Assembly: GCA_043228905.1 (NCBI GenBank)
Contig: JBHGNT010000001.1
Coordinates: 8,742,001 to 8,806,000, forward strand
DNA: 64,000 nt
DNA from: Azolla caroliniana
Lineage: Eukaryota > Plantae > Polypodiophyta
Direction of reading: 5' to 3'
This document shows, one piece after another, positions 1 to 64,000 of the stretch; position 1 is the stretch's first letter; each line of letters begins with the position of its first letter. The notes beneath the pieces were generated by a model that had not been told where the DNA came from, searched no databases, and saw nothing but the letters and a program-made list of their open reading frames with translations. The translations under genes were made by a program, and so were the position numbers.

Positions 1-3000
1 ATGATGGTGCTGAATGCGCAGAATTACGCCGACTGGAAGATCAAGATGGAGGATCTTCTGATTGTTCGGGACCTGTACGAACCGATTGACAGGTCGGAAA
101 TACCGAAGGGAGTACTTGAGTCGGAGTGGAAGCTCCTGAACCGGAAAGCCGTAGCAACGATCCGACAATATGTCGATGTAAGCGTCCTACAACATGTGGC
201 GAATGACACCAACGCATATGAGATGTGGAAGAAGCTGTCGGGCCTCTACGAGAGGAAGAATGCGATGAACCGGACCTCCCTGATGAGGAAGATTGTGAAT
301 CTCAAGTACCGGGACGGCGAGAGTATGGTGGAACACGTAAGCACGTTCATGGGATTCGTGAACCAGCTTGCGGCGATCAAGTTCCCGCTGGAGGACGCAA
401 TGCAAGCCATCATTTTGATGTGTACATTGCCGGAAAGCTGGGAGAACTTGGTGGTAACTCTCAGCACCTCCTGCACCGAAGATAACTTGTCCTTACAAAC
501 GGTAAAGACAAGTATTTTGAATGAAGAAGCGCGTCGGAGAGATAAAGAACCGGCCTCCGACTCGAAGGCGCTGCTCACCGAATCGGAATGGGGAAGACAT
601 CGGAACCGGAGTCCGCAAAGACGGGAGAAGTCGGGGACCCGGTCGCAGTCAAGAGGAAGGCCCACATGCTTCCACTGTGGGAAGACGGGGCACTTCCGGA
701 AGAATTGTCGGCATTACCGAAAGGACAACGGAGCCGACGACACCGATTCGAAGAAGTCACCGGAGAGAAACGGTGCATACCGGAGAGCGACGGACCGGAG
801 AGGTTCGGATCGGCGAGGGCAGGACCGGAAAGGAACGACGGCACTCGCGGCAAGTGAAGAAGAGATAATGCTCATTACCGAAGAGAGGGAGCTGAACCTT
901 GCCGGCGTAGAGATGACCTGGGTGGTCGATTCCGGAGCGTCGTTCCACCTGACCCCGGAGAAGAAATACTTCTCATCCTACACAGCCGGTGAGCACGGCT
1001 TTGTCCGGATGGGAAATGAAGGTACATGCCGGATTGCCGGCATAGGAGACGTGTGGTTGATGACATCAACCGGATGTAAGATGCTGCTGAAGGATGTTCG
1101 ACACGTTCCGGAGGTTCGATTGAACCTGATTTCGGCTGGGAGGCTAGACGATGAAGGCTACACGGGTAGCATCCGGAACGGTGTCATGAAGTTCAGCAAA
1201 GGGAGCCTGATAGTGGCTCGGGCCCGGAAGGTCAACACCCTGTACCTGATGAATTCCCGGCTCTGTCCGGAGGAGCTGAACGTGGCAGCCGACATTGCCG
1301 GTGAGCTGTGGCACAAGAGACTGTGCCACATGAGTGAGAAGGGGATGAAGAGGCTTGCAGAAGACAACCTTATTCCAGTGAAGCATGTGCACCTGGAGAA
1401 GTGCACCGACTGCCTGGCCGGTAAGCAAAACCGGACCTCCTTCCACTCAAGGCCACCGACGAGACGTAGCGCACCATTGGAGCTGGTGCACACTGATGTG
1501 TGTCAGGTAGAAACGAAGTCACATGGCGGAGCCCAGTACTTCGTGACATTCATTGATGACGACAGCCGGAAGCTGTGGACGGCACCGTTGAAGACAAAGG
1601 ACCAAGTGTTGTCCGTCTTCAAAGAACTCCACGCGAGAGTGGAAAGGGAATCCGGCAAGAAGCTGAAAGCGATACGAGCGGATAACGGAGGGGAATACCG
1701 GGGGCAGTTCCAGGAGTACTGTCGCTCGAAGGGAATCCGGCTCGAGTTTACTGTGCCGAAGACGCCGGAACTGAACGGGCTGGCCGAGAGGATGAACCGG
1801 ACCATAATGGAGAGGGTCCGGAGTATGCTGGCGCATGCGAAATTACCCAAGGGGTTTTGGGCTGAGGCGATGTCGACGGCGACATACGTGATAAACAGAT
1901 CACCCTCAGTACCTTTGGACGGAGACACGCCGCAGAGAGTGTGGACCGGTAGGGAAGTATCCTACCGGCATCTGAAGGTGTTCGGGTGTCTCGCATACGT
2001 GCATGTGGCAAAGGACCGGAGAGGAAAGCTAGATCCAAAGACCCGGCCATGCATATTCCTCGGTTACGGTGACGACGAGTTCGGCTACCGAGTATGGGAC
2101 CCGGTCGACAAGAAGATATTCAGGAGTCGAGACATCATCTTCATGGAGGACAAGACACTCGCCGACTGGGAGTCGGAGAAGAAGATGAAGAGCTCAAAGT
2201 CGACCGGTGAGGATCAACTCTACGAGGAGCAGTCCCGACCGGCAAGGGACCGGTTAGCACTCGAGGATCCGGCCGAAGACGGTGAAGAAACAGAACCGGC
2301 CGAAGAAGATGAAAATGATACCGGAACCGGCCCCGATCCCGAAATGGATTCGGATGAAGAAGAAGAATCGGAAGAACCGGTTACCGAAGCTCCCGAACGG
2401 AGATATCCTCTAAGAGAGAGAAGGGCCCCTCGGAGATTTCCGGAACCAGAGCACGTGCTGCTAACCGACGAGGGGGAGCCGGAGAGCTTTGAAGAAGCAA
2501 AGCACGACACCCAGAGCCGCAAGTGGTTGAGTGCCATGCAGGACGAGATGGATTCCCTGCATGAGAACCACACATATGAACTTATGGAGTTGCCGAAAGG
2601 AAAGCGGGCACTTCGAAACAAGTGGGTGTTCAAGCTGAAACCGGGAGATGCCGGAAACCCCCCGAGATACAAAGCCAGGATCGTGGTGAAGGGGTTTCAG
2701 CAGAAGAAGGGCGTCGACTTCGACGAGATATTTGCCCCGGTAGTGAAGATGACCTCCATCCGGACGGTGCTGAGCATAGCGGCAAGTATGGACCTCGAGG
2801 TAGAATAGATGGACGTGAAGACGGCATTCCTTCACGGTGACCTCGAAGAAGAGATCTACATGCAGCAACCGGAAGGATTCGAGAAGAAAGGGAAGGAGCA
2901 CCTGGTATGCCGGTTGAAGAAGAGCCTTTACGGACTGAGGCAGGCTCCCCGGCAATGGTACCGGAAGTTCGACTCCTTCATGACCGACGAAGGGTACCAC

Positions 3001-4047
3001 AAAACGCAGTCTGATCACTGTGTGTTTGTGAAGAAGTTCGAAGGAGGAGACTCTCTAATACTCCTCCTGTACGTGGACGACATGTTGATCGTCGGACGGG
3101 ACCAGGTCAAGATACGGATGCTGAAGAAGGCTCTTCACCGAACCTTCTCAATGAAGGACTTGGGTCCGGCGAGACAAATACTAGGGATGCACATCATCCG
3201 GGACCGGAGCAAGAAGCAGTTGTGGCTATCACAGGAGAAGTACGTGACAAAGGTGCTTCAACGGTTCAACATGTCGGAAGCAAGACCGGTCGGATCAACC
3301 CTCCCGGCAAACTGCAAGCTGTCCAGCAAGCAAAGCCCCAGGACAAAGGCTGAGAAAGAGGACATGATGAAAGTACCATATGCCTCTGCTGTCGGAAGCT
3401 TGATGTACGCAATGGTGTGTACAAGACCAGACATTGGATACGCAGTCGGAGTGGTGAGCCGGTACATGAGCAATCCCGGCAAAGAGCATTGGAACGCGGT
3501 CAAGTGGATACTCCGATACCTGAAGGGCACGGCAAACGTGTGCCTCCGATTCGGCTCCGGTAAGCCCGAACTCGACGGCTTCACCGATTCGGATATGTCG
3601 GCTGATGCAGATACCAGCCGGTCCACATCAGGGTATGTGATGACCTATGCAGGGGGAGCCGTTTCGTGGCAGTCGAGGCTGCAGAAGACGGTTGCGTTGT
3701 CAACCACGGAGGCGGAGTACATGGCAGCTGTTGAAGCCGGCAAGGAAATAATATGGATGAAGGACTTCATTAGAGAGCTCGGTATCCAGCAGGAGGAGTA
3801 CCGACTCTACTGCGACAGTCAGAGTGCCATCCACCTTGCGAAGAACGCGGCTTATCACTCCCGGACGAAGCACATCCAGCGAAGATATCACTGGATCCGG
3901 GAAAGGATAGAAGACAAGGAGTTCGAGCTGACGAAGGTCCACACGGACGAGAACGGGTCGGATATGCTGACCAAGGTGCTCACACCCGACAAGCTGGAAG
4001 CATGCCGGAAGAGGATCGGACTGGAGAGACATCCCATGCCGAAGTGA
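1..4047 (+). pseudogene. copia gag-pol polyprotein with one nonsense codon (TAG 2806-2808); N-terminus upstream of window
   Basis: CCHC knuckle CFHCGKTGHFRKNC, PR WVVDSGAS, INT LWHKRLCH/VHTDVC/NGLAER, RT YVDDML, RH TEAEY/CDSQSAI. The sister copy has CAG (GAACAGATG, ~16811) where this copy has TAG. Confidence 0.95.
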
Positions 4048-4057
4048 AGGGGGAGTT

Positions 4058-4758
4058 TGTTGGGATTTCGGTCCCTCCGGATGGGATGTCCGGAGATGAA
4101 TGACGGCAAGCCCGGTTGCAGTTACGGAGCCGGATGATGAAGACCCCGGTTATGGAACCGGATGATGAAGACCCCGGTTATGGAACCGGATGATGAAGAC
4201 CCCGGTTATGGAACCGGATGATGAAGACCCTGGTTACGGAGCCGGATGATGAAGACCCCGGTTACGGAGCCGGATGATGAAGACCCCGGTTACGGAACCG
4301 GATGATGAATGTACCCGGAGAGAGATCCGGATGCGGAGACATATTTGTGAATATGTTTGCCAAGAGCCCTTGAGGCTATATTTGTAAATAGCCCGAAAGT
4401 CATATGTGTATAAATATGACTTAGGGCAAACAGTTTTTGTAGTTGCTCATTTTTCATGAGAAGTGAGAGCAGCCGAGAGAGAGAGAGTGAGAGACGAAGA
4501 GGTCGTTGCCTCTGTGTATTACCGCCGCCTGTGGCGAAGACAGTGAGCTCAAGGTTGCTGCCTTGTAGCTTCACCAGTGTACATCCCTGTTCATAGTGAT
4601 AGTTGGAGTTTGAGGACTCCCGTGGTTTTTCCCATTTAGGGTTTTCCACGTAAAACATCCAGTGTACCTTTCTCTCTATTGTTTTGTGCATTTTCTATTT
4701 CCTGTTTTCTGTGAGTTGATCCCATTCCTCGGTTGTGGCCGAGCACTGTTTTCCAACA
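4058..4758 (+). repeat. 3' LTR of copia-1 (701 bp) with a 28-bp tandem array (~4123-4306) in U3
   Basis: TG...CA termini; homologous to the LTRs at 13231 and 18065; unit GGATGATGAAGACCCCGGTTAYGGARCC; TATAAATA at 4409. Confidence 0.95.
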
Positions 4759-5851
4759 ATCGGACATTGTGGAGTACAAGTGTAGAGCCACCTGCAAGGT
4801 TGAGCTCTACTGTGCCGATTCCGATGATGTCACAGTGTTGTGAGTTGCCGACTCGAACTGAGTCGGAGTGACGGATCGTATATTGCCGAAATTGGGATCG
4901 ATGAGGAGTCACGTGAAATGACGCGCCCGAATCTAAGAGCCATGTGCTCGACTCTTCAGTCGTGAGTAGGACTTCTGATCCGACTGGATTTTCGATTGAT
5001 AGTATATTCGGGTCGTCTGGTAGCACATCAGCTGAGAAGCTGACGTAATTGATCTCCTCATGCCGGCCACTCTTCTTGTTGTTCTTGTTCTTGAGTGCGC
5101 GGCAGTCGGCTTTGATGTGTCCGGGTTTCTTGCAATAGTTGCAGATTCGGTTATCCCGTGACTGGCTCCGTCTTCGCGGATTGTTCGGCGGCCGTGAGGA
5201 ATCTCTTCCTCGTATGTTCGATCGGTCTGTCGAACCTTGTACTACATAAGCGTCGTCTGTTGAGTCTTTGGCGAAAGACTTTCTCCGAGCTGCTTCGGTC
5301 AGGATTGCGCTCGTGACTTCGGAGTATTTAACAGCCGTGGTTGACGCGTTGCACACGGTTGTGACGAAAGTTTCCCATGATGAGGGAAGGCTACTCATGA
5401 GTATCATTGCTCTGAGTTCATCCTCGATTGCCGTCCCCTGTGACGAGATTTGGGAGCTTATGCTTTCGTACTCATTGAGGTGTGCTTGAACCGAGTCGGA
5501 TTCTTTCATCCGCAAGTTGTAGAGGCGCCGGATCAGAAACATCTTTGTTGCGGCGACCTTCTTTTCGTAAGTGTCCGACAATGTTTTCCACAGTTCGAAT
5601 GCTGTCGTACACGATTGCACCGTAAAGTATACCGATTCCGATAGGTGCATCCGAATCGTGGCGCGGACGATTCTGTCCAGCTTCTGCCACTCAATTGGTT
5701 TGTATCCTTCTGGAGGTTCTTCATTTTCGATGGGATCGATTTGCCCCTTGACTATGAGATAGTCCTGCATTTGTTCCTTCCAGAAGTTGAAGTTCGATCC
5801 ATCGAACTTGCGTAGACTCATTTCTGACGAGCCGGATGTTGATGCCATCAA
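4759..5851 (-). CDS. copia gag + protease (partial, broken by insertion)
   Basis: KFDGSNFNFWKEQMQDYL, LPSSWETFV, CNYCKKPGHIKADC, WLLDSGASFH. Confidence 0.92.
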
Positions 5852-6523
5852 ATTTGGTTTCGGTTGACGGAGCTCGGTTCGGAGTTGACTACGAACCTTG
5901 TTGGAGTGCAGCCGGTTGGCTCACCCGATATCGTTCTAGTCGGATTTGAACCCGAGTCGGTTCGGCTTCGGAACTTGCTCGAATTGACTTCGGTAGCTTG
6001 AGGGACAGAACCGACTGGTCTTCCCGAATGTTGCCGAGTCGGAGTGAGCCCGGTTCGTTTCGGATATATATGCCGAATACCGATTATTGAAACCGATTAT
6101 CTGGACCGATTCTGCTTCGGTTGACTACAGCAACGAGAGAGACGGATCCAACTGATCCTCCCGAATGTCGATCAGCCAGATGAAGCACGAATTTGGGGTT
6201 GTTGTCTTAAGACCGATCTGCACCGAGTGGTTACAATGAGCGGCGTTTGATTACCTCTTCGGATGCCGTTTAACCGGGTGGAGCACGATCGTGTCAATGT
6301 TGCACAAGGGGATTTCACCTCGAGCGGTTACGATCACAAGGGACAGAGTACAACCTGCTGGCTTACTCCAAGCGAAGATGATCTAACGCGATGAGATGCA
6401 AGCCTCGTTTCTCTTCTTCTTCTCTCTTCTTCGAATGACGCAGGAAACCGAATGCTGTGCAGGCTGAGACGACGGCCGACAGCAGATTGAAGGACCGACT
6501 ACTGTGCAAGCTCTGATACCAGA

Positions 6524-6609
6524 TGTTGGAGACGAGGTCGTCTATGCGGAAGATCAAGAAGCATTCGATTGGTGTTTGAATACCTGCGTATGCCAGTTTC
6601 TAGGTCGTT

Positions 6610-6643
<34 letters not shown>

Positions 6644-6813
6644 ACAAAAGACTTTCTATTCAATAGAAACAATAATACAACACCCAACCTTACAAGAAGG
6701 TTACAAGGTCACTATATATAGTGACCGACTTAGGGCAACTACCATTTATGCTAATTACACAAATGGCCCGAAGGGATAGTGTGAGTACGTCCATTATACA
6801 CTTGTATTCGACA
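6524..6813 (-). repeat. 5' LTR of copia-2 (290 bp)
   Basis: TG...CA termini on the minus strand, 2 nt from the PBS; (GA)n at 6615-6640; palindrome containing TATATATA at 6707-6726. Confidence 0.88.
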
Positions 6814-8324
6814 GGAAGAGCCGGGGACAACACGACTTCGACCAGTGGGTAGCATCGGCAAAGACCCACCGGGGCGCGACGAAGGCGTTCCGGGAGTTCG
6901 AGCGACGGCTTGCTCGGCTCCCAGAGCGGGAACAAGGTTTGGCGGGGGCGGACAAGGTCCTATTGTTCGTCCGGTCGATCGACCGAGCGGAACGGGAGGC
7001 CATCGGGATTGAGCTCGAAGACGATGATGGAGCGAATGGGCTTACGGAGGACTGGTTGAAGGTCGGGAGGGTGTGCCAAAGGCTAGATGATGAGCAAACC
7101 GGGAAGGCTAAGAGGAAGGGACGTGACGGCGTGCCATCACAGCGGGAAGAGGCCGAACGGCAAAGAGAGTCAGCAAGGGTCGGCGTTGGGGCCAGGATTG
7201 CGGAGGCGTACGCAGCTCTCAAAGCGATGCTCGAGGAAGAGGGAAGATCGAGGCTGGAAGCCGAGACCGAGGAGAGGGACTTGCCCCACGCGACGGCGGA
7301 GGATCTGTACGACGGTACCACGGGAGAGGGTGCGGAACGAAACGCCCTCTCGACTTGTAGAGATAGAACGGCCAAGGACGAGGCCGAGATACCGATCGTG
7401 GAATCGAAACGTTGGGACCAGTGGTTTCGGGCGTGTCAGCCCGAGATCCCGGTCATTGGGGAAGCAAGCCTAGACGGGGCTTGCGCGATCGGTAAGAAGA
7501 CGACCGCCGACCACGGAGAGCTGGTGGCTACGGACAGGGGCGTAAAACGGACAGGCGATTCTTTGTGTCTTCCCACACTTACTCCCGAGACGATGGCAGT
7601 CGGGCCTGAGTGCCCACGTGAGTCCCAAGCGGAGGAAGGTGGCGGCGAAAGGCCAAGAATCATCGGCGAGACAATACGGGGAAGGAGCGGACAAAAGCCC
7701 ACGGACCCAATTCCGAAGAACTCGGCATTCGGGCCCATATGCCCATATAAGACCGAGGAGATGGATGGCGGTACCGAGGAGTCCTGGCACGATGCCAGCG
7801 AAGACGGATGGGAGACTGCCTGCGAGAAGGCCGAGGACGGACATGGCATGTGGAGATCGGCATTCCGATATGGGTGGAGCGTGATCCGGTCGTGGGCCGT
7901 TCGATCGAGGCCGGACTCGGCATAAAGGTGCCGATACGGGAGGGGGTGCGGGACGAGCCGCCCTCTTTTACATGGGGAGAAAGACCGACCGGGCGAAGGT
8001 CGAGATTTGGGAAGAGAATGAAAGCCGGTTCTACCGGATTCCTTACACCGATCCGGCTGCAGGCCCGAGTGCTGGCGTGAGTCCTATAAGGGAGATCGGT
8101 GGCGACAGGAGAACGGGACTCGGTAATCCGGAGAAGGACGAACGGACCCGGACGAGAACCGGGCGGAGCGGACTCCCGGATGACCATTCCGAGAGGGAGG
8201 AAGAGAGCAGGCCTATGAAGAGGCCGAGGACACGGTACGTCGGTACCACGGGAGAGGGTGCGGAGTAAACCGCCCTCTCGGCATGCGGAAAAGGACGACC
8301 CAGGACAGGGTCGGAAGCCAAAAC

Positions 8325-8684
8325 GGCGGTCTACGGAGGATCCTTCACACCGGTTCTAGAGACTTCGGCAGTTGGCAATGCGGTCGACGTAAGACTAAGA
8401 TACTGACGGTGGCGGCGAGGTGACGAAGGCAAGGGCTACGGAAGGGCGGTCTACGGAGGATCCTTCACACCGGTTCTAGAGACTTTGGCAGTTGGCAACG
8501 CGGTCGACGTAAGACCAAGATACTGACGGTGGCGGCGAGGTGACGAAGGCAAGGGCTACGGAAGGGCGGTCTACGGAGGATCCTTCACACCGATTCTAGA
8601 GACTTCGGCAGTCGGCAACGCGGTCGACGTAAGACCAAGATACTGACGGTGGCGGCGAGGTGACGAAGGCTATGGGCGTAAGGA
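8325..8684 (+). repeat. 120-bp tandem repeat x3 (more diverged related units continue to ~9000 and beyond)
   Basis: GGCGGTCTACGGAGGATCCTTCACACC recurs at 120-bp spacing. Confidence 0.93.
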
Positions 8685-10055
8685 AGTCCGGTCCTACGGG
8701 ATCCCCACAATTAACCAAAGACTCCGGCTGTTCTGCCAATGTGGCAACGTAAGACCGAGGGAGAAGGAAGGTGGCGGCGGGAAACGGGACCCGACTACGT
8801 GGAAGACACAAGGAGAGTCTGGGAGGGACTCAAACAAAAGCCACCCGAATTTCGGCAAGCATAAGAATGGAGTCCGGTCCTATGGGACCCTCACACCGAT
8901 CCGGAGACTCCGGCAGTTCGGCCAACGTGGCAACGTGAGACCGAGGGAGAAGGACGGTGGCGGCAGGGAACGGGACCCGACGAGCCAAGGATTCGGAAGG
9001 AGCCAGTAGGAGCAAACACGGGGAGGTGTGTCAGGCCGGAAAGGCACACCTGGAACAGAACAAGAGTCTCGCAAATGGCCATAGCGGGCCGTATCGAAGC
9101 GTGACTACGGGATGACGTTCGGCGCGGGCGGGGCCGAACGAGGGAAGCGAAGGACGGCACAAGAGAGGTGCCAGGAACGAGGTGACAAGTGCTTAGTGGA
9201 CTGCACAGGGTCGGAGTCAGGGGATGGCAACAGAGGCCGGAGGAGGATCCTCCACACTCGCTTCGTAGATCTCGGTAGCTCCGTCGAAGTAGCGAAGACT
9301 GACACGGCAGGCCGGGGTGACAAGCTGGTGGGGGCGAGGGGACGACGGCAAGCAGAAGACTCAGGACCTGTTGCAGCAGCACGAAGACGGGAGGGCCAAG
9401 CGGGCTACTACGGGGTGTTCCTCGGATGCAAAGGACACCGGTATGCGGGTGAGCGGCGATGCACGATTTGGCCGGAAAGGGGGCCGACAAGGCGTGCAAT
9501 GAACCAGAGTACGGCACAGGCGGTGCCAAACAACGGACAAGGGTATGTGGCACGCGGAGGTGCCGGAGCGGGAAGGCGAGCGCGGAGAAGGCCGGAAAGG
9601 GTTTCCCCACACCGTTCCGGAGACCATGGCGGTTCGAGCCGACGTGGCGATGTAAGACCATGGAGAAGGAAGGTGGCAGCGAGAGAACGAGGGCAACGCG
9701 AAACAACATGGGACGACAACCAGGACATCACGAATGATCAACCGAGGCCAAGCGGGCCGCTATGGGCGTTCCTCAAACGGAGGGCATTGGGCATACGACG
9801 GGAAGCAGGGCGTTCATACGGCCGAACAAGGGCCCACGGAAGTACACGTACTATGGAGACCGCGGTAGAGGACTCATCGACGGGTCGAACAAGCCTACGG
9901 GGAGGCCCGCGCGAAGGAAGAATCGAAGCCGACGGATCAAACCGGTAGCGAGCTGAGATGCGGATCACGGAGGACCGGTTTCTCACCGGCCGAAATCTCT
10001 CACCCTTGAACCAGATTGGCACGTACCGGTGGACGTGTAGTTAGGTGGGGGCGGA

Positions 10056-10812
10056 TGTCGTGAAGAATTTCGGCCAGAGGCGAAAACCGGGAAACATTGG
10101 CTACATCGGCGGGGTGTAGCGTGTGTACGCACCCATGTACATTTAGTGTGAATATCGAGGGCGCCTTTATGGCGCTGAAGAGTAGTCAAGTCGGGACAAA
10201 CGATCCCATGAAAGTCGGGATTTGTCCCACATTGTAACGCATCCCTCTCCTTGTTCTATAAAAGGAAGGGATCGCCCTTTGTGGAGGGGTTGCCCATTTT
10301 GCATTAGAGGGTATACCGTTAGGTTTAGAGTTAGGTTCTTCTTCTTCTCCTTCTGCGTGTTTGCTTAGGGTTTGCTTTGGTTCGGCCTCCTGTGCAAGAC
10401 CCCGCTCGGCGCGACGAGCTGAGAGCTCCCCGACGGCGGCTTGACAGCAGACGACTACTGTAACCTACCTCAGTCCGGCTCGAAGCCGGGAATGTATTCT
10501 TCTTTATATATATACATACATATACGTTTGCGTCCGTCTGTGTGTATTCGCGTCTTCGTTGGTGTCGAGTGTTTCCCCTTTTTCCTGCGTTTTCTGTACA
10601 TAAGGGCGTGAGTCGGGTCGGGCTGTGTGTGTGTGTGTGTGTGTGCGAGTCAGTGTTAATCTCTCTCTCTCTCTCTCTCCCTTCGGTTGCTTCCGGTGTG
10701 CTTCTGGGATGCCCCGGAGACGGCGAGGCACGACTTCCTACGCTCCATCTCTCCCTAGTCCAAGACCCCCGTGGTCCCGCCTTTCTCCATGCACGCGCGT
10801 AACAACGCGACA
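10056..10812 (+). repeat. Family-G 3' LTR (757 bp)
   Basis: TGTCGTGAAG...CGCGACA; TATAAAA ~10257; (GT)n and (CT)n tracts; followed by ACGT. Confidence 0.93.
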
Positions 10813-13800
10813 ACGTTTCCAAAATTTACGGCGGAAACTAGAACGGGGCCCCGTGGAGGGTGAGGCTCGGGAGACATTTCTAGCAGCATTATGCCGACCT
10901 ATACGGACCATGCTCAACAACAATAGCGTGAAAGGGGAAACAACCGATATGGTCATCGAACGAGCATTACAGCTCGAGCTGGACGACGAAGAGGAAAGGT
11001 TTTCTATGTCCTCATTACGACAAGTGTTACCTCAGGACGAGGAACAACATTTTCATCAAGCAATCCAGTGCACGATTTGCTTGAATTTGTGGCATTCCGT
11101 AGTGGAGTGCAACATGCGAATCCACTGCCCAATCTGTCACTCGAAGGCTCACACAGTTGAGCAGTGCGAATACAATATGTTGAATAGAGCCGCTCTCACA
11201 GTACGCAACATGGACACACAACGTCCCCCATGCCGTACTGAACAAAGGAGGCAAGAAGACCGACCACGGTATATGGATTGCAACCCACATGACGACCGAC
11301 ACTACCGGAACCACCGGAATCACAACGATTCCGAGGAAGAAGAGCTAGAGGATGAGGACTACCGTGGTCCCCCCAGATATGCTAAAGGGGGTCAACGCTA
11401 TGAGAATCACCGACCGACAAACAAAAGTGGTGGCTTCAATGGACCTCGTGGAAAGCAGTGGCAATATCGGGACCGCCGGCGATATGACAAAAGCTCGGAC
11501 GATGACCGGCACCAAGAACCACGTCGGGACTAACAACAACCACCACGTACGCTCCGACAAACGAAGCCGAACTGTGAGGAGCAAGTCGCACCGAGGGGTC
11601 GACACACACCACCAGGGGCCGAGAAGGGCGAATCTAGCATCCATTGTTTTGTTTGTCAACATCCTGGACATTATGCCACACAATGCCCAGTATGCAAGGG
11701 CAAGGGGCCCGCCGTCAATACGATTACGGCAGAAGTGCAGCACGTCACGACACGTTAGCAAACAAAAATGGCTGATTGGGCCGCGCAAGATGAGATACGA
11801 CGAACAACCCAGGCATGGGTTGAAAATGCAAACGCGACAAATACAGAACGCATGCGGAAGGAATCCGCAAAAACGATGGAGCTAGTGGAGGACGAAGGAC
11901 CGGCCCCGGACCCCATTTGGCAAGCACTGGCAGGCTTTGAGATAACGTTAACCATGGAGAAGCTGCTGCAACTAGTCCCATGCTTCTGCTAGACCGTGGA
12001 AGAGCAGGTGATGGGCATACCCGGGGTGAGCGTCGCTACGAATTTCACGGACCGTCTGTAGTGGATCAACACAACCCGGCTATTACGTTGATATTACACG
12101 ATCAAGAAATTGTGGGATTCGTAATCGGTGGCGGCTCGGGCGTTAATGTAATTAGCGCGAAAACATGCGAGCAGTTAGGAATTTCAGAATGGGAGGCTTG
12201 CCCGTTCTGGCTCTGTATGGCAGATACCCACTCAGTACGACCATTGGGGTTGATACGCAAGGTAGGCATTATCGTGGGAGGACATCGCTTCGACATCTCG
12301 GCGGTAGTCCTCGCCCTAGACGCCCCAGGGGCGTACCATGTGCTGTTGGGCAGACCGTGGCTTCGTGCAGCGAATATCAAGCAGAGCTGGCAGCACAAGT
12401 GTACCAGTTTTCGACATGGACGCACCAAGGTTCGCGTACCAACGGAGGAAAGGGCGACACAATCCAAGGGTATAACACCATTATACGCGGAAGATATAAA
12501 TATGCTGGCTGGGGTGGATGATACAGAATTAGAGGCATACCTAGACGAGCACCCTCAGATTATTCCGCTATTCGAAATCGACGTCATCGCAACCGCGACA
12601 GAATATGCCACGACCACTACTCTCCATGACGAGGCTTACGAACCAAACCCAGAGTCAATATTAGAACTAAGCAGAGCACGGGCAGCGTTCAAGAGGGAAA
12701 TGGAAATTTCACGACGAGTCACCGTCTCAACCCTGGAAGAAGTAAACGTGGGTACGACGTCAAAACTTCGTTTCCTCTCCATCGCAAAAGAATTAAGGCC
12801 GGACCAGAGAGACGTGATGATCGAACTACTCAAGAAATATAAAGATGTGTTCGCCTGGGCTCACGAGGACATGAAGGGGTTAGATCCGAAGTTCTATCAA
12901 CATAAGATTAATTTAGCAACCGACGCAAAACTGGTCCAGCAGCGTCGCTACCGCATGAACCCGAACTATGCGACCCGTGTAAAAGAAGAAATTGACAAAC
13001 TTCTAAAGGCGGGATTCATACGACCAGTTAAACAAGCCACATGGTTAAGTACGATAGTTACTGTAGTCGTTCCAAAGAAAAACGGCAAAATACGAGTATG
13101 CGTGGATTACCTGTTGAGAACTTGACGTTCCTTATGTCCGACGCTCGGCCACAACCGAGATTCTTTACATACACAGAAAAACAGGTAATGAAACGCGACA
13201 CAAAAGAGGAGAAATGATACACAGGAGGTATGTTGGGATTTCGGTCCCTCCGGATGGGATGTCCGGAGATGAATGACGGCAAGCCCGGTTGCGGTTACGG
13301 AACCGGATGATGAAGAGTACCCGGCATGAAGCCGGATGAAGAGTACCCGGATACGGATCCGGATGATGAAGTACCCGGATACGGATCCGGATGATGAAGA
13401 CCCCGGCTACGGAGCTGGATGCTGAAGACCCCGGCTACGGAGCCGGATGCTGAAGACCCCGGCTACGGAGCCGGATGACGAATGTACCCGGAGAGAGATC
13501 CGGATGCGGGGACATATTTGTGAATATGTTTGCCAAGAGCCCTTGAGGCTATATTTGTAAATAGCCCGAAAGTCATATGTGTATAAATATGACTTAGGGC
13601 AAACAGTTTGTTGTTGTTGCTCATTTTATGTTTTCAGCCGAGAGAGCGAAGTGAGAGCAGCCGAGAGAGAGAGAGAGAGAGAAAGGAAGAGGTCGACGCC
13701 TCTGTGTATTACCGCCGCCTGTGGCGAAGACAGTGAGCTCAAGGTTGTTGCCTTGTAGCTTCACCATTGTACATCTCAGTGTATAGTGATAGTTGGAGTT

Positions 13801-13951
13801 TGAGGACTCCCGTGGTTTTTCCCATTTAGGGTTTTCCACGTAAAATCCCAGTGTACCTTTTCTCTCTACTGTCCTCGTGCACTTTGTATTTCCCAATTTC
13901 TGTGAGTTGATCCTATTCCTCGGTTGTGGCCGAGCACTGTTCATAACAAAG

Positions 13952-13963
13952 TGGTATCAGAGC
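13952..13963 (+). promoter_or_regulatory. Primer-binding site, tRNA-iMet
   Basis: TGGTATCAGAGC, 3 nt after the 5' LTR. Confidence 0.95.
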
Positions 13964-13979
13964 GACGGTAACACAGAAA

Positions 13980-16900
13980 ATGGAAGGCGGCAGCGGCGGG
14001 CGGCCGGGGATGATGGTGCTGAATGCGCAGAACTACGCCGACTGGAAGATAAAGATGGAGGATCTGCTCATTGTTTGGGACCTGTATGAACCGATCGACA
14101 GGTCGGAAATACCCAAGGGGGTACTTGAGACGGAGTGGAGGCTTCTGAACCGGAAAGCCGTTGCAACCATTCGGCAATACGTCGACGTGAGCGTTCTACA
14201 ACACGTGGCGAACGACACCAACGCATATGAGATGTGGAGGAAGCTGTCGGGCCTCTACGAGAGGAAGAATGTGTTGAACCGGACCTCCCTGATGAGAAAG
14301 ATAGTGAACCTCAAGTACCGGGACGGCGAGAGTATGGTGGAACACGTAAGCACGTTCATGGGATTCGTGAACCAGCTTGCGGCGATCAAGTTCCCGTTGG
14401 AGGATGCAATGCAAGCCATCATCCTGATGTGTACATTGCCGGACAGCTGGGAGAACTTGGTGGTGACTCTCAGCACCTCCTGCACCGAAGATAACTTGTC
14501 CCTACAAACGGTAAAGACAAGTATTTTGAACGAAGAAGCGCGTCGGAGAGATAAAGAACCGGCCTCCGACTCGAAGGCGCTGCTTACCGAATCGGAACGG
14601 GGAAGACAATGGAACCGGAGTCCGCAAAGACGGGAGAAGTCGGGGACCCGGTCGCAGTCAAGAGGAAGGCCCACGTGCTTCCACTGTGGGAAGCCGGGGC
14701 ACTTCCGGAAGAATTGTCGGCATTACCGAAAGGACAACGGAGCCGACGACACCGATTCGAAGAAGTCACCGGAGAGAAACGGTGCATACCGGGGAGCCAC
14801 GGACCGGAGAGGTCCGGATCGGCGAGGGAAGGACCGGAAAGGAACGACGGCACTCGCGGCAAGTGAAGAAGAAATAATGCTCATTACCGAAGAGAGGGAG
14901 CTGAACCTTGCCGGTGTAGAGATGACCTGGGTGGTCGATTCCGGAGCGTCGTTCCACCTGACCCCGGAGAAGAAATACTTCTCATCCTACACAGCCGGTG
15001 AGCACGGCTGTGTCCGGATGGGAAATGAAGGTACGTGCCGGATTGCCGGCATAGGAGACGTGTGGCTGATGACATCAACCGGATGCAAGATGCTGCTGAA
15101 GGATGTGCGACACGTTCCGGAGGTCCGATTGAACCTGATCTCGGCCGGGAGGCTAGATGATGAAGGCTACACGGGTAGCATCCGGAACGGTGTCATGAAG
15201 TTCAAAAAAGGGGAGCCTGATAGTGGCTCGGGCCCGGAAGGTCAACACACTGTACCTGATGAATGCCTGGTTATGTCCGGAAGAGCTGAATGTGGCAGCC
15301 GACACTGCCGGTGAGCTGTGGCACAAGAGACTGTGCCACATGAGTGAGAAGGGGATGAAGAGGCTTGCAGAAGACAACCTTATTCCAGTGAAGCATGTGC
15401 ACCTGGAGAAGTGCACCGATTGCCTGGCCGGTAAGCAGAACCGAACCTCCTTCCATTCAAGGCCACCGACGAGACGTAGCGCACCATTGGAGTTGGTGCA
15501 CACTGATGTGTGTCAGGTAGAAACGAAGTCACATGGCGGAGCCCAGTACTTCGTAACATTCATTGATGATCACAGCCGGAAGCTGTGGACGGCACCGTTG
15601 AAGACAAAGGACCAAGTGTTGTCCGTCTTCAAAGAACTCCACGCGAGAGTGGAAAGAGAATCCGGCAAGAAGCTGAAAGCGATACGAGCGGATAACGGAG
15701 GAGAATACCGGGGGCAGTTCGCGGAGTACTGTCACTCGAAGGGAATCCGGCTCGAGTTTACTGTGCCGAAGACGCCGGAACTGAACGGGCTGGCCGAGAG
15801 GATGAACCGGACCATAATGGAGAGGGTCCGGAGTATGCTAGCGCATGCGAAATTACCCAAGGGGTTTTGGGCTGAGGCGATGTCGACGGCGACATACGTG
15901 ATAAATAGATCACCCTCAGTACCTTTGGACGGAGACACGCCGCAGAGAGTGTGGACCGGTAGGGAAGTATCCTACCGGCATCTGAAGGTGTTCGGGTGCC
16001 TCGCATATGTGCATGTGGCTAAGGACCGGAGAGGAAAGCTAGATCCAAAGACCCGGCCATGCATATTCCTCGGTTACGGCGATGACGAGTTCGGCTACCG
16101 AGTATGGGACCCGGTCGACAAGAAGATATTCCGGAGTCGTGATATCATCTTCATGGAGAACAAGACACTTGCCGACTGGGAGTCGGAGAAGAAGATGAAG
16201 AGCTCCAAGTCGACCGGTGAGGATCAACTCTACGAGGAGCAGTCCCGACCGGCAAGAGACCGGTTAGCACTCGAGGATCCGGCCGAAGACGGTGAAGAAA
16301 CAGAACCGGCCGAAGAAGATGAAAATGATACCGGAACCGGCCCCGATCCCGAAATGGATTCGGATGAAGAAGAATCGGAAGAACCGGTTACCGAAGCTCC
16401 GGAACGGAGATATCCTCTAAGAGAGAGAAGGGCCCCCCGGAGATTTCCGGAACCAGAGCACGTGCTGCTAACCGACGAAGGGGAGCCGGAGAGCTTTGAA
16501 GAAGCAAAGCATGACACCCAGAGCCGCAGGTGGTTGAGTGCCATGCAGGGCGAGATGGATTCCCTGCATGAGAACCACACATATGAACTTGTGGAGTTGC
16601 TGAAAGGAAAGCGGGCACTTCGAAACAAGTGGGTGTTCAAGCTGAAACCGGGAGATGCCGGAAACCCCCCGAGATACAAAGCCAGGATCGTGGTGAAGGG
16701 GTTTCAGCAGAAGAAGGGCGTCGACTTCGACGAGATATTTGCCCCGGTAGTGAAGATGACCTCCATCCGGACGGTGCTGAGCATAGCGGCAAGCATGGAC
16801 CTCGAGGTAGAACAGATGGACGTGAAGACGGCATTCCTTCACGGTGACCTCGAAGAAGAGATCTACATGCAGCAACCGGAAGGATTCGAGAAGAAAGGGA

Positions 16901-18054
16901 AGGAGCACCTGGTATGCCGGTTGAAGAAGAGCCTTTACGGACTGAAGCAGGCTCCCCGGCAATGGTACCGGAAGTTCGACTCCTTCATGACCGACGAAGG
17001 GTACCACAAAACGCAGTCTGATCACTGCGTGTTTGTGAAGAAGTTCGAAGGAGGAGACTCTCTAATACTCCTCCTGTACGTGGACGACATGTTGATCGTC
17101 GGACGGGACCAGGTCAAGATACGGGCGCTGAAGAAAGTGCTTCACCGAACCTTCTCAATGAAGGACCTGGGTCCGGCGAGGCAAATACTAGGGATGCACA
17201 TCATCCGGGACCGGAAGAAGAAGCAGTTGTGGCTGTCACAGGAGAAGTACGTGACAAAGGTGCTTCAACGGTTCAACATATCGGAAGCAAGACCGGTCGG
17301 GTCAACCCTCCCGGCAAACTGCAAGTTGTCCAGCAAGCAAAGCCCCAAGACAAAGGCTAAGAAGGAGGACATGATGAAAGTGCCATATGCCTCTGCCGTC
17401 GGAAGCTTGATGTACGCAATGGTGTGTACAAGACCGGACATTGGATACGCAGTCGGAGTGGTGAGCCGGTATATGAGTAATCCCGGCAAGGAGCACTGGA
17501 ACGCAGTCAAATGGATACTCCGATACTTAAAGGGCACTTCGAACATGTGCCTCCGATTCGGCTCCGGTAAGCCCGAACTCGATGGATTTACCGATTCGGA
17601 CATGTCGGCTGATGCGGATACCAGCCGGTCTACATCAGGGTATGTAATGACATATGCAGGGGGAGCTGTTTCGTGGCAGTCGAGGTTGCAGAAGACGGTT
17701 GCGTTGTCAACCACGGAGGCGGAGTACATGGCGGCTGTTGAAGCCGGCAAGGAAATAATTTGGATGAAGGACTTCATTAGAGAGCTCGATATCCGGCAGG
17801 AGGAGTACCGGCTCTACTGCGATAGTCAGAGTGCCATCCACCTTGCGAAGAACGCGGCCTACCATTCCCGGACGAAACACATCCAGCGTAGATACCACTG
17901 GATCCGGGAAAGGATAGAAGATAAAGAGCTCGTACTGACGAAGGTCCACACGGACGAGAACGGGTCGGATATGCTGACCAAGGTGCTCACACCCGACAAG
18001 CTGGAAACATGCCGGAAGAGGATCGGATTGGAGAGACATCCCATGCCGAAGTGA
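13980..18054 (+). pseudogene. copia gag-pol with a single +1 insertion in an A-run (~15204-15209)
   Basis: ORFs 13980-15314 and 15223-18054 join to match copia-1; TTCAAAAAAGGGGAGC here versus TTCAGCAAAGGGAGC in copia-1. Confidence 0.93.
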
Positions 18055-18917
18055 AGGGGGAGTTTGTTGGGATTTCGGTCCCTCCGGATGGGATGTCCGG
18101 AGATGAATGACGGCAAGCCCGGTTGCGGTTACGGAACCGGATGATGAAGAGTACCCGGCATGAAGCCGGATGAAGAGTACCCGGATACGGATCCGGATGA
18201 TGAAGTACCCGGATACGGATCCGGATGATGAAGACCCCGGCTACGGAGCCGGATGCTGAAGACCCCGGCTACGGAGCCGGATGACGAATGTACCCGGAGA
18301 GAGATCCGGATGCGGGGACATATTTGTGAATATGTTTGCCAAGAGCCCTTGAGGCTATATTTGTAAATAGCCCGAAAGTCATATGTGTATAAATATGACT
18401 TAGGGCAAACAGTTTGTTGTTGTTGCTCATTTTATGTTTTCAGCCGAGAGAGCGAAGTGAGAGCAGCCGAGAGAGAGAGAGAGAGAGAAAGGAAGAGGTC
18501 GACGCCTCTGTGTATTACCGCCGCCTGTGGCGAAGACAGTGAGCTCAAGGTTGTTGCCTTGTAGCTTCACCATTGTACATCTCAGTGTATAGTGATAGTT
18601 GGAGTTTGAGGACTCCCGTGGTTTTTCCCATTTAGGGTTTTCCACGTAAAATCCCAGTGTACCTTTTCTCTCTACTGTCCTCGTGCACTTTGTATTTCCC
18701 AATTTCTGTGAGTTGATCCTATTCCTCGGTTGTGGCCGAGCACTGTTCATAACAAGGTATACGTGGAAAACCCCAAAATAGGGGAAAAAACCACGGCAGC
18801 CCACAAGCTGCAAACTGTCACTATGTAGAAATATACAACAGTGAGATCACTGAGGCAACGACCTCGTGCTCTCAGATCTTCGCCACAGGCGGCGGTTACA
18901 ACAAAGGCAACGACCTC

Positions 18918-18960
<43 letters not shown>

Positions 18961-21436
18961 CAGTTACGAGCTCTGATTTCTTCTTGCACCAACAAGAAAG
19001 AATAACCACAAAAAACGACAACTGCTAAAAAACTAAAGATTTGCCCTAAGTCATATTTATACTAATATGACTTTTCGGCTATTTACAAATGTAGCCTCGA
19101 TGGGCTCCATCCGGCTCTCAGCAGTCGGGTACTCCTCATCCGGTTCATACCGGATCTACACCATCCAACTCTCCGTAGTCGGGTACTCCTCATCCGGTTC
19201 ATATCGGGCCTACACCATCCGACTCTCCGAAGTCGGGTTCTCCCCATCCGGTTCATACCGTTTCGGCCTCGGCCTGTCGGCCTCGGCCGAGTTTGTTCGT
19301 CGGCACTGTTCTTCTCCCTTCCCATCCGGAGGGACCTGTCTACCAACATTACCAAAAGTTAAACGCCGTAACCATTACGGACGCATTCCCTTTACCATTC
19401 ACCGATAGTGTACTGGACGCCGTTGCAGGGCATGACATGTACAATTTTTTAGATGGCTTCAGTGGATACAACCAGGTACGCATGCATCCCGATGACCAAG
19501 AGAAGACGACATTTGTCACGGACTGGGGAGTCTATGTGGCAGTCGTCATGATGTTCGGGCTAAAGACGACGCCGACGACATTTCAATGGACAATCACGGA
19601 GATCTTTGGGGAATATATTCCGGCATTCATGCAAGTTTTGTTAGACGATTTTGCGGTATATGGGAAAACAACTGACCATTTTACGCATTTGCAATTGTGC
19701 CTGGAACGTTGCCGCACCGCACGCTTAAGCCCGAATCCCGCGAAATGTGCCTTCGGCGTTACCAACGGGGCTCTCCTAGGCCATATAGTTAGCAAGGAAG
19801 GGATAGCGGTCGATTCGAACAAAATCTCCGCGATTACTCAAGCTAAAACTCCAACAAACACGAAATCACTCAGCCGGTTTTTAGGATAAATACGATGGCA
19901 TAGTCGGATGATACGATACTTGGCGGACTTCGCCACGCCGTTACATGTCGCCGTGCATCGAACTCCCTTCCAATGGATTGCAATAGAAGACAAGGCCTAT
20001 GATGCGCTCAAGATAATGCTCACGCAGGCACCCGTCGTACAACGACCAATTTGGGTGAAGCCATTCCACGTGTTTGTAGACGCTTCAGACATAGCAATAG
20101 GAAGTGCGCTAATGCAGCTCACCGAACCGAATTGGTACCGGCTAGTGTACTACGCTAGTCGCAAATTATCAACAACGGAGCGTAACTATTCCACAAAGGA
20201 GCGTGAGGCGTTGGGGATGATCTATAGCATCAATAAATTCTGGCATTATTTGCTAGGGAGGAAGTTCACGTTCCACATGGATCATTCAGCACTGTTGTAT
20301 TTAGTGGAGAAACAAGCACTGACGGGGAAATTGGCGCGATGGATGCTACTGCTTCAAGAATTCGATTTTGTAATTCAACATCGCTTGGGTACGCAACACG
20401 CAGTGGTAGATTTTTTGAGCAGACTCGATAATGGAGAAACGACGCAGAAGGACGACGACGACTTTCCGGACGCAGACATTCTGTGGGTAGCAGCACTAGT
20501 TGGAAGAACGGAAACGACCTTTCCGGACCGGTGGCTCATGGAAATGACATACTTTTTGACTACGGGACTTCCTCCACCACAATTACGCACGAACGAGAAG
20601 AAACGATTAGCCGTTCGGAGCCGTAACTTCTGTCTGGTAGAAGGAATCTTATATCACAAAGGTAGTGATGGCATTCGGCGATGCGGTGTACGCTAGGATG
20701 AGAAAGAAGCGGTCTTACGGGAGGCTCACTGCGGCACGACAGGTGGACACTACACGGGCGATGTTACGGCCCGGAAAATATGGCAAGCAGGCCTATGGTG
20801 GCCGACTACACAAAAGGACGCATACGAGTATTGCAGAAAGTGAGATTTGTGTCAACGGATGGGCCAACCCACGAAAGGCGGCAGGGCATGGTGGTATTCA
20901 TCGAACACTCACCAACATCCGACAACATTTTTTCTGGCCCCATATGGAGTTGGATGTAAAAGACTATGTCCAATCCTGTGAGACATGCCAACAAGTCAAA
21001 GCTCGGCATGGATGACCATTTGAATTACTACAACCTATGCCAATACCCGCTCAACCATGGGATGTGGTGAGTATGGATTTCATAGTGGACTTGCCCATGT
21101 CAAGAGGTTATAATGCGATCATGGTGGTCATCGACTATTTCTCTAAACAAGCTCACTTTGTACCAACAAAACCACCCCTCATAGCTCTCTAGGTAGCTAA
21201 ATTGTGTTAGGATTTCGGTCCCTCTGGATGGGATATGAGTACCCGGCAAGGAAGACCCGGTGAGAACCTCTCACTGGATGAAGGGACATATATGTAAATA
21301 TGTCTCTGTTAACCTATTGTGGCTACATTTGTAAATAGCCCGAAAGTCATATTGGTATAATTATGACCTAGGGCAAACTCTTAGAGTTGTTGTCATAATT
21401 TTGTATAGAGTTATTAGTGTAACTGTTGTACAGTGC

Positions 21437-21473
<37 letters not shown>

Positions 21474-24400
21474 TCTGTTGTAACCGTAGCCAGGCGAAGA
21501 TTGTGAGCACGAGGTTGTTGCCTCTGTGTTCCCCTGATGTATTCCTCTTAGACATAGTGATAGTTTGGAGCTTGTGGGCTCCCGTGCTTTTTCCTGTTTA
21601 GGGTTTTCCATGTAAACATATTGTGTACTCTCTTTCAGTGTTTTCTTGTGAATACGTGCATCTATCTCCACATTCCCATTTCTGTGTTTGTAATTCTCAA
21701 TGAAGGAATTGAAGACTTGGTTGTGGCCGAGCATAACTCCACATAATCTCTCAATCTGGTATCAGAGCAAAATGACACAGAAAAATGGAAGATTTGTTGG
21801 GAGGCATGTTCAAGCTCACCGGCTCCAACTGCTCAGTGTGGAAGTCGAAGATGAGGGACATGCTCATGGTTAAAGATCTTTGGTTGCCGGTTCAGTTCGG
21901 GGACAAGAGATCAGACAAGATCGACGCCACGATATGGGAGGTGATGCATATGAAGACAACGGCGTACATACGGTGCTTCATCGATATGAGCCTGTACAAC
22001 AACTTCAATGAGGAGAGTAAGGCTCATGAGCTTTGGGAGAAGATCGGCATTATGTTTCAAAACAAAAATGTTGTAAATCGGGTTTCGGTATTTTGGATGC
22101 TAGTGAGGCTCCGGTACCAAGAGGGCTCCAGTATGGCAGAGCACATGAATGCCTTCCAGGGGCTGATTCACCAAGCAACATCATTGGAAGTACCTCTTGC
22201 TGATGAGGTACTAGCACTACTCCTGTTCGGTTCCCTCCTAGATAGCTGGGAGACGTTGGTTGTCACTTTGGGCAACGCCAGGCCGGAAGGGAAGTAGATG
22301 TCCCTAGCAAGAGTCAAGTCAAGCTTGCTAGATGAGGAGGCGCGTCGGAAAGACAAGGATACGAGCTCTGACTCCAAAGCGCTCCTTACCGAATCGGAAC
22401 GCGGAAGACAAAGGAAGCGGAGTCCCCAGAACCGGGAAAAGTCAGGGACAAGGTCAAAGTCAAGGGGGAGGACCACTTGCTTCTATTGCGGCAAGCCGGG
22501 ACACATCCAAAAGAATTGTCAGCATTTCTGGAAACCGACAGTACCGATTCGAAGCGGTCACCGGACCGGAACGGTAAAGACCGGAGGGGACTGGACCGGA
22601 AGGGAACGACGACAATCACAGCAAGTGAAGAGGAGTTGATGCTCATCACCGAGGAGAGTGAGTTGAACCTTGCCGGCGACGAGACAACGTGGGTTGTCGA
22701 TTCCGGAGCATCGTTCCACCTGACCCCGGACCGGAAATGCTTCTCAGCCTACACAGCCGGTGATCACGGTTGTGTCCGGATGGGGAATGAAGGTACGTGC
22801 CGAATTATCGGCATAGGAGATGTGTGGTTGACAACACCAACCGGATGCAAGCTGCTGCTGAAGGATGTCCGACACGTTCCGGAGGTTCGACTGAACCTGA
22901 TATCACAGGTCAGCTAGATGATGAAGGCTACATGGGTAGCATCCAGAACAGTGTCATGAAGTTCAGCAAGGGGAGCCTGATAGTGGTTCGGGTCCGTAAG
23001 GTCAACACACTGTACCTGATGAATGCCCGGTTATGCCCGGAAGAAGTGAACATTGCTTCCGACATGCCGGTGAGCTGTGGCACAAGAGATTGTGTCACAT
23101 GAGCGTGAAGGGGATGAAGAGGCTTGCCGATGACAACCTCATTCCGGTGAAGAACGTGCATTTTGAGAGGTGCACCGACTGCCAAGCCGGCAAGCAAAAC
23201 CGGACCTCCTTCCGATCAAGGCTACCAATGAGACATACTGCACCACTGGAGTTGGTGCATACTGATGTGTGTCACGTGGACACCAAGTCACATTGCGGAG
23301 CGCAGTACTTTGTGACGTTCATAGATGACCACAATCGGAAGTTGTGGGCCACACCGTTGAAGACGAAGGATCAGGTGCTATCCGTCCAGAAGCTGAAGGC
23401 GGTTCGAGCAGATAATGGAGAAGAATACCGGGGGCAGTTCGAGGAGTACTACCGCTCGAAGGGAATCCAACTCGAATTTACCGTGCCGAAGACGCCGGAA
23501 CTAAACAGGCTGGCCGAGAGGATGAACCAGACCATAATGGAGAGGGTTCGGAGTATGCTGGCACATGCAAAGTTACCCAAGACGTTTTGGGTTGAGGTGT
23601 TGGCGACAACGACATACGTTGTCGCGTTATTACGCGCGTGCGTGGAGAACAAGGCGGGACCACTGGGGTCTTGGACCGAGGAATAGGTGAGAAAAGGGGG
23701 GAGAAAGAGAGAGACGCTCACACACGTATAGACAAAGAAGTGCACGGGGACGCGGCCCAACAACACAGGAGACACGAGTTGAGAACACTAGCGTATGTAT
23801 ATAAAAGATGTATGTATTTGTATGTATGCAGACGACTCGAACGGTTATAGCCGATCAGGTCGGCGAGATGGATGCCGACGCCTGATCACCCACGCACACA
23901 TGGGATCAAGATGGAGATTCTTCCGGAAGCACACGGGCGTTCCACAGAGCAGAATCAGCCTCCTGAGAACCTGCACAAAAGAAAGCTATGGAGAACGACA
24001 GAGAAGAAGAGCTCGGTCCCAATCTGACAGCACTTCGTCCCCTCTAGCGCGCGATATCTCTCTCTCCCCCCCCCCCCCGTCTCCCTCTCTTTTATAGCTC
24101 AAGGAGGGAGACCGTTGTCGTGAAGATTTTCGTCCACGAGCGGAAACCCGAGCAACGAGAGCCAAAGAGCGATGTGCAACGTTGCACACATACATAATGT
24201 ATTTGTAATAATAATAGGGGAAAAGGGTATGGTGCTAGAAATGCCCCATAAGATCCCTAAGGTATAAAGGCGATGTGGTCTTATGCGCACATCCACGCGA
24301 GAGAGAGAGAGAGAGAGGTACTATGCGGTACATAGGTACCTAGTTGTTTGTGAGGAGGTGGGAGTTAAGGGGTCATCAATCTCACCCTCCCCAAATCAAG

Positions 24401-24811
24401 GCAAATATCCCCTTGTAAACGGTCTTCTCTCCTTGTGCTATAAAAGGAGAGGGAAGGTACCATTGTGAGCGTTGCCTATTTTGAGTGTGCGAGGTATACC
24501 ACATAGGTCGAGCGTTAGGGTTAGGGTTAGGGTTTCTTTATCTTGATCTTGATCTTCATCGGTTAGGGTTTCGAGTAGTCGTTTGGTGCTGCCTATGTGG
24601 CCACCATTTTGTAATCGTTCACTTCGTTTTAATATATCTTGTTGATCATCTTGTCTCCATCTTCCTCTTGTTCGATCTAATCTCTTGTTCATTCTTCTTC
24701 TTCTCGAGCAAAGCTTCCATTCCACGTCCGATTCCTTCTCCTCTACTCCTTAGTCCAAGACCCCCGTGGTCCCGCCCTTCTCCACACACGCGGGTAGCAA
24801 CGTGACATATT

Positions 24812-24829
24812 TGGTGAACCCGATGTGAA
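24812..24829 (+). promoter_or_regulatory. Primer-binding site, tRNA-Trp-like
   Basis: TGGTGAACCCGATGTGAA, 4 nt after the LTR; complementary (1 mismatch) to the plant tRNA-Trp 3' end as recalled (...TTCACGTCGGGTTCACCA). Confidence 0.85.
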
Positions 24830-26968
24830 TAGGCGGTAGAGGAGTAGAAGATGAGGGGGTCGGACCTTGCAGAAGCCATGGCTTTGGCTGTAGACCGTAT
24901 AGTGAGTGCGCGCAAAGGCACCGGCGCCCTTGATAGGGCTATCGAGGCGGTTGTTGGTACGATCGGCCGGTTTAGTGGGAAGGATGCCACGAGCTACTTG
25001 GCATCCTACCGGGCTGAGATGGTAATGAGGGACATTCCAGAAGAGAGGCATCTAGCCGGATTCCCTCGAATGGCGATGCCGGGTATCCATACGGAGGTGC
25101 TCGAGGTACGGGCCGAGAGCCGGACCTGGGAGGAGTTCGAAGGTCGGTTCCTCGAAAGATACGGGCTTGAAGATGCGCTTCGACTTTCGAAGCGGGACTT
25201 CATGGAGTGGGTGGAGACCCCCAACAAAGGAAGGAACGCGTCAGTGCTCTTTCGGGAGTTTGAGGAACGCTTCGCGTGCCTCTCAGTGCTTGACCGGACC
25301 GTTCTGGACACAAGCCGTGTCCTATTGTTTGTTAAGTCGGTTGACGAGCGGGATCGGGAGCTGGTAGGCCTCCTATCGGAGACTGATGACGGGCTGAAGG
25401 CCGACTGGGCTGTGGTGAAAAGGGTCTGTGGCCATTTCGACAAACGGCGGGAATGGGTTGACAAAGGATCGACAAGGGCGGGCTCTGTTGCAGCAAAGAA
25501 GCTCGAGCCAACACCACCAACACGAAGGGAAGAGACCCGAGATTGGCTCGAGACCGGGTTGGCTTCAACCGGCATGGTCAAGGGCTCATCCGGGGGAGCA
25601 ACTCTAGAGGAGCTGACGCGGATGGTAAAGGATCTCCAGATCGCCCAGGCACGGAGGGATGGTGGCGAACAAGCCCGTGACCTACGACCTCTGGCTGAAA
25701 ACAGGTGCATATGGTGTGACGTGGTTGGGCACATCCGGAAGGACTGCGGGGACTTCGCCGAGGCGATGAGAAGCAACGTGGTGTACCTGTGGAACGGTCG
25801 GGTGCACGCCAGCGAGACCCGAAGGGCCCTGAACCTGAACGTCGGGCGAGGGGGTATGAAAAGGCTGATGGAGGAGGCGGCGGCTCGTCACGCGGAGACC
25901 GTCCACTACTCAGCGTCGGCTGGTATTCGGGTCGGAGGTGGCGAGGCCCCGAAGACGAACAAAGCCGGGTTCTGGCCGACGATGCTGGAAGGCCTCGCCG
26001 GCGCACGGCTGAGGAAAGAAGATGTGGACCGCGCAGAAAAACGGGTCCGGGAGGAAACCGGGTAGAGTGACCCGGTGGAAGAAAAGACGGGCTTCGTCGA
26101 AGCCGGTTGTCAAAACTACGAGGCTCTGGTGGAGGGCAAGCGGGTAGGGAAAACCGGAGGGGCCGGGCCCTCGCAACGATATGAAACTCGATTCGGGCAA
26201 AGACGGAATGAGGCCGTTGTAACCGGCGCCCAGGATAATCCCAAGAAGGGCGGGTACCGGCTAGGCAAAGAAATCGAAAGATCCACGGACCTGCGAAGAG
26301 GTCCTGGAAGAACGAATCCTCGAAAACAAGGTGGAGCTATTGCTGAGGGAAGTGCTCGGGATCGCTAAGAAGGAGTTCCACGACTCCATCGTAGACTTGG
26401 TGAAGAGGAAGAGGCTGTCGACAGAGACAGAACCGGAGAAGCCGGTGGAGGTGCTAACGACGCACATAGAGGACATGGCGCTGGAAGACGAGTTGGCGGA
26501 GAGCCACTATTCGAGGCCGCACTAGGCCAGAGCGACCACGGAGACCCTCGTGAAGATCGGAGATGTTCATGAACCGGTGGTGGCGTTGGTGGACCATGGT
26601 TCCGAAATCAATTTGATGTCCATGGACTTCTATAAGAAGGGAAAATGGCCGATCAACACTAAGCACGGGTAGAAAATACAGGCGGCGATGCGTGCCACCG
26701 AAGAACTGCATGGAGCCTGCCCGAACGTACGAGTAAAGATCGGCGATGTCGAGATTGACCAACACTTGTTCGTGGAGGAGACGTCCTCACATCCGGGTAT
26801 ACTAGGAGAACCGTACATCACGACATCACGGATGGAGACCAAGGTGCTGGACAACGGCTCGGCCTATGCAAGGGTCAAGAGCCAGGATGGGCGTCACTCG
26901 GTCCAGTTCTTGACGGTGAGACCGAACCATGAGAGGAACCGCGAGACCCTTGGGGGCGAAAACCGGGA

Positions 26969-27034
26969 GGATTTTTGAAGAGGGCTATCAAGGCGTGGTG
27001 CCGCGATAGTCCGGACACTCCGGGAAAACCCCAC
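26969..27034 (+). promoter_or_regulatory. Candidate -1 ribosomal frameshift signal (G_GAT_TTT + stop + stem/pseudoknot)
   Basis: Heptamer 26969-26975, 6-nt spacer, stem GGGCTATC (26982-26989)/GATAGTCC (27005-27012); pol lies in the -1 frame; conserved at 37091-37026 on the minus strand. Confidence 0.75.
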
Positions 27035-28497
27035 AAGTGTATGATAGCGAAGAAAACCTCTGCTATAAGTATGGAATTTTGGTTCTCCGACAACGGAGGG
27101 TGTACGATAGTCGACGTTGTAGGCCAGAAGAAGAGAAGGGCGGAGGAGCGACTTCGGGCATGTGGCGTCCTCGACCTCGGAGAGGAAATCAACGGAGCCG
27201 TGGAGGCGGTCTCTTTCGACGATACCTTGGGGGAGCTGCGGGAGGTAGTCGGAGGAGTCCTTAAAGAGGACCAGACGATTCCGGTATGTTCGGAAGAGAT
27301 GTACGAAAGCATCGCGGACTTCAGTAGAGGGCTCGAGTCGGATCGGACGGCCCGGGTGGACACGAAGTACAAGACTGTGAACTGGAAGGTGAGGCCAGTC
27401 GCGGCTCCCTTACCGGAGGGCAACGAGTTGCGAATAAAGGGGGTTGCGTCGGACCCGAGTTTACGAAATCCGGCCCGCATAAGACACACGTTCACCGACA
27501 TAACGTTGCGCGAGCTCAAAATCGGTGGGGGCGGCTTCCTACTGCTGGCGGAAGAGGACCGTTTTCGGTGAATGCTCGGAAGGCATGGGACGGCTTTTCC
27601 ATTCTCACCAGAGGAGATCGGGTGTGTAGACCCGACAGTCGTGGAACCGATGGTGATATTCATGGTACCGCACGTGCCATGGAGTCTCAAACCGATTCCA
27701 GTACCCAGAGCTCACATCCCGAAGCTGATGGAGTTGTTAAAGGAGAAGGTCGAGATGGGAATCCTCGAACCGTCGAGTGCCCCATGCTCGAATCGGTGGT
27801 TTACCGTGCCGAAGAAGGACAGCACGCTGCGCTTTATTCAAGACCTGCAACCGGTCAACAAGGTGACCATTCGAAACGCAGGAATTGGACCGACAATAGA
27901 CGAGTTCGCGGAGGCCTTCGCCGGAAGGTCGATTTACTCGGTCGGTGATCTCTACTCGGGGTATGATCAGTTCCAGCTTGCCGTAGAGAGCAGAGACATC
28001 ACGACAATGCGAACTCCTCTCGGCCTAGTACGGATGTGTACCCTGTCGCAAGGAGGGACGAACTCGGTGGCTCACATGGTGAACACAATGAACAAACTGC
28101 TGAGGGATTGTATCCCGGACATCACCATGCCGTTTTTGGACGACGTCCCAATCAAGGGATGCCCGGTGGAGGAAAGGGACGAGACGATCAGACCGGACGG
28201 ATGCCGGAAATTCGTGGCGACGCACATCGATGACTGCGAGAAGGTGCTGCAGAGGTTGGAGGGAGCGAGGCTCACCTTCTCCGGGGGAAAATCGGCCTTC
28301 GGGCAATCAGAGATCATGGTCATCGGAGACCTATGCGGGCCGTACAGCCGGAAACCGTCTCCAGTTAAGGTAGAAGCCATTTTCGCGATGAAGAACGACT
28401 GTAGCTCGGTCACGGAGGTTCGGAGGTTCTTGGGAGCGTGCGCGTTCTACCACATATGGATCCTGCATTACGCTCACGTCGCGGAGCCGTTATACGG

Positions 28498-30146
28498 TGT
28501 CGAGGTATTCCTCGCGGGTGCGTGGAATGAGGCGGGACCTCGGGGGTCCTGTACCGAAGAGTAAGAGAGAAAGAGAAGAGACCCACTACGTGCGAGCGTA
28601 GATTCACAGGGACACGGCCCTTCGACGCAAAGACGCGAATGGGACAGCGACACAGAAAGACACGAAAGTATGTATGTATTGACAAGACAAACAACAAGAA
28701 CACGAAGACAACAAACACGAAGTCGGTTACAACCGAACAGGCCGGCGAACAGATGCCGATACCTGCTCGTAAACGCACAGAGGGGAAAGAGTAGGTTGGA
28801 GGTGCTGCCGGAAGCACTCGAGCATTCCTCAGAGCAGCGCGAGCCTCCCGAAACCTGCACAGCAGGAAGCTATGGCGCTTGCAACCGGAAAGAGAGAGAG
28901 AGAGAGAGAAGCCTTCGCACGCAAACCGACAACACTTCGTCCTCGACTCCCCGCGATCCCTCTACCCTCCTCGTCTCCCTCCCTTTATAGGCAAGGAAGG
29001 AGCCGTTTCCCCTTTACTCCCTACCTACCGAATCTACCTAGGATCTCCTATGTACAACTTAAGGCGCACGTGCATGAAGAGTCGGTTCCTACGCTCCGGT
29101 GCACCGATTCTGCTCGTGGACGGTTTTCTTCACGACATCCGCCCCCACCTAACCGCGCATCCACCGGCATGCGTCAATTGTGTTAGGACGGAGAAAACCG
29201 GTCTAGCCTTGATTCCCCGCCCGTCGGTTCTTCCTCGGTTTCGTATCGTTCATTGTCCCGGTCCAGGTCAACCGGATCCGGCTCGTCGTCGTGACGCTTC
29301 TTGAACGTCTTGATCCGCTTCCCAGCTACCGGTATCGCCATTCTCGTACCGTCGAGTTCCGCCAGATGGTACGTCCCGTTGTCGTTGGCGCTTTGTACCA
29401 CGTAAGGCCCGAACCATCTTCTTGCGAACTTCCGTGTCGCTCGGTGCTGGTTGTCGAGGCTGCTGTCGTAGACTAGCACCTAGTCGCCTTCCTCGATCTT
29501 CTTTGGTCGGAGCCGGTGCGTCCGGTCGAACCGGGCTTTGTTCCTCGTCCTGGCCACCCGAAGCTTTTCCGCAGCCTGCTCCACGTCCTCCGGTCTCCGC
29601 TCGAGCTGTCGTATGCGCGCCGTCAACAGTTCCTCCCGGCTCATCTCGTCTCTCTAGTCCACGGTTGCCCATGAGGAGACCGTACGTTCGATCGGCATGA
29701 TCGGCTTCTGCCCAAACATGAGCTCTGCCGGCATGAATCCGGTTACCGAACTGTGCGTAGTCCGGTCAGCCCACAACGCGTAAGGCAGTAGCCGCGGCCA
29801 GTTCCCGACTTGACCTCCGCATGCCCGAACTAACGCCTTGACGATCGGTCCGTGTCCGCGCTCCACCTTCCCATTTGCCTCTGGATTGTACGCAGTGGTA
29901 AGCGAGAGCTTGACCCCTAACCGGTCGAACAGCTCCTCGGCCTCCTCGGCGTCCAACTCCCCGCGATCAGCCATGATCTTCCCGACGCACCCGTACCGGC
30001 ATATCACGTCCTCGAGCAGGAACCGACATACGGCCACAGTCGTTTTGTTCTGAAGGGCCCGGCCTTCCACCTGGTTCGTTAGATCTTCCCGAGCCAGGAC
30101 CAGATACCGCATCTGTCCTACTCCTATCGGCATCGTTACCAGGTCG
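28498..30146 (-). mobile_element. Family-G copy G3, 3' part: 3' LTR 28498-29137, PPT, integrase core and C-terminus
   Basis: LTR ends CTTCACGACA; PPT complement TCCGCCCCCACCTAA; DLVTMP, ADRGE, NGKVERGH, RWFGPY. Confidence 0.9.
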
Positions 30147-33100
30147 TCACGTACGCCGTCATCGTCGGTCAATCGTTGTCGCCCATCCGCCGTATGCATG
30201 CTTGTGTCTCGACCCTCCACCGGCCGTATTGCATGCGTCTCGTGTCGCACTTCCGCCATAGACTCGACCTCCGCATCGGTCTCCAACTCCTCGCCGCCAC
30301 CCACCGTTTCCTCATTCTCCTTTCGATCCGCGACCGTCGATGCCTCACGGGTAGGTGTGGAGGGTTCTTCCCACTCTCGGTCCACCACCGAGTCCTCGCC
30401 TCTCAAAGGCTCAATCGGTCCACCGTTTCCGGTCACTCGTTGACGCTCTCTCGGATGCATGCTCGTTCTTGGGCCCTTCACCGACCGTAGTGCATGCTTC
30501 GTATTACGCCCTTCATTCGCCGTAGACCCGACCTCCGCGTCGGCCACTTCTTCCTTTGTCACCGTAGCCCGTTCCGACCCGAGCTCGCCATCTTGGACCC
30601 GCTCGTCCATCATCTCATACCGGATACCCGCTCCGATAACTTTGTCCGCTTCGGCCTCCAACTCCTCGCTGCCACCCACCGTCTCTCCGGTCTCACGTTG
30701 ATCCGCAACCGCCGAAGTCTCTAGAATGGGTGTGGAAGGTCCCTCTCACTCTCGGTCTTCTAGCAAGCCGTGATCACCGTGCCCACTAGGCCTCCTCAAT
30801 ACGCTCACCGGCTCTCGTCGCGTGTTGTGACCCGTCCTCCCCGATCTCCAATCATGCCGACTTAGCCTTCGCCCGGATCGGTCTCGGCCGATCGAGTTTC
30901 GGTTTGGTCGGCTCCCTTCCGTAATCGTAACCGGCCGGTACATGTTTGTCCGCGCAAATCCGGCCTTGCCGGTTCTTCTTCGGTTTGGGCCCGGTTGATC
31001 GGACCCCGCTTCACCCTTCTTCCGCTCCGCCTCCCGGTCGGGTCGGATTACCGACCGGCTCATCTTTCGGTCGGGTCGGTTCCTGACTCGCTCCTTGATG
31101 CTGCTCTGAACCTCTCCTTCGGCCTTTTCGCACGTGCCCACTCTGGGCCTCTCATCCTCACAGCCACCGCCCATCTCTCCGGTCTTATGTCCGTGCTCGG
31201 GCGGTCGAGGGATCTCGCCTCCGTCCGCTACAAACCTTCTCTTCGTCGTCTCGGTTGCCCACCTTGCCGCCGCCACCGTCCGTCTCTCTAGGTCTCACAC
31301 CGGCTCTCGGGCCGGTTGCCGGAGTCTCTAGGACCGGTGTGTGGAAGGTCACGGAACCGCCGCTCGTCTCCTCTTCTTCCTCGATTTCGCAAGCCTCGAG
31401 TATGCTCGCGAAATCCTCGTAGAACGTTTCGGGCAACCGCGTCCCAAAACTTTCGCCCACTCTCGAAGCGGCGTCCATTGCTCCGTAGATATCGGCCTTA
31501 TCCATGGCTGTCCTCTTTCCACAAGTCGAGAGGGTCGCTCGCTCCGCACCCTCTCCCACATCGTTGCCGTGGTCGCCCGCCTTGCCGCCGCCACCGTTCG
31601 TTACCCTAGGTCTCACGCGGGCACTCGGGCCGGCCGCCGGGGTCTCTTGAACCGGTGCGTGTAAGGTAGCAACGCCGCCGCTCGTCGATGCTATGCCCGT
31701 AGCCACCTCCATTCGGACATCGTCATCCGTGGCTAACACGCCTCCGTATATGCAAGCATCAATTATGCTTGCCGCCTCCTCTTCCACGGTCTCCTTACCG
31801 TTGTCTCGGTTGCCCGCCTTGCCGCCGTCACCGTCCGTCACTCTAGGTCTCACACCGGCTCTCGTGCCGGATGCCGGAGTCTCTAGGACCAGTGTGTGGA
31901 AGGTCGCGGCACCGCCGCTTGTCTCCTCCTCACTCGATGTTTCGGGCCTCCATGCCCGAACTCCCTCATTTCCGTTCGAACCGGCGATCGCCGCCTCACC
32001 ATCCCCGACCTCGTCCTCGGTCGATCTTTCTCCGCATGTCGAGAGGGTGGCTCGCTCCGCACCCTCTCCTGTGGTACCGATGTACCATTCTCTTTCGGCC
32101 TCCTCATCCTCCGATCCGCTCAGCCCCGACTCCGCAATAAGCCCTTCTTCGGTTTCGATTTGTGCCTCTACAATCTCGTACGCTTCCCGCACAAAGGCTT
32201 CAATGTCGAGCTCCTCCGAACCGATTTGCGTTGAGGCTCTTCCGGCGGTAGTGCGTAGTCGGTCGCCGCTCTCTCTTCTCCGCCGCTCGCGGGCCGCGTT
32301 GTGGCCGAGCACCTCTCATCGCATTGTATGCACGCCCATTCCACCTCGTTCCAATCTTCGGTGAGGCCGTACGCCCCTTCATTGTCTTCGAGGTAGGGAA
32401 AAATGGCCATTCTCCCTCATTCGTTGACCGACTTCAAGAATAGTGGGACCTTGTCCGCCCCCACCGATTCTTGATCCCGGACCGAAAGTTGGGAAAACCG
32501 GAGATCGAACTCCCGGAATGCCTTCATTGCGCTTCGAGGAGCCTTTGCCGACGACACCCATAGATCGAAGTCGCGTCGATCGTACTTGTACGCCTCTTCC
32601 CGTCCTTCTCTCCTTCTTGCGAAATCCCTTGCCATTCTCGTAATTACTTCCGCGATGTCTTCGGCTTCCATCTCCTTCCTCCCTTGCCGCCTCTTCACGT
32701 CGGGTTCACCAAATATGTCGCGTTGTTACGCGCGTGCGTGGAGAACAAGGCGGGACCACCGGGGTCTTGGACCGAGGAATAGGTGAGGAAAAGAGAGAGA
32801 GAGAGAGAGAGAGAGAGACGCTCACTCACGTATAGACAAAGAAGCGCACGGGGACGCGTCACAACAACACAGGAGTTGCGAGTTGAGAACACTAGAGTGT
32901 GTATGTAAATATAGGCATGTATTTGTATGTATGCAGACGACTCGAACGTTTACAGCCGACCAGGTCGGCGAGGTGGGTGCCGACGCCTGATCACCCACGC
33001 ACACAGGAGAGCAAGATGAAGATTCTGCCGGAAGCACACAAGCGTTCCACGGAGCAGAATTAGCCTCTCGAGAACCTGCGCAAAAGAAAGCTATGGAGAA

Positions 33101-33412
33101 CGACAGAGAAGAAGAGCTCGGTCCCAGTCCGACAGCACTTCGTTACTTCTAGCGCGCGATCCCCTTCTCTCCCCGGTCTCCCTCTCTTTTATAGCTCAAG
33201 GAGGGACGCCGTTTCACTCGTTTACATCACATTAAATCTCTGTCCTTTCGGAGACAGAGATACTCCTTGATTTCCCTTACAGAATATTGCTACTTGGGAT
33301 TTAACCTTTGTGCCTACCTATCTACTATACGACAAGGGACGTGCCCACGTGTAAGGGTCGGTTCACACACACTATACACGGTTTGCGCCTGGGGACGGTT
33401 TTCTTCACGACA
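30147..33412 (-). mobile_element. Non-autonomous family-G derivative G4, 5' part: 5' LTR 32716-33412, PBS, divergent gag, acidic repeat region
   Basis: PBS 32694-32711 TGGTGAACCCGACGTGAA; GADKVPLFLKSV...GLTEDW; repeated FHTPVLETPA...VRPR.TDGGGGK module shared with 6814-10055. Confidence 0.85.
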
Positions 33413-33658
33413 TCATTTCACCCGTTTACATCACATTAATTCTCTCTATAGAATATTGCTGCCTAGGATTCGACTTTTGTGCCTACCTATCTACTATACA
33501 ACAAAGGGGCGTGCCCACGTGTAAGGGCCGGTTCACACACGCTATACACAGTTTGTGCTTGGGGACGGTTTTCTTCACGACATCCGCCCCCACCTAACCG
33601 CGCATCTACCGGTATGCGCCAAAATTGGGTTCCTACTGGAGATAACCGGCCCTTGCTT

Positions 33659-36600
33659 TTATTCCTCGTTTACCGGTTCGTCCTCTGCCTCGGGCTGCTT
33701 GTCGTTGCTGTCCATGCCCCCTAGCTCCGGCTCACCGTCGTGCCGTTTCTTGAACGCTTTGATCCTCTTCCCCGCTACCGGTATCGCCATTCTCATACCG
33801 TCGAGCTCCGCGAGATGGTACGTCCCATTGTTGTTGGCGCCCGTTACTACATAAGGCCCGAACCACCTCCTCGCAAACTTCCGCGTGGCCTTGTGCTGAT
33901 TGTCGAGGCTGTTGTCGTAGACTAGCACCCAGTCGCCTTCCTCGATCTTCCTTGGCCTGAGCCGGTGTATTCGGTCGAACCGAGCTTTGTACCTTATCCT
34001 CGCTACCCGAAGTTTCTTCGCGGCTCGCTCTACGTCCTCCGGCCTCCGCTCGAGCTGTCGAATCCACGCCGCCAACAGTTCCTCCCGGCTCATCTCATCC
34101 CTCCAGTCCACCATGGCCCACGAGGAGATCGTTCGCTCTGTTGGCATGATCGGCTTATGTCCGAACATAAGCTCAGTCGGCATGAACCCGGTTACCGAAC
34201 TGTGCGTAGTCCGGTCCGCCCACAAGGCATAAGGTAGCAGCCGTGGCCAGTTCCCGACTTGGCCTCCGCACACCCGTACTAGCACTTTGACAATCGACCC
34301 GTGTCCACGCTCTATCTTCCCGTTCGCCTCCGGATTGTACGCTGTGGTGAGCGAAAGTTTGACTCCTAGCCGGTCGAACAGCTCTTCGACCTCTTCTGCG
34401 TCCAACTCACCACGGTCAGCCACGATCTTCCCTACGCACCCGTATCGACATACTACGTCCTCAATCAAAAACCGGCACACGGTTGCAGTTGTCTTTTTCT
34501 GCAAGGCTCGGCCTTCAACCTGGTTTGTTAAATCCTCCTGAGCCAGCACCAGATACCGCATCTGTCCTACCCCCATTGGCATCGTCACCAAATCCACCAT
34601 CCACTTGAAGTGGATGGTCGGAGGGTAGGTCGGGTGAAGCTCGTCCCGATGTTGGATCATGCAGTGCACCTGGCAGCTTTCGCAAGTCGTCACAAACCGA
34701 TGCATGTCCCGGTATAGTCCCGGCCACCAGTACTTCCTCTTTAGCTTTTCGAACGTGGCCCACGTTCCACGGTGTCCAGCCCAAGGACTATTGTGGAACG
34801 CCGCCAGCAAATCCTCTTGTTCCTCCTTCTTCGCCACCACTCGGAGCGGGATGTCGTTCCTCTTCTTCGGGTGCTTCCATATGTACCCGTCCCGGAGAGA
34901 GAATCGGTACGCTTTCTTCCGAATCCGGTTGGCCTCATCCTTTGTCCATGCCGCGTCCGGTGTCATTGTTTTCAGGAACCCGCCAATCTGCAGCCACTCC
35001 CCGTTGTACTTGCTCTCGTCGAAATCGTTAAGCGTTGGAGTGCATTCCCTGCCGGTTGTTACGTAAGCCGCCTCGAAGAAGTCCACGCCGACTTCCTCGT
35101 CCTCCGAAACCATGCCACCCTCGTTTTCGAACCTCGTTCTTGAAAGCATGTCGCCCATGGCATTGTCTTTCCTGGAAATGTGTCGTACTTCCGGATTTAG
35201 GGACTTGATGTACACTATCCACCTGAGCATTGCCAGGTCCGGCGTCACGCATCCGGAAACCATGCCAAGAATTGGCAGGCAGTCCGTCTCGATAATTACC
35301 TCTGTCCCGATCAGGTATTCTTTATCGGCCTTTACCGCCGAAACGATACCCCAGAGCTCGCGTTTAACCTGGGCGTATCCTCGTTGTCGCTCGCTGAGGA
35401 CCTTCGCGCCGAACCGGATCAGGAAACGCATGCCGTCCCGGTCGGACTCGTGTCTACCGTTACGTAAATTGGAGTGTCCTTTCTGTAGACAGCCTTTCGG
35501 AGCGCCGGAGCTGCGGCAAGTGCTTCCTTCATCTTTTGGACAGACTCCGTATGCTCGTCTCTCCACTCGAATTTTCGACCCTTTTTCAGCAACCCGTATA
35601 ACGGCTCCGCGACGTGGGCGTAATGCGGGATCCATATGTGGTAGAACGCGCATGCTCCCAAGAACCTCCGAACCTCCATGACGGAGCTACAGTCGTGCTT
35701 CATCGCGGAGATGGTTTCTACCTTAGCCGGAGACGGTTCTCGGCCGTACGACCCGCATAGGTGTCCGACGACCATGATCTCTGATTGCCCGAAGGCCGAT
35801 TTTCCCCCGGAGAAGGTGAGCCTCGTGCCCTCTAACCTCTGTAGCACCTTCTCGCAGTCATCGATGTGCGTCACCACGAATTTCCGACACCCGTCCGGTC
35901 CGATCGTCTCGTCCATTTCCTCCACCGGGCATCCCTTGATCGGGACGTCGTCCAAAAACGGCATGGTGATGTCCGGGATACAATCCCTCAGCACCTTGTT
36001 CATTGCGTTCACCATGTGAGCCACCGAGTACGTCCCTCCTTGTGGTAGGGTACACATCCGTACTAGGCCGAGAGGAGTTCGCATTGTCGTGATGTCTCTG
36101 CTCTCTATGGCTAGCTGGAACTGATCGTACCCCGAGTAGAGATCACCGACCGAGTAAATCGACCTTCCGGCGAAGGCCTCTGCGAACTCATCTATTGTCG
36201 GTCCAATTCCTGCGTTTCGAAATGTCACCTTGTTGACCGGCTGCAGGTCTTGAATAAAGCGCCGCGTGCCGTCCTTCTTCGGCACAGTAAACCACCGATT
36301 CGAGTATGGGGCACTCGATGGTTCGAGGATGCCCATCTTGACCTTCTCCTTTAACAACTCCATCAGCTTCGGGATGTGAGCTCTGGGTACTGGAATCGGT
36401 TTGAGACTCCACAGCACATGCGGTATCGTGAATATCACCATCGGTTCTACGACTGTCGGGTCTACGCACCCGATCTCCTCCGGTGAGAATGCGAAATCCT
36501 TCCCGTGCCTTCCGAGCATTCCCCGAAACCGGTCCTCTTCCGCCAACAGTAGGAAGCCGCCCCCACCGATTTTGAGCTCACGTAGCGTTATGTCGGTGAA

Positions 36601-37085
36601 CGTGTGTCTTATACGGGCCGGATTTCGTAAACTCGGGTCCGACGCAACCCCCTTTATTCGCAACTCGCTGCCCTCCGGCAAGGGAGCCGCGACTGGCCTC
36701 ACCTTCCGGTCCACAGTCCTGTACCTCGTGTCCACCCGGGCCGTCCGATCCAACTCGATCCCTCTACTGAAGTCCGCGATGACTTCGTACATCCTTTCCG
36801 AACATACCGGAATCGTCCAGTCCTCTTTAAGGACTCCTCCGACTACCTCTCGCAGCTCCCCCAAGGTATCGTCGAAAGAGACCGCCTCCACGGCTCCGTT
36901 GATTTCCTCTCCAGGGCCGAGGATACCACATGCCCGAAGTCGCTCCTCCGCCCTTTTCTTCTTCCGGCCAACAACGTCGACTATCGTACACCCTCCGTAT
37001 AGGTCTTCTTCGCTATCGTACACTTGTGGGGTTTTCCCGGAGTGTCCGGACTATCGCGGCCCCACGCCTTGATAGCCCTCTCTAA
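33659..37085 (-). pseudogene. Family-G pol (RT-RH-INT) of G1, frameshifted; no chromodomain
   Basis: LPQGGTYSV, FLDDVPIKG, YVTVDTSPTG, YAQVKRELWG, AGHRG...CESCQ, VDLVTMP, ADRGE. Confidence 0.92.
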
Positions 37086-39208
37086 AAATCCTCTCGGCTT
37101 TCGCCCCCGAGGGTCTCACGGTTCCGCTCATGGTTCGGTCTCACCGTCAAGAACTGGACCGAGTGACGCCCATCCTGGCTCTTGACCCTTGCATAGGCCG
37201 AGCCGTTGTCCAGCACCTTGGTCTCCATCCGTGTTGTCGTTATGTACGGTTCTCCTAGTATAACCGGATGTGAGGACGTCTCCTGCACGAAGAAGTGTTG
37301 GTCAATCTCGACATCGCCGATCTTTACTCGTACATTCGGGCAGGCTCCATGCAGTTCTTCGGTGGCACGCGTCGCTATCCGTATTTTCCACCCGTGCTTG
37401 GTGTTGATCGGCCATTTCCCCTTCTTGTAGAAGTCCATGGACATCAAATTGATTTCTGAACCGTGGTCGACCAACGCCACCACCGGTTCATGAACATCTC
37501 CGATCTTCACGGGGGTCTCCGTGGTCGCTCTGGCCCAGTGCGGCCTCGAATAGTGGCTCTCCGCCAACTCATCTTCCCGCACCATGTCCTCTATGTGCGT
37601 CGTCCGCACCTCCACCGGCTTCTCCGGTTCTGTCTCTGTCGACAACCTCTTCCTCTTCACCAAGTCTACGATGGAGTCCTGGAACTCCTTCTTGGCGATC
37701 CCGAGCACTTCCCTCAGCGACAGTTCCACCTTGCTGTCGAGGATTCGCTCTTCCAAGACCTTTCGTAGGTCCGTGGATCTTTCGATTTTTGTGCCCAGCC
37801 AGTACCCGCCCCTCTTGGGATTATCCTGGGCGCCGGTTACACCGGCCTCATTCCGCCTTTGCCCAAATCGAGTTTCATATCGTTGCGAGGGCCCGGCCCC
37901 TCCGGTTTTCCCTACCCACTTGTCCTCCACCAGAGCCTCGTAGTTTTGACAAGCGGCTTCGACGAAGCCCGTCTTTTCTTCTACCGAGTCACTCCACCCG
38001 ATTACCTCCCGGACCCGTTTTTCCGCGCGGTCCGCCTCTTCTTTCCTTAGTCGTGCGCCAGCGAGGCCTTCTAGCATCGTCGGCCAAAACCCGGCTTGGT
38101 TCGTCTTTGGGGCCTCGCCACCTCCGACCCGAATACCAACTGACGCCGAGTAGTGGACAGTCTCCGCGTGACGAGCCGCCGCCTCCTCCATCAGCCTTTT
38201 CATACCTCCTCGCCCGAAGTTCAGGTCCAGGGCCCTTCAGGTCTCGCTAGCGTGCACTCGACCGTTCCACAAGTACACCACGTTGCTTCTCATCACCTCG
38301 GCGAAGTTCCCGCAGTCCTTCCGGATGTGGCCAACCGCGTCACACCACATGCACCTGTTTCCAGCCAGAGGTCGTCGGTCACGGCCCTGGTCGCCACTGT
38401 CCCTCCGTGCTTGGGCGATTTGGAGATCCTTTACCATCCGCGTCAGTTCCTCCAGAGCTGCTCCCCCGGACGAGCCCTTGACCATGCCGGTCGAAGCCGA
38501 TCCGGTCTCGAGCCAATCTCGGGTCTCTTCCCTTCGCGTTGGTGGTGTTGGCTCGAGCTTCCTTGCTGCGACAGAGCCCGCCCCTATCGATCCTTTGTCA
38601 ACCCATTCCCGCTGTTTGTCAAAACGGCCACAGACCCTCTTCACCACGGCCCAGTCAGCTATCAGCCCGTCATCAGTCTCCAATAGGAGGCCTACTTGCT
38701 CCCGATCCCGCTCGTCAACTGACTTAACAAACAATAGGACACGACTTGTGTCCAAAATGGTCTGGTCAAGTACCGAGAGGCGCGCAAAGCGTTCCTCAAA
38801 CTCCCGGAGGAGCACTGACGCGTTCCTTCCTTTGTTGGGGGTCTCCACCCACTCCATGAAGTCCCGCTTCGAAAGTCGAAGCACATCTTGAAGCCCGTAT
38901 TTTTCGAGGAGCCGACCTTCGAACTCCTCCCAGGTCCGACTCTCGGCCCGTACCTCGAGCACCTCCGTATGGATGCCCGGCATCGCCACTCGAGGGAATC
39001 CGACTAGACGACTCTCTTCTGGAATGTCCCTCATTACCATCTCAGCTCGGTAGGACACCAAGTAGCTCGTGGCATCCTTCCCACTAAACCGGCCGATCGT
39101 ACCGACAACCGCCTCGATAGCCCTATCAAGGGCGTCGGTGCCTTCGCGCGCACTCACTATACGGTCCACAGCCGAAGCCATGGCTTATGCGAGGTCCGAC
39201 CCCCTCAT
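37082..39208 (-). pseudogene. Family-G gag-protease ORF of G1, with nonsense mutations
   Basis: Aligns with 24851-26978; CMWCDAVGHIRKDC; ALVDHGSEIN...ILGEPY; ends REDF*. Confidence 0.92.
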
Positions 39209-42200
39209 CTTCTACTCCTCTGCCGCCTGTTCACATCGGGTTCACCAAAAGATGTCGCGTTATTACGCGCGTGCGTGGAGAACAAGGCGGGACCAATGGG
39301 GTCTTGGACCGAGGAATAGGTGAGAAAAGGGGGGAGAAAGAGAGAGACGCTCACACACGTATAGACAAAGAAGTGCATGGGGACGCGGCCCAACAACACA
39401 GGAGACACGAGTTGAGAACACTAGCGTATGTATATAAAATATGTATGTATTTGTATGTATGCAGATGACTCAAACGGTTACAGCCGATCAGGTCGGCGAG
39501 ATGGATGTTGACGCCTGATCACCCACGCACACAGGGGAGCAAGATGGAGATTCTGCCGGAAGCACACGGGCGTTCCGAAGAAGAGCTCGGTCCCAGTCCG
39601 ACAGCACTTCGTCCCCTCTAGCGCGCGATATATCTCTCCCCCCCCCCCCCCGTCTCCCTCTCTTTTATAGCTCAAGGAGGGAGACCGTTTCACCCGTTTA
39701 CATCACATTAATTCTCTCTATAGAATATTGTTGCCTAGGATTCGACTTTTGTGCCTACCTATCTACTATACAACAAAGGGGTGTGCCCACGTGTAAGGGC
39801 CGGTTCACACACGCTATACACGGTTTGTGCCTGGGGACGGTTTTCTTCACGACAACGTGATAAACAGATCACCCTGAGTACCCTTGGACGGAGACTCACC
39901 GCAGAAAGTATGGACTGGTAAGGATGTGTCTTACCGGCATCTGAAGGTGTTCGGGTGTCTCGCTTATGTACAAGTGGCAAAGGACCGGAGAGCAAAGTTG
40001 GACCCAAAGTCCCGGCCTTGCATATTCCTCAGATACGGCGATGATGAGTTCGGCTACCAAGTGTGGGATCCGATCGACAAGAAGGTTTTCCGGAGTCAAG
40101 ATATTATCTTCATGGAGGACAAGACCCTTGCCGACTGGGAGTCGGAGAAGAAGATAATGAACTCTGAGTCGACTGGTAAGAATCGATTCGATGATGTGCA
40201 GACCCAACCGACAAAGAGCCGGTTAACACTCGAAGAACCGGCCGGTTTCGGAGACAACACCGAACCGGCAGAAGAAGAAGAAGAAAAAGTTGAAACTGGA
40301 ACCGGCCAATACCCCGAATCGGATTCGAATGAAGAACAAACAGAGGAGCCGGTTGCCGAAAGCCAAAGACGAAGATATCCTCTCAGAGAGAGAAGGCCCC
40401 CCCGGAGATTTCCGGATGCAGAGCGTGTGTTGCTAACCGATGAGGGGGAGCCGGAAAGCTTCGAAGAAGCAAAGGAGGACACCCACACCCGCAAGTGGTT
40501 GAGTGCCATGCAGGACGAAATTGATTCCCTGCATGAGAACCACAGGTATGAATTGGTGGAGTTGCCGAAAGGAAAGAGGGCACTCCGAAACAAGTGGGTG
40601 TACAAGTTGAAACCGGGAGATGCCGGCAAAACCCCAAGATACAAAGCTAGGATTGTGGTGAAGGGGTTCCAGTAGAAGAAGAGCATGGACCTTGAGGTAG
40701 AGCAACTACACGTGAAGACGACGTTCCTTCATGGCGACCTCGAAGAAAGGATTTGTGAAGAAAGGGAAGGAGCACTTGGTTTGCCGGTTGAAGAAGAGCC
40801 TCTACGGTTTGAAGCAGGCTCCCCGGCAATGGTACCGGAAGTTCGACTCCTTCATGACCGACCAAGGGTACCACAAGACGCAGGCCGATCACTGCGTATT
40901 TGTGAAGAAATACAACGGAAGAGACTTCATGATACTGCTCCTATATGTGGACGACATGTTGATCGTCGGACAGGACCAAGCAAAGATTCGGATGTTGAAG
41001 AAGGCCCTTAACCGGACCTTCTCAATGAAAGACTTGGGTCCGGCAAGACAGATACTGGGGATGCATATCATCTGGGACCGGTCAAAGAAGCAATTGTGGC
41101 TGTCACAGGAGAAGTATGTGACAAAGGTGCTTCAGCGGTTCAACATGTTAGATGTTAAACCAGTCAGATCGACACTCCCGGCAAAGTGCAGGTTATCCGG
41201 TAAGCAAAGCCTGAAGACGAAGCCAGAGAAGGCGGATATGATGAAGATACCATATGCCTCTGCCGTCGGGAGCTTAATGTACGCAATGGTGTGTACCCGA
41301 CCGGATATCGGATACGCAGTCGGAGTGGTAAGCCGGTTTATGAGCAATCCCGGCAAGGAGCACTGGAATGTGGTAAAATGGATACTCCGGTACTTGAAAG
41401 GCACTTGAAGTATGTGTCTCCGATTCGGCTCCGGTAAACCCCAACTTGACGGTTTCACAGATTCGGATATGTCGGCTGATGTAGATACCAACCGGTCAAC
41501 ATCTGGATACGTCATGACATATGCAGGGGGAGCTGTTTCGTGGCAATCGAGGCTGCAGAAGATGGTTGCATTGTCAACCATGGAGGCGGAGTACATGGCA
41601 GTTGTGGAAGCCGGCAAGGAAATATTATGGATGAAGGACTTCATCGAAGAGCTAGGGATCCGACAAGAGGAATAGCAACTCTAATGCAATAGTCAGAGTG
41701 CCATCCACCTTGCGAAGAACGCGGCGTATCATTCCAGGACAAAGCACATCCAGCGGAGGTACCACTGGATCCGAGAGCGAGTGGAAGATTGAGAGTTCGT
41801 GCTGACGAAGATCCACACGGAGGAGAACGGGTCAGACATGTTGACTAAGGTGCTGGCACTCGACAAGCTAGACGCATGCCGGAAGCGGATCGGACTGACG
41901 AGGCATCCCATGCCGGAGTGAAGGGGGAGTTTGTTAGGATTTCGATCCCTCCGGATGGGATATGAGTACCCGGCAAGGAAAACTGGGTGAGAACCGGATG
42001 ACGTAGACCCGGTGAGAACCTCTCATCGGATGAAGGGACATATATGTAAATATGTCTTTGTTAGCCCATTGTAGCTACATTTGTAAATAGCCCGAAAGTC
42101 ATATTAGTATAAATATAACCTAGGGAAAACTCTTGGAGTTGTTGTCATTATTTTGTATAGAGTTATTGGTGTAACTACTATACAATGCGTTGTAGAGCGA

Positions 42201-43884
42201 AAGAGAGAAAGAGAGGGAGAGAGATAGAGTGTGTCTTTGTTGTAACCGCCGCCAGGCGAAGATTGTGAGCACGAGGTTGTTGCCTCTGTGTTCCCCTGAT
42301 GTATTCCTCTTAGACATAGTGATAGTTTGGAGCTTGTGGGCTCCCGTGGTTTTTCCCATTTAGGGTTTTCCACGTAAACATACTATGTACTCTCTTTCAG
42401 TGTTTTCTTGTGTATACGTGCATCTATCTCCACATTCCCATTTCTGTGTTTGTAATTCTCAACGAAGGAATTGAAGACTTGGTTGTGGCCGAGCATAACT
42501 CCGCATAATCTCTCAAATTGTTCTTCAAATATATCTTTAAATATCATGGCATGCCTACGGCTATCGTATCAGATAGGGATCCACGTTTTACTAGTCGATT
42601 TTGGCAAGAACTATTCAAATTGTTGGACACACAACTTCGAATGTCTTCGACGGCTCATCCCCAAACTGATGGCCAAACGGAAAGGGTAAATCAGAGTCTT
42701 GAAGACTACATTCGTTGTTATGTGCAGGTGGATCAAAAAGATTGGGTGGATCATATCAATATGCTGGAATTTTGTTAAAACTCCTCTAAATATTTTGCCA
42801 CTGGGTTTTCTCCTTTTGAATTAGCTACAGGGAAGCAAGTTCTTACTCCATTGGCTTTGGTCTCTCATGTTGTTCGAGATAAAATTAAAGAGCCCAATGT
42901 CGATCTTTTTCTAGCACATTGGCAAGCAACAATGTGGGTTGCACAACAAGGATTACAACAATCAAAGGAACGAATGGTTCGGGCAGCTAACAAAAAACGT
43001 CAACACATCGAATTTTTCAAAGGTGACTTGGTCCTCGTTAGTGCCGTTCATTGGCCTTTACCTAGACGACTCTCACCTAAATTTAACCATTGTTTTTATG
43101 GGCCATATGAAGTGCTACAAAGTTTTAATGGAGTCACTTACAAGCTCAAATTACCTAGTTCTGTCAAGGTGCATGATACATTTCATGTAAGTTTGCTTAA
43201 GAGATTTCATGCAGATAAACATTGGAGTCGGAAAACTAACCTAAGTGAGGAAGCTGAAAAACCTGAAGCAATCTTAAAACAACAAGTGTGCAATGGAAAC
43301 ACGAAATTTTTGATCAAGTGCAAAGGGCAACCACTTTCGGAAGCCACATGGATCTCTGAAGAAAGTTTGTTTCGTTCGGATCCCTCATTCTTGTTCGGGT
43401 ACCCTAGCTCTAATTAGTGCTACAATGGCAAGGTTTTAGACACTGCCTACGGTATTAGTATGGTAAGACCACCTTTGTCATTGTCCTTTGTTCCTTTTTT
43501 CTTTTATTTACTTATGGACTTAGCAAGTCATGTTATTGTACTAGTGTTTTAGTTTCGAGGGCGAAACTCTTCACCTTGTGGGAGAGTGTTATGTTATGGA
43601 GTAGTTAGAAGTAGATAAATTAGGGGAAGATTGGTTGGGATCAACTAGAGAAATTAGTGGTCAAGTAGCTAGAGAAATTTGTGGTGAAGTAGTTGAGCCC
43701 ATGGGTATTTAAGTAGGTTGTGTGCATAAAGAAGGGCAAGCTGGTTTTTGGGAAATTAGGGGGATACCCCCAATGTAATACCTTCTCTTTAATATAGAAA
43801 ATACTCTTTCTTCTTATTGAACTGAATACCCCTTGTCTAGAATTCTTTCTCTCTCTTTCCAGTGCTTTGTAAAAGTGAGAGTGT

Positions 43885-44200
43885 TATTCCTCGTAAGGAA
43901 TAATTTTGGGAGTAAGTGTAGGATGCTCATTTATGAGCGTTAAGTACTGTAAGTACTTGTGTTAGCCCAATAGTCAAGGCTTGTATAAAAGGTGCTCACT
44001 GAGCACGAATTATGTACAGAGAACGTAGAGCAAACATACTGAGAATTATTTTGAATATAGTTTTGTATTTTCTGCTCTCTTTCTCTCTCTGCCTCTCCCT
44101 CTCTTTCTCTATGGTTTCTGTGTTCTACCGAATTGTCGTACTACCGAACCGTGTACTCTGTGTTCTTACGCATACGCTTCCGCACACGTATTCTTTTACA
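43885..44200 (+). repeat. Partial LTR related to 44371-44813 and 62050-62504
   Basis: Shares TATTCCTCGTAAG, GCTCATTTATGAGC, TATAAAA-GTGCTCACTGAGCAC and GCTTCCGCA; ends TTTTACA. Confidence 0.8.
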
Positions 44201-44360
44201 CCGACCGAGGAGGTCGAGGAGCACAAAACCAGATGGGCCACGGAAGGAGGAACCGGACTAGACAAGGAGCGCGAGCGAGGCGGGAGGACGCTAGAAGGAG
44301 CCAAATGAAAGACATGGCTACCCCAGACACTAACACCATGATCCGACCTCAAGTTGAGCT

Positions 44361-44813
44361 TGAGGGGGAGTGTTGAGCGAGCAAGCTCAACCGGATCCAG
44401 ATTGGCTTGATAAGCCAAAACCAGATCGGTGTCTGGATAGTATCCGGAACGAGGAGCCGAATCAGGATTGGTGAGCCGGATCAGAGAACCGGACCCACGT
44501 GTGTACCGGTAGGCTGTTTAGAGGTCTACGCTTCTAGACTACTAGGTAGTCATGGTCCTCGTAGTTAGTGTCAGCCGCTTGTATGAGCATTGAAGTACAT
44601 AGTACTTCTGCCGGTTCCTTGTAGACTTGTATAAAAAAGTGCTCACTAAGCACATCCTATGTACAGAGTGTTATTATTTTGAATTTAGTTTCATGCTTTC
44701 TGTTCTCTTTGTGTATTCTTTGTTCTCAAGCTTCCATTAAACCTTCATTCTCTGTTTTCTGTTGTTATACGAATAAACCGGTTTGTCAAAGCTTCCGCAT
44801 ATTAACTTTGACA
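44361..44813 (+). repeat. PPT (TGAGGGGGAG) + 3' LTR 44371-44813 of a copia-type element
   Basis: TGTTGAG...TTTGACA; homologous to the solo LTR at 62050. Confidence 0.85.
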
Positions 44814-47800
44814 ATAGCTTATCCAAATGCCCTTCTATCGGCCAACACCCTTTCCTCAGTGTGATCTCACTCGACTTGGGGTCAATCATCATATCCTTTC
44901 CATTTTTTGCAATTAGCCTGATTAGCCTTTTAGTTTGATAGGGTAGCTACTCACATAATGACATTCCATGTTCTATTTTGAAGCAACATGCCTCATTATA
45001 TCTTGCTTTCATTCCCTTAATTCCACTTAGATAGTTTCTAGCATCTATATAGTCCCGTCCATTCAATTTCGGGAGTAATTATATCTTCATCTTCCAAGGC
45101 TTGCCTGCTATGTGCAATGGCATCCATGATTCTCTTGAGCATGCTTTTACCCTTGCTTATCCTCCATATCCTCGCCTTTTGACTGCCCACATCATTAGAC
45201 ATAAATCTCTTTCAGTCAGTTAACGCATTCCCTTGGGCATTGATTAAGTTGGCCCATTTGAAGCATGCTTTTTGTCCTGTCATCAGCCCATCGACATCTC
45301 TGATCAGTGGGTTCCACACAATAGGCATGTACATTGGGGCATATGCATCGTTTCTCCACTTGCATGTGATCCCCTTTCTAATTCCTTGCCACACCTTCAT
45401 AATTCCAGCAACACATACTTTGCATACATCCCCAACATTTGGGTCGCATTTTTGACACAAATCCCCAAAAAGGGTTGCTTAGCCAACTTTCACCTTGTCT
45501 CAACAACCACATCTTCCATCTGCGTCTCCACTCCATAGAAATTCATTGAAATGCATATTGTCCATCACCAACCTAATGAATGAAAACATGTATGATCCAC
45601 ATTTGTCTAGCCATAAGCATTTAAGCCTATATTTTAACCTAGCACAAATTGTTGGTTATTTTGTTCAACGGGATGTCAAATTTCCCTAATCAACATGGCT
45701 TAATGATCGGCTACTATTTATAAGTACCGTTGTTAAGGCTCCTTTGGTTGGATTCACATTAATTTGATTTAAAAACATAAATACTTTACCTTTTATTAGT
45801 TGTTCCTCGCATTGCATTGCACAATCACCGATATTTGGTTACACTATTTTCTCCTCTTCACATGAGTACCAAATCAAACCCATTTGTTCAATGTGTAATT
45901 ATGGAACAATAATGTCTTCTATCTTGATGCTACACTTGCATAAGATATGCTTGTCATGATGAGACATACATGTTTCATGCAATAGTGGAATGATAACCCG
46001 TCATTAGTCATGATGGGGGGTGCACCTTGCATTGAAACTTACGATGTGGTGATGAGATTGTGCAAGCATAGTCAAGCTATTGTTACAAATGCACAACTTG
46101 GGAAAATAAACGACGACAACTATAACACGAGAAGAAAGACTAATAATCTAGTATAATTAAGATAGAAATGTTAAGTTTAAGTACATGTATAGATTCACCA
46201 TTGGATAAAATATGCCTTTATTGATAAGGAGCTCCTTCCCTATATGTTCATAGATAGTATTCCAATTTTGATCAATCAATCTCCCAATAACTTGTGGTGC
46301 TTTTTGACATATATATGATATATCTAACTTAACGATTTGTATCAAACTAATAATACATACATACATACATATATATATTACATTTTTTAAATATACTTGC
46401 TTCCCATACTTAAGCACATGAATCCTTTAAAATTTTCAACTTGTTTCTCTATATGTAAAAAATACATGCATGACAATTGGATCTAGTAAACATTCATTGT
46501 GAATTGCTACTTTGTTCATAACTTAGAGCGGATGTGCACATTGACCTTATTGTTAGAATTTCATTATTCTTGCACCTTCATTGAAGATATGACAAGGTTG
46601 GGCACTCTAAAAATTGATCAAATATTTCTAATGCTTTTTCTTGTGCACCAAATTTAAAATATATGTCAACTAGTGCCACCAAATTTTAATGAGCATGGAA
46701 ATGCTCAATGTGCAACAACAACGACAACAACTTCAGAAATAACTCAAACGTATGTAATGAGAACTATTTCAATTCTTGATCAAATGATGCAATGCTTGTA
46801 CATATTTGACATTAGTACAAAGGTTTATGCGAGACAAGTGAATACTCGATGCATGACAAGACTCAATTGTATACGAAAGATGAATATATCCTATCTTGGA
46901 TGAATCTCTCTATTAGTGCTAACTCAAGGTTCTTATTTATTGTACTCATGATAGGTATTAGGAAGATTAGAGAAATTCCAAAAAGACAAAATAAATTTAT
47001 AGAAACTTATGAGATTATACAACTTTTTTTTTTCAAAATAAATTATTCTTCATTTGTAGAACTTCTACATACATGATGAAATGATTAGGCTAAAAACATT
47101 ACAATGGCTCTAGCCATGATGACCTACAACAAACCACAAAGAAGCAGAGTGAAAGACTAAAAAGAATGACATTGGACATCCTATATGTAATGAACGTCTA
47201 GCAAAAGCCCTTTTGAGGATGATTCATCCCGACCTTCTTCAATCGAACAATCAACACAAACGGGTGCATTCAAATTAGCTGAAGAATTCTCTACACTTTG
47301 GAAGGAATGGATATCCTCTGAATGTTCCTTAATTTTACTTTAAGAAGGAAGAGCTTTACTTAAATTCTCCACGCAAGAATCTGTGCTAAAAATATTTTTA
47401 GCCACTACATTAGACTCAATTTGTCTATCATTTCGGCCAGTTAATGATACACATTGAGTTGTCACCTTCAACATGCTTGGCAAATTTCTATACTTCAACG
47501 CTTGCTTCAATCGTTGCATTTCTAGACACCGAACTTTCCATGATGCCCGTGCAGTTGTTTTCTTCAACATGTGTATACTGCAAGCTATTATTTTGTTGAA
47601 GAAAGAAAGTATAATCTTGGGTTGCATTTTGAAATAGGTTCATAGATTTAGATTTAATGTCTTCACTACCTTCTACAATGATACATGCTTCAACTTCAGC
47701 ATCAAACTCTTCTTTAGATTCCTTACTCACATCAAACATCACAACCAAGTATGTAGGCTCACCAAAAGGCATTATATCCTCATTGAGATTATACAACATT

Positions 47801-47957
47801 TTGGGAGCTTCCATGATGATAAAGATGTATGCATATTTATTGTCAATGTTCAAAATATTTAGCAAAGACTCTTTATTTAATTTAACCCAAGTGGTGATTT
47901 ATATTAGATAAGTCATTAATGTTTTCTAATAGGGATAAAAAATAATTTGTTGTCTCA

Positions 47958-49995
47958 TTTTTTTTCCAAAAAAAAACACTGCTTCCCATTAGTTAGCAAA
48001 CGAAGTACATCAAAGTTCAGCCATAATCAACAAAACTCACACTACTCCACACAAAACTAAGCATAATCCCCACCCTGCTATTTACAACAAAAGGATCCCG
48101 CTAACTCTTTTTACATGGTAACCACATAATTACATCTTCTGTCCACTAATGGAAGCCAATGACAGAAACAACCATCTCGGTGCTTGGTAGTTCCATTTAG
48201 GCCCTGACGCTGAATTTACCGTCATAGGAGAACGACCCCATTTCAGCAAAAACTTTGACCGAACCCTTTCTGCTTCATCCGAGTTCCCTTCAATTGAGTT
48301 GTATCGTCCACGCAGCCAAGATACCAGCTCGAACCAAATGTTTAGCAACACTTCACTGCTTGGGAGTTTTCGTTGCTGAAAAACAAACCTACATCGTCTG
48401 GTCCAAATGTGCCAGACCAAGAAGCATGCCACCAACATCCATATCTCCTCAAAAAAACCAGAGTTTGTACCAAGTTTCACTCCAACACATTTGAATACAT
48501 TGCCACCCTGCACTATAAATCCATGACCATGTGGATTTAGTTTTTCCGCCCAGCCTTCCCTAGTTAGCTTCAAACCCTGTAAGGACCCCCACACAACTCT
48601 CCCATTCACACCGCATGCTACCACTATCCTGAGACTTCTACCCCAAATGTTGATTGCCTCTGCACAGTTCCAAAAACAGTGAGGTATCAATTCCAAAGAG
48701 TGACCACATAACTTACAACCAGCCTCCCCACCACGACACCTCATTCACTCCCCTACGGGTATCGCCTTATGACTAAGAAGCCAAAACCAAACCTTTATTT
48801 TTTCTGGCATATCCAATGCCCAAAGTCTCCTCCAAAACAACTTCAACAATTCATCTTATATGCCTTTATCCCTCCAACTATTGCGAGTCTGAGCAACGCC
48901 CACTGATTTGGAGCCAATGATTTGCCTTCCGAGCTTAGTATTATAATAATAAAAACCCTCCAGTTTGTTTGTTCCCGGTTTCTGCCACCATACCTCTAGT
49001 GGATCCCACTCCAAATCATGTAGGGGCTTGTTGTCAAATAGCCATAGTTTACAACCATTATCTAGCTTCCCTGGGTCCGGGTTTACTTGCCACTTCTTAC
49101 CTTCCAACACAACCACCCCGCACTGCCAACCACTGGCCATTGTCGAACAAATCACTTAGGTTTCCCCACAAACGATACTCATTAGATGGGCACTTGCCAC
49201 GGATAATTTGTCCATCACTCTCACCTACTGAACTAACATTGTACCCTAACATGCGCCCCCATGGCAAATATTTTTTCTGTCCAAGCATCATGCCGCCTTC
49301 GCTTCTAATCCTAGGGTTCCAAAATAGCGGTTGTCGGAGTTGTTACTCCAATGTTTTCGGTTGCATTAAGACCAACCCTTCTCTTACACTTGATCAGGCC
49401 ATCATTATGGCACGTGCCACCCTGTCCTCCATGCTAGCTGGTACTTTCATCTTTAGATATAGACTGAACAACCACCACATCTTTGCCTTCCAAGGGCCGC
49501 CATTCCTTGGACACCAAAGGTTTGCTCTGTCCCTAAGAAGCATCTTCCACAATTTAGGTCCAAGTTGTAAACTTCACACAAGTAGCTTACTGAGTAAAGC
49601 CTTACTTTGGTGAACTGGATCCACCAACCCAAGTCCACCCTAGTTTTTCGCCTTGATCAAACAACTCCACGCCACTTTAGCTGATGTCATCTCGTGATCT
49701 CTACCTGACCATAGGAACCCTCTCACCTTGCCTAAATGTTTTTGATGCAAGTTTTGTCTAACACCCAACATGACACCAAGTGCCGCATGGTGGCTAACAA
49801 AATGTGGTTTACCATGACCACCCTACCTGCAAGAGAAAGCTTTACCGATGCCCATAACCGAAGCTTTTTTTTTATTTTGTCTTTCACTTGCTCAAGTTGC
49901 TGGTTTTTAGGTGTCTCAACTCCCACCAAAAAACCCAAATATTTAACAACCATTCCATTGGGGACCCATTGAAAATCAGCATTAGGGCACCAAAG
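47958..49995 (-). mobile_element. 5'-truncated L1-like LINE (ORF2 C-terminal part, zf-RVT, 3' UTR, short polyA)
   Basis: YLGFLVG, LSLAGRVVMVNHIL, GGLG, CKLCGHSLELIPHCFWNC, WHIWTRRC; TSD TTGTTGTCTCA(TTTT) at 47947 and 49996. Confidence 0.92.
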
Positions 49996-50668
49996 TTGTT
50001 GTCTCATTTTACTTGAAGACCAATACACCTCTTCAAGTGTTTTTGCAAGGCTTTCGGAGGACTATAACCAATATGGGAGTTTTTGCATAGATTGACATGG
50101 ATAACGCATTTTATGTCATTAACTAGACATTTATGCCAACTTAACATATAGACGAATCTCCTAAACTTATTGTGTTTTAAATAAGTCAAACTAGCATAAC
50201 ATGCCTCCAAACGGGTGTGCCATCTTAAAAGACACACACACACATACATATTTTATTATTGTCATCAAAAGTCAAATATCACTTATGGGATCAAAGAGAA
50301 ACATATCCACGTAGTATGTGGAGTTGGTTAATAATTCTTGATGTAAATGAATTTTACTGATGGAGGTTTGCAATTGGGAGTGCATGTTTTAATAGAGATT
50401 TTTTTTGTGGAAAGATATGTTTGACTTGAAAATTTGGGGAAGACAAAGTAGAATGCCACCAAAGGTGGAGCATTGTAATACAATGTCACATTCAAGCTCG
50501 TGAACTCGTTTGGGAGGGAAATAAGCATAGTCAAAATGTATGGGTGAAGGTGGTTTGCTTGTTTAGATAAGTTGATGGTTGTGTAGACTTGTGCCATATA
50601 TGTGTGTTGTCTAGTTTGGTACAAAGTATGTGATATAATGTGTGAAGTGTTGTCGTTTGGTGGCTACA

Positions 50669-50827
50669 CCGCTTTTTCCTGGCAAAGATTGTGTACATCA
50701 GTTCAGCTCAATCACAGAGTTGATGGGTACTCCAACATATGTTGAACTTGGCTATATACAAAGTGAGAATGCATTGCAATACATTAGAGAACTATCGGGA
50801 CATCACAAACACCACTTTTCGTCCCTT
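50669..50827 (+). pseudogene. MAP kinase gene fragment (MPK3/4/6-like, kinase subdomain X region)
   Basis: PLFPGKDCVHQFSSITELMGTPTYVELGYIQSENALQYIREL matches the plant MAPK pattern [20 protein letters not shown].P...LGF..S.NA..Y.R.L. Confidence 0.85.
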
Positions 50828-50869
50828 ATAATAATCAAAAGAGACTATTTGTCCATGGATGTGAATATC

Positions 50870-51175
50870 AGAGTTTTTTGCATGCATTTTGAAAGCTTGT
50901 GGGTGCATTAGATCCACAAACAAGGGCGAGGAGATACATTTCAATGCTAAGAGGAAAGAGCTTTTTTGAAAAAACCAACTTGTTGGAAATGCACTAGTAG
51001 ATATGATGTGAAAAGTGTTGGAAATGTGGCATGAGCAAAAGGCAATGTTTGACAAAATTCCTATAGGTGATACATTGACATGGAATACATTGTTTACAGG
51101 TTACGCGCACTAGGAGCTTTAAGAGAAGACTCTTAATGCTTTTGAGCTGATGCAACAGAAGAGAATCTCTCTTCT
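50870..51175 (+). pseudogene. PLS-class PPR gene fragment, decayed
   Basis: VGNALVDM...MFDKIPIGDTLTWNTLFTGYAH...AFELMQQ, with stops and frameshifts. Confidence 0.75.
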
Positions 51176-52206
51176 AATTCTGTCACATTTGCAGGATATG
51201 GCCAAGTTGGAGGAACTGAAAGTGTTGTCTCCATATTTGACCAGATGAGAAGAAATGGAGTTTTAGCAAATCCGGTTGGAAATGCTTGTAGTCATACAAC
51301 CATGGTAGATAAAGGTCAAATATATTGTGAAGCCATGGTGATGAGCGTTTATTTATATGCTGATCAGCATGTGAGAATGGAAGAAGATGGATGAACATTG
51401 GGTCTTAGCCAATGATCACATGAGATGGGAAAAAGAGTCATGTATGTGTGTCCACCGCTCTTTGTAGTCTTCTACTTTGAGTCTCTGAGTTTTTTATTGG
51501 CCTATCATGGCCACAGCTTTTATGATGTTGTCAGACTAATCATTTTCTCATGTATGTAGAATTTATACTAATGAAGAATATTGTTTTGGAAAAAAGAAAA
51601 AAGAAAAAAAAGTGTTGTCGTTTGGTGCAACATATGTGATATAATGTGTGACATTTCGTTGTTTGGTGCAGTGTATATGATATTATGTGTGAAGCAAGAG
51701 CTTCACTAGGTCTCTCCTTAGTCTTCATATATTGTCAATGCAAAAATTTCTCATTCATTGAGGGATATATTGAGGCGTCATGAAGTAATCATACGTAATG
51801 CATCCCAAAATCCAAACAATTTCTTCTTATCTCGTTGAACATTCTTGCTCAATCTCCATGCATTTCAATGAAGTCTTGCATGATTTCAATGTGAAGTGAT
51901 TTTTGTGTTAAAAAAGCATGTATAATAATTGTATTTTGATGTCGAGAAACTTCACAAGAAAATACACTCCGAGGCAATTTCAAACTCCTTATTGAATTAA
52001 GATGCAACAATTTCAAAAACACTTGATGCTTTTGAGAGAGATTAGATAATTCTAACATCCATAGAGAGGCTAATATTAATCCTTGGGACCCGAGTACACA
52101 AGTTTTTTTTATGTGTCTCCTTCTAGAGTCTCGATGTGTGAATAAAGTGTATACATATGAGCTCGATCTTCCATGAGCTCAACCTTTCTAGGTGAATGAA
52201 TGAATG

Positions 52207-52256
52207 ATATATGTATATATATACATACATATATATATATATATTATACACATACA

Positions 52257-52335
<79 letters not shown>

Positions 52336-52424
52336 TAGGATCTATGGAAAAACAAAAGGCAATTGGGATGGGTGCAAAGGAAGGAAAGAATCAAAGAGAG
52401 AGGGGGGGGGGGGGGGGGGGGGGG
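52207..52424. repeat. Compound microsatellite (AT)n(ACAT)n(AT)n(AG)n and a poly-G run
   Basis: Directly visible. Confidence 0.95.
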
Positions 52425-53659
52425 TGAGTGAATGCATGCGTTAAATTAATGGAACAACAACTAAGGTATGGCCTCTTGCAAGGTGTAAATTTGCCATTTC
52501 AAGGACTTCCTTGGTTGAGCATATGTTGTTAACTCTTTTTCCACACCAAGGACTATATGATCCATGACTTGTAGATTGAGGTGGATCCAAATGTTTTGTT
52601 GTAATTACGGGATTGAGAATCAAATTTTAAAAAATATATATAAAATAAAAAATAAAAAACCGTTTAAACCGCGGGTTCACTGTTCGGTTCGGTTCAAACC
52701 AACCGAACCGAACCATTGCCGATTGTTAGTCTTGGCTTAGAAATAGTGTCACTCTAAATTTGTGGCTTAAAAATAAACATGGATGCATATGTAGTTGTTT
52801 TGTGTAATGTACTCAAGTGAGACAATATTGGGAACTCGATGATGTCTTTTTGGGATGTCACTTTTTGTCATCAAGAGGGTAATTTTCTTTTGTGCACATC
52901 TAGTACCATGCTCATTGGTTATTGTTAAATAGTAATTTGTTCACTTCACATGTTGGTTGTTGGAAAATAACGACGATAATCAAGGTAATTAGGTGGTCTT
53001 GAAAGACATTGATTTGAACGTTGATTTTCAAGCTTCACATAATTACTTATCTCTACCATGATAGGAAGGCTACACATTTATATTCGTGATAGGAAGGCTA
53101 GGGAGTTTCTAAAAAGTCAAAAATATTCACAAGAAATTGATAAGGCTATAGGAAAATCTTTGAACCTCCATTCCATATCCACTATATATGATACTTATTT
53201 AACCAACTCTTGCTACATGCCTACATTTGGATGTATCTCTATTCATTGTTAATGTTCAAAGATTGCGTGAACAAGATTTTATCAAATTTAATTCTAGTTT
53301 ATTGAAATACCTTAAATGTTGATTTGTGTTTGATTAGTCATTAAACAGGTAAACGTTCAAGCTCTCTCTCTCTCTCTTTTCATTCAAGATCCTATACACC
53401 TTGGCACTCACATTTACAAAGCTTTTAGAGGATCATGACAAATGTGGGCGTATTTGCAGGTAGTGTCACCTCTACCGCAAAAACATGTTCTACGAAAACT
53501 CCACAAACCATTTCATGCAAACTTAGTATATTTGTGAAGGTTCTAAAGTAAGCTTAATAAACCCCCTAGTCCTTTCTTATTTCAAAGATAATTGTGCGGT
53601 ATATAGTTTCTTCTTTTCTCTTTATCTTACAGGTTGACAAGAAGAAAATAAAATAGGTG

Positions 53660-54480
53660 GATGGGATTTGGGTAGTTCTGTGGACTGACAAGGGCGAGAT
53701 GGTGGATGCGGAAAATGAAGCATTTTCTGATTTTGGATAAGGATGAGTGATGATGGTGTTGAGGGTTGTACCATAGTTTAATGAGAGACGAGGAGAGTAG
53801 TGGACCATTTTGTTTTTTTAGGTACACGATTTTGGTGGTAAATCAACGAGAGTGAGATGGTTGATCTGGATTATTGAAGCACAATTCATGTTTTTGATAA
53901 GGACGAGTGATGGTGGTGTGGGGGTTGAAGCATAGTCTCTTCAGAAAACTAAGTTGTTTGTATGTATAGGATTGTGGGGTAATCCGCGAGAAGTTTGATG
54001 TGGACTTGAGGAAGCAAAATGCATGTTTTTGATAATGATGAGTGTTGGTGATACAGGGGGTTGAAGCATAATCTATTTAGAAGACTAGACTCATTTAGTT
54101 GTTTGTATGTGTAGGTTTTGGCAGTAATTCGCAAGAAGTTGATGTGGACTTGATGAAGCAAAATGTATGTGTTATTCAGCGAGATGGATGATGTGGACTT
54201 ACTGACGTAGAATTTATGTTTTGGATAAGGATGAGTGATGATGGTGTGGAGATCGACGCACATTCTTATGAGGAGATGAGGAATTTAGACACATTTTATT
54301 GTTTATGTGCAGGAATTTGGTGGTATTCGGCGAGATGGTTGATGAGGACTTAACGAAGCAATTTTTATGTTTTTTGATAAGCTCATGAGGAGAGGAGGAA
54401 ACTTGACTTAATTTGTTGTTGTATGTACAAGAATTTGGTGGTAATCCGACAAGATGGTTGATGGGGAAAGAGGAAGCATA
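53660..54480. repeat. Diverged tandem repeat, ~135-195 bp period, ~5 units
   Basis: GATAAGGATGAGTGATGATGGTG-like motif at ~53736, 53896, 54031, 54225. Confidence 0.75.
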
Positions 54481-55469
54481 GTTGTTGACTTTACAGCCAC
54501 GAATGTGGAAAGTGGTTCTCTTGAAAAACCAAAGAACGTAGTTGATCGCCTTCAAATCCGAGATGTACATGTTGAAGAAGTATTGAATGACTCATAACTA
54601 TGACCTGAGATGGTTTGTTTCCGAATAGAGCTACTTTCGTTGTTGCCTATGGATATGGATACCTTGCAATGTGTCTAGGGAATAGATTGTAATTGTTGGA
54701 TTGTTTCCTCAACTATTGCAGTGTGTCTAGGGAGTACATAGATTTGTTTCCTCAACTATTGTCTACGGAAGACAGGCTTGGGAGAAAATACTTTGTATGA
54801 TGTAACCGTTATGACCTTTCTTTATAACTAATGGAAGGATAATTTGTTTTGAAAAAAAAAAAGTAAGCTTAATAAAGCAATTTGAGCATTTTATACTGAT
54901 ATAACAATATGATTGGTTTCTCTCAAATTTTATGAAGGGATATTATACTTAATAAGGAATATTACGTTTTCTTGCAATTTACTTGACATAATTCAATTGT
55001 TGATTTAAACATTCTCTAATTTTGAATTGATACAAAATATTTATGTTAACAAGACACAATAGACGAGTGGAATCCATCATAATCGTTGATACTTTCAATA
55101 TATTATGCGGCCCATAGAATGAACCATACGTAGTATACGTGCATTCGCATTCGAGAATGATTCAATCAAACGTGTATGGTAAATCATCTCAAAGTTGGAC
55201 TGGATTGACTGGGGTCTATATTATATATTGATTCACTCTCAATCCTAATAAGTGAACTCTAATCCATTGTGAACCACCAACATATTTGCATTGTATCACA
55301 TGCATACTTTTGGGATGCTTCTTAAGAATCAAGACATCTCTATCATCCTCACTTTAGAACTTTACAAAAAAATGAGCATGAACTATAGAGATTGAATCAA
55401 AATATGTCATTATAAATTATAATCAAACACTCAAAAATTCATAAAATGTATATTCGAGAATATGAAGAA

Positions 55470-55990
55470 AACATGACATAGGCTGTATTAGCATAACAAC
55501 TTACCACTAGGGTGACCTAATTTCTAATAACAAAGAAAGAAAAAAGGAACATGACACTAACATAAAATTTTGCCATGACATAGGCAGTAGTAGCATAACA
55601 ACTTACCACTCATGTGAGCTAATTTCTAATAACAAAAAAAGAAAGAAAAAGAAGAAAAAGGAACATGACACTAACATAAAATTTTGCCATGACACTAAGA
55701 AGAGGATATGAGAAAGTTGGGAATTGAACTCAAGACACAAGTAATGGTAGCACAACAACTTACCACTAAGTTGTGCTTAGTTGTAATAATAAAGAAATAA
55801 AAGAAAAAAACTATTATAACACTAACATAAAATTTTGCTATGACATGGTACTAATGAGAGAGAAAGAGAGAAAGAGATGAGAAAATTGGGAACCAAACCC
55901 AAGACATAGACAACAATAGCATGACTCCATACCACTAGGGTGAGCTAAATTGTAATGGTAATAAATGAAAAAAAGGAACAAAAAAGGAGC
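55470..55990. repeat. Diverged AT-rich tandem repeat (~100-170 bp, ~4 units)
   Basis: ACAACTTACCACT and ACACTAACATAAAATTTTGC recur. Confidence 0.8.
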
Positions 55991-56778
55991 ACATATTTTT
56001 CCCATTTCAAACGTGTTCGTTTCCAAACGTTGGAATGCTTGCACGAACATAAATATTACATTCTATGATTATGCCTTTACAACATAGTTCTTCTAAGGGT
56101 ACCAAATATCCAAGATGACCTACATTGCCTAGATTGGCTCCATTAGCAATTTCTAACCACCACAAGCTTCAACTAAAAAATATATTGCTATGATGAATGT
56201 TAGAAAATCATTAAGGGTAGCTATTTATGGTCAATACTTATGATAAACATTAAATTAAAAGATAAAAGAAAATGAATAGAACAATGGTGCTTAACCACAT
56301 AAATCAAGACTCTTGAGAAAAGGAAAATGGATGAATACAAAACCCCATCAGTGTCTCATATTGCCAAATGTGGCATTGTCTTATATATTGGAAGTTCCAA
56401 CAAACCATAGATATGAAACCAGAGAGCTTTGCCTTGCCATTAGAGTTTGAAAACACACATATGTGGATGTGTTCAAAGGGTAAGCTAGTCCCCTTTTATA
56501 TTCTTGAATTCAATTAGACTGTCAAATTGCGACATCTTCCCACATATCCTATTTGCATATGGGTTATTCAAATTCCTTGGATAACCAGTTTCTCAATCAT
56601 CCTACAATCACATCCATTAAAAATAGCCCTTAACATTAGTTCTTATGGCTATACCATAATATTGGCCTACACATTATCATCTTGAAATTAGTTGATTAAA
56701 TCAAAGAATCCATGAAGTCATCAAGTTTGATACTTGATCATGGTACAATGAAGAAAAAGAACAATTACCCTATCTTTC

Positions 56779-57238
56779 TTTTTTTTAAACCAAAACAACA
56801 CTACTTCGCATTAGTTAGCAAACAAAATAGAACAAAGTTCAACCTGAATCCATAGTGGGATCAATATATACAAAATGGAGGAACAACTCCAAAACCAACA
56901 AAAAAAACAACAAAACTCACGCGGCCCTTATCCCCAACAAAATTGAAATAAACCCCAATTTACCCCCGTCTCTACGTATCCCAACGTACTCTTTTATAAC
57001 AAAGTTATCCGGGTAACACGACTCTGATAACCCACTTGTGCTCCAACTATACATACATATTTACATCATATGTACAATATTAGGAGTCATTGGTGGAAAT
57101 AGCCACCTAGGCGCTTGATAGTTCCCCTTAGGCCTCGTCGAAGATTTGACCACCATCGGAGAACCACCCCATTTCAACAAGAACTATGACCTTGCCCTTT
57201 CTGCTTCATTTGATTCCCCCTAAATCGAGTCATACCAT
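56779..57238 (-). mobile_element. 3' end of a second LINE copy of the same family, interrupted by a family-G LTR
   Basis: CATTAGTTAGCAAAC and CCCTTTCTGCTTCAT shared with 47990-48300; T-run at 56779. Confidence 0.85.
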
Positions 57239-57675
57239 TGTCGTGGGGAATTCCGACTACTAGGAGAAAAGGAGCCGGAGAGCGCGGGAACAGGGGTGTG
57301 ACGGATGCACACAAAGTTGTCTTTAAGTATAAAACATGTGTAAATAACATTGAACTAGTAAGTACTAGGGAGTAGGATTTTGATGGGTACTTTAATGTTC
57401 CACAAAAGAGAAGAATAAAGCATGTGTGGGGAGGAAACCAAGGAAGAATCGCTGACAAAATCGGTTGTCTTAAACATAATGTAACAACCTCCCCTTGTGC
57501 TATAAAAGGGGAGGTTTTGAACTGTTGCGGAATTCCACAATTTTGGAGAAGGAGGCACTGCTGGACCGAGCTCTGCAGGCTTACTTCCCCTTCTCTGTCT
57601 TCTGGTTTCCCGTCGTCATGTTGTGAGGCCTCCATTTCGCGCTAGTAGCATGTGTGCTTCCAATCGGAGGCTCGC

Positions 57676-57708
<33 letters not shown>

Positions 57709-59190
57709 TGTGTGTGTGTGTGTGTGTAACGAGCTCGAAGCTCTTTCCCGGCCGCATCCGGATCTAATCTTTCTTTGTTCTCTGTTAATCATTATTTTGT
57801 TGATTCTATCCTTGTGTTCAAGCATTACCTCTTTGTCTCTGTTGGTCTCAAGTTTGTTGTGCCTGAGCCCGTGCGCTCTTCCATTGAGATCTGGTCGTTG
57901 ATCCGGAACAATATATGTCTCTGAGCCTGTGCGCTCACCATTTGGCATCGAGGACTTGATCCGGATCGGATACGTGTTCGGAAACCGATATGGCGAAGTT
58001 ATCTGGAAACCGAACAAGACAACCTTCCTCTCTCACCGGCTCCTTGGTCTGAGACCCCGGTGGTCCCACCCCATTTCAACACACACACGACATCTATGGT
58101 GAACCTGACGTGAAAAGGGCAACAGAGGAGTCTAAAGATGAGGGGGAGCGAACTAGCAAAGGCGATGGCGGTGGCCGTCGACCGCATAGTAAATGCGCGG
58201 GAGAGCGCAGGTGGCCTCAACAGGGCCATAGAGATGATAGTCGGCACGATAGGCCGATTTAATGGGAAGGATGTGACAAGCTATCTGGAGGCCTACCGGG
58301 CTGAAATGATAATGAGGGACATCCTGGAGGACAGACGGTTGTCCAGATTCCAGCGGATAGTAATGTTGAACACCCACGCGGAGGTGCTCGAGATCCAAGC
58401 CAACTGTTGGAGTTGGCCAGAGATCGAGGGACGACTCCTCAAGAGATATGGTTTCGACGACTCGCTCTAGTTGTCGAAGCGGGAGGTCATGGAGTGGGTC
58501 GAGAGCCCGGGAAAAGGGAGGAATATATCGGCGCTTCTCTAGGAGTTCGAAAAACGATTCTCTCGACTCTCGGCGTTGGACCGGACTATGCACAATACAA
58601 GCAAGCTCCTATTGTTCATCAAGTCAGTAGATGCATTGGATCAGGAGAAGGTGGGTCTCCTCTTGGAGACGGACAAAGGGATCACGGCCGACTGGGTCAT
58701 TGTCGAAAGAGTTTGTAGCCGTTTCAACAAGCGGCCGGAATGGAATGACATGGGGGCGTTAACAGCCGGCCCGACTACCAGGAACAGGTCGGAGGAGATT
58801 CCGACTCGGTCGGAATATACTAGGAGGTGGCTCGAGCCGGGCGCGGCTCCAATCGATATGGTCCCTCGAACTAGTATGAGACCCGGAGTGGGCTGAAGAA
58901 GAATGACGGAGGCCCAATCGGCCCACAGGAGAAGACGAAGTTTTCGAGCTTCCGATTGAGCTCGGAGATAGAGAGAGAGACAGACCTACAGAAGGTCTTG
59001 GAGGAATGAATCCTCGACAGCCTGGTGGAACTCACCCTGAGGGAGGTGCTAGGAATAGCAAAGGAGTTCCACAATTCTATTGTCGACCTAATGAAGAGAA
59101 AGCAGCTCTCGTTAGAGCCGGAGCCGGAGAAGCTGGTCGAAGTGAAGGCGGCCCACATCCAAGAGGCGGCGATGGAAGAAGAGTTTTGGG
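57239..59190 (+). mobile_element. Old family-G relative: 5' LTR 57239-58092, PBS 58097-58114, internally deleted gag from 58138
   Basis: TGTCGTGG...CACGACA; TGGTGAACCTGACGTGAA; MRGSELAKAMAVAVDRIV. Confidence 0.88.
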
Positions 59191-59793
59191 GATCCACCGT
59201 TTTCAAGGAAAACAAAGTGTTGCCGGGTTATGATCCGAGCTCTCTCGTTTCTTCCGTTTTTTGTTCTATTTTGAGTTCGGGAAGGTGGAGTCCTCTACTT
59301 GCGTAGGAAGCCCGTGTGCTCCTGACCAGAGGCTGTGATTCTGTGTGTGTGTGTGTGTGTGCGTGTGTGTGCGTGTACAACTGGTCGTGTTCGGTTGCAA
59401 TCCTTCCTACGTTTCCTCTGTTCATCTTGGGTTCGTTGTGCCTAAGCCCACGTGCTCGTCCGTTGAGCTTTGGCCACTGATCCGGAGCGGTATACATCTT
59501 TGAGCCCCTGCACTCATTGTCCTACATCCGAGAACTAATTCGAACCGGAAACTTTTTTGGAGACGATCCAATAAAGTTATTTGGAACCTGACCCGAACCT
59601 CCTCCCTTCTCCATTTCTCATTCCCGCTTACCGGCTCCTTGGCCCAAGACCCCGGTGGTCCCGCCCCGGATCCTAAACGTACTCGGGGATTCCCGTGACA
59701 TATTCGGTGAACATGATGTGAAAGGGGCGGTGAGGGAGTCCGAAGATGGGGGGGAGCGAACTAGCGGAGACGATGGTCGTGGTCGTCGACCAC
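59190..59793 (+). mobile_element. Family-G-related partial 5' LTR (ends 59700), decayed PBS and gag start
   Basis: Similar to the 3' half of the 57239 LTR; ...CGTGACA TATT CGGTGAACATGATGTGAA. Confidence 0.75.
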
Positions 59794-60984
59794 TGTCATG
59801 GATAGAAAATATACACAAGAGAGTAGACGATAATCAAAGGGATGAGTTGATTATTGAAAGACTCCGTAACTGGTGTTGTTTACCTTGATTGTAATCTAGG
59901 TGAACACACATATTTATACAAGTTCTGAGATTGAATATCTCTAGAATATACCCATCTAGAATATTTCTAGAATATTCTGAATGTACTATATTCTAGACTA
60001 TACAATATTAAACCATATACAATTTATATGTAACTTAAAGGTTTCTAAATGGTTTATCTAAAACTAAGTATTGGGTGTTATAAGTTAGAGGTTCGAGTTT
60101 AGATGTGACATTATGCCCCCCCCCCCCCCCCCTTATGTCGCCTTTCCCAACCGGTCGTTGGTTTGTGGGGATACCGGAGATGAAAATCCTGGACCACCTC
60201 TAGGGCATTTTGTGGTTCCCACGTGGCATCAGACAGGGGGTAACCCTTCCACAAGACAAGGTATTGCATGTGTCGACGGTGCAAATGTGAGTCAAGTATT
60301 TGGCCGACTTCGTATTCCTCCCCGGTCGTCAATTGCACAGGTGGTGGTGGTGGGGCCTAGCGTCCTGGGAGTTGCGAAGCATAATGGGGTTCGAGGAGGG
60401 AGACATGAAAAACATCATGAATCTAGAAGTGGGAACGGAAGGGCCATCCGGAAGGCAATGGGATTGATGCGCTCAACTATATGGAATGGTCCCAACTTCT
60501 TGTAATCAAGTTTCGTACATGGACGGGTAGTAGAGATGTGTCATCGTAACAACCAGACCATGTCACCGACCACAAAGGGTGGAGTGGCAAAGCGATGGCA
60601 ATCAACGTGCTTCTTGTATTGTTCGCCAATGAGACTAAGTTCTAAGGAGAAGTCATGATGTAGCTCTTTTAAAACGCGAGCTCGAGCCTCTACCGAAGGG
60701 TTCACAGAAGTGGTAGGGAGGGGAATGTTGAACCGTGGATGTAAACCATAGTTTGCAAAGAAGGGAATGACGCCAGTCAATGCATGGAGAGAATTATTGT
60801 AGGCAAATTCTGCAAGGTGAAAGTAAGGTGACCCAATCATCTTGCTGGTAATTAACTGAGCACCAAAGATATTGCTCAAGGATTTGGTTGATGCGATCCG
60901 TCTGACCATCAGTTTGGGGGTGATAGGCGGAGGCCAACTTGACGGAGATGCCTAAAGTGTGCAAAAGCAAAGCCTAAACTTGAC

Positions 60985-61493
60985 GGAGATTCCTAGAATA
61001 GAATATACCGAGGAAATTCTAGGTAATGCCTAAACTTCACCGAATATTGAGGGCAATTCGGCACTGGTTGGGTGTTGTGGAGGGTTGTTGCAGACTATCT
61101 CGAATCTTGTTTGTTGGCAAGAGTATGGAGGACAAGTGGGGGACGAGTAGGGAACGGAAATTAGTATTAGTAATTAATTAGTTATAATTATGATAGGAAC
61201 TGACAGATACGGAATAGTTGCACCGATCTGGATCCGGACCGATTCGTAGGTGGTTGCTGGTATGACACCGTTTTGTAATCAGAACTGGAGGCCTATAAAA
61301 GGATCTAGAAAGCAATGTCATGAGCACGGAAGTAATATAAGTTGAATTTGGATTTCAGTATTTTGTATCTTGTCTACTACCGTTTGTGCTTCATTTTGTG
61401 TCTTACGCGTGTCAATCATTTTGTATCTATTATCATTCTGGAACAGTCGGATTAGAATCATATCTGTGCCGGTTAATATCCTACCTGTAACCA
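60985..61493. repeat. Possible LTR remnant replacing part of the chromovirus integrase
   Basis: Non-coding block with TATAAAA at ~61294 between INT and RH pieces; termini and TSD not resolved. Confidence 0.4.
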
Positions 61494-62049
61494 CCCCTTT
61501 GGTGAAGTGATCCAAAAGGACACCCTGTGTTTGTGGCTAGTTCAGCCCAGGATAAGTATCATTGGCAAATGCATCAGTCGTGGATGCATCGATGATCTGT
61601 TGGAGTAACGAATCATCCTGCAACATACAAGTGGCAAAAAGATGTAATTGGTTGGGTTTCAACAAACAGCGAGATTGTTGAGCAAGAGCAGCATCCCCGG
61701 GGTGGATTGCAAGTTCGGCTCAACGAGAAAGGGCATCGACCTTCCCATGTTGGCCACCAGGCCGAAATATGATCTCAAGATAATAGCCAGTGAGAAATGT
61801 AGACCAATAGGCCTGCCTTTGATTCAAACTACGAGTGGTGGAAAAATAAACTAAATTCTTATGATTAGTTACTACTTGGACACGGTGTTGTGCGATGACC
61901 AAGTATGGGCGCCATTCTTCAAAGGCAACAATGATAGCGGCAATCTCCTTGTCGTATATTGGATAATGGATTTTGAATTTTATGAATTTGCGGGAATAAT
62001 AGGGCATTGGGTGCATGATGATGGTGCCGTCCGCCTGGGATAAGATGGT

Positions 62050-62504
62050 TGTTGAGAGACAAGCTCAACATCGGCCAGATCGGTTGAGAAGGTCGAGGAC
62101 CGGATCGGTTGGGACCGATCGGTTAGGCCAGACCGGTGCATAAAACGGATGCGTAAACCAGTACGCAAACCGGTGCGTAGGAAGGCCGTATCGGTCCGTA
62201 AACCGAAAGGCCGTTAGAAAGATATTCCTCGTAAGAAATAGTTTTGGGAGTAAGAGTCGAGGCTCATTTATGAGCAGTCAAGTACTATCAATACTTGTGT
62301 CAGCCTGATTGTCCGGGCTTGTATAAAAGTGCTCACTGAGCACATCCTATGTACAGATTTGAGTATTATTTTTTGAATTAAGTTCTTGTGTTTACTCTCT
62401 CTCTCTGTCTCTCCCGTGCGTACTATGCAAACCTAAGCTTTCCATTAAACCTGCGTCTTCTGTTGTTCGGTTTCCTATATTGCTTCCGCACGACATTCTT
62501 TTCA
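62050..62504 (+). repeat. Solo LTR (455 bp) inserted in the chromovirus RNase H
   Basis: TG...CA termini; TSD ATGGT (62045-62049)/ATGGC (62505-62509); removal restores FAIGA-ILSQ. Confidence 0.9.
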
Positions 62505-63131
62505 ATGGCGCCAATTGCGAAGTCAGTGGCATCGGTTTCGACTTGGAAGGGTCTTGCGGGGTCAACATGTAGAAGCAGGGGGCTAGTGATGAATGTGTGT
62601 TTGAGTGAGCCGAACACATTTTGTGCCGTCTAGGTCCATAAAAAGGGACTACCTTTGTGGGTGAGGGCGATAAGAGGTTGGGCTAGGGTGGAAAACCCCT
62701 TGATGAAGCGACGGTAACAATTTGCGGAGCCGAGGAAGGATTGCACATCTTTAAGTTACCCACTCCTGAATGACTGAGACCTTCTTCATATCCATCGTGA
62801 TGCCAGTGGGCGAGGTGATGTAGCCCAAGAATTCAATCTAGGTACGGTCGAACTCATATTTCTCACTTTTGGCATAAAGGTCGTGCTCCCGAAGTTTACC
62901 AAGAACTAATCGGGCATGGCGGGTGTGCTCCGCCATGTTTAGCAAAAAACTGAGAATATCATCAAGGTAGATGACCATGAAATGATCAAGATATTCCCGG
63001 AATATATCGTTCATCATATGCACTGAAAAACAGTTGGGGCGTTAGTAAGGCCAAAAGGCATTACCTTGTATTCGAAATGCCCATACCTTGATCGGAATGC
63101 AGTTTTCCATTCATCATCGGGCTTGATGCGT

Positions 63132-64000
63132 TGTCGCGGCAATCCGCACTTGTGGGTGACCACACTCTGTGAGCTACTTAGAGCTCCTCTATATGTTGGA
63201 CGGTCGAGCCTTCGACGAAACTCGTGGGACTCGGTCCCCGTTGTAACGGTCGACTTCTTCGACCTCGCCCATCTTGATGTGCCGCCTCTTGACTCTCCTT
63301 CTCGAAGTCTTCAGCCTCGAACTCCATCCTCCCTTGCCGCCCTTCACATCGAGTTCACCAAAGATGGCGCAGAAATCCGCGCTTGCATGTCGGATCCAGG
63401 TGGGACCATCACGGTCATGGACCAGGAGAGGAGGAGCTTCCGGAAACCGGAAACCTTTGGAGCTTGCCGCGTTGCCGGCCGGTTCCGGATGCTTTCCGAA
63501 AGCAGCCCGTAAATGCATGGAGAGAGAGATCGCGCGCACTTGTCTGCTCGGCCCTTCTGCCCGTATGTATAAGGGCCTCAAAAGAAGCACGAGCCATGGC
63601 CCGGTTCACCACGCCCGCACCCACACATATATACACTGGTTACGACTGACACTCCTAACCAGTTAACTACACACGCACACGCACTCAAGGCCCCTAACAC
63701 CTACGCTGCCTCCTAGGGACACACACGCATGCATACACGCTGACTCCACACAGAACCTAACGACGACCTCTCATCGCCAAGCTGCCAATCGGGAGCACAC
63801 GGGCTCACCACGCGGATGGGGCCTTGCACGATAGAGAGGGGAACCTAACGCTGACCCTTCAAGCACACGGGCTCGTCTTGAACAGCCACACTGCAGAGAC
63901 AGCTGAGGCACTCAGACAAAGATGTGGTGAGGAGAAGCAAAACATAGACAGAGAAAGACAGAAGACAGACCGCGCTCTGCCGTAGACGGACCCACACACA
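63132..64000 (-). repeat. Probable LTR with a family-G-like terminus, running off the window
   Basis: Chromovirus RT breaks abruptly at GCGT|TGTCGCGG; downstream sequence is non-coding with CA-rich tracts. Confidence 0.6.

What the first reader, a model, noticed from the sequence alone, without database searches (positions are those of the whole stretch)
10813..63131. Family G inserts at 4-bp sites centred on CpG
Seen: flanks are ACGT (10813), ACGT/ACGT (23616, 39855; proven 4-bp TSD because removal restores the copia frame), CCGT (24112; other side TCAT at 33413), ACGG (28494), CCAT (57235, where the sister LINE reads TCGT) and GCGT (63128, family assignment less certain). All six sites fit NCGN, allowing for deamination. 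The copia insertions here have 5-bp TSDs with no consensus. Inference: a sequence- or methyl-CpG-specific integrase without a chromodomain, which would steer insertions into other TEs.
Basis: partly seen in the sequence, partly recalled or inferred. Interest (0 to 1): 0.72.

Follow-up and report, generated by a model that had tools for sequence, protein, structure and literature searches.

The report
Phygy-like retrotransposon inserting at CpG sites
A common jumping gene in this plant genome inserts almost only at the DNA letters CG, a habit already described for its likely relatives in moss; whether it also senses DNA methylation there is untested.

Summary
Observation confirmed genome-wide, but the phenomenon is published. 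Family G is a chromodomain-less Ty3/gypsy retrotransposon. Of 1521 exact LTR starts not preceded by the polypurine tract, 1357 (89%) have CG at the centre of the 4-bp flank (background 3.2%); 97 more have CA/TG. Exact duplications were 4 bp in 38 of 53 elements, never 3, 5 or 6. In 18 of 19 resolvable CA-flanked copies the other flank reads CG, so CA/TG arises by later deamination. The motif is VCGB (1297 of 1357). Neumann et al. 2019 list '4 bp (100%) (NCGN)', tRNA-Trp priming and no extra domain for the moss lineage Phygy; family G meets all three. Direct phylogenetic placement with Phygy was not testable. Flank composition equals that of random VCGB sites (p 0.94), and the excess of repeats over that null is not significant. 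CpG targeting alone therefore explains most steering into TEs. A methylation requirement is neither shown nor excluded. Verdict: new member of a known kind, low to moderate interest.

The parts
10056..10812 (+). 3' LTR of family G element G4 (no Pfam match in its internal ORFs); its 5' LTR lies 5327 bases upstream of the window
10813..10816 (.). TSD ACGT, matched by ACGT before the upstream 5' LTR
23616..23619 (.). left TSD ACGT of G1, inside a copia integrase region
23620..39854 (-). family G element G1: 5' LTR 39253-39854, tRNA-Trp PBS, DUF4100-bearing gag region and RT-RH-IN in broken frames 33662-39184, 3' LTR split (23620-24115 and 33417-33582); LTRs 97% alike
39855..39858 (.). right TSD ACGT of G1
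24112..24115 (.). target site CCGT in G1's 3' LTR
   Evidence: empty site in the 5' LTR
24116..28497 (+). G2: 5' LTR 24116-24807 plus gag-RT part (92% to G1), cut off at ACGG 28494-28497
28498..33412 (-). G3: chimeric block (3' LTR and integrase tail of one subfamily; internal part and 5' LTR of another; LTRs 79% alike)
33413..33416 (.). TCAT, inferred twice-deaminated copy of CCGT
   Evidence: inference
57235..57238 (.). CCAT flank of G5; one side only
57239..58092 (+). 5' LTR of diverged family G element G5 with tRNA-Trp-type PBS
63128..63131 (.). TSD GCGT of G6, matched by GCGT after position 64367
63132..64000 (-). G6: internally deleted family G element running to 64367; only about 15 bases of the 3' LTR remain

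Best explanation
Family G is a chromodomain-less, likely Phygy-lineage Ty3/gypsy retrotransposon that inserts at VCGB sites with a 4-bp duplication, most likely because its integrase reads the central CpG by sequence and tolerates, but does not need, methylation. Shown: 4-bp duplication, CG centre, avoidance of T first and A last, later CG-to-CA/TG decay, tRNA-Trp primer site, no reader domain in Pfam scans. Inferred: the 4-bp stagger needs a sharp kink at a pyrimidine-purine step, as in foamy virus and MLV-type integrases; added base contacts (candidates: the conserved C-terminal SH3 loop and the conserved DRGE glutamate) narrow that step to CG. Insertions then collect in TEs because TEs are the CpG-rich part of this genome.
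For: 1357 of 1521 non-PPT LTR starts CG-centred, background 3.2%. 38 of 53 exact 4-bp duplications, none of 3, 5 or 6 bp. CA 50, TG 47, TA 2: symmetric, as single-strand deamination predicts. 18 of 19 resolved CA-flanked copies have CG on the other side. Other subfamilies: 15 CG, 3 CA, 1 TG of 19 non-PPT starts. VCGB 1297 of 1357 against 43% of background NCGN; the same T-first/A-last avoidance and central YR preference are reported for 4-bp retroviruses (PMC4422553 section 6). Flank GC 0.479 vs 0.477 for random VCGB sites, p 0.94. PBS complementary to the host's tRNA-Trp. No Chromo hit in 43 integrases at E 0.01. Phygy table: 4 bp, NCGN, tRNA-Trp, no extra domain.
Against: Flanks hit other repeats more often than random VCGB sites: 82% vs 67% with a database enriched for insertion neighbourhoods (p 3e-4) and 46% vs 36% with a neutral one (Fisher p 0.024); the excess lost significance only after block bootstrap over 20 stretches, which has low power. 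Family G ends stacked on one shared site occur and may exceed uniform targeting. Methylation is reported to create strong target preferences for an avian retroviral integrase in vitro (passage in PMC11054761). No methylome and no biochemistry were available. One copy has CCAT on both sides. The residue assignments are alignment-based only.
Confidence: 0.62

Rival explanations
1. The integrase needs or strongly prefers 5-methyl-CpG, so methylation itself is the targeting signal that replaces a chromodomain.
For: The host likely methylates these elements: LTR-pair transitions at CG 135 of 5041 and CHG 104 of 3003, against CHH 49 of 7981. Many targets lie in repeats, so methylated CpG is probably at least tolerated. 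Residual repeat excess. In vitro precedent.
Against: Flank GC and CpG density match the sequence-only null (p 0.94; CpG p 0.09); the repeat excess is not significant after block bootstrap. TpG, which carries a methyl group at the same place as 5mC (recalled), appears not to be used as a primary target (one search tested the CA strand only). No reader domain found.
Confidence: 0.17
2. Sequence readout of CpG plus a mild chromatin or host-factor bias (or purifying selection against genic insertions) toward heterochromatin.
For: Repeat-hit excess of about 9-15 points over the VCGB null; stacked insertions; Phygy-type domains reported enriched at centromeres of a liverwort (passage in PMC12885004).
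Against: The excess is not robust. Copia, with no CG preference, shows a similar repeat share: 11 of 16 flanks, two of them duplicates.
Confidence: 0.17
3. Only DNA bendability is read (any central pyrimidine-purine step), and CG dominance reflects local composition.
For: Central YR is the general rule for 4-bp retroviral integrases.
Against: TA is found in 2 of 1521 flanks, and CA flanks trace back to CG in 18 of 19, although TG+CA steps outnumber CG about 2.3 to 1 in the flanks.
Confidence: 0.04

Closest known systems
Phygy lineage, non-chromovirus Ty3/gypsy of Physcomitrella patens (Neumann et al. 2019, PMC6317226)
   Same: 4-bp TSD with NCGN, tRNA-Trp PBS, no extra domain, coding region fills the interior
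   Different: Shorter (32 of 41 full copies 6.9-7.3 kb, against 7.7-10.0 kb); very likely another host; motif refined here to VCGB with C favoured at -5 (45 of 99); no direct sequence comparison was possible
Selgy lineage (Selaginella)
   Same: Non-chromovirus, 4-bp TSD, overlapping gag and pol frames
   Different: tRNA-Ala primer, about 5 kb, no NCGN preference listed
Drosophila errantiviruses of the gypsy, ZAM and Idefix subgroups (PMC5408687)
   Same: Gypsy-type integrases with palindromic 4-bp targets, one of them CGCG
   Different: Animal lineage, fixed tetramers, no GPY/F motif; family G has a GPY-type C-terminal domain and a degenerate VCGB target
Prototype foamy virus and MLV-type integrases
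   Same: Best sequence and fold matches with Ty3; 4-bp stagger, central YR, T and A avoided at the outer positions
   Different: Their YR preference is weak (63% above background); family G is near-obligate for CG

Membership tests
Ty3/gypsy | domain order RT-RH-IN | tested here: met
Phygy | 4-bp TSD | tested here: met
   38 of 53 exact at 4 bp, 0 at 3, 5 or 6
Phygy | NCGN target motif | tested here: met
   1357 of 1521
Phygy | PBS complementary to tRNA-Trp | tested here: met
   5 of 5 loci tested are tRNA-Trp(CCA); PBS of G1, G2, G3, G5 match its 3' end
Phygy | no chromodomain or other extra domain, no extra ORF | tested here: met
   no ORF of 600 aa or more beyond gag and pol in 20 young copies
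Phygy | RT-RH-INT groups with the P. patens reference elements | not testable with these tools
   Reference FASTA too large to read; no named Physcomitrium protein among the rows listed (47 of 47, 120 of 235, 120 of 194). The quick tree groups family G with Riccia elements at SH-aLRT 98, apart from chromodomain rows
Phygy | size 7.7-10.0 kb (descriptive, not diagnostic) | tested here: inconclusive
   3 of 41 full copies fall in that range; most are 6.9-7.3 kb
Chromovirus (Tcn1, Galadriel, Reina, Tekay, CRM) | chromodomain at the integrase C-terminus | tested here: not met
   the same scan does find Chromo in another element at 42779
Selgy | tRNA-Ala PBS | tested here: not met
   PBS is tRNA-Trp
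Tat (TatI: 4-bp TSD, tRNA-Trp) | additional archaeal-type RNase H | tested here: not met
   One RH region only in the 1167-aa pol scan at E up to 1; Pfam-level test, not the REXdb aRH profile

The most novel reading that the evidence does not exclude
The Phygy-type integrase is itself a methyl-CpG sensor: it cuts efficiently only at methylated VCGB, so it homes to silenced DNA with no chromodomain or host tether, and the lineage spans liverworts, mosses and ferns.
Probability: 0.17. Interest if true: 0.78.

Novelty: new member of a known kind. Interest (0 to 1): 0.3.

Why it matters
NCGN targeting has appeared in the searches run here only as one sentence and one table cell. This genome holds thousands of copies, enough to refine the motif to VCGB and to show that non-CG flanks are decay products. 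It makes the mechanism testable: a near-obligate CpG integrase is rare among plant LTR elements. If methylation were required, it would be a new way for a transposon to avoid genes. The CpG in each duplication also acts as a small clock for methylation-driven decay.

Tried and rejected
5-bp or 6-bp duplication: 0 of 53. Chance or local CpG richness: 89% against 3.2% and 6.0%. First LTR-end detector too strict, 20 elements only, replaced. Regions were picked from the CG-flank list, so the CG share is biased; in the loci not picked by flank (L001-L080) 15 of 24 have an exact 4-bp duplication, all CG-centred. The repeat test used a biased database and was redone. Metagenome relatives: 80 loci, mostly without both LTR flanks; 4 gave a usable 5' flank (GCGG, CCGT, CCGC, ATGG), too few to test conservation. 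Bisulfite runs: none was listed. Kitamura 1992 not held. ESM Atlas gave only generic integrase clusters. The structure model (pLDDT 74) matched only integrases among the rows shown and shows no target contacts. The careful tree did not finish; only the quick tree is reported. Paper searches for a test of methylation dependence in Phygy listed none.

Full report
Setting. The window is a nest of LTR retrotransposons in a 523-Mb genome, G000.

Observation in the window. All flanks are as stated. Three are two-sided duplications: ACGT at 23616/39855, checked against uninterrupted sister copia copies; ACGT at 10813, whose partner LTR lies 5327 bases upstream; and GCGT at 63128, whose other end is at 64367. 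ACGG at 28494 matches the empty site in G1. CCAT at 57235 is one-sided. The block 24116-33412 is not a single insertion: both ends are LTR 5' termini, its two minus-strand LTRs are 79% alike, and its interior switches subfamily near 30000-30300. My inferred history: one element entered CCGT, a second entered the duplicated CCGT, a third entered the second at ACGG, and recombination between the first and third removed the part between them.

Genome-wide test. The exact 20-base LTR start occurs 2701 times; 1180 follow the polypurine tract. Of the other 1521, 1357 have CG at the centre of the 4-base flank, 50 CA, 47 TG and 2 TA. The 89% is a floor, because 3' LTRs with a mutated tract stay in the denominator. 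Background CG is 3.2% in 20 evenly spaced 10-kb stretches of contig C1. Other subfamilies have 4007 LTR starts; in the first 30, the 19 non-tract starts were 15 CG, 3 CA, 1 TG. Among 53 elements with both ends, 38 had an exact 4-bp duplication and none an exact 3-, 5- or 6-bp one; part of this set was chosen from the CG list, but the unselected part gives 15 of 24, all CG.

Deamination. I fetched the first 40 of 52 CA/TA-flanked starts. 21 could not be paired. Of 19 resolved, 14 had the same tetramer with CG on the other side, 4 had CG with a differing outer base (2 of these probably false partners), and 1 had CCAT twice. In 41 LTR pairs, transitions were 2.7% at CG, 3.5% at CHG and 0.6% at CHH, as expected for methylated plant repeats. 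The primary target is thus almost always CG.

Finer motif. 1297 of 1357 CG flanks are VCGB, against 43% of background NCGN. ACGT is commonest (32 of 99) and C is favoured one base outside (45 of 99). T-first/A-last avoidance and a central YR step are general for 4-bp retroviral integrases (PMC4422553, abstract and section 6). Family G narrows YR to CG.

Steering. 139 insertion flanks average GC 0.479, against 0.421 for random positions (p 2e-16) and 0.477 for random VCGB sites (p 0.94). Repeat hits were 82/67/43% (insertions, VCGB, random) with a biased database and 46/36/23% with a neutral one. After dropping the 40 CA-selected flanks and bootstrapping by stretch, the excess over VCGB was +0.09 (95% -0.08 to +0.26). 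CpG density explains most of the bias; a residual from methylation, chromatin or selection is not excluded. A pattern for two LTR ends sharing one site matched 140 times, many counted on both strands. In the first 20 loci (14 sites), 3 had LTR termini on both sides by script and about 5 more by eye.

Identity. An uninterrupted copy has a DUF4100-bearing gag frame overlapping an RT-RH-IN frame and no chromodomain; none of 43 aligned integrases hit Chromo. The PBS matches the host tRNA-Trp. Neumann et al. 2019 (PMC6317226; passages, Additional file 5 in full) state that Phygy elements prefer NCGN and list 4 bp (100%), tRNA-Trp and no extra domain. Jedlicka et al. (PMC6911290, passages) report GC-rich centres in 4-bp duplications and mostly 4-bp duplications in Phygy. 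Additional files 1 and 3 of Neumann could not be read and bear on membership. A quick tree places family G with Riccia elements, but it contains no named Phygy. That DUF4100 was defined from Physcomitrella proteins is my recollection; the paper search for it found nothing.

Mechanism. The integrase aligns best with foamy virus and Ty3 integrases by sequence and fold. In foamy virus, Ala188 and Arg329 contact target bases around a kinked YR step (PMC4005685, passages). Family G has glutamate at the Ala188 position (39 of 43, aspartate in 3) and a conserved Q-H-K stretch in the C-terminal loop. These are candidates only; Ala188 contacts bases outside the duplication, so the loop is the likelier CpG reader (inference). 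A methylation effect has precedent for an avian retroviral integrase in vitro (PMC11054761, passage; the original paper was not held). CG-containing targets are also known from Drosophila errantiviruses (PMC5408687, passages). PMC12885004 and PMC13469084 were seen as single passages; PMC6839031 passages were not relevant.

Verdict. Real, strong and already described at lineage level. New here are the scale, the VCGB refinement, the evidence that non-CG flanks are decay products, and the likely range beyond one moss. Interest 0.30; the methyl-sensor reading has probability about 0.17.

Noticed in passing
G000:C8:17796786-17823371, C16:4989495-5105657, C5:10105608-10112201: Clusters of matches to the tRNA-Trp 3' end, on C8 at about 1.2-kb spacing (62 matches genome-wide); only five other loci were confirmed as tRNA-Trp.
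   Followed up: no
G000 genome-wide; L346/L347, L351/L352, L355/L356: Two family G ends stacked on one shared 4-bp site, in all three orientations; the duplication regenerates a target. Whether the rate exceeds uniform targeting was not settled.
   Followed up: partly
window 39248-39252, 32712-32715, 24808-24811: Four to five bases lie between the LTR end and the tRNA-Trp PBS, while the polypurine tract abuts the other LTR directly; this may mean unequal end processing.
   Followed up: no
window 6780-10055, 30300-32400, 63147-63350: Family G elements with non-pol interiors: long open frames with no Pfam match and 120-bp tandem repeats at 8322-8779; probably non-autonomous derivatives.
   Followed up: partly
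L334/L335 (copia ending at about window 4758): Flanks read GTCGGACA and ATCGGACA, not a clean 5-bp duplication.
   Followed up: no
L068, L066: Full-length copies with 100% and 99.75% identical LTRs but non-matching flanks; recombination or assembly error.
   Followed up: no
window 19179-20693 and 42779-43414: Chromovirus RT-RH and SH3-chromodomain pieces on either side of the copia that itself holds G1: a nest at least four levels deep.
   Followed up: no
   Followed up: partly
protein P0019: A distant relative carries DUF4100 together with a PHD finger in its precomputed domains, a possible chromatin reader in a sister lineage.
   Followed up: no

Follow-up and report, generated by a model that had tools for sequence, protein, structure and literature searches.

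In the alpharetroviruses, represented by Rous sarcoma virus (RSV) and MAV, the protease is encoded in frame with Gag and is equimolar with it (PMC3185560), and a −1 ribosomal frameshift with a pseudoknot leads into pol (PMC5009743, PMC3542737). Both the −1 mechanism and this gag-pro/pol layout are already known from that group (PMC3185560), even though one account places the RSV protease in pol (PMC5009743), at odds with the other. On plant ribosomes, G_GAU_UUU is a tested −1 site of pea enation mosaic virus, an umbravirus in which a stop codon close by helps (PMC4737148); the XXX triplets tolerated at such sites include GGA, and the usual spacer measures 5 to 9 nt (PMC3542737). Among plant LTR retrotransposons, Ogre and Retand likewise carry GAG-PROT in ORF1 and RT-RH-INT in ORF2, separated by a spliced intron in Ogre and by a single in-frame stop in Retand (PMC6317226). 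The REXdb table of these lineages contains none in which a GAG-PROT frame overlapping RT in a different frame prevails, and it gives the ORF organization of the Phygy lineage as "not determined" (PMC6317226, supplement MOESM5). A 2003 survey, as cited in PMC5009743, recognized split frames in just two types of plant element, each of them +1. The literature searched, which included few subscription papers or repeat databases and may leave earlier accounts aside, described no frameshift in Phygy, no protease/RT −1 pseudoknot in plant retrotransposons and no −2 site in a retrotransposon. A +1 shift between pro and pol is associated with the Dictyostelium element Skipper. One account of Skipper places its protease in ORF2 and lends that shift no support (PMC5006619).

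The stretch of DNA analyzed here (the window, 64,000 nucleotides from the 523-Mb genome of Azolla caroliniana) is a nest of LTR retrotransposons with four levels, each with an NCGN site: a copia element contains element G1, the 3′ LTR of G1 contains element G2, and the RT region of G2 contains a further relative. G1 lies on the reverse strand and spans positions 23620 to 39854 including its nested inserts, flanked by the target duplication ACGT/ACGT, with its coding part (gag-protease, RT, RNase H, and integrase) at about 39211 to 33661. G2 lies on the forward strand and begins with a 5′ LTR (24116 to 24807, TG...CA, with CCGT on its left flank), followed by a primer binding site that complements the 3′ end of tRNA-Trp (24812 to 24829) and by a gag-protease frame (24851 to 26978) with a CCHC knuckle, a DUF4100 domain, and the aspartic protease motif DHGS at 26592. 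This frame is broken at four points, three of them stops and the fourth an extra base. The pol of G2 is read in the −1 frame (26969 to 28497) and consists of a linker of about 140 codons and then RT, with the Pfam RVT_1 domain at about 27806 to 28327. It is cut at 28497 by a degenerate related element on the reverse strand (28498 to 33412), inserted after ACGG. Pfam matches on the G1 and G2 frames follow the order DUF4100, weak aspartic protease, RT, RNase H, and integrase, and only the Ty3-like RT was confirmed by a search against solved structures. G2 is a dead copy. It and G1 are both broken representatives of a Ty3/gypsy LTR retrotransposon of Phygy-like type.

The two copies are about 92% identical internally, and their LTRs (24116 to 24807 versus 39250 to 39854) align over the last ~70 bases only, a mismatch that suggests LTR exchange between subfamilies. 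Elsewhere in the window, Ty1/copia copies with RVT_2 and copia gag domains occupy positions 1 to 4750, 14010 to 18747, 22241 to 23619 together with 39850 to 41961, and 4679 to 5920; the copy at 14010 to 18747 has gag-protease and integrase-RT in separate long frames. Fragments of another gypsy lineage lie at 19179 to 21000 and at 42458 to 43417, the latter with a chromodomain match. Tandem repeats of 120 bp and 133 bp at 6780 to 8981 and 31244 to 32576, within degenerate relatives, contain long low-complexity frames without a Pfam match.

The assignment to a family follows the description of Phygy in REXdb as a non-chromovirus Ty3/gypsy lineage with a 4-bp NCGN duplication, a tRNA-Trp primer, the domain order GAG-PROT-RT-RH-INT, and no chromodomain (PMC6317226). 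Twenty long genomic loci delimit elements of 6.9 to 8.0 kb (7.7 to 10 kb in REXdb, a range taken from one species; PMC6317226), with NCGN duplications exact in 10, one base off in 4, and unscored in 6. The primer-site pattern has 6,212 matches in the source genome, a few of them tRNA genes, and all five matches in a tRNA context are tRNA-Trp(CCA) genes, also from this genome, whose 3′ end is complementary to the site. The frames of G1 and G2 give the order GAG-PROT-RT-RH-INT by Pfam, with neither a chromodomain nor an extra domain, and the nearest named proteins come from Physcomitrium patens, with relatives also among fern and liverwort entries. The elements can thus be classed as Phygy-like, a class set by duplication, primer site, domain order, and nearest homologs.

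Forty of the 80 regions sampled downstream of a tRNA-Trp primer site (L200 to L279, G000:C1) lack a protease end over the next 3.4 kb. Among them, L211 is a tRNA gene, and many of the others may be non-autonomous or deleted elements that use the same primer. The tRNA-Trp 3′ pattern also occurs in dense clusters (G000:C8:17796786-17823371, C16:4989495-5105657, and C5:10105608-10112201, with a spacing of about 1.2 kb on C8), which may be tRNA genes arrayed in tandem. No relatives were found in viral contigs, and a GTDB scan retrieved one contig with this retrotransposon junction (L171, CADCWO010000092.1, in a cyanobacterial bin), which is probably plant or other eukaryotic contamination of a bacterial bin.

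The junction between protease and RT in G2 consists of the slippery heptamer G_GAU_UUU (GGATTTT at 26969 to 26975) and a 6-nt spacer (26976 to 26981) that opens with the gag-protease stop TGA (26976 to 26978). Next comes a predicted pseudoknot whose first stem and loop (26982 to 27012) pair GGGCTATC at 26982 to 26989 with GATAGTCC at 27005 to 27012. Its second stem (26995 to 27034) pairs the loop bases 26995 to 27000 with CCCCAC at 27029 to 27034, in full over 6 bp in G1 and with one mismatch in G2. The copy of this cassette in G1 (37026 to 37091, reverse strand) has the stop TAG, with a 31-nt deletion just downstream. The preliminary description, made from these two copies, had noted each of these elements, and all are present in the sequence. 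The breaks in the two gag-protease frames differ in position as it had stated, with stops at 26063, 26523, and 26670 and the extra base at 26298 in G2, and stops at 39187 and 38239 in G1; the −1 frame of G2 connects the heptamer to RT and is interrupted by a single nonsense codon, at 27569. The gag-protease frame of about 700 codons that had been pieced together from G1 and G2 needs no reconstruction, since genomic copies with 709 to 714 open codons end at the heptamer site and open frames of 710 codons are numerous among them.

The frame relationship was followed across many copies. The pattern of heptamer, stop, and stem has 2,960 matches in the source genome and none in the reversed control, and GGATTTT is intact in 25 of 30 close copies. 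Among 81 loci from outside this genome, with protease identities of 59 to 97%, an RT match was present in 62, of which 57 are continuous from the site to RT in the −1 frame, 2 in the +1 frame, and 3 are broken; the 19 without an RT match are mostly short or end early. Within the genome, 91 loci (including 3 duplicates) comprised 48 continuous in the −1 frame and 30 in the +1 frame, the latter reduced to 27 by removal of the duplicates and all belonging to a single family. In an unbiased sample of 80 regions picked by the primer site alone, a protease end was present in 40: 26 were continuous in −1, 5 interrupted in −1, 1 was of a true +1 type, 4 were damaged copies scoring as +1, and 4 had no RT match. 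The +1 score of one locus (L239) is the effect of an upstream deletion. A single frame from protease to RT, the arrangement named beforehand as contrary evidence, was found in no locus of the outside, own-genome, or primer-site samples. Full-length copies with both frames open reach 710 plus 1152 codons (−1) and 739 plus 1150 codons (+1/−2), and young copies, with LTRs 98 to 100% identical, retain two open offset frames.

For comparison between families, 133 of 206 loci with a continuous pol frame and at least 150 open codons upstream were retained and clustered into 34. Three clusters without a heptamer at the anchor and two damaged copies were then left out, and four loci and G2 were added for alignment. 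Among 33 family representatives, which were anchored on the heptamer and selected with these same exclusions, the heptamer is GGAUUUU in 27, GGAUUUC in 2, GGGUUUU in 1, GGUUUUC in 1, and GGUUUUU in 2, and all 31 −1-type representatives have a heptamer of the X_XXY_YYZ type (GGA variant) in frame 0. The stop after the heptamer varies among TAG, TGA, and TAA. In three loci (L081, L108, and L110), and in database proteins ending in GEVPL, RMPL, or LGVPL, the stop is found five codons past the heptamer; because it sits inside stem 1, the last gag residues of this type are set by the stem sequence.

Comparison of the junctions supports both predicted stems. A MAFFT alignment of the cassettes required no internal gaps, and in this alignment of 34 diverged junctions, built from sequence only, 263 of the 272 cells in the 8-pair core of stem 1 are paired; compensatory changes on both sides number 32 and fall in 6 of the 8 pairs. 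Positions slid along the alignment as controls are paired in 28 to 42%. Covariation over 12 pairs of stem 1 scores 0.410 against 0.227 after shuffling (0 of 500 shuffles as high). In a pseudoknot search, the best fold outscores every one of the 40 mononucleotide-shuffled controls for 26 of 31 clusters; both sets of shuffles treat related families as independent. Stem 1 is also part of the minimum-energy fold of both window copies, with folding z scores of −2.8 (G2) and −2.2 (G1). Stem 2 is specific to the family: its score is 546 with the family's own partner, 475 ± 13 in cross-family swaps (0 of 20,000), and 393 with shuffled partners, and co-changed pairs such as GCGAGA/UCUCGC and CAAGG/CCUUG occur. 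It is short (4 to 8 bp) and mostly pairs a G-run with a C-run, and the own partner is the best partner in only 5 of 34. A possible extra pair in 13 of the 34 alignment rows would bring the spacer to 5 nt; prediction and covariation together place a candidate stimulatory structure within 5 to 9 nt of the heptamer. A candidate third stem within loop 3 (GGACACUCC in G1 and G2) was dropped, being unconserved across families. Rfam models gave no match at E ≤ 5 between positions 26850 and 27150. The junction structure could also act in RNA packaging.

These comparisons, which the preliminary description had put forward as the way to check its proposal, bear it out. They establish, across the families aligned, a layout in which pol follows the gag-protease ORF as an ORF in the −1 frame, a conserved heptamer and stop, a covarying stem 1, a family-specific stem 2, and a coding linker. 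The junction in the window is very probably a programmed −1 ribosomal frameshift on G_GAU_UUU, with a predicted H-type pseudoknot 6 nt downstream. Under this mechanism, the majority of ribosomes would terminate and release a Gag-protease of about 710 amino acids. In a minority, tRNA-Asp and tRNA-Phe would slip from GAU UUU to GGA UUU, giving a Gag-protease-RT-RH-IN fusion of about 1,870 amino acids, so that protease would be made one-to-one with Gag, and RT and integrase would be rationed. The comparison with some retroviruses drawn at the outset is supported, as the layout is that of alpharetroviruses (PMC3185560).

In all 11 family pairs compared, which share members, synonymous sites differ less across the cassette than across the linker, and pN is below pS when the linker is read in the pol frame. 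The first result indicates constraint on the RNA at the site, the second a linker that codes for protein. Among 198 homologous proteins in databases, including entries from moss, fern, and liverwort, 139 end in [DNGV]F 0 to 6 residues from the C terminus, right after the protease, while 39 continue past the protease, 17 end otherwise, and 3 are cut. The run-on proteins that match pol rejoin it at codons 1, 10, 17-18, 36, 46-50, 61-67, 77-88, 109, 134, and 245, a scatter that would be expected of gene models bridging the frame change with predicted introns, as judged from the protein sequences. One protein (P0185, 1,374 amino acids) may be a single-ORF relative.

Introns placed at the junction by these gene models are one argument for joining pol by splicing, through either an Ogre-like intron or a spliced pol mRNA with its acceptor at the U-run and AG. 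Ogre itself provides a precedent (PMC6317226), and a U-rich run with an AG within 6 nt past the heptamer is present in 29 of 33 families. Splicing is nevertheless very unlikely here. The AG is missing in the other 4 families and variable in position, GT is missing between −12 and +8 in 20 of 33 families with no conserved donor, the gene-model re-entry points vary, and the retained X_XXY_YYZ-like heptamer would be left unexplained. With its linker open and under coding constraint in 11 of 11 pairs, the junction offers no non-coding intron of the Ogre type, and the Retand arrangement, with one stop between the protease and a pol in its own frame, was found in none of the loci sampled, so that neither plant precedent fits. 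Three poly(A) RNA runs contain few reads on G2 (142, 87, and 249), mostly less than 95% alike, with a depth of about 1 to 4 at the junction. Among 15 of the 20 joints from these sparse reads, none is GT..AG, and a 68-nt skip at 27113 to 27182 with AC..GA ends is carried by six reads in one run and a single read in a second.

Separate translation of pol, by termination-reinitiation or internal initiation, is slightly less probable still for the family in the window: no AUG lies within the pol-frame overlap in the 31 −1-type families, and their first downstream Met falls anywhere from codon 3 to codon 111. Transcriptional slippage at the five-U run, which would place some RNAs in frame, gains from the conservation of a homopolymer run at the site. 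It is highly improbable, since the run is merely 4 to 5 nt in most families, the covarying downstream structure sits at ribosome-spacer distance, and slippage would presumably also change the genome copied from the slipped RNA. Finally, that the offset is decay or artifact, with active elements being single-ORF or read through at the stop, is suggested by the broken state of G1 and G2 and by a few database proteins that run through, and it is refuted for the sampled families and has a negligible chance overall: young copies hold the two open offset frames, the identity of the stop varies, and readthrough is ruled out because pol is never continuous in frame 0.

A +1 junction, another arrangement that the preliminary description had named as speaking against a −1 site, does occur, in one sister clade only, where the cassette is kept and the offset reads best as a −2 variant. 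The clade consists of two families, one in the Azolla genome (QVFD, with a gag-protease of 739 codons) and one on a metagenome contig (L088, QVFY), and its loci are G000 L137 to L170, L187 to L191, and L285 to L314 and metagenome L085 and L088. Pol is open in the +1/−2 frame over 1,150 codons in QVFD and 1,097 in L088, and the cassette of the clade has 92 genomic matches against 0 in the control. Four full-length QVFD copies have LTRs 99.7 to 100% identical, so this family has recently transposed in its +1/−2 form. Midpoint-rooted trees of protease and RT group the two families as a single clade among −1 families (support 100/99 and 100/100). Between them, dS is about 1 in RT and 0.18 over the cassette.

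The site of this clade is AG_GUU_UUU, and the homologous stem begins 5 nt downstream, one base closer. The alignment shows the five-U run and the pseudoknot still in register with pol, and the gag frame alone displaced by one base; a −2 slip here would therefore arrive at the same codons as a −1 slip elsewhere. In QVFD, the −1 frame meets an immediate UGA in most copies. The sister clade is a candidate for pseudoknot-driven −2 slippage, switched from −1 with the pseudoknot kept, and on present comparative evidence this is the reading we somewhat favor. On this view the gag frame shifted its register by one base within the U-run, which gave AG_GUU_UUU and left a −2 slip as the sole way into pol. 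The reading is limited by the single origin of the two families and by the poor P-site re-pairing from GUU to AGG, and the 5-nt spacers that support −1 in plant viruses (PMC4737148) count against it, as does the 5-nt spacing that the extra pair would allow in 13 of 34 rows. In engineered U6A constructs, −2 is favored when the spacer is 1 to 2 nt shorter (PMC3458567). The sister clade has, with the same weak P-site re-pairing, the −2/−1 site G_GUU_UUU of arterivirus nsp2, which in those viruses depends on a C-rich motif bound by nsp1β and PCBP in place of the pseudoknot predicted here (PMC6675879). By eye, the arterivirus C-rich CCCANCUCC motif 10 nt downstream is absent in the sister clade, and stem 1 is there instead.

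Reinitiation at a nearby AUG is a possible, if unlikely, route to pol in this clade. A pol-frame AUG lies 17 or 26 nt before the stop in both families, and reinitiation AUGs are known up to 29 nt upstream (PMC3542737). However, these AUGs differ in position between the families and derive from Asp/Asn codons, a chance AUG of this kind occurs in 9 of 31 control families, and the UGGGA motif is absent within 110 nt upstream in both +1 families; moreover, AGGUUUUU and the pseudoknot have been retained despite an RT dS of about 1. A spliced pol or a +1 slip is more doubtful again, and for the slip the move from UUU to UUG would be non-cognate in the QVFD family. Poly(A) reads on the +1-type element number 14, 5, and 2 in three runs, and zero cover the junction. 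Slippage by −2 in one lineage, if it holds, would be the part that surprises specialists, as a switch from −1.

The −1 families differ from their nearest counterparts in several respects. Alpharetroviruses share the strategy, whereas the present elements are plant LTR retrotransposons without env and with another heptamer, so the likeness is probably convergent. Pea enation mosaic virus has the same heptamer, a stop at or just after the site, and plant ribosomes as the setting, but it relies on a bulged stem-loop with long-range pairing (PMC4737148), in contrast to the compact, local H-type pseudoknot predicted here. The preliminary description had cited red clover necrotic mosaic virus for this heptamer; the source used here documents it in pea enation mosaic virus (PMC4737148).

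The layout described here fills the gap left in REXdb on the polyprotein arrangement of Phygy (PMC6317226) and explains the invented introns in moss and fern database gene models of these elements. It represents an alpharetrovirus strategy in a plant retrotransposon, apparently reached by convergence, and it predicts that protease is equimolar with Gag. Natural variants, available by the dozen, offer a ready-made series for studying how frameshifting works on plant ribosomes. Should the sister clade slip by −2, the model of spacer length and mRNA tension, so far addressed with engineered constructs, would become testable on natural pairs. A eukaryotic mobile element would then provide a natural −2 frameshift driven by RNA structure, and its −1 sister families would serve as built-in controls for that model.
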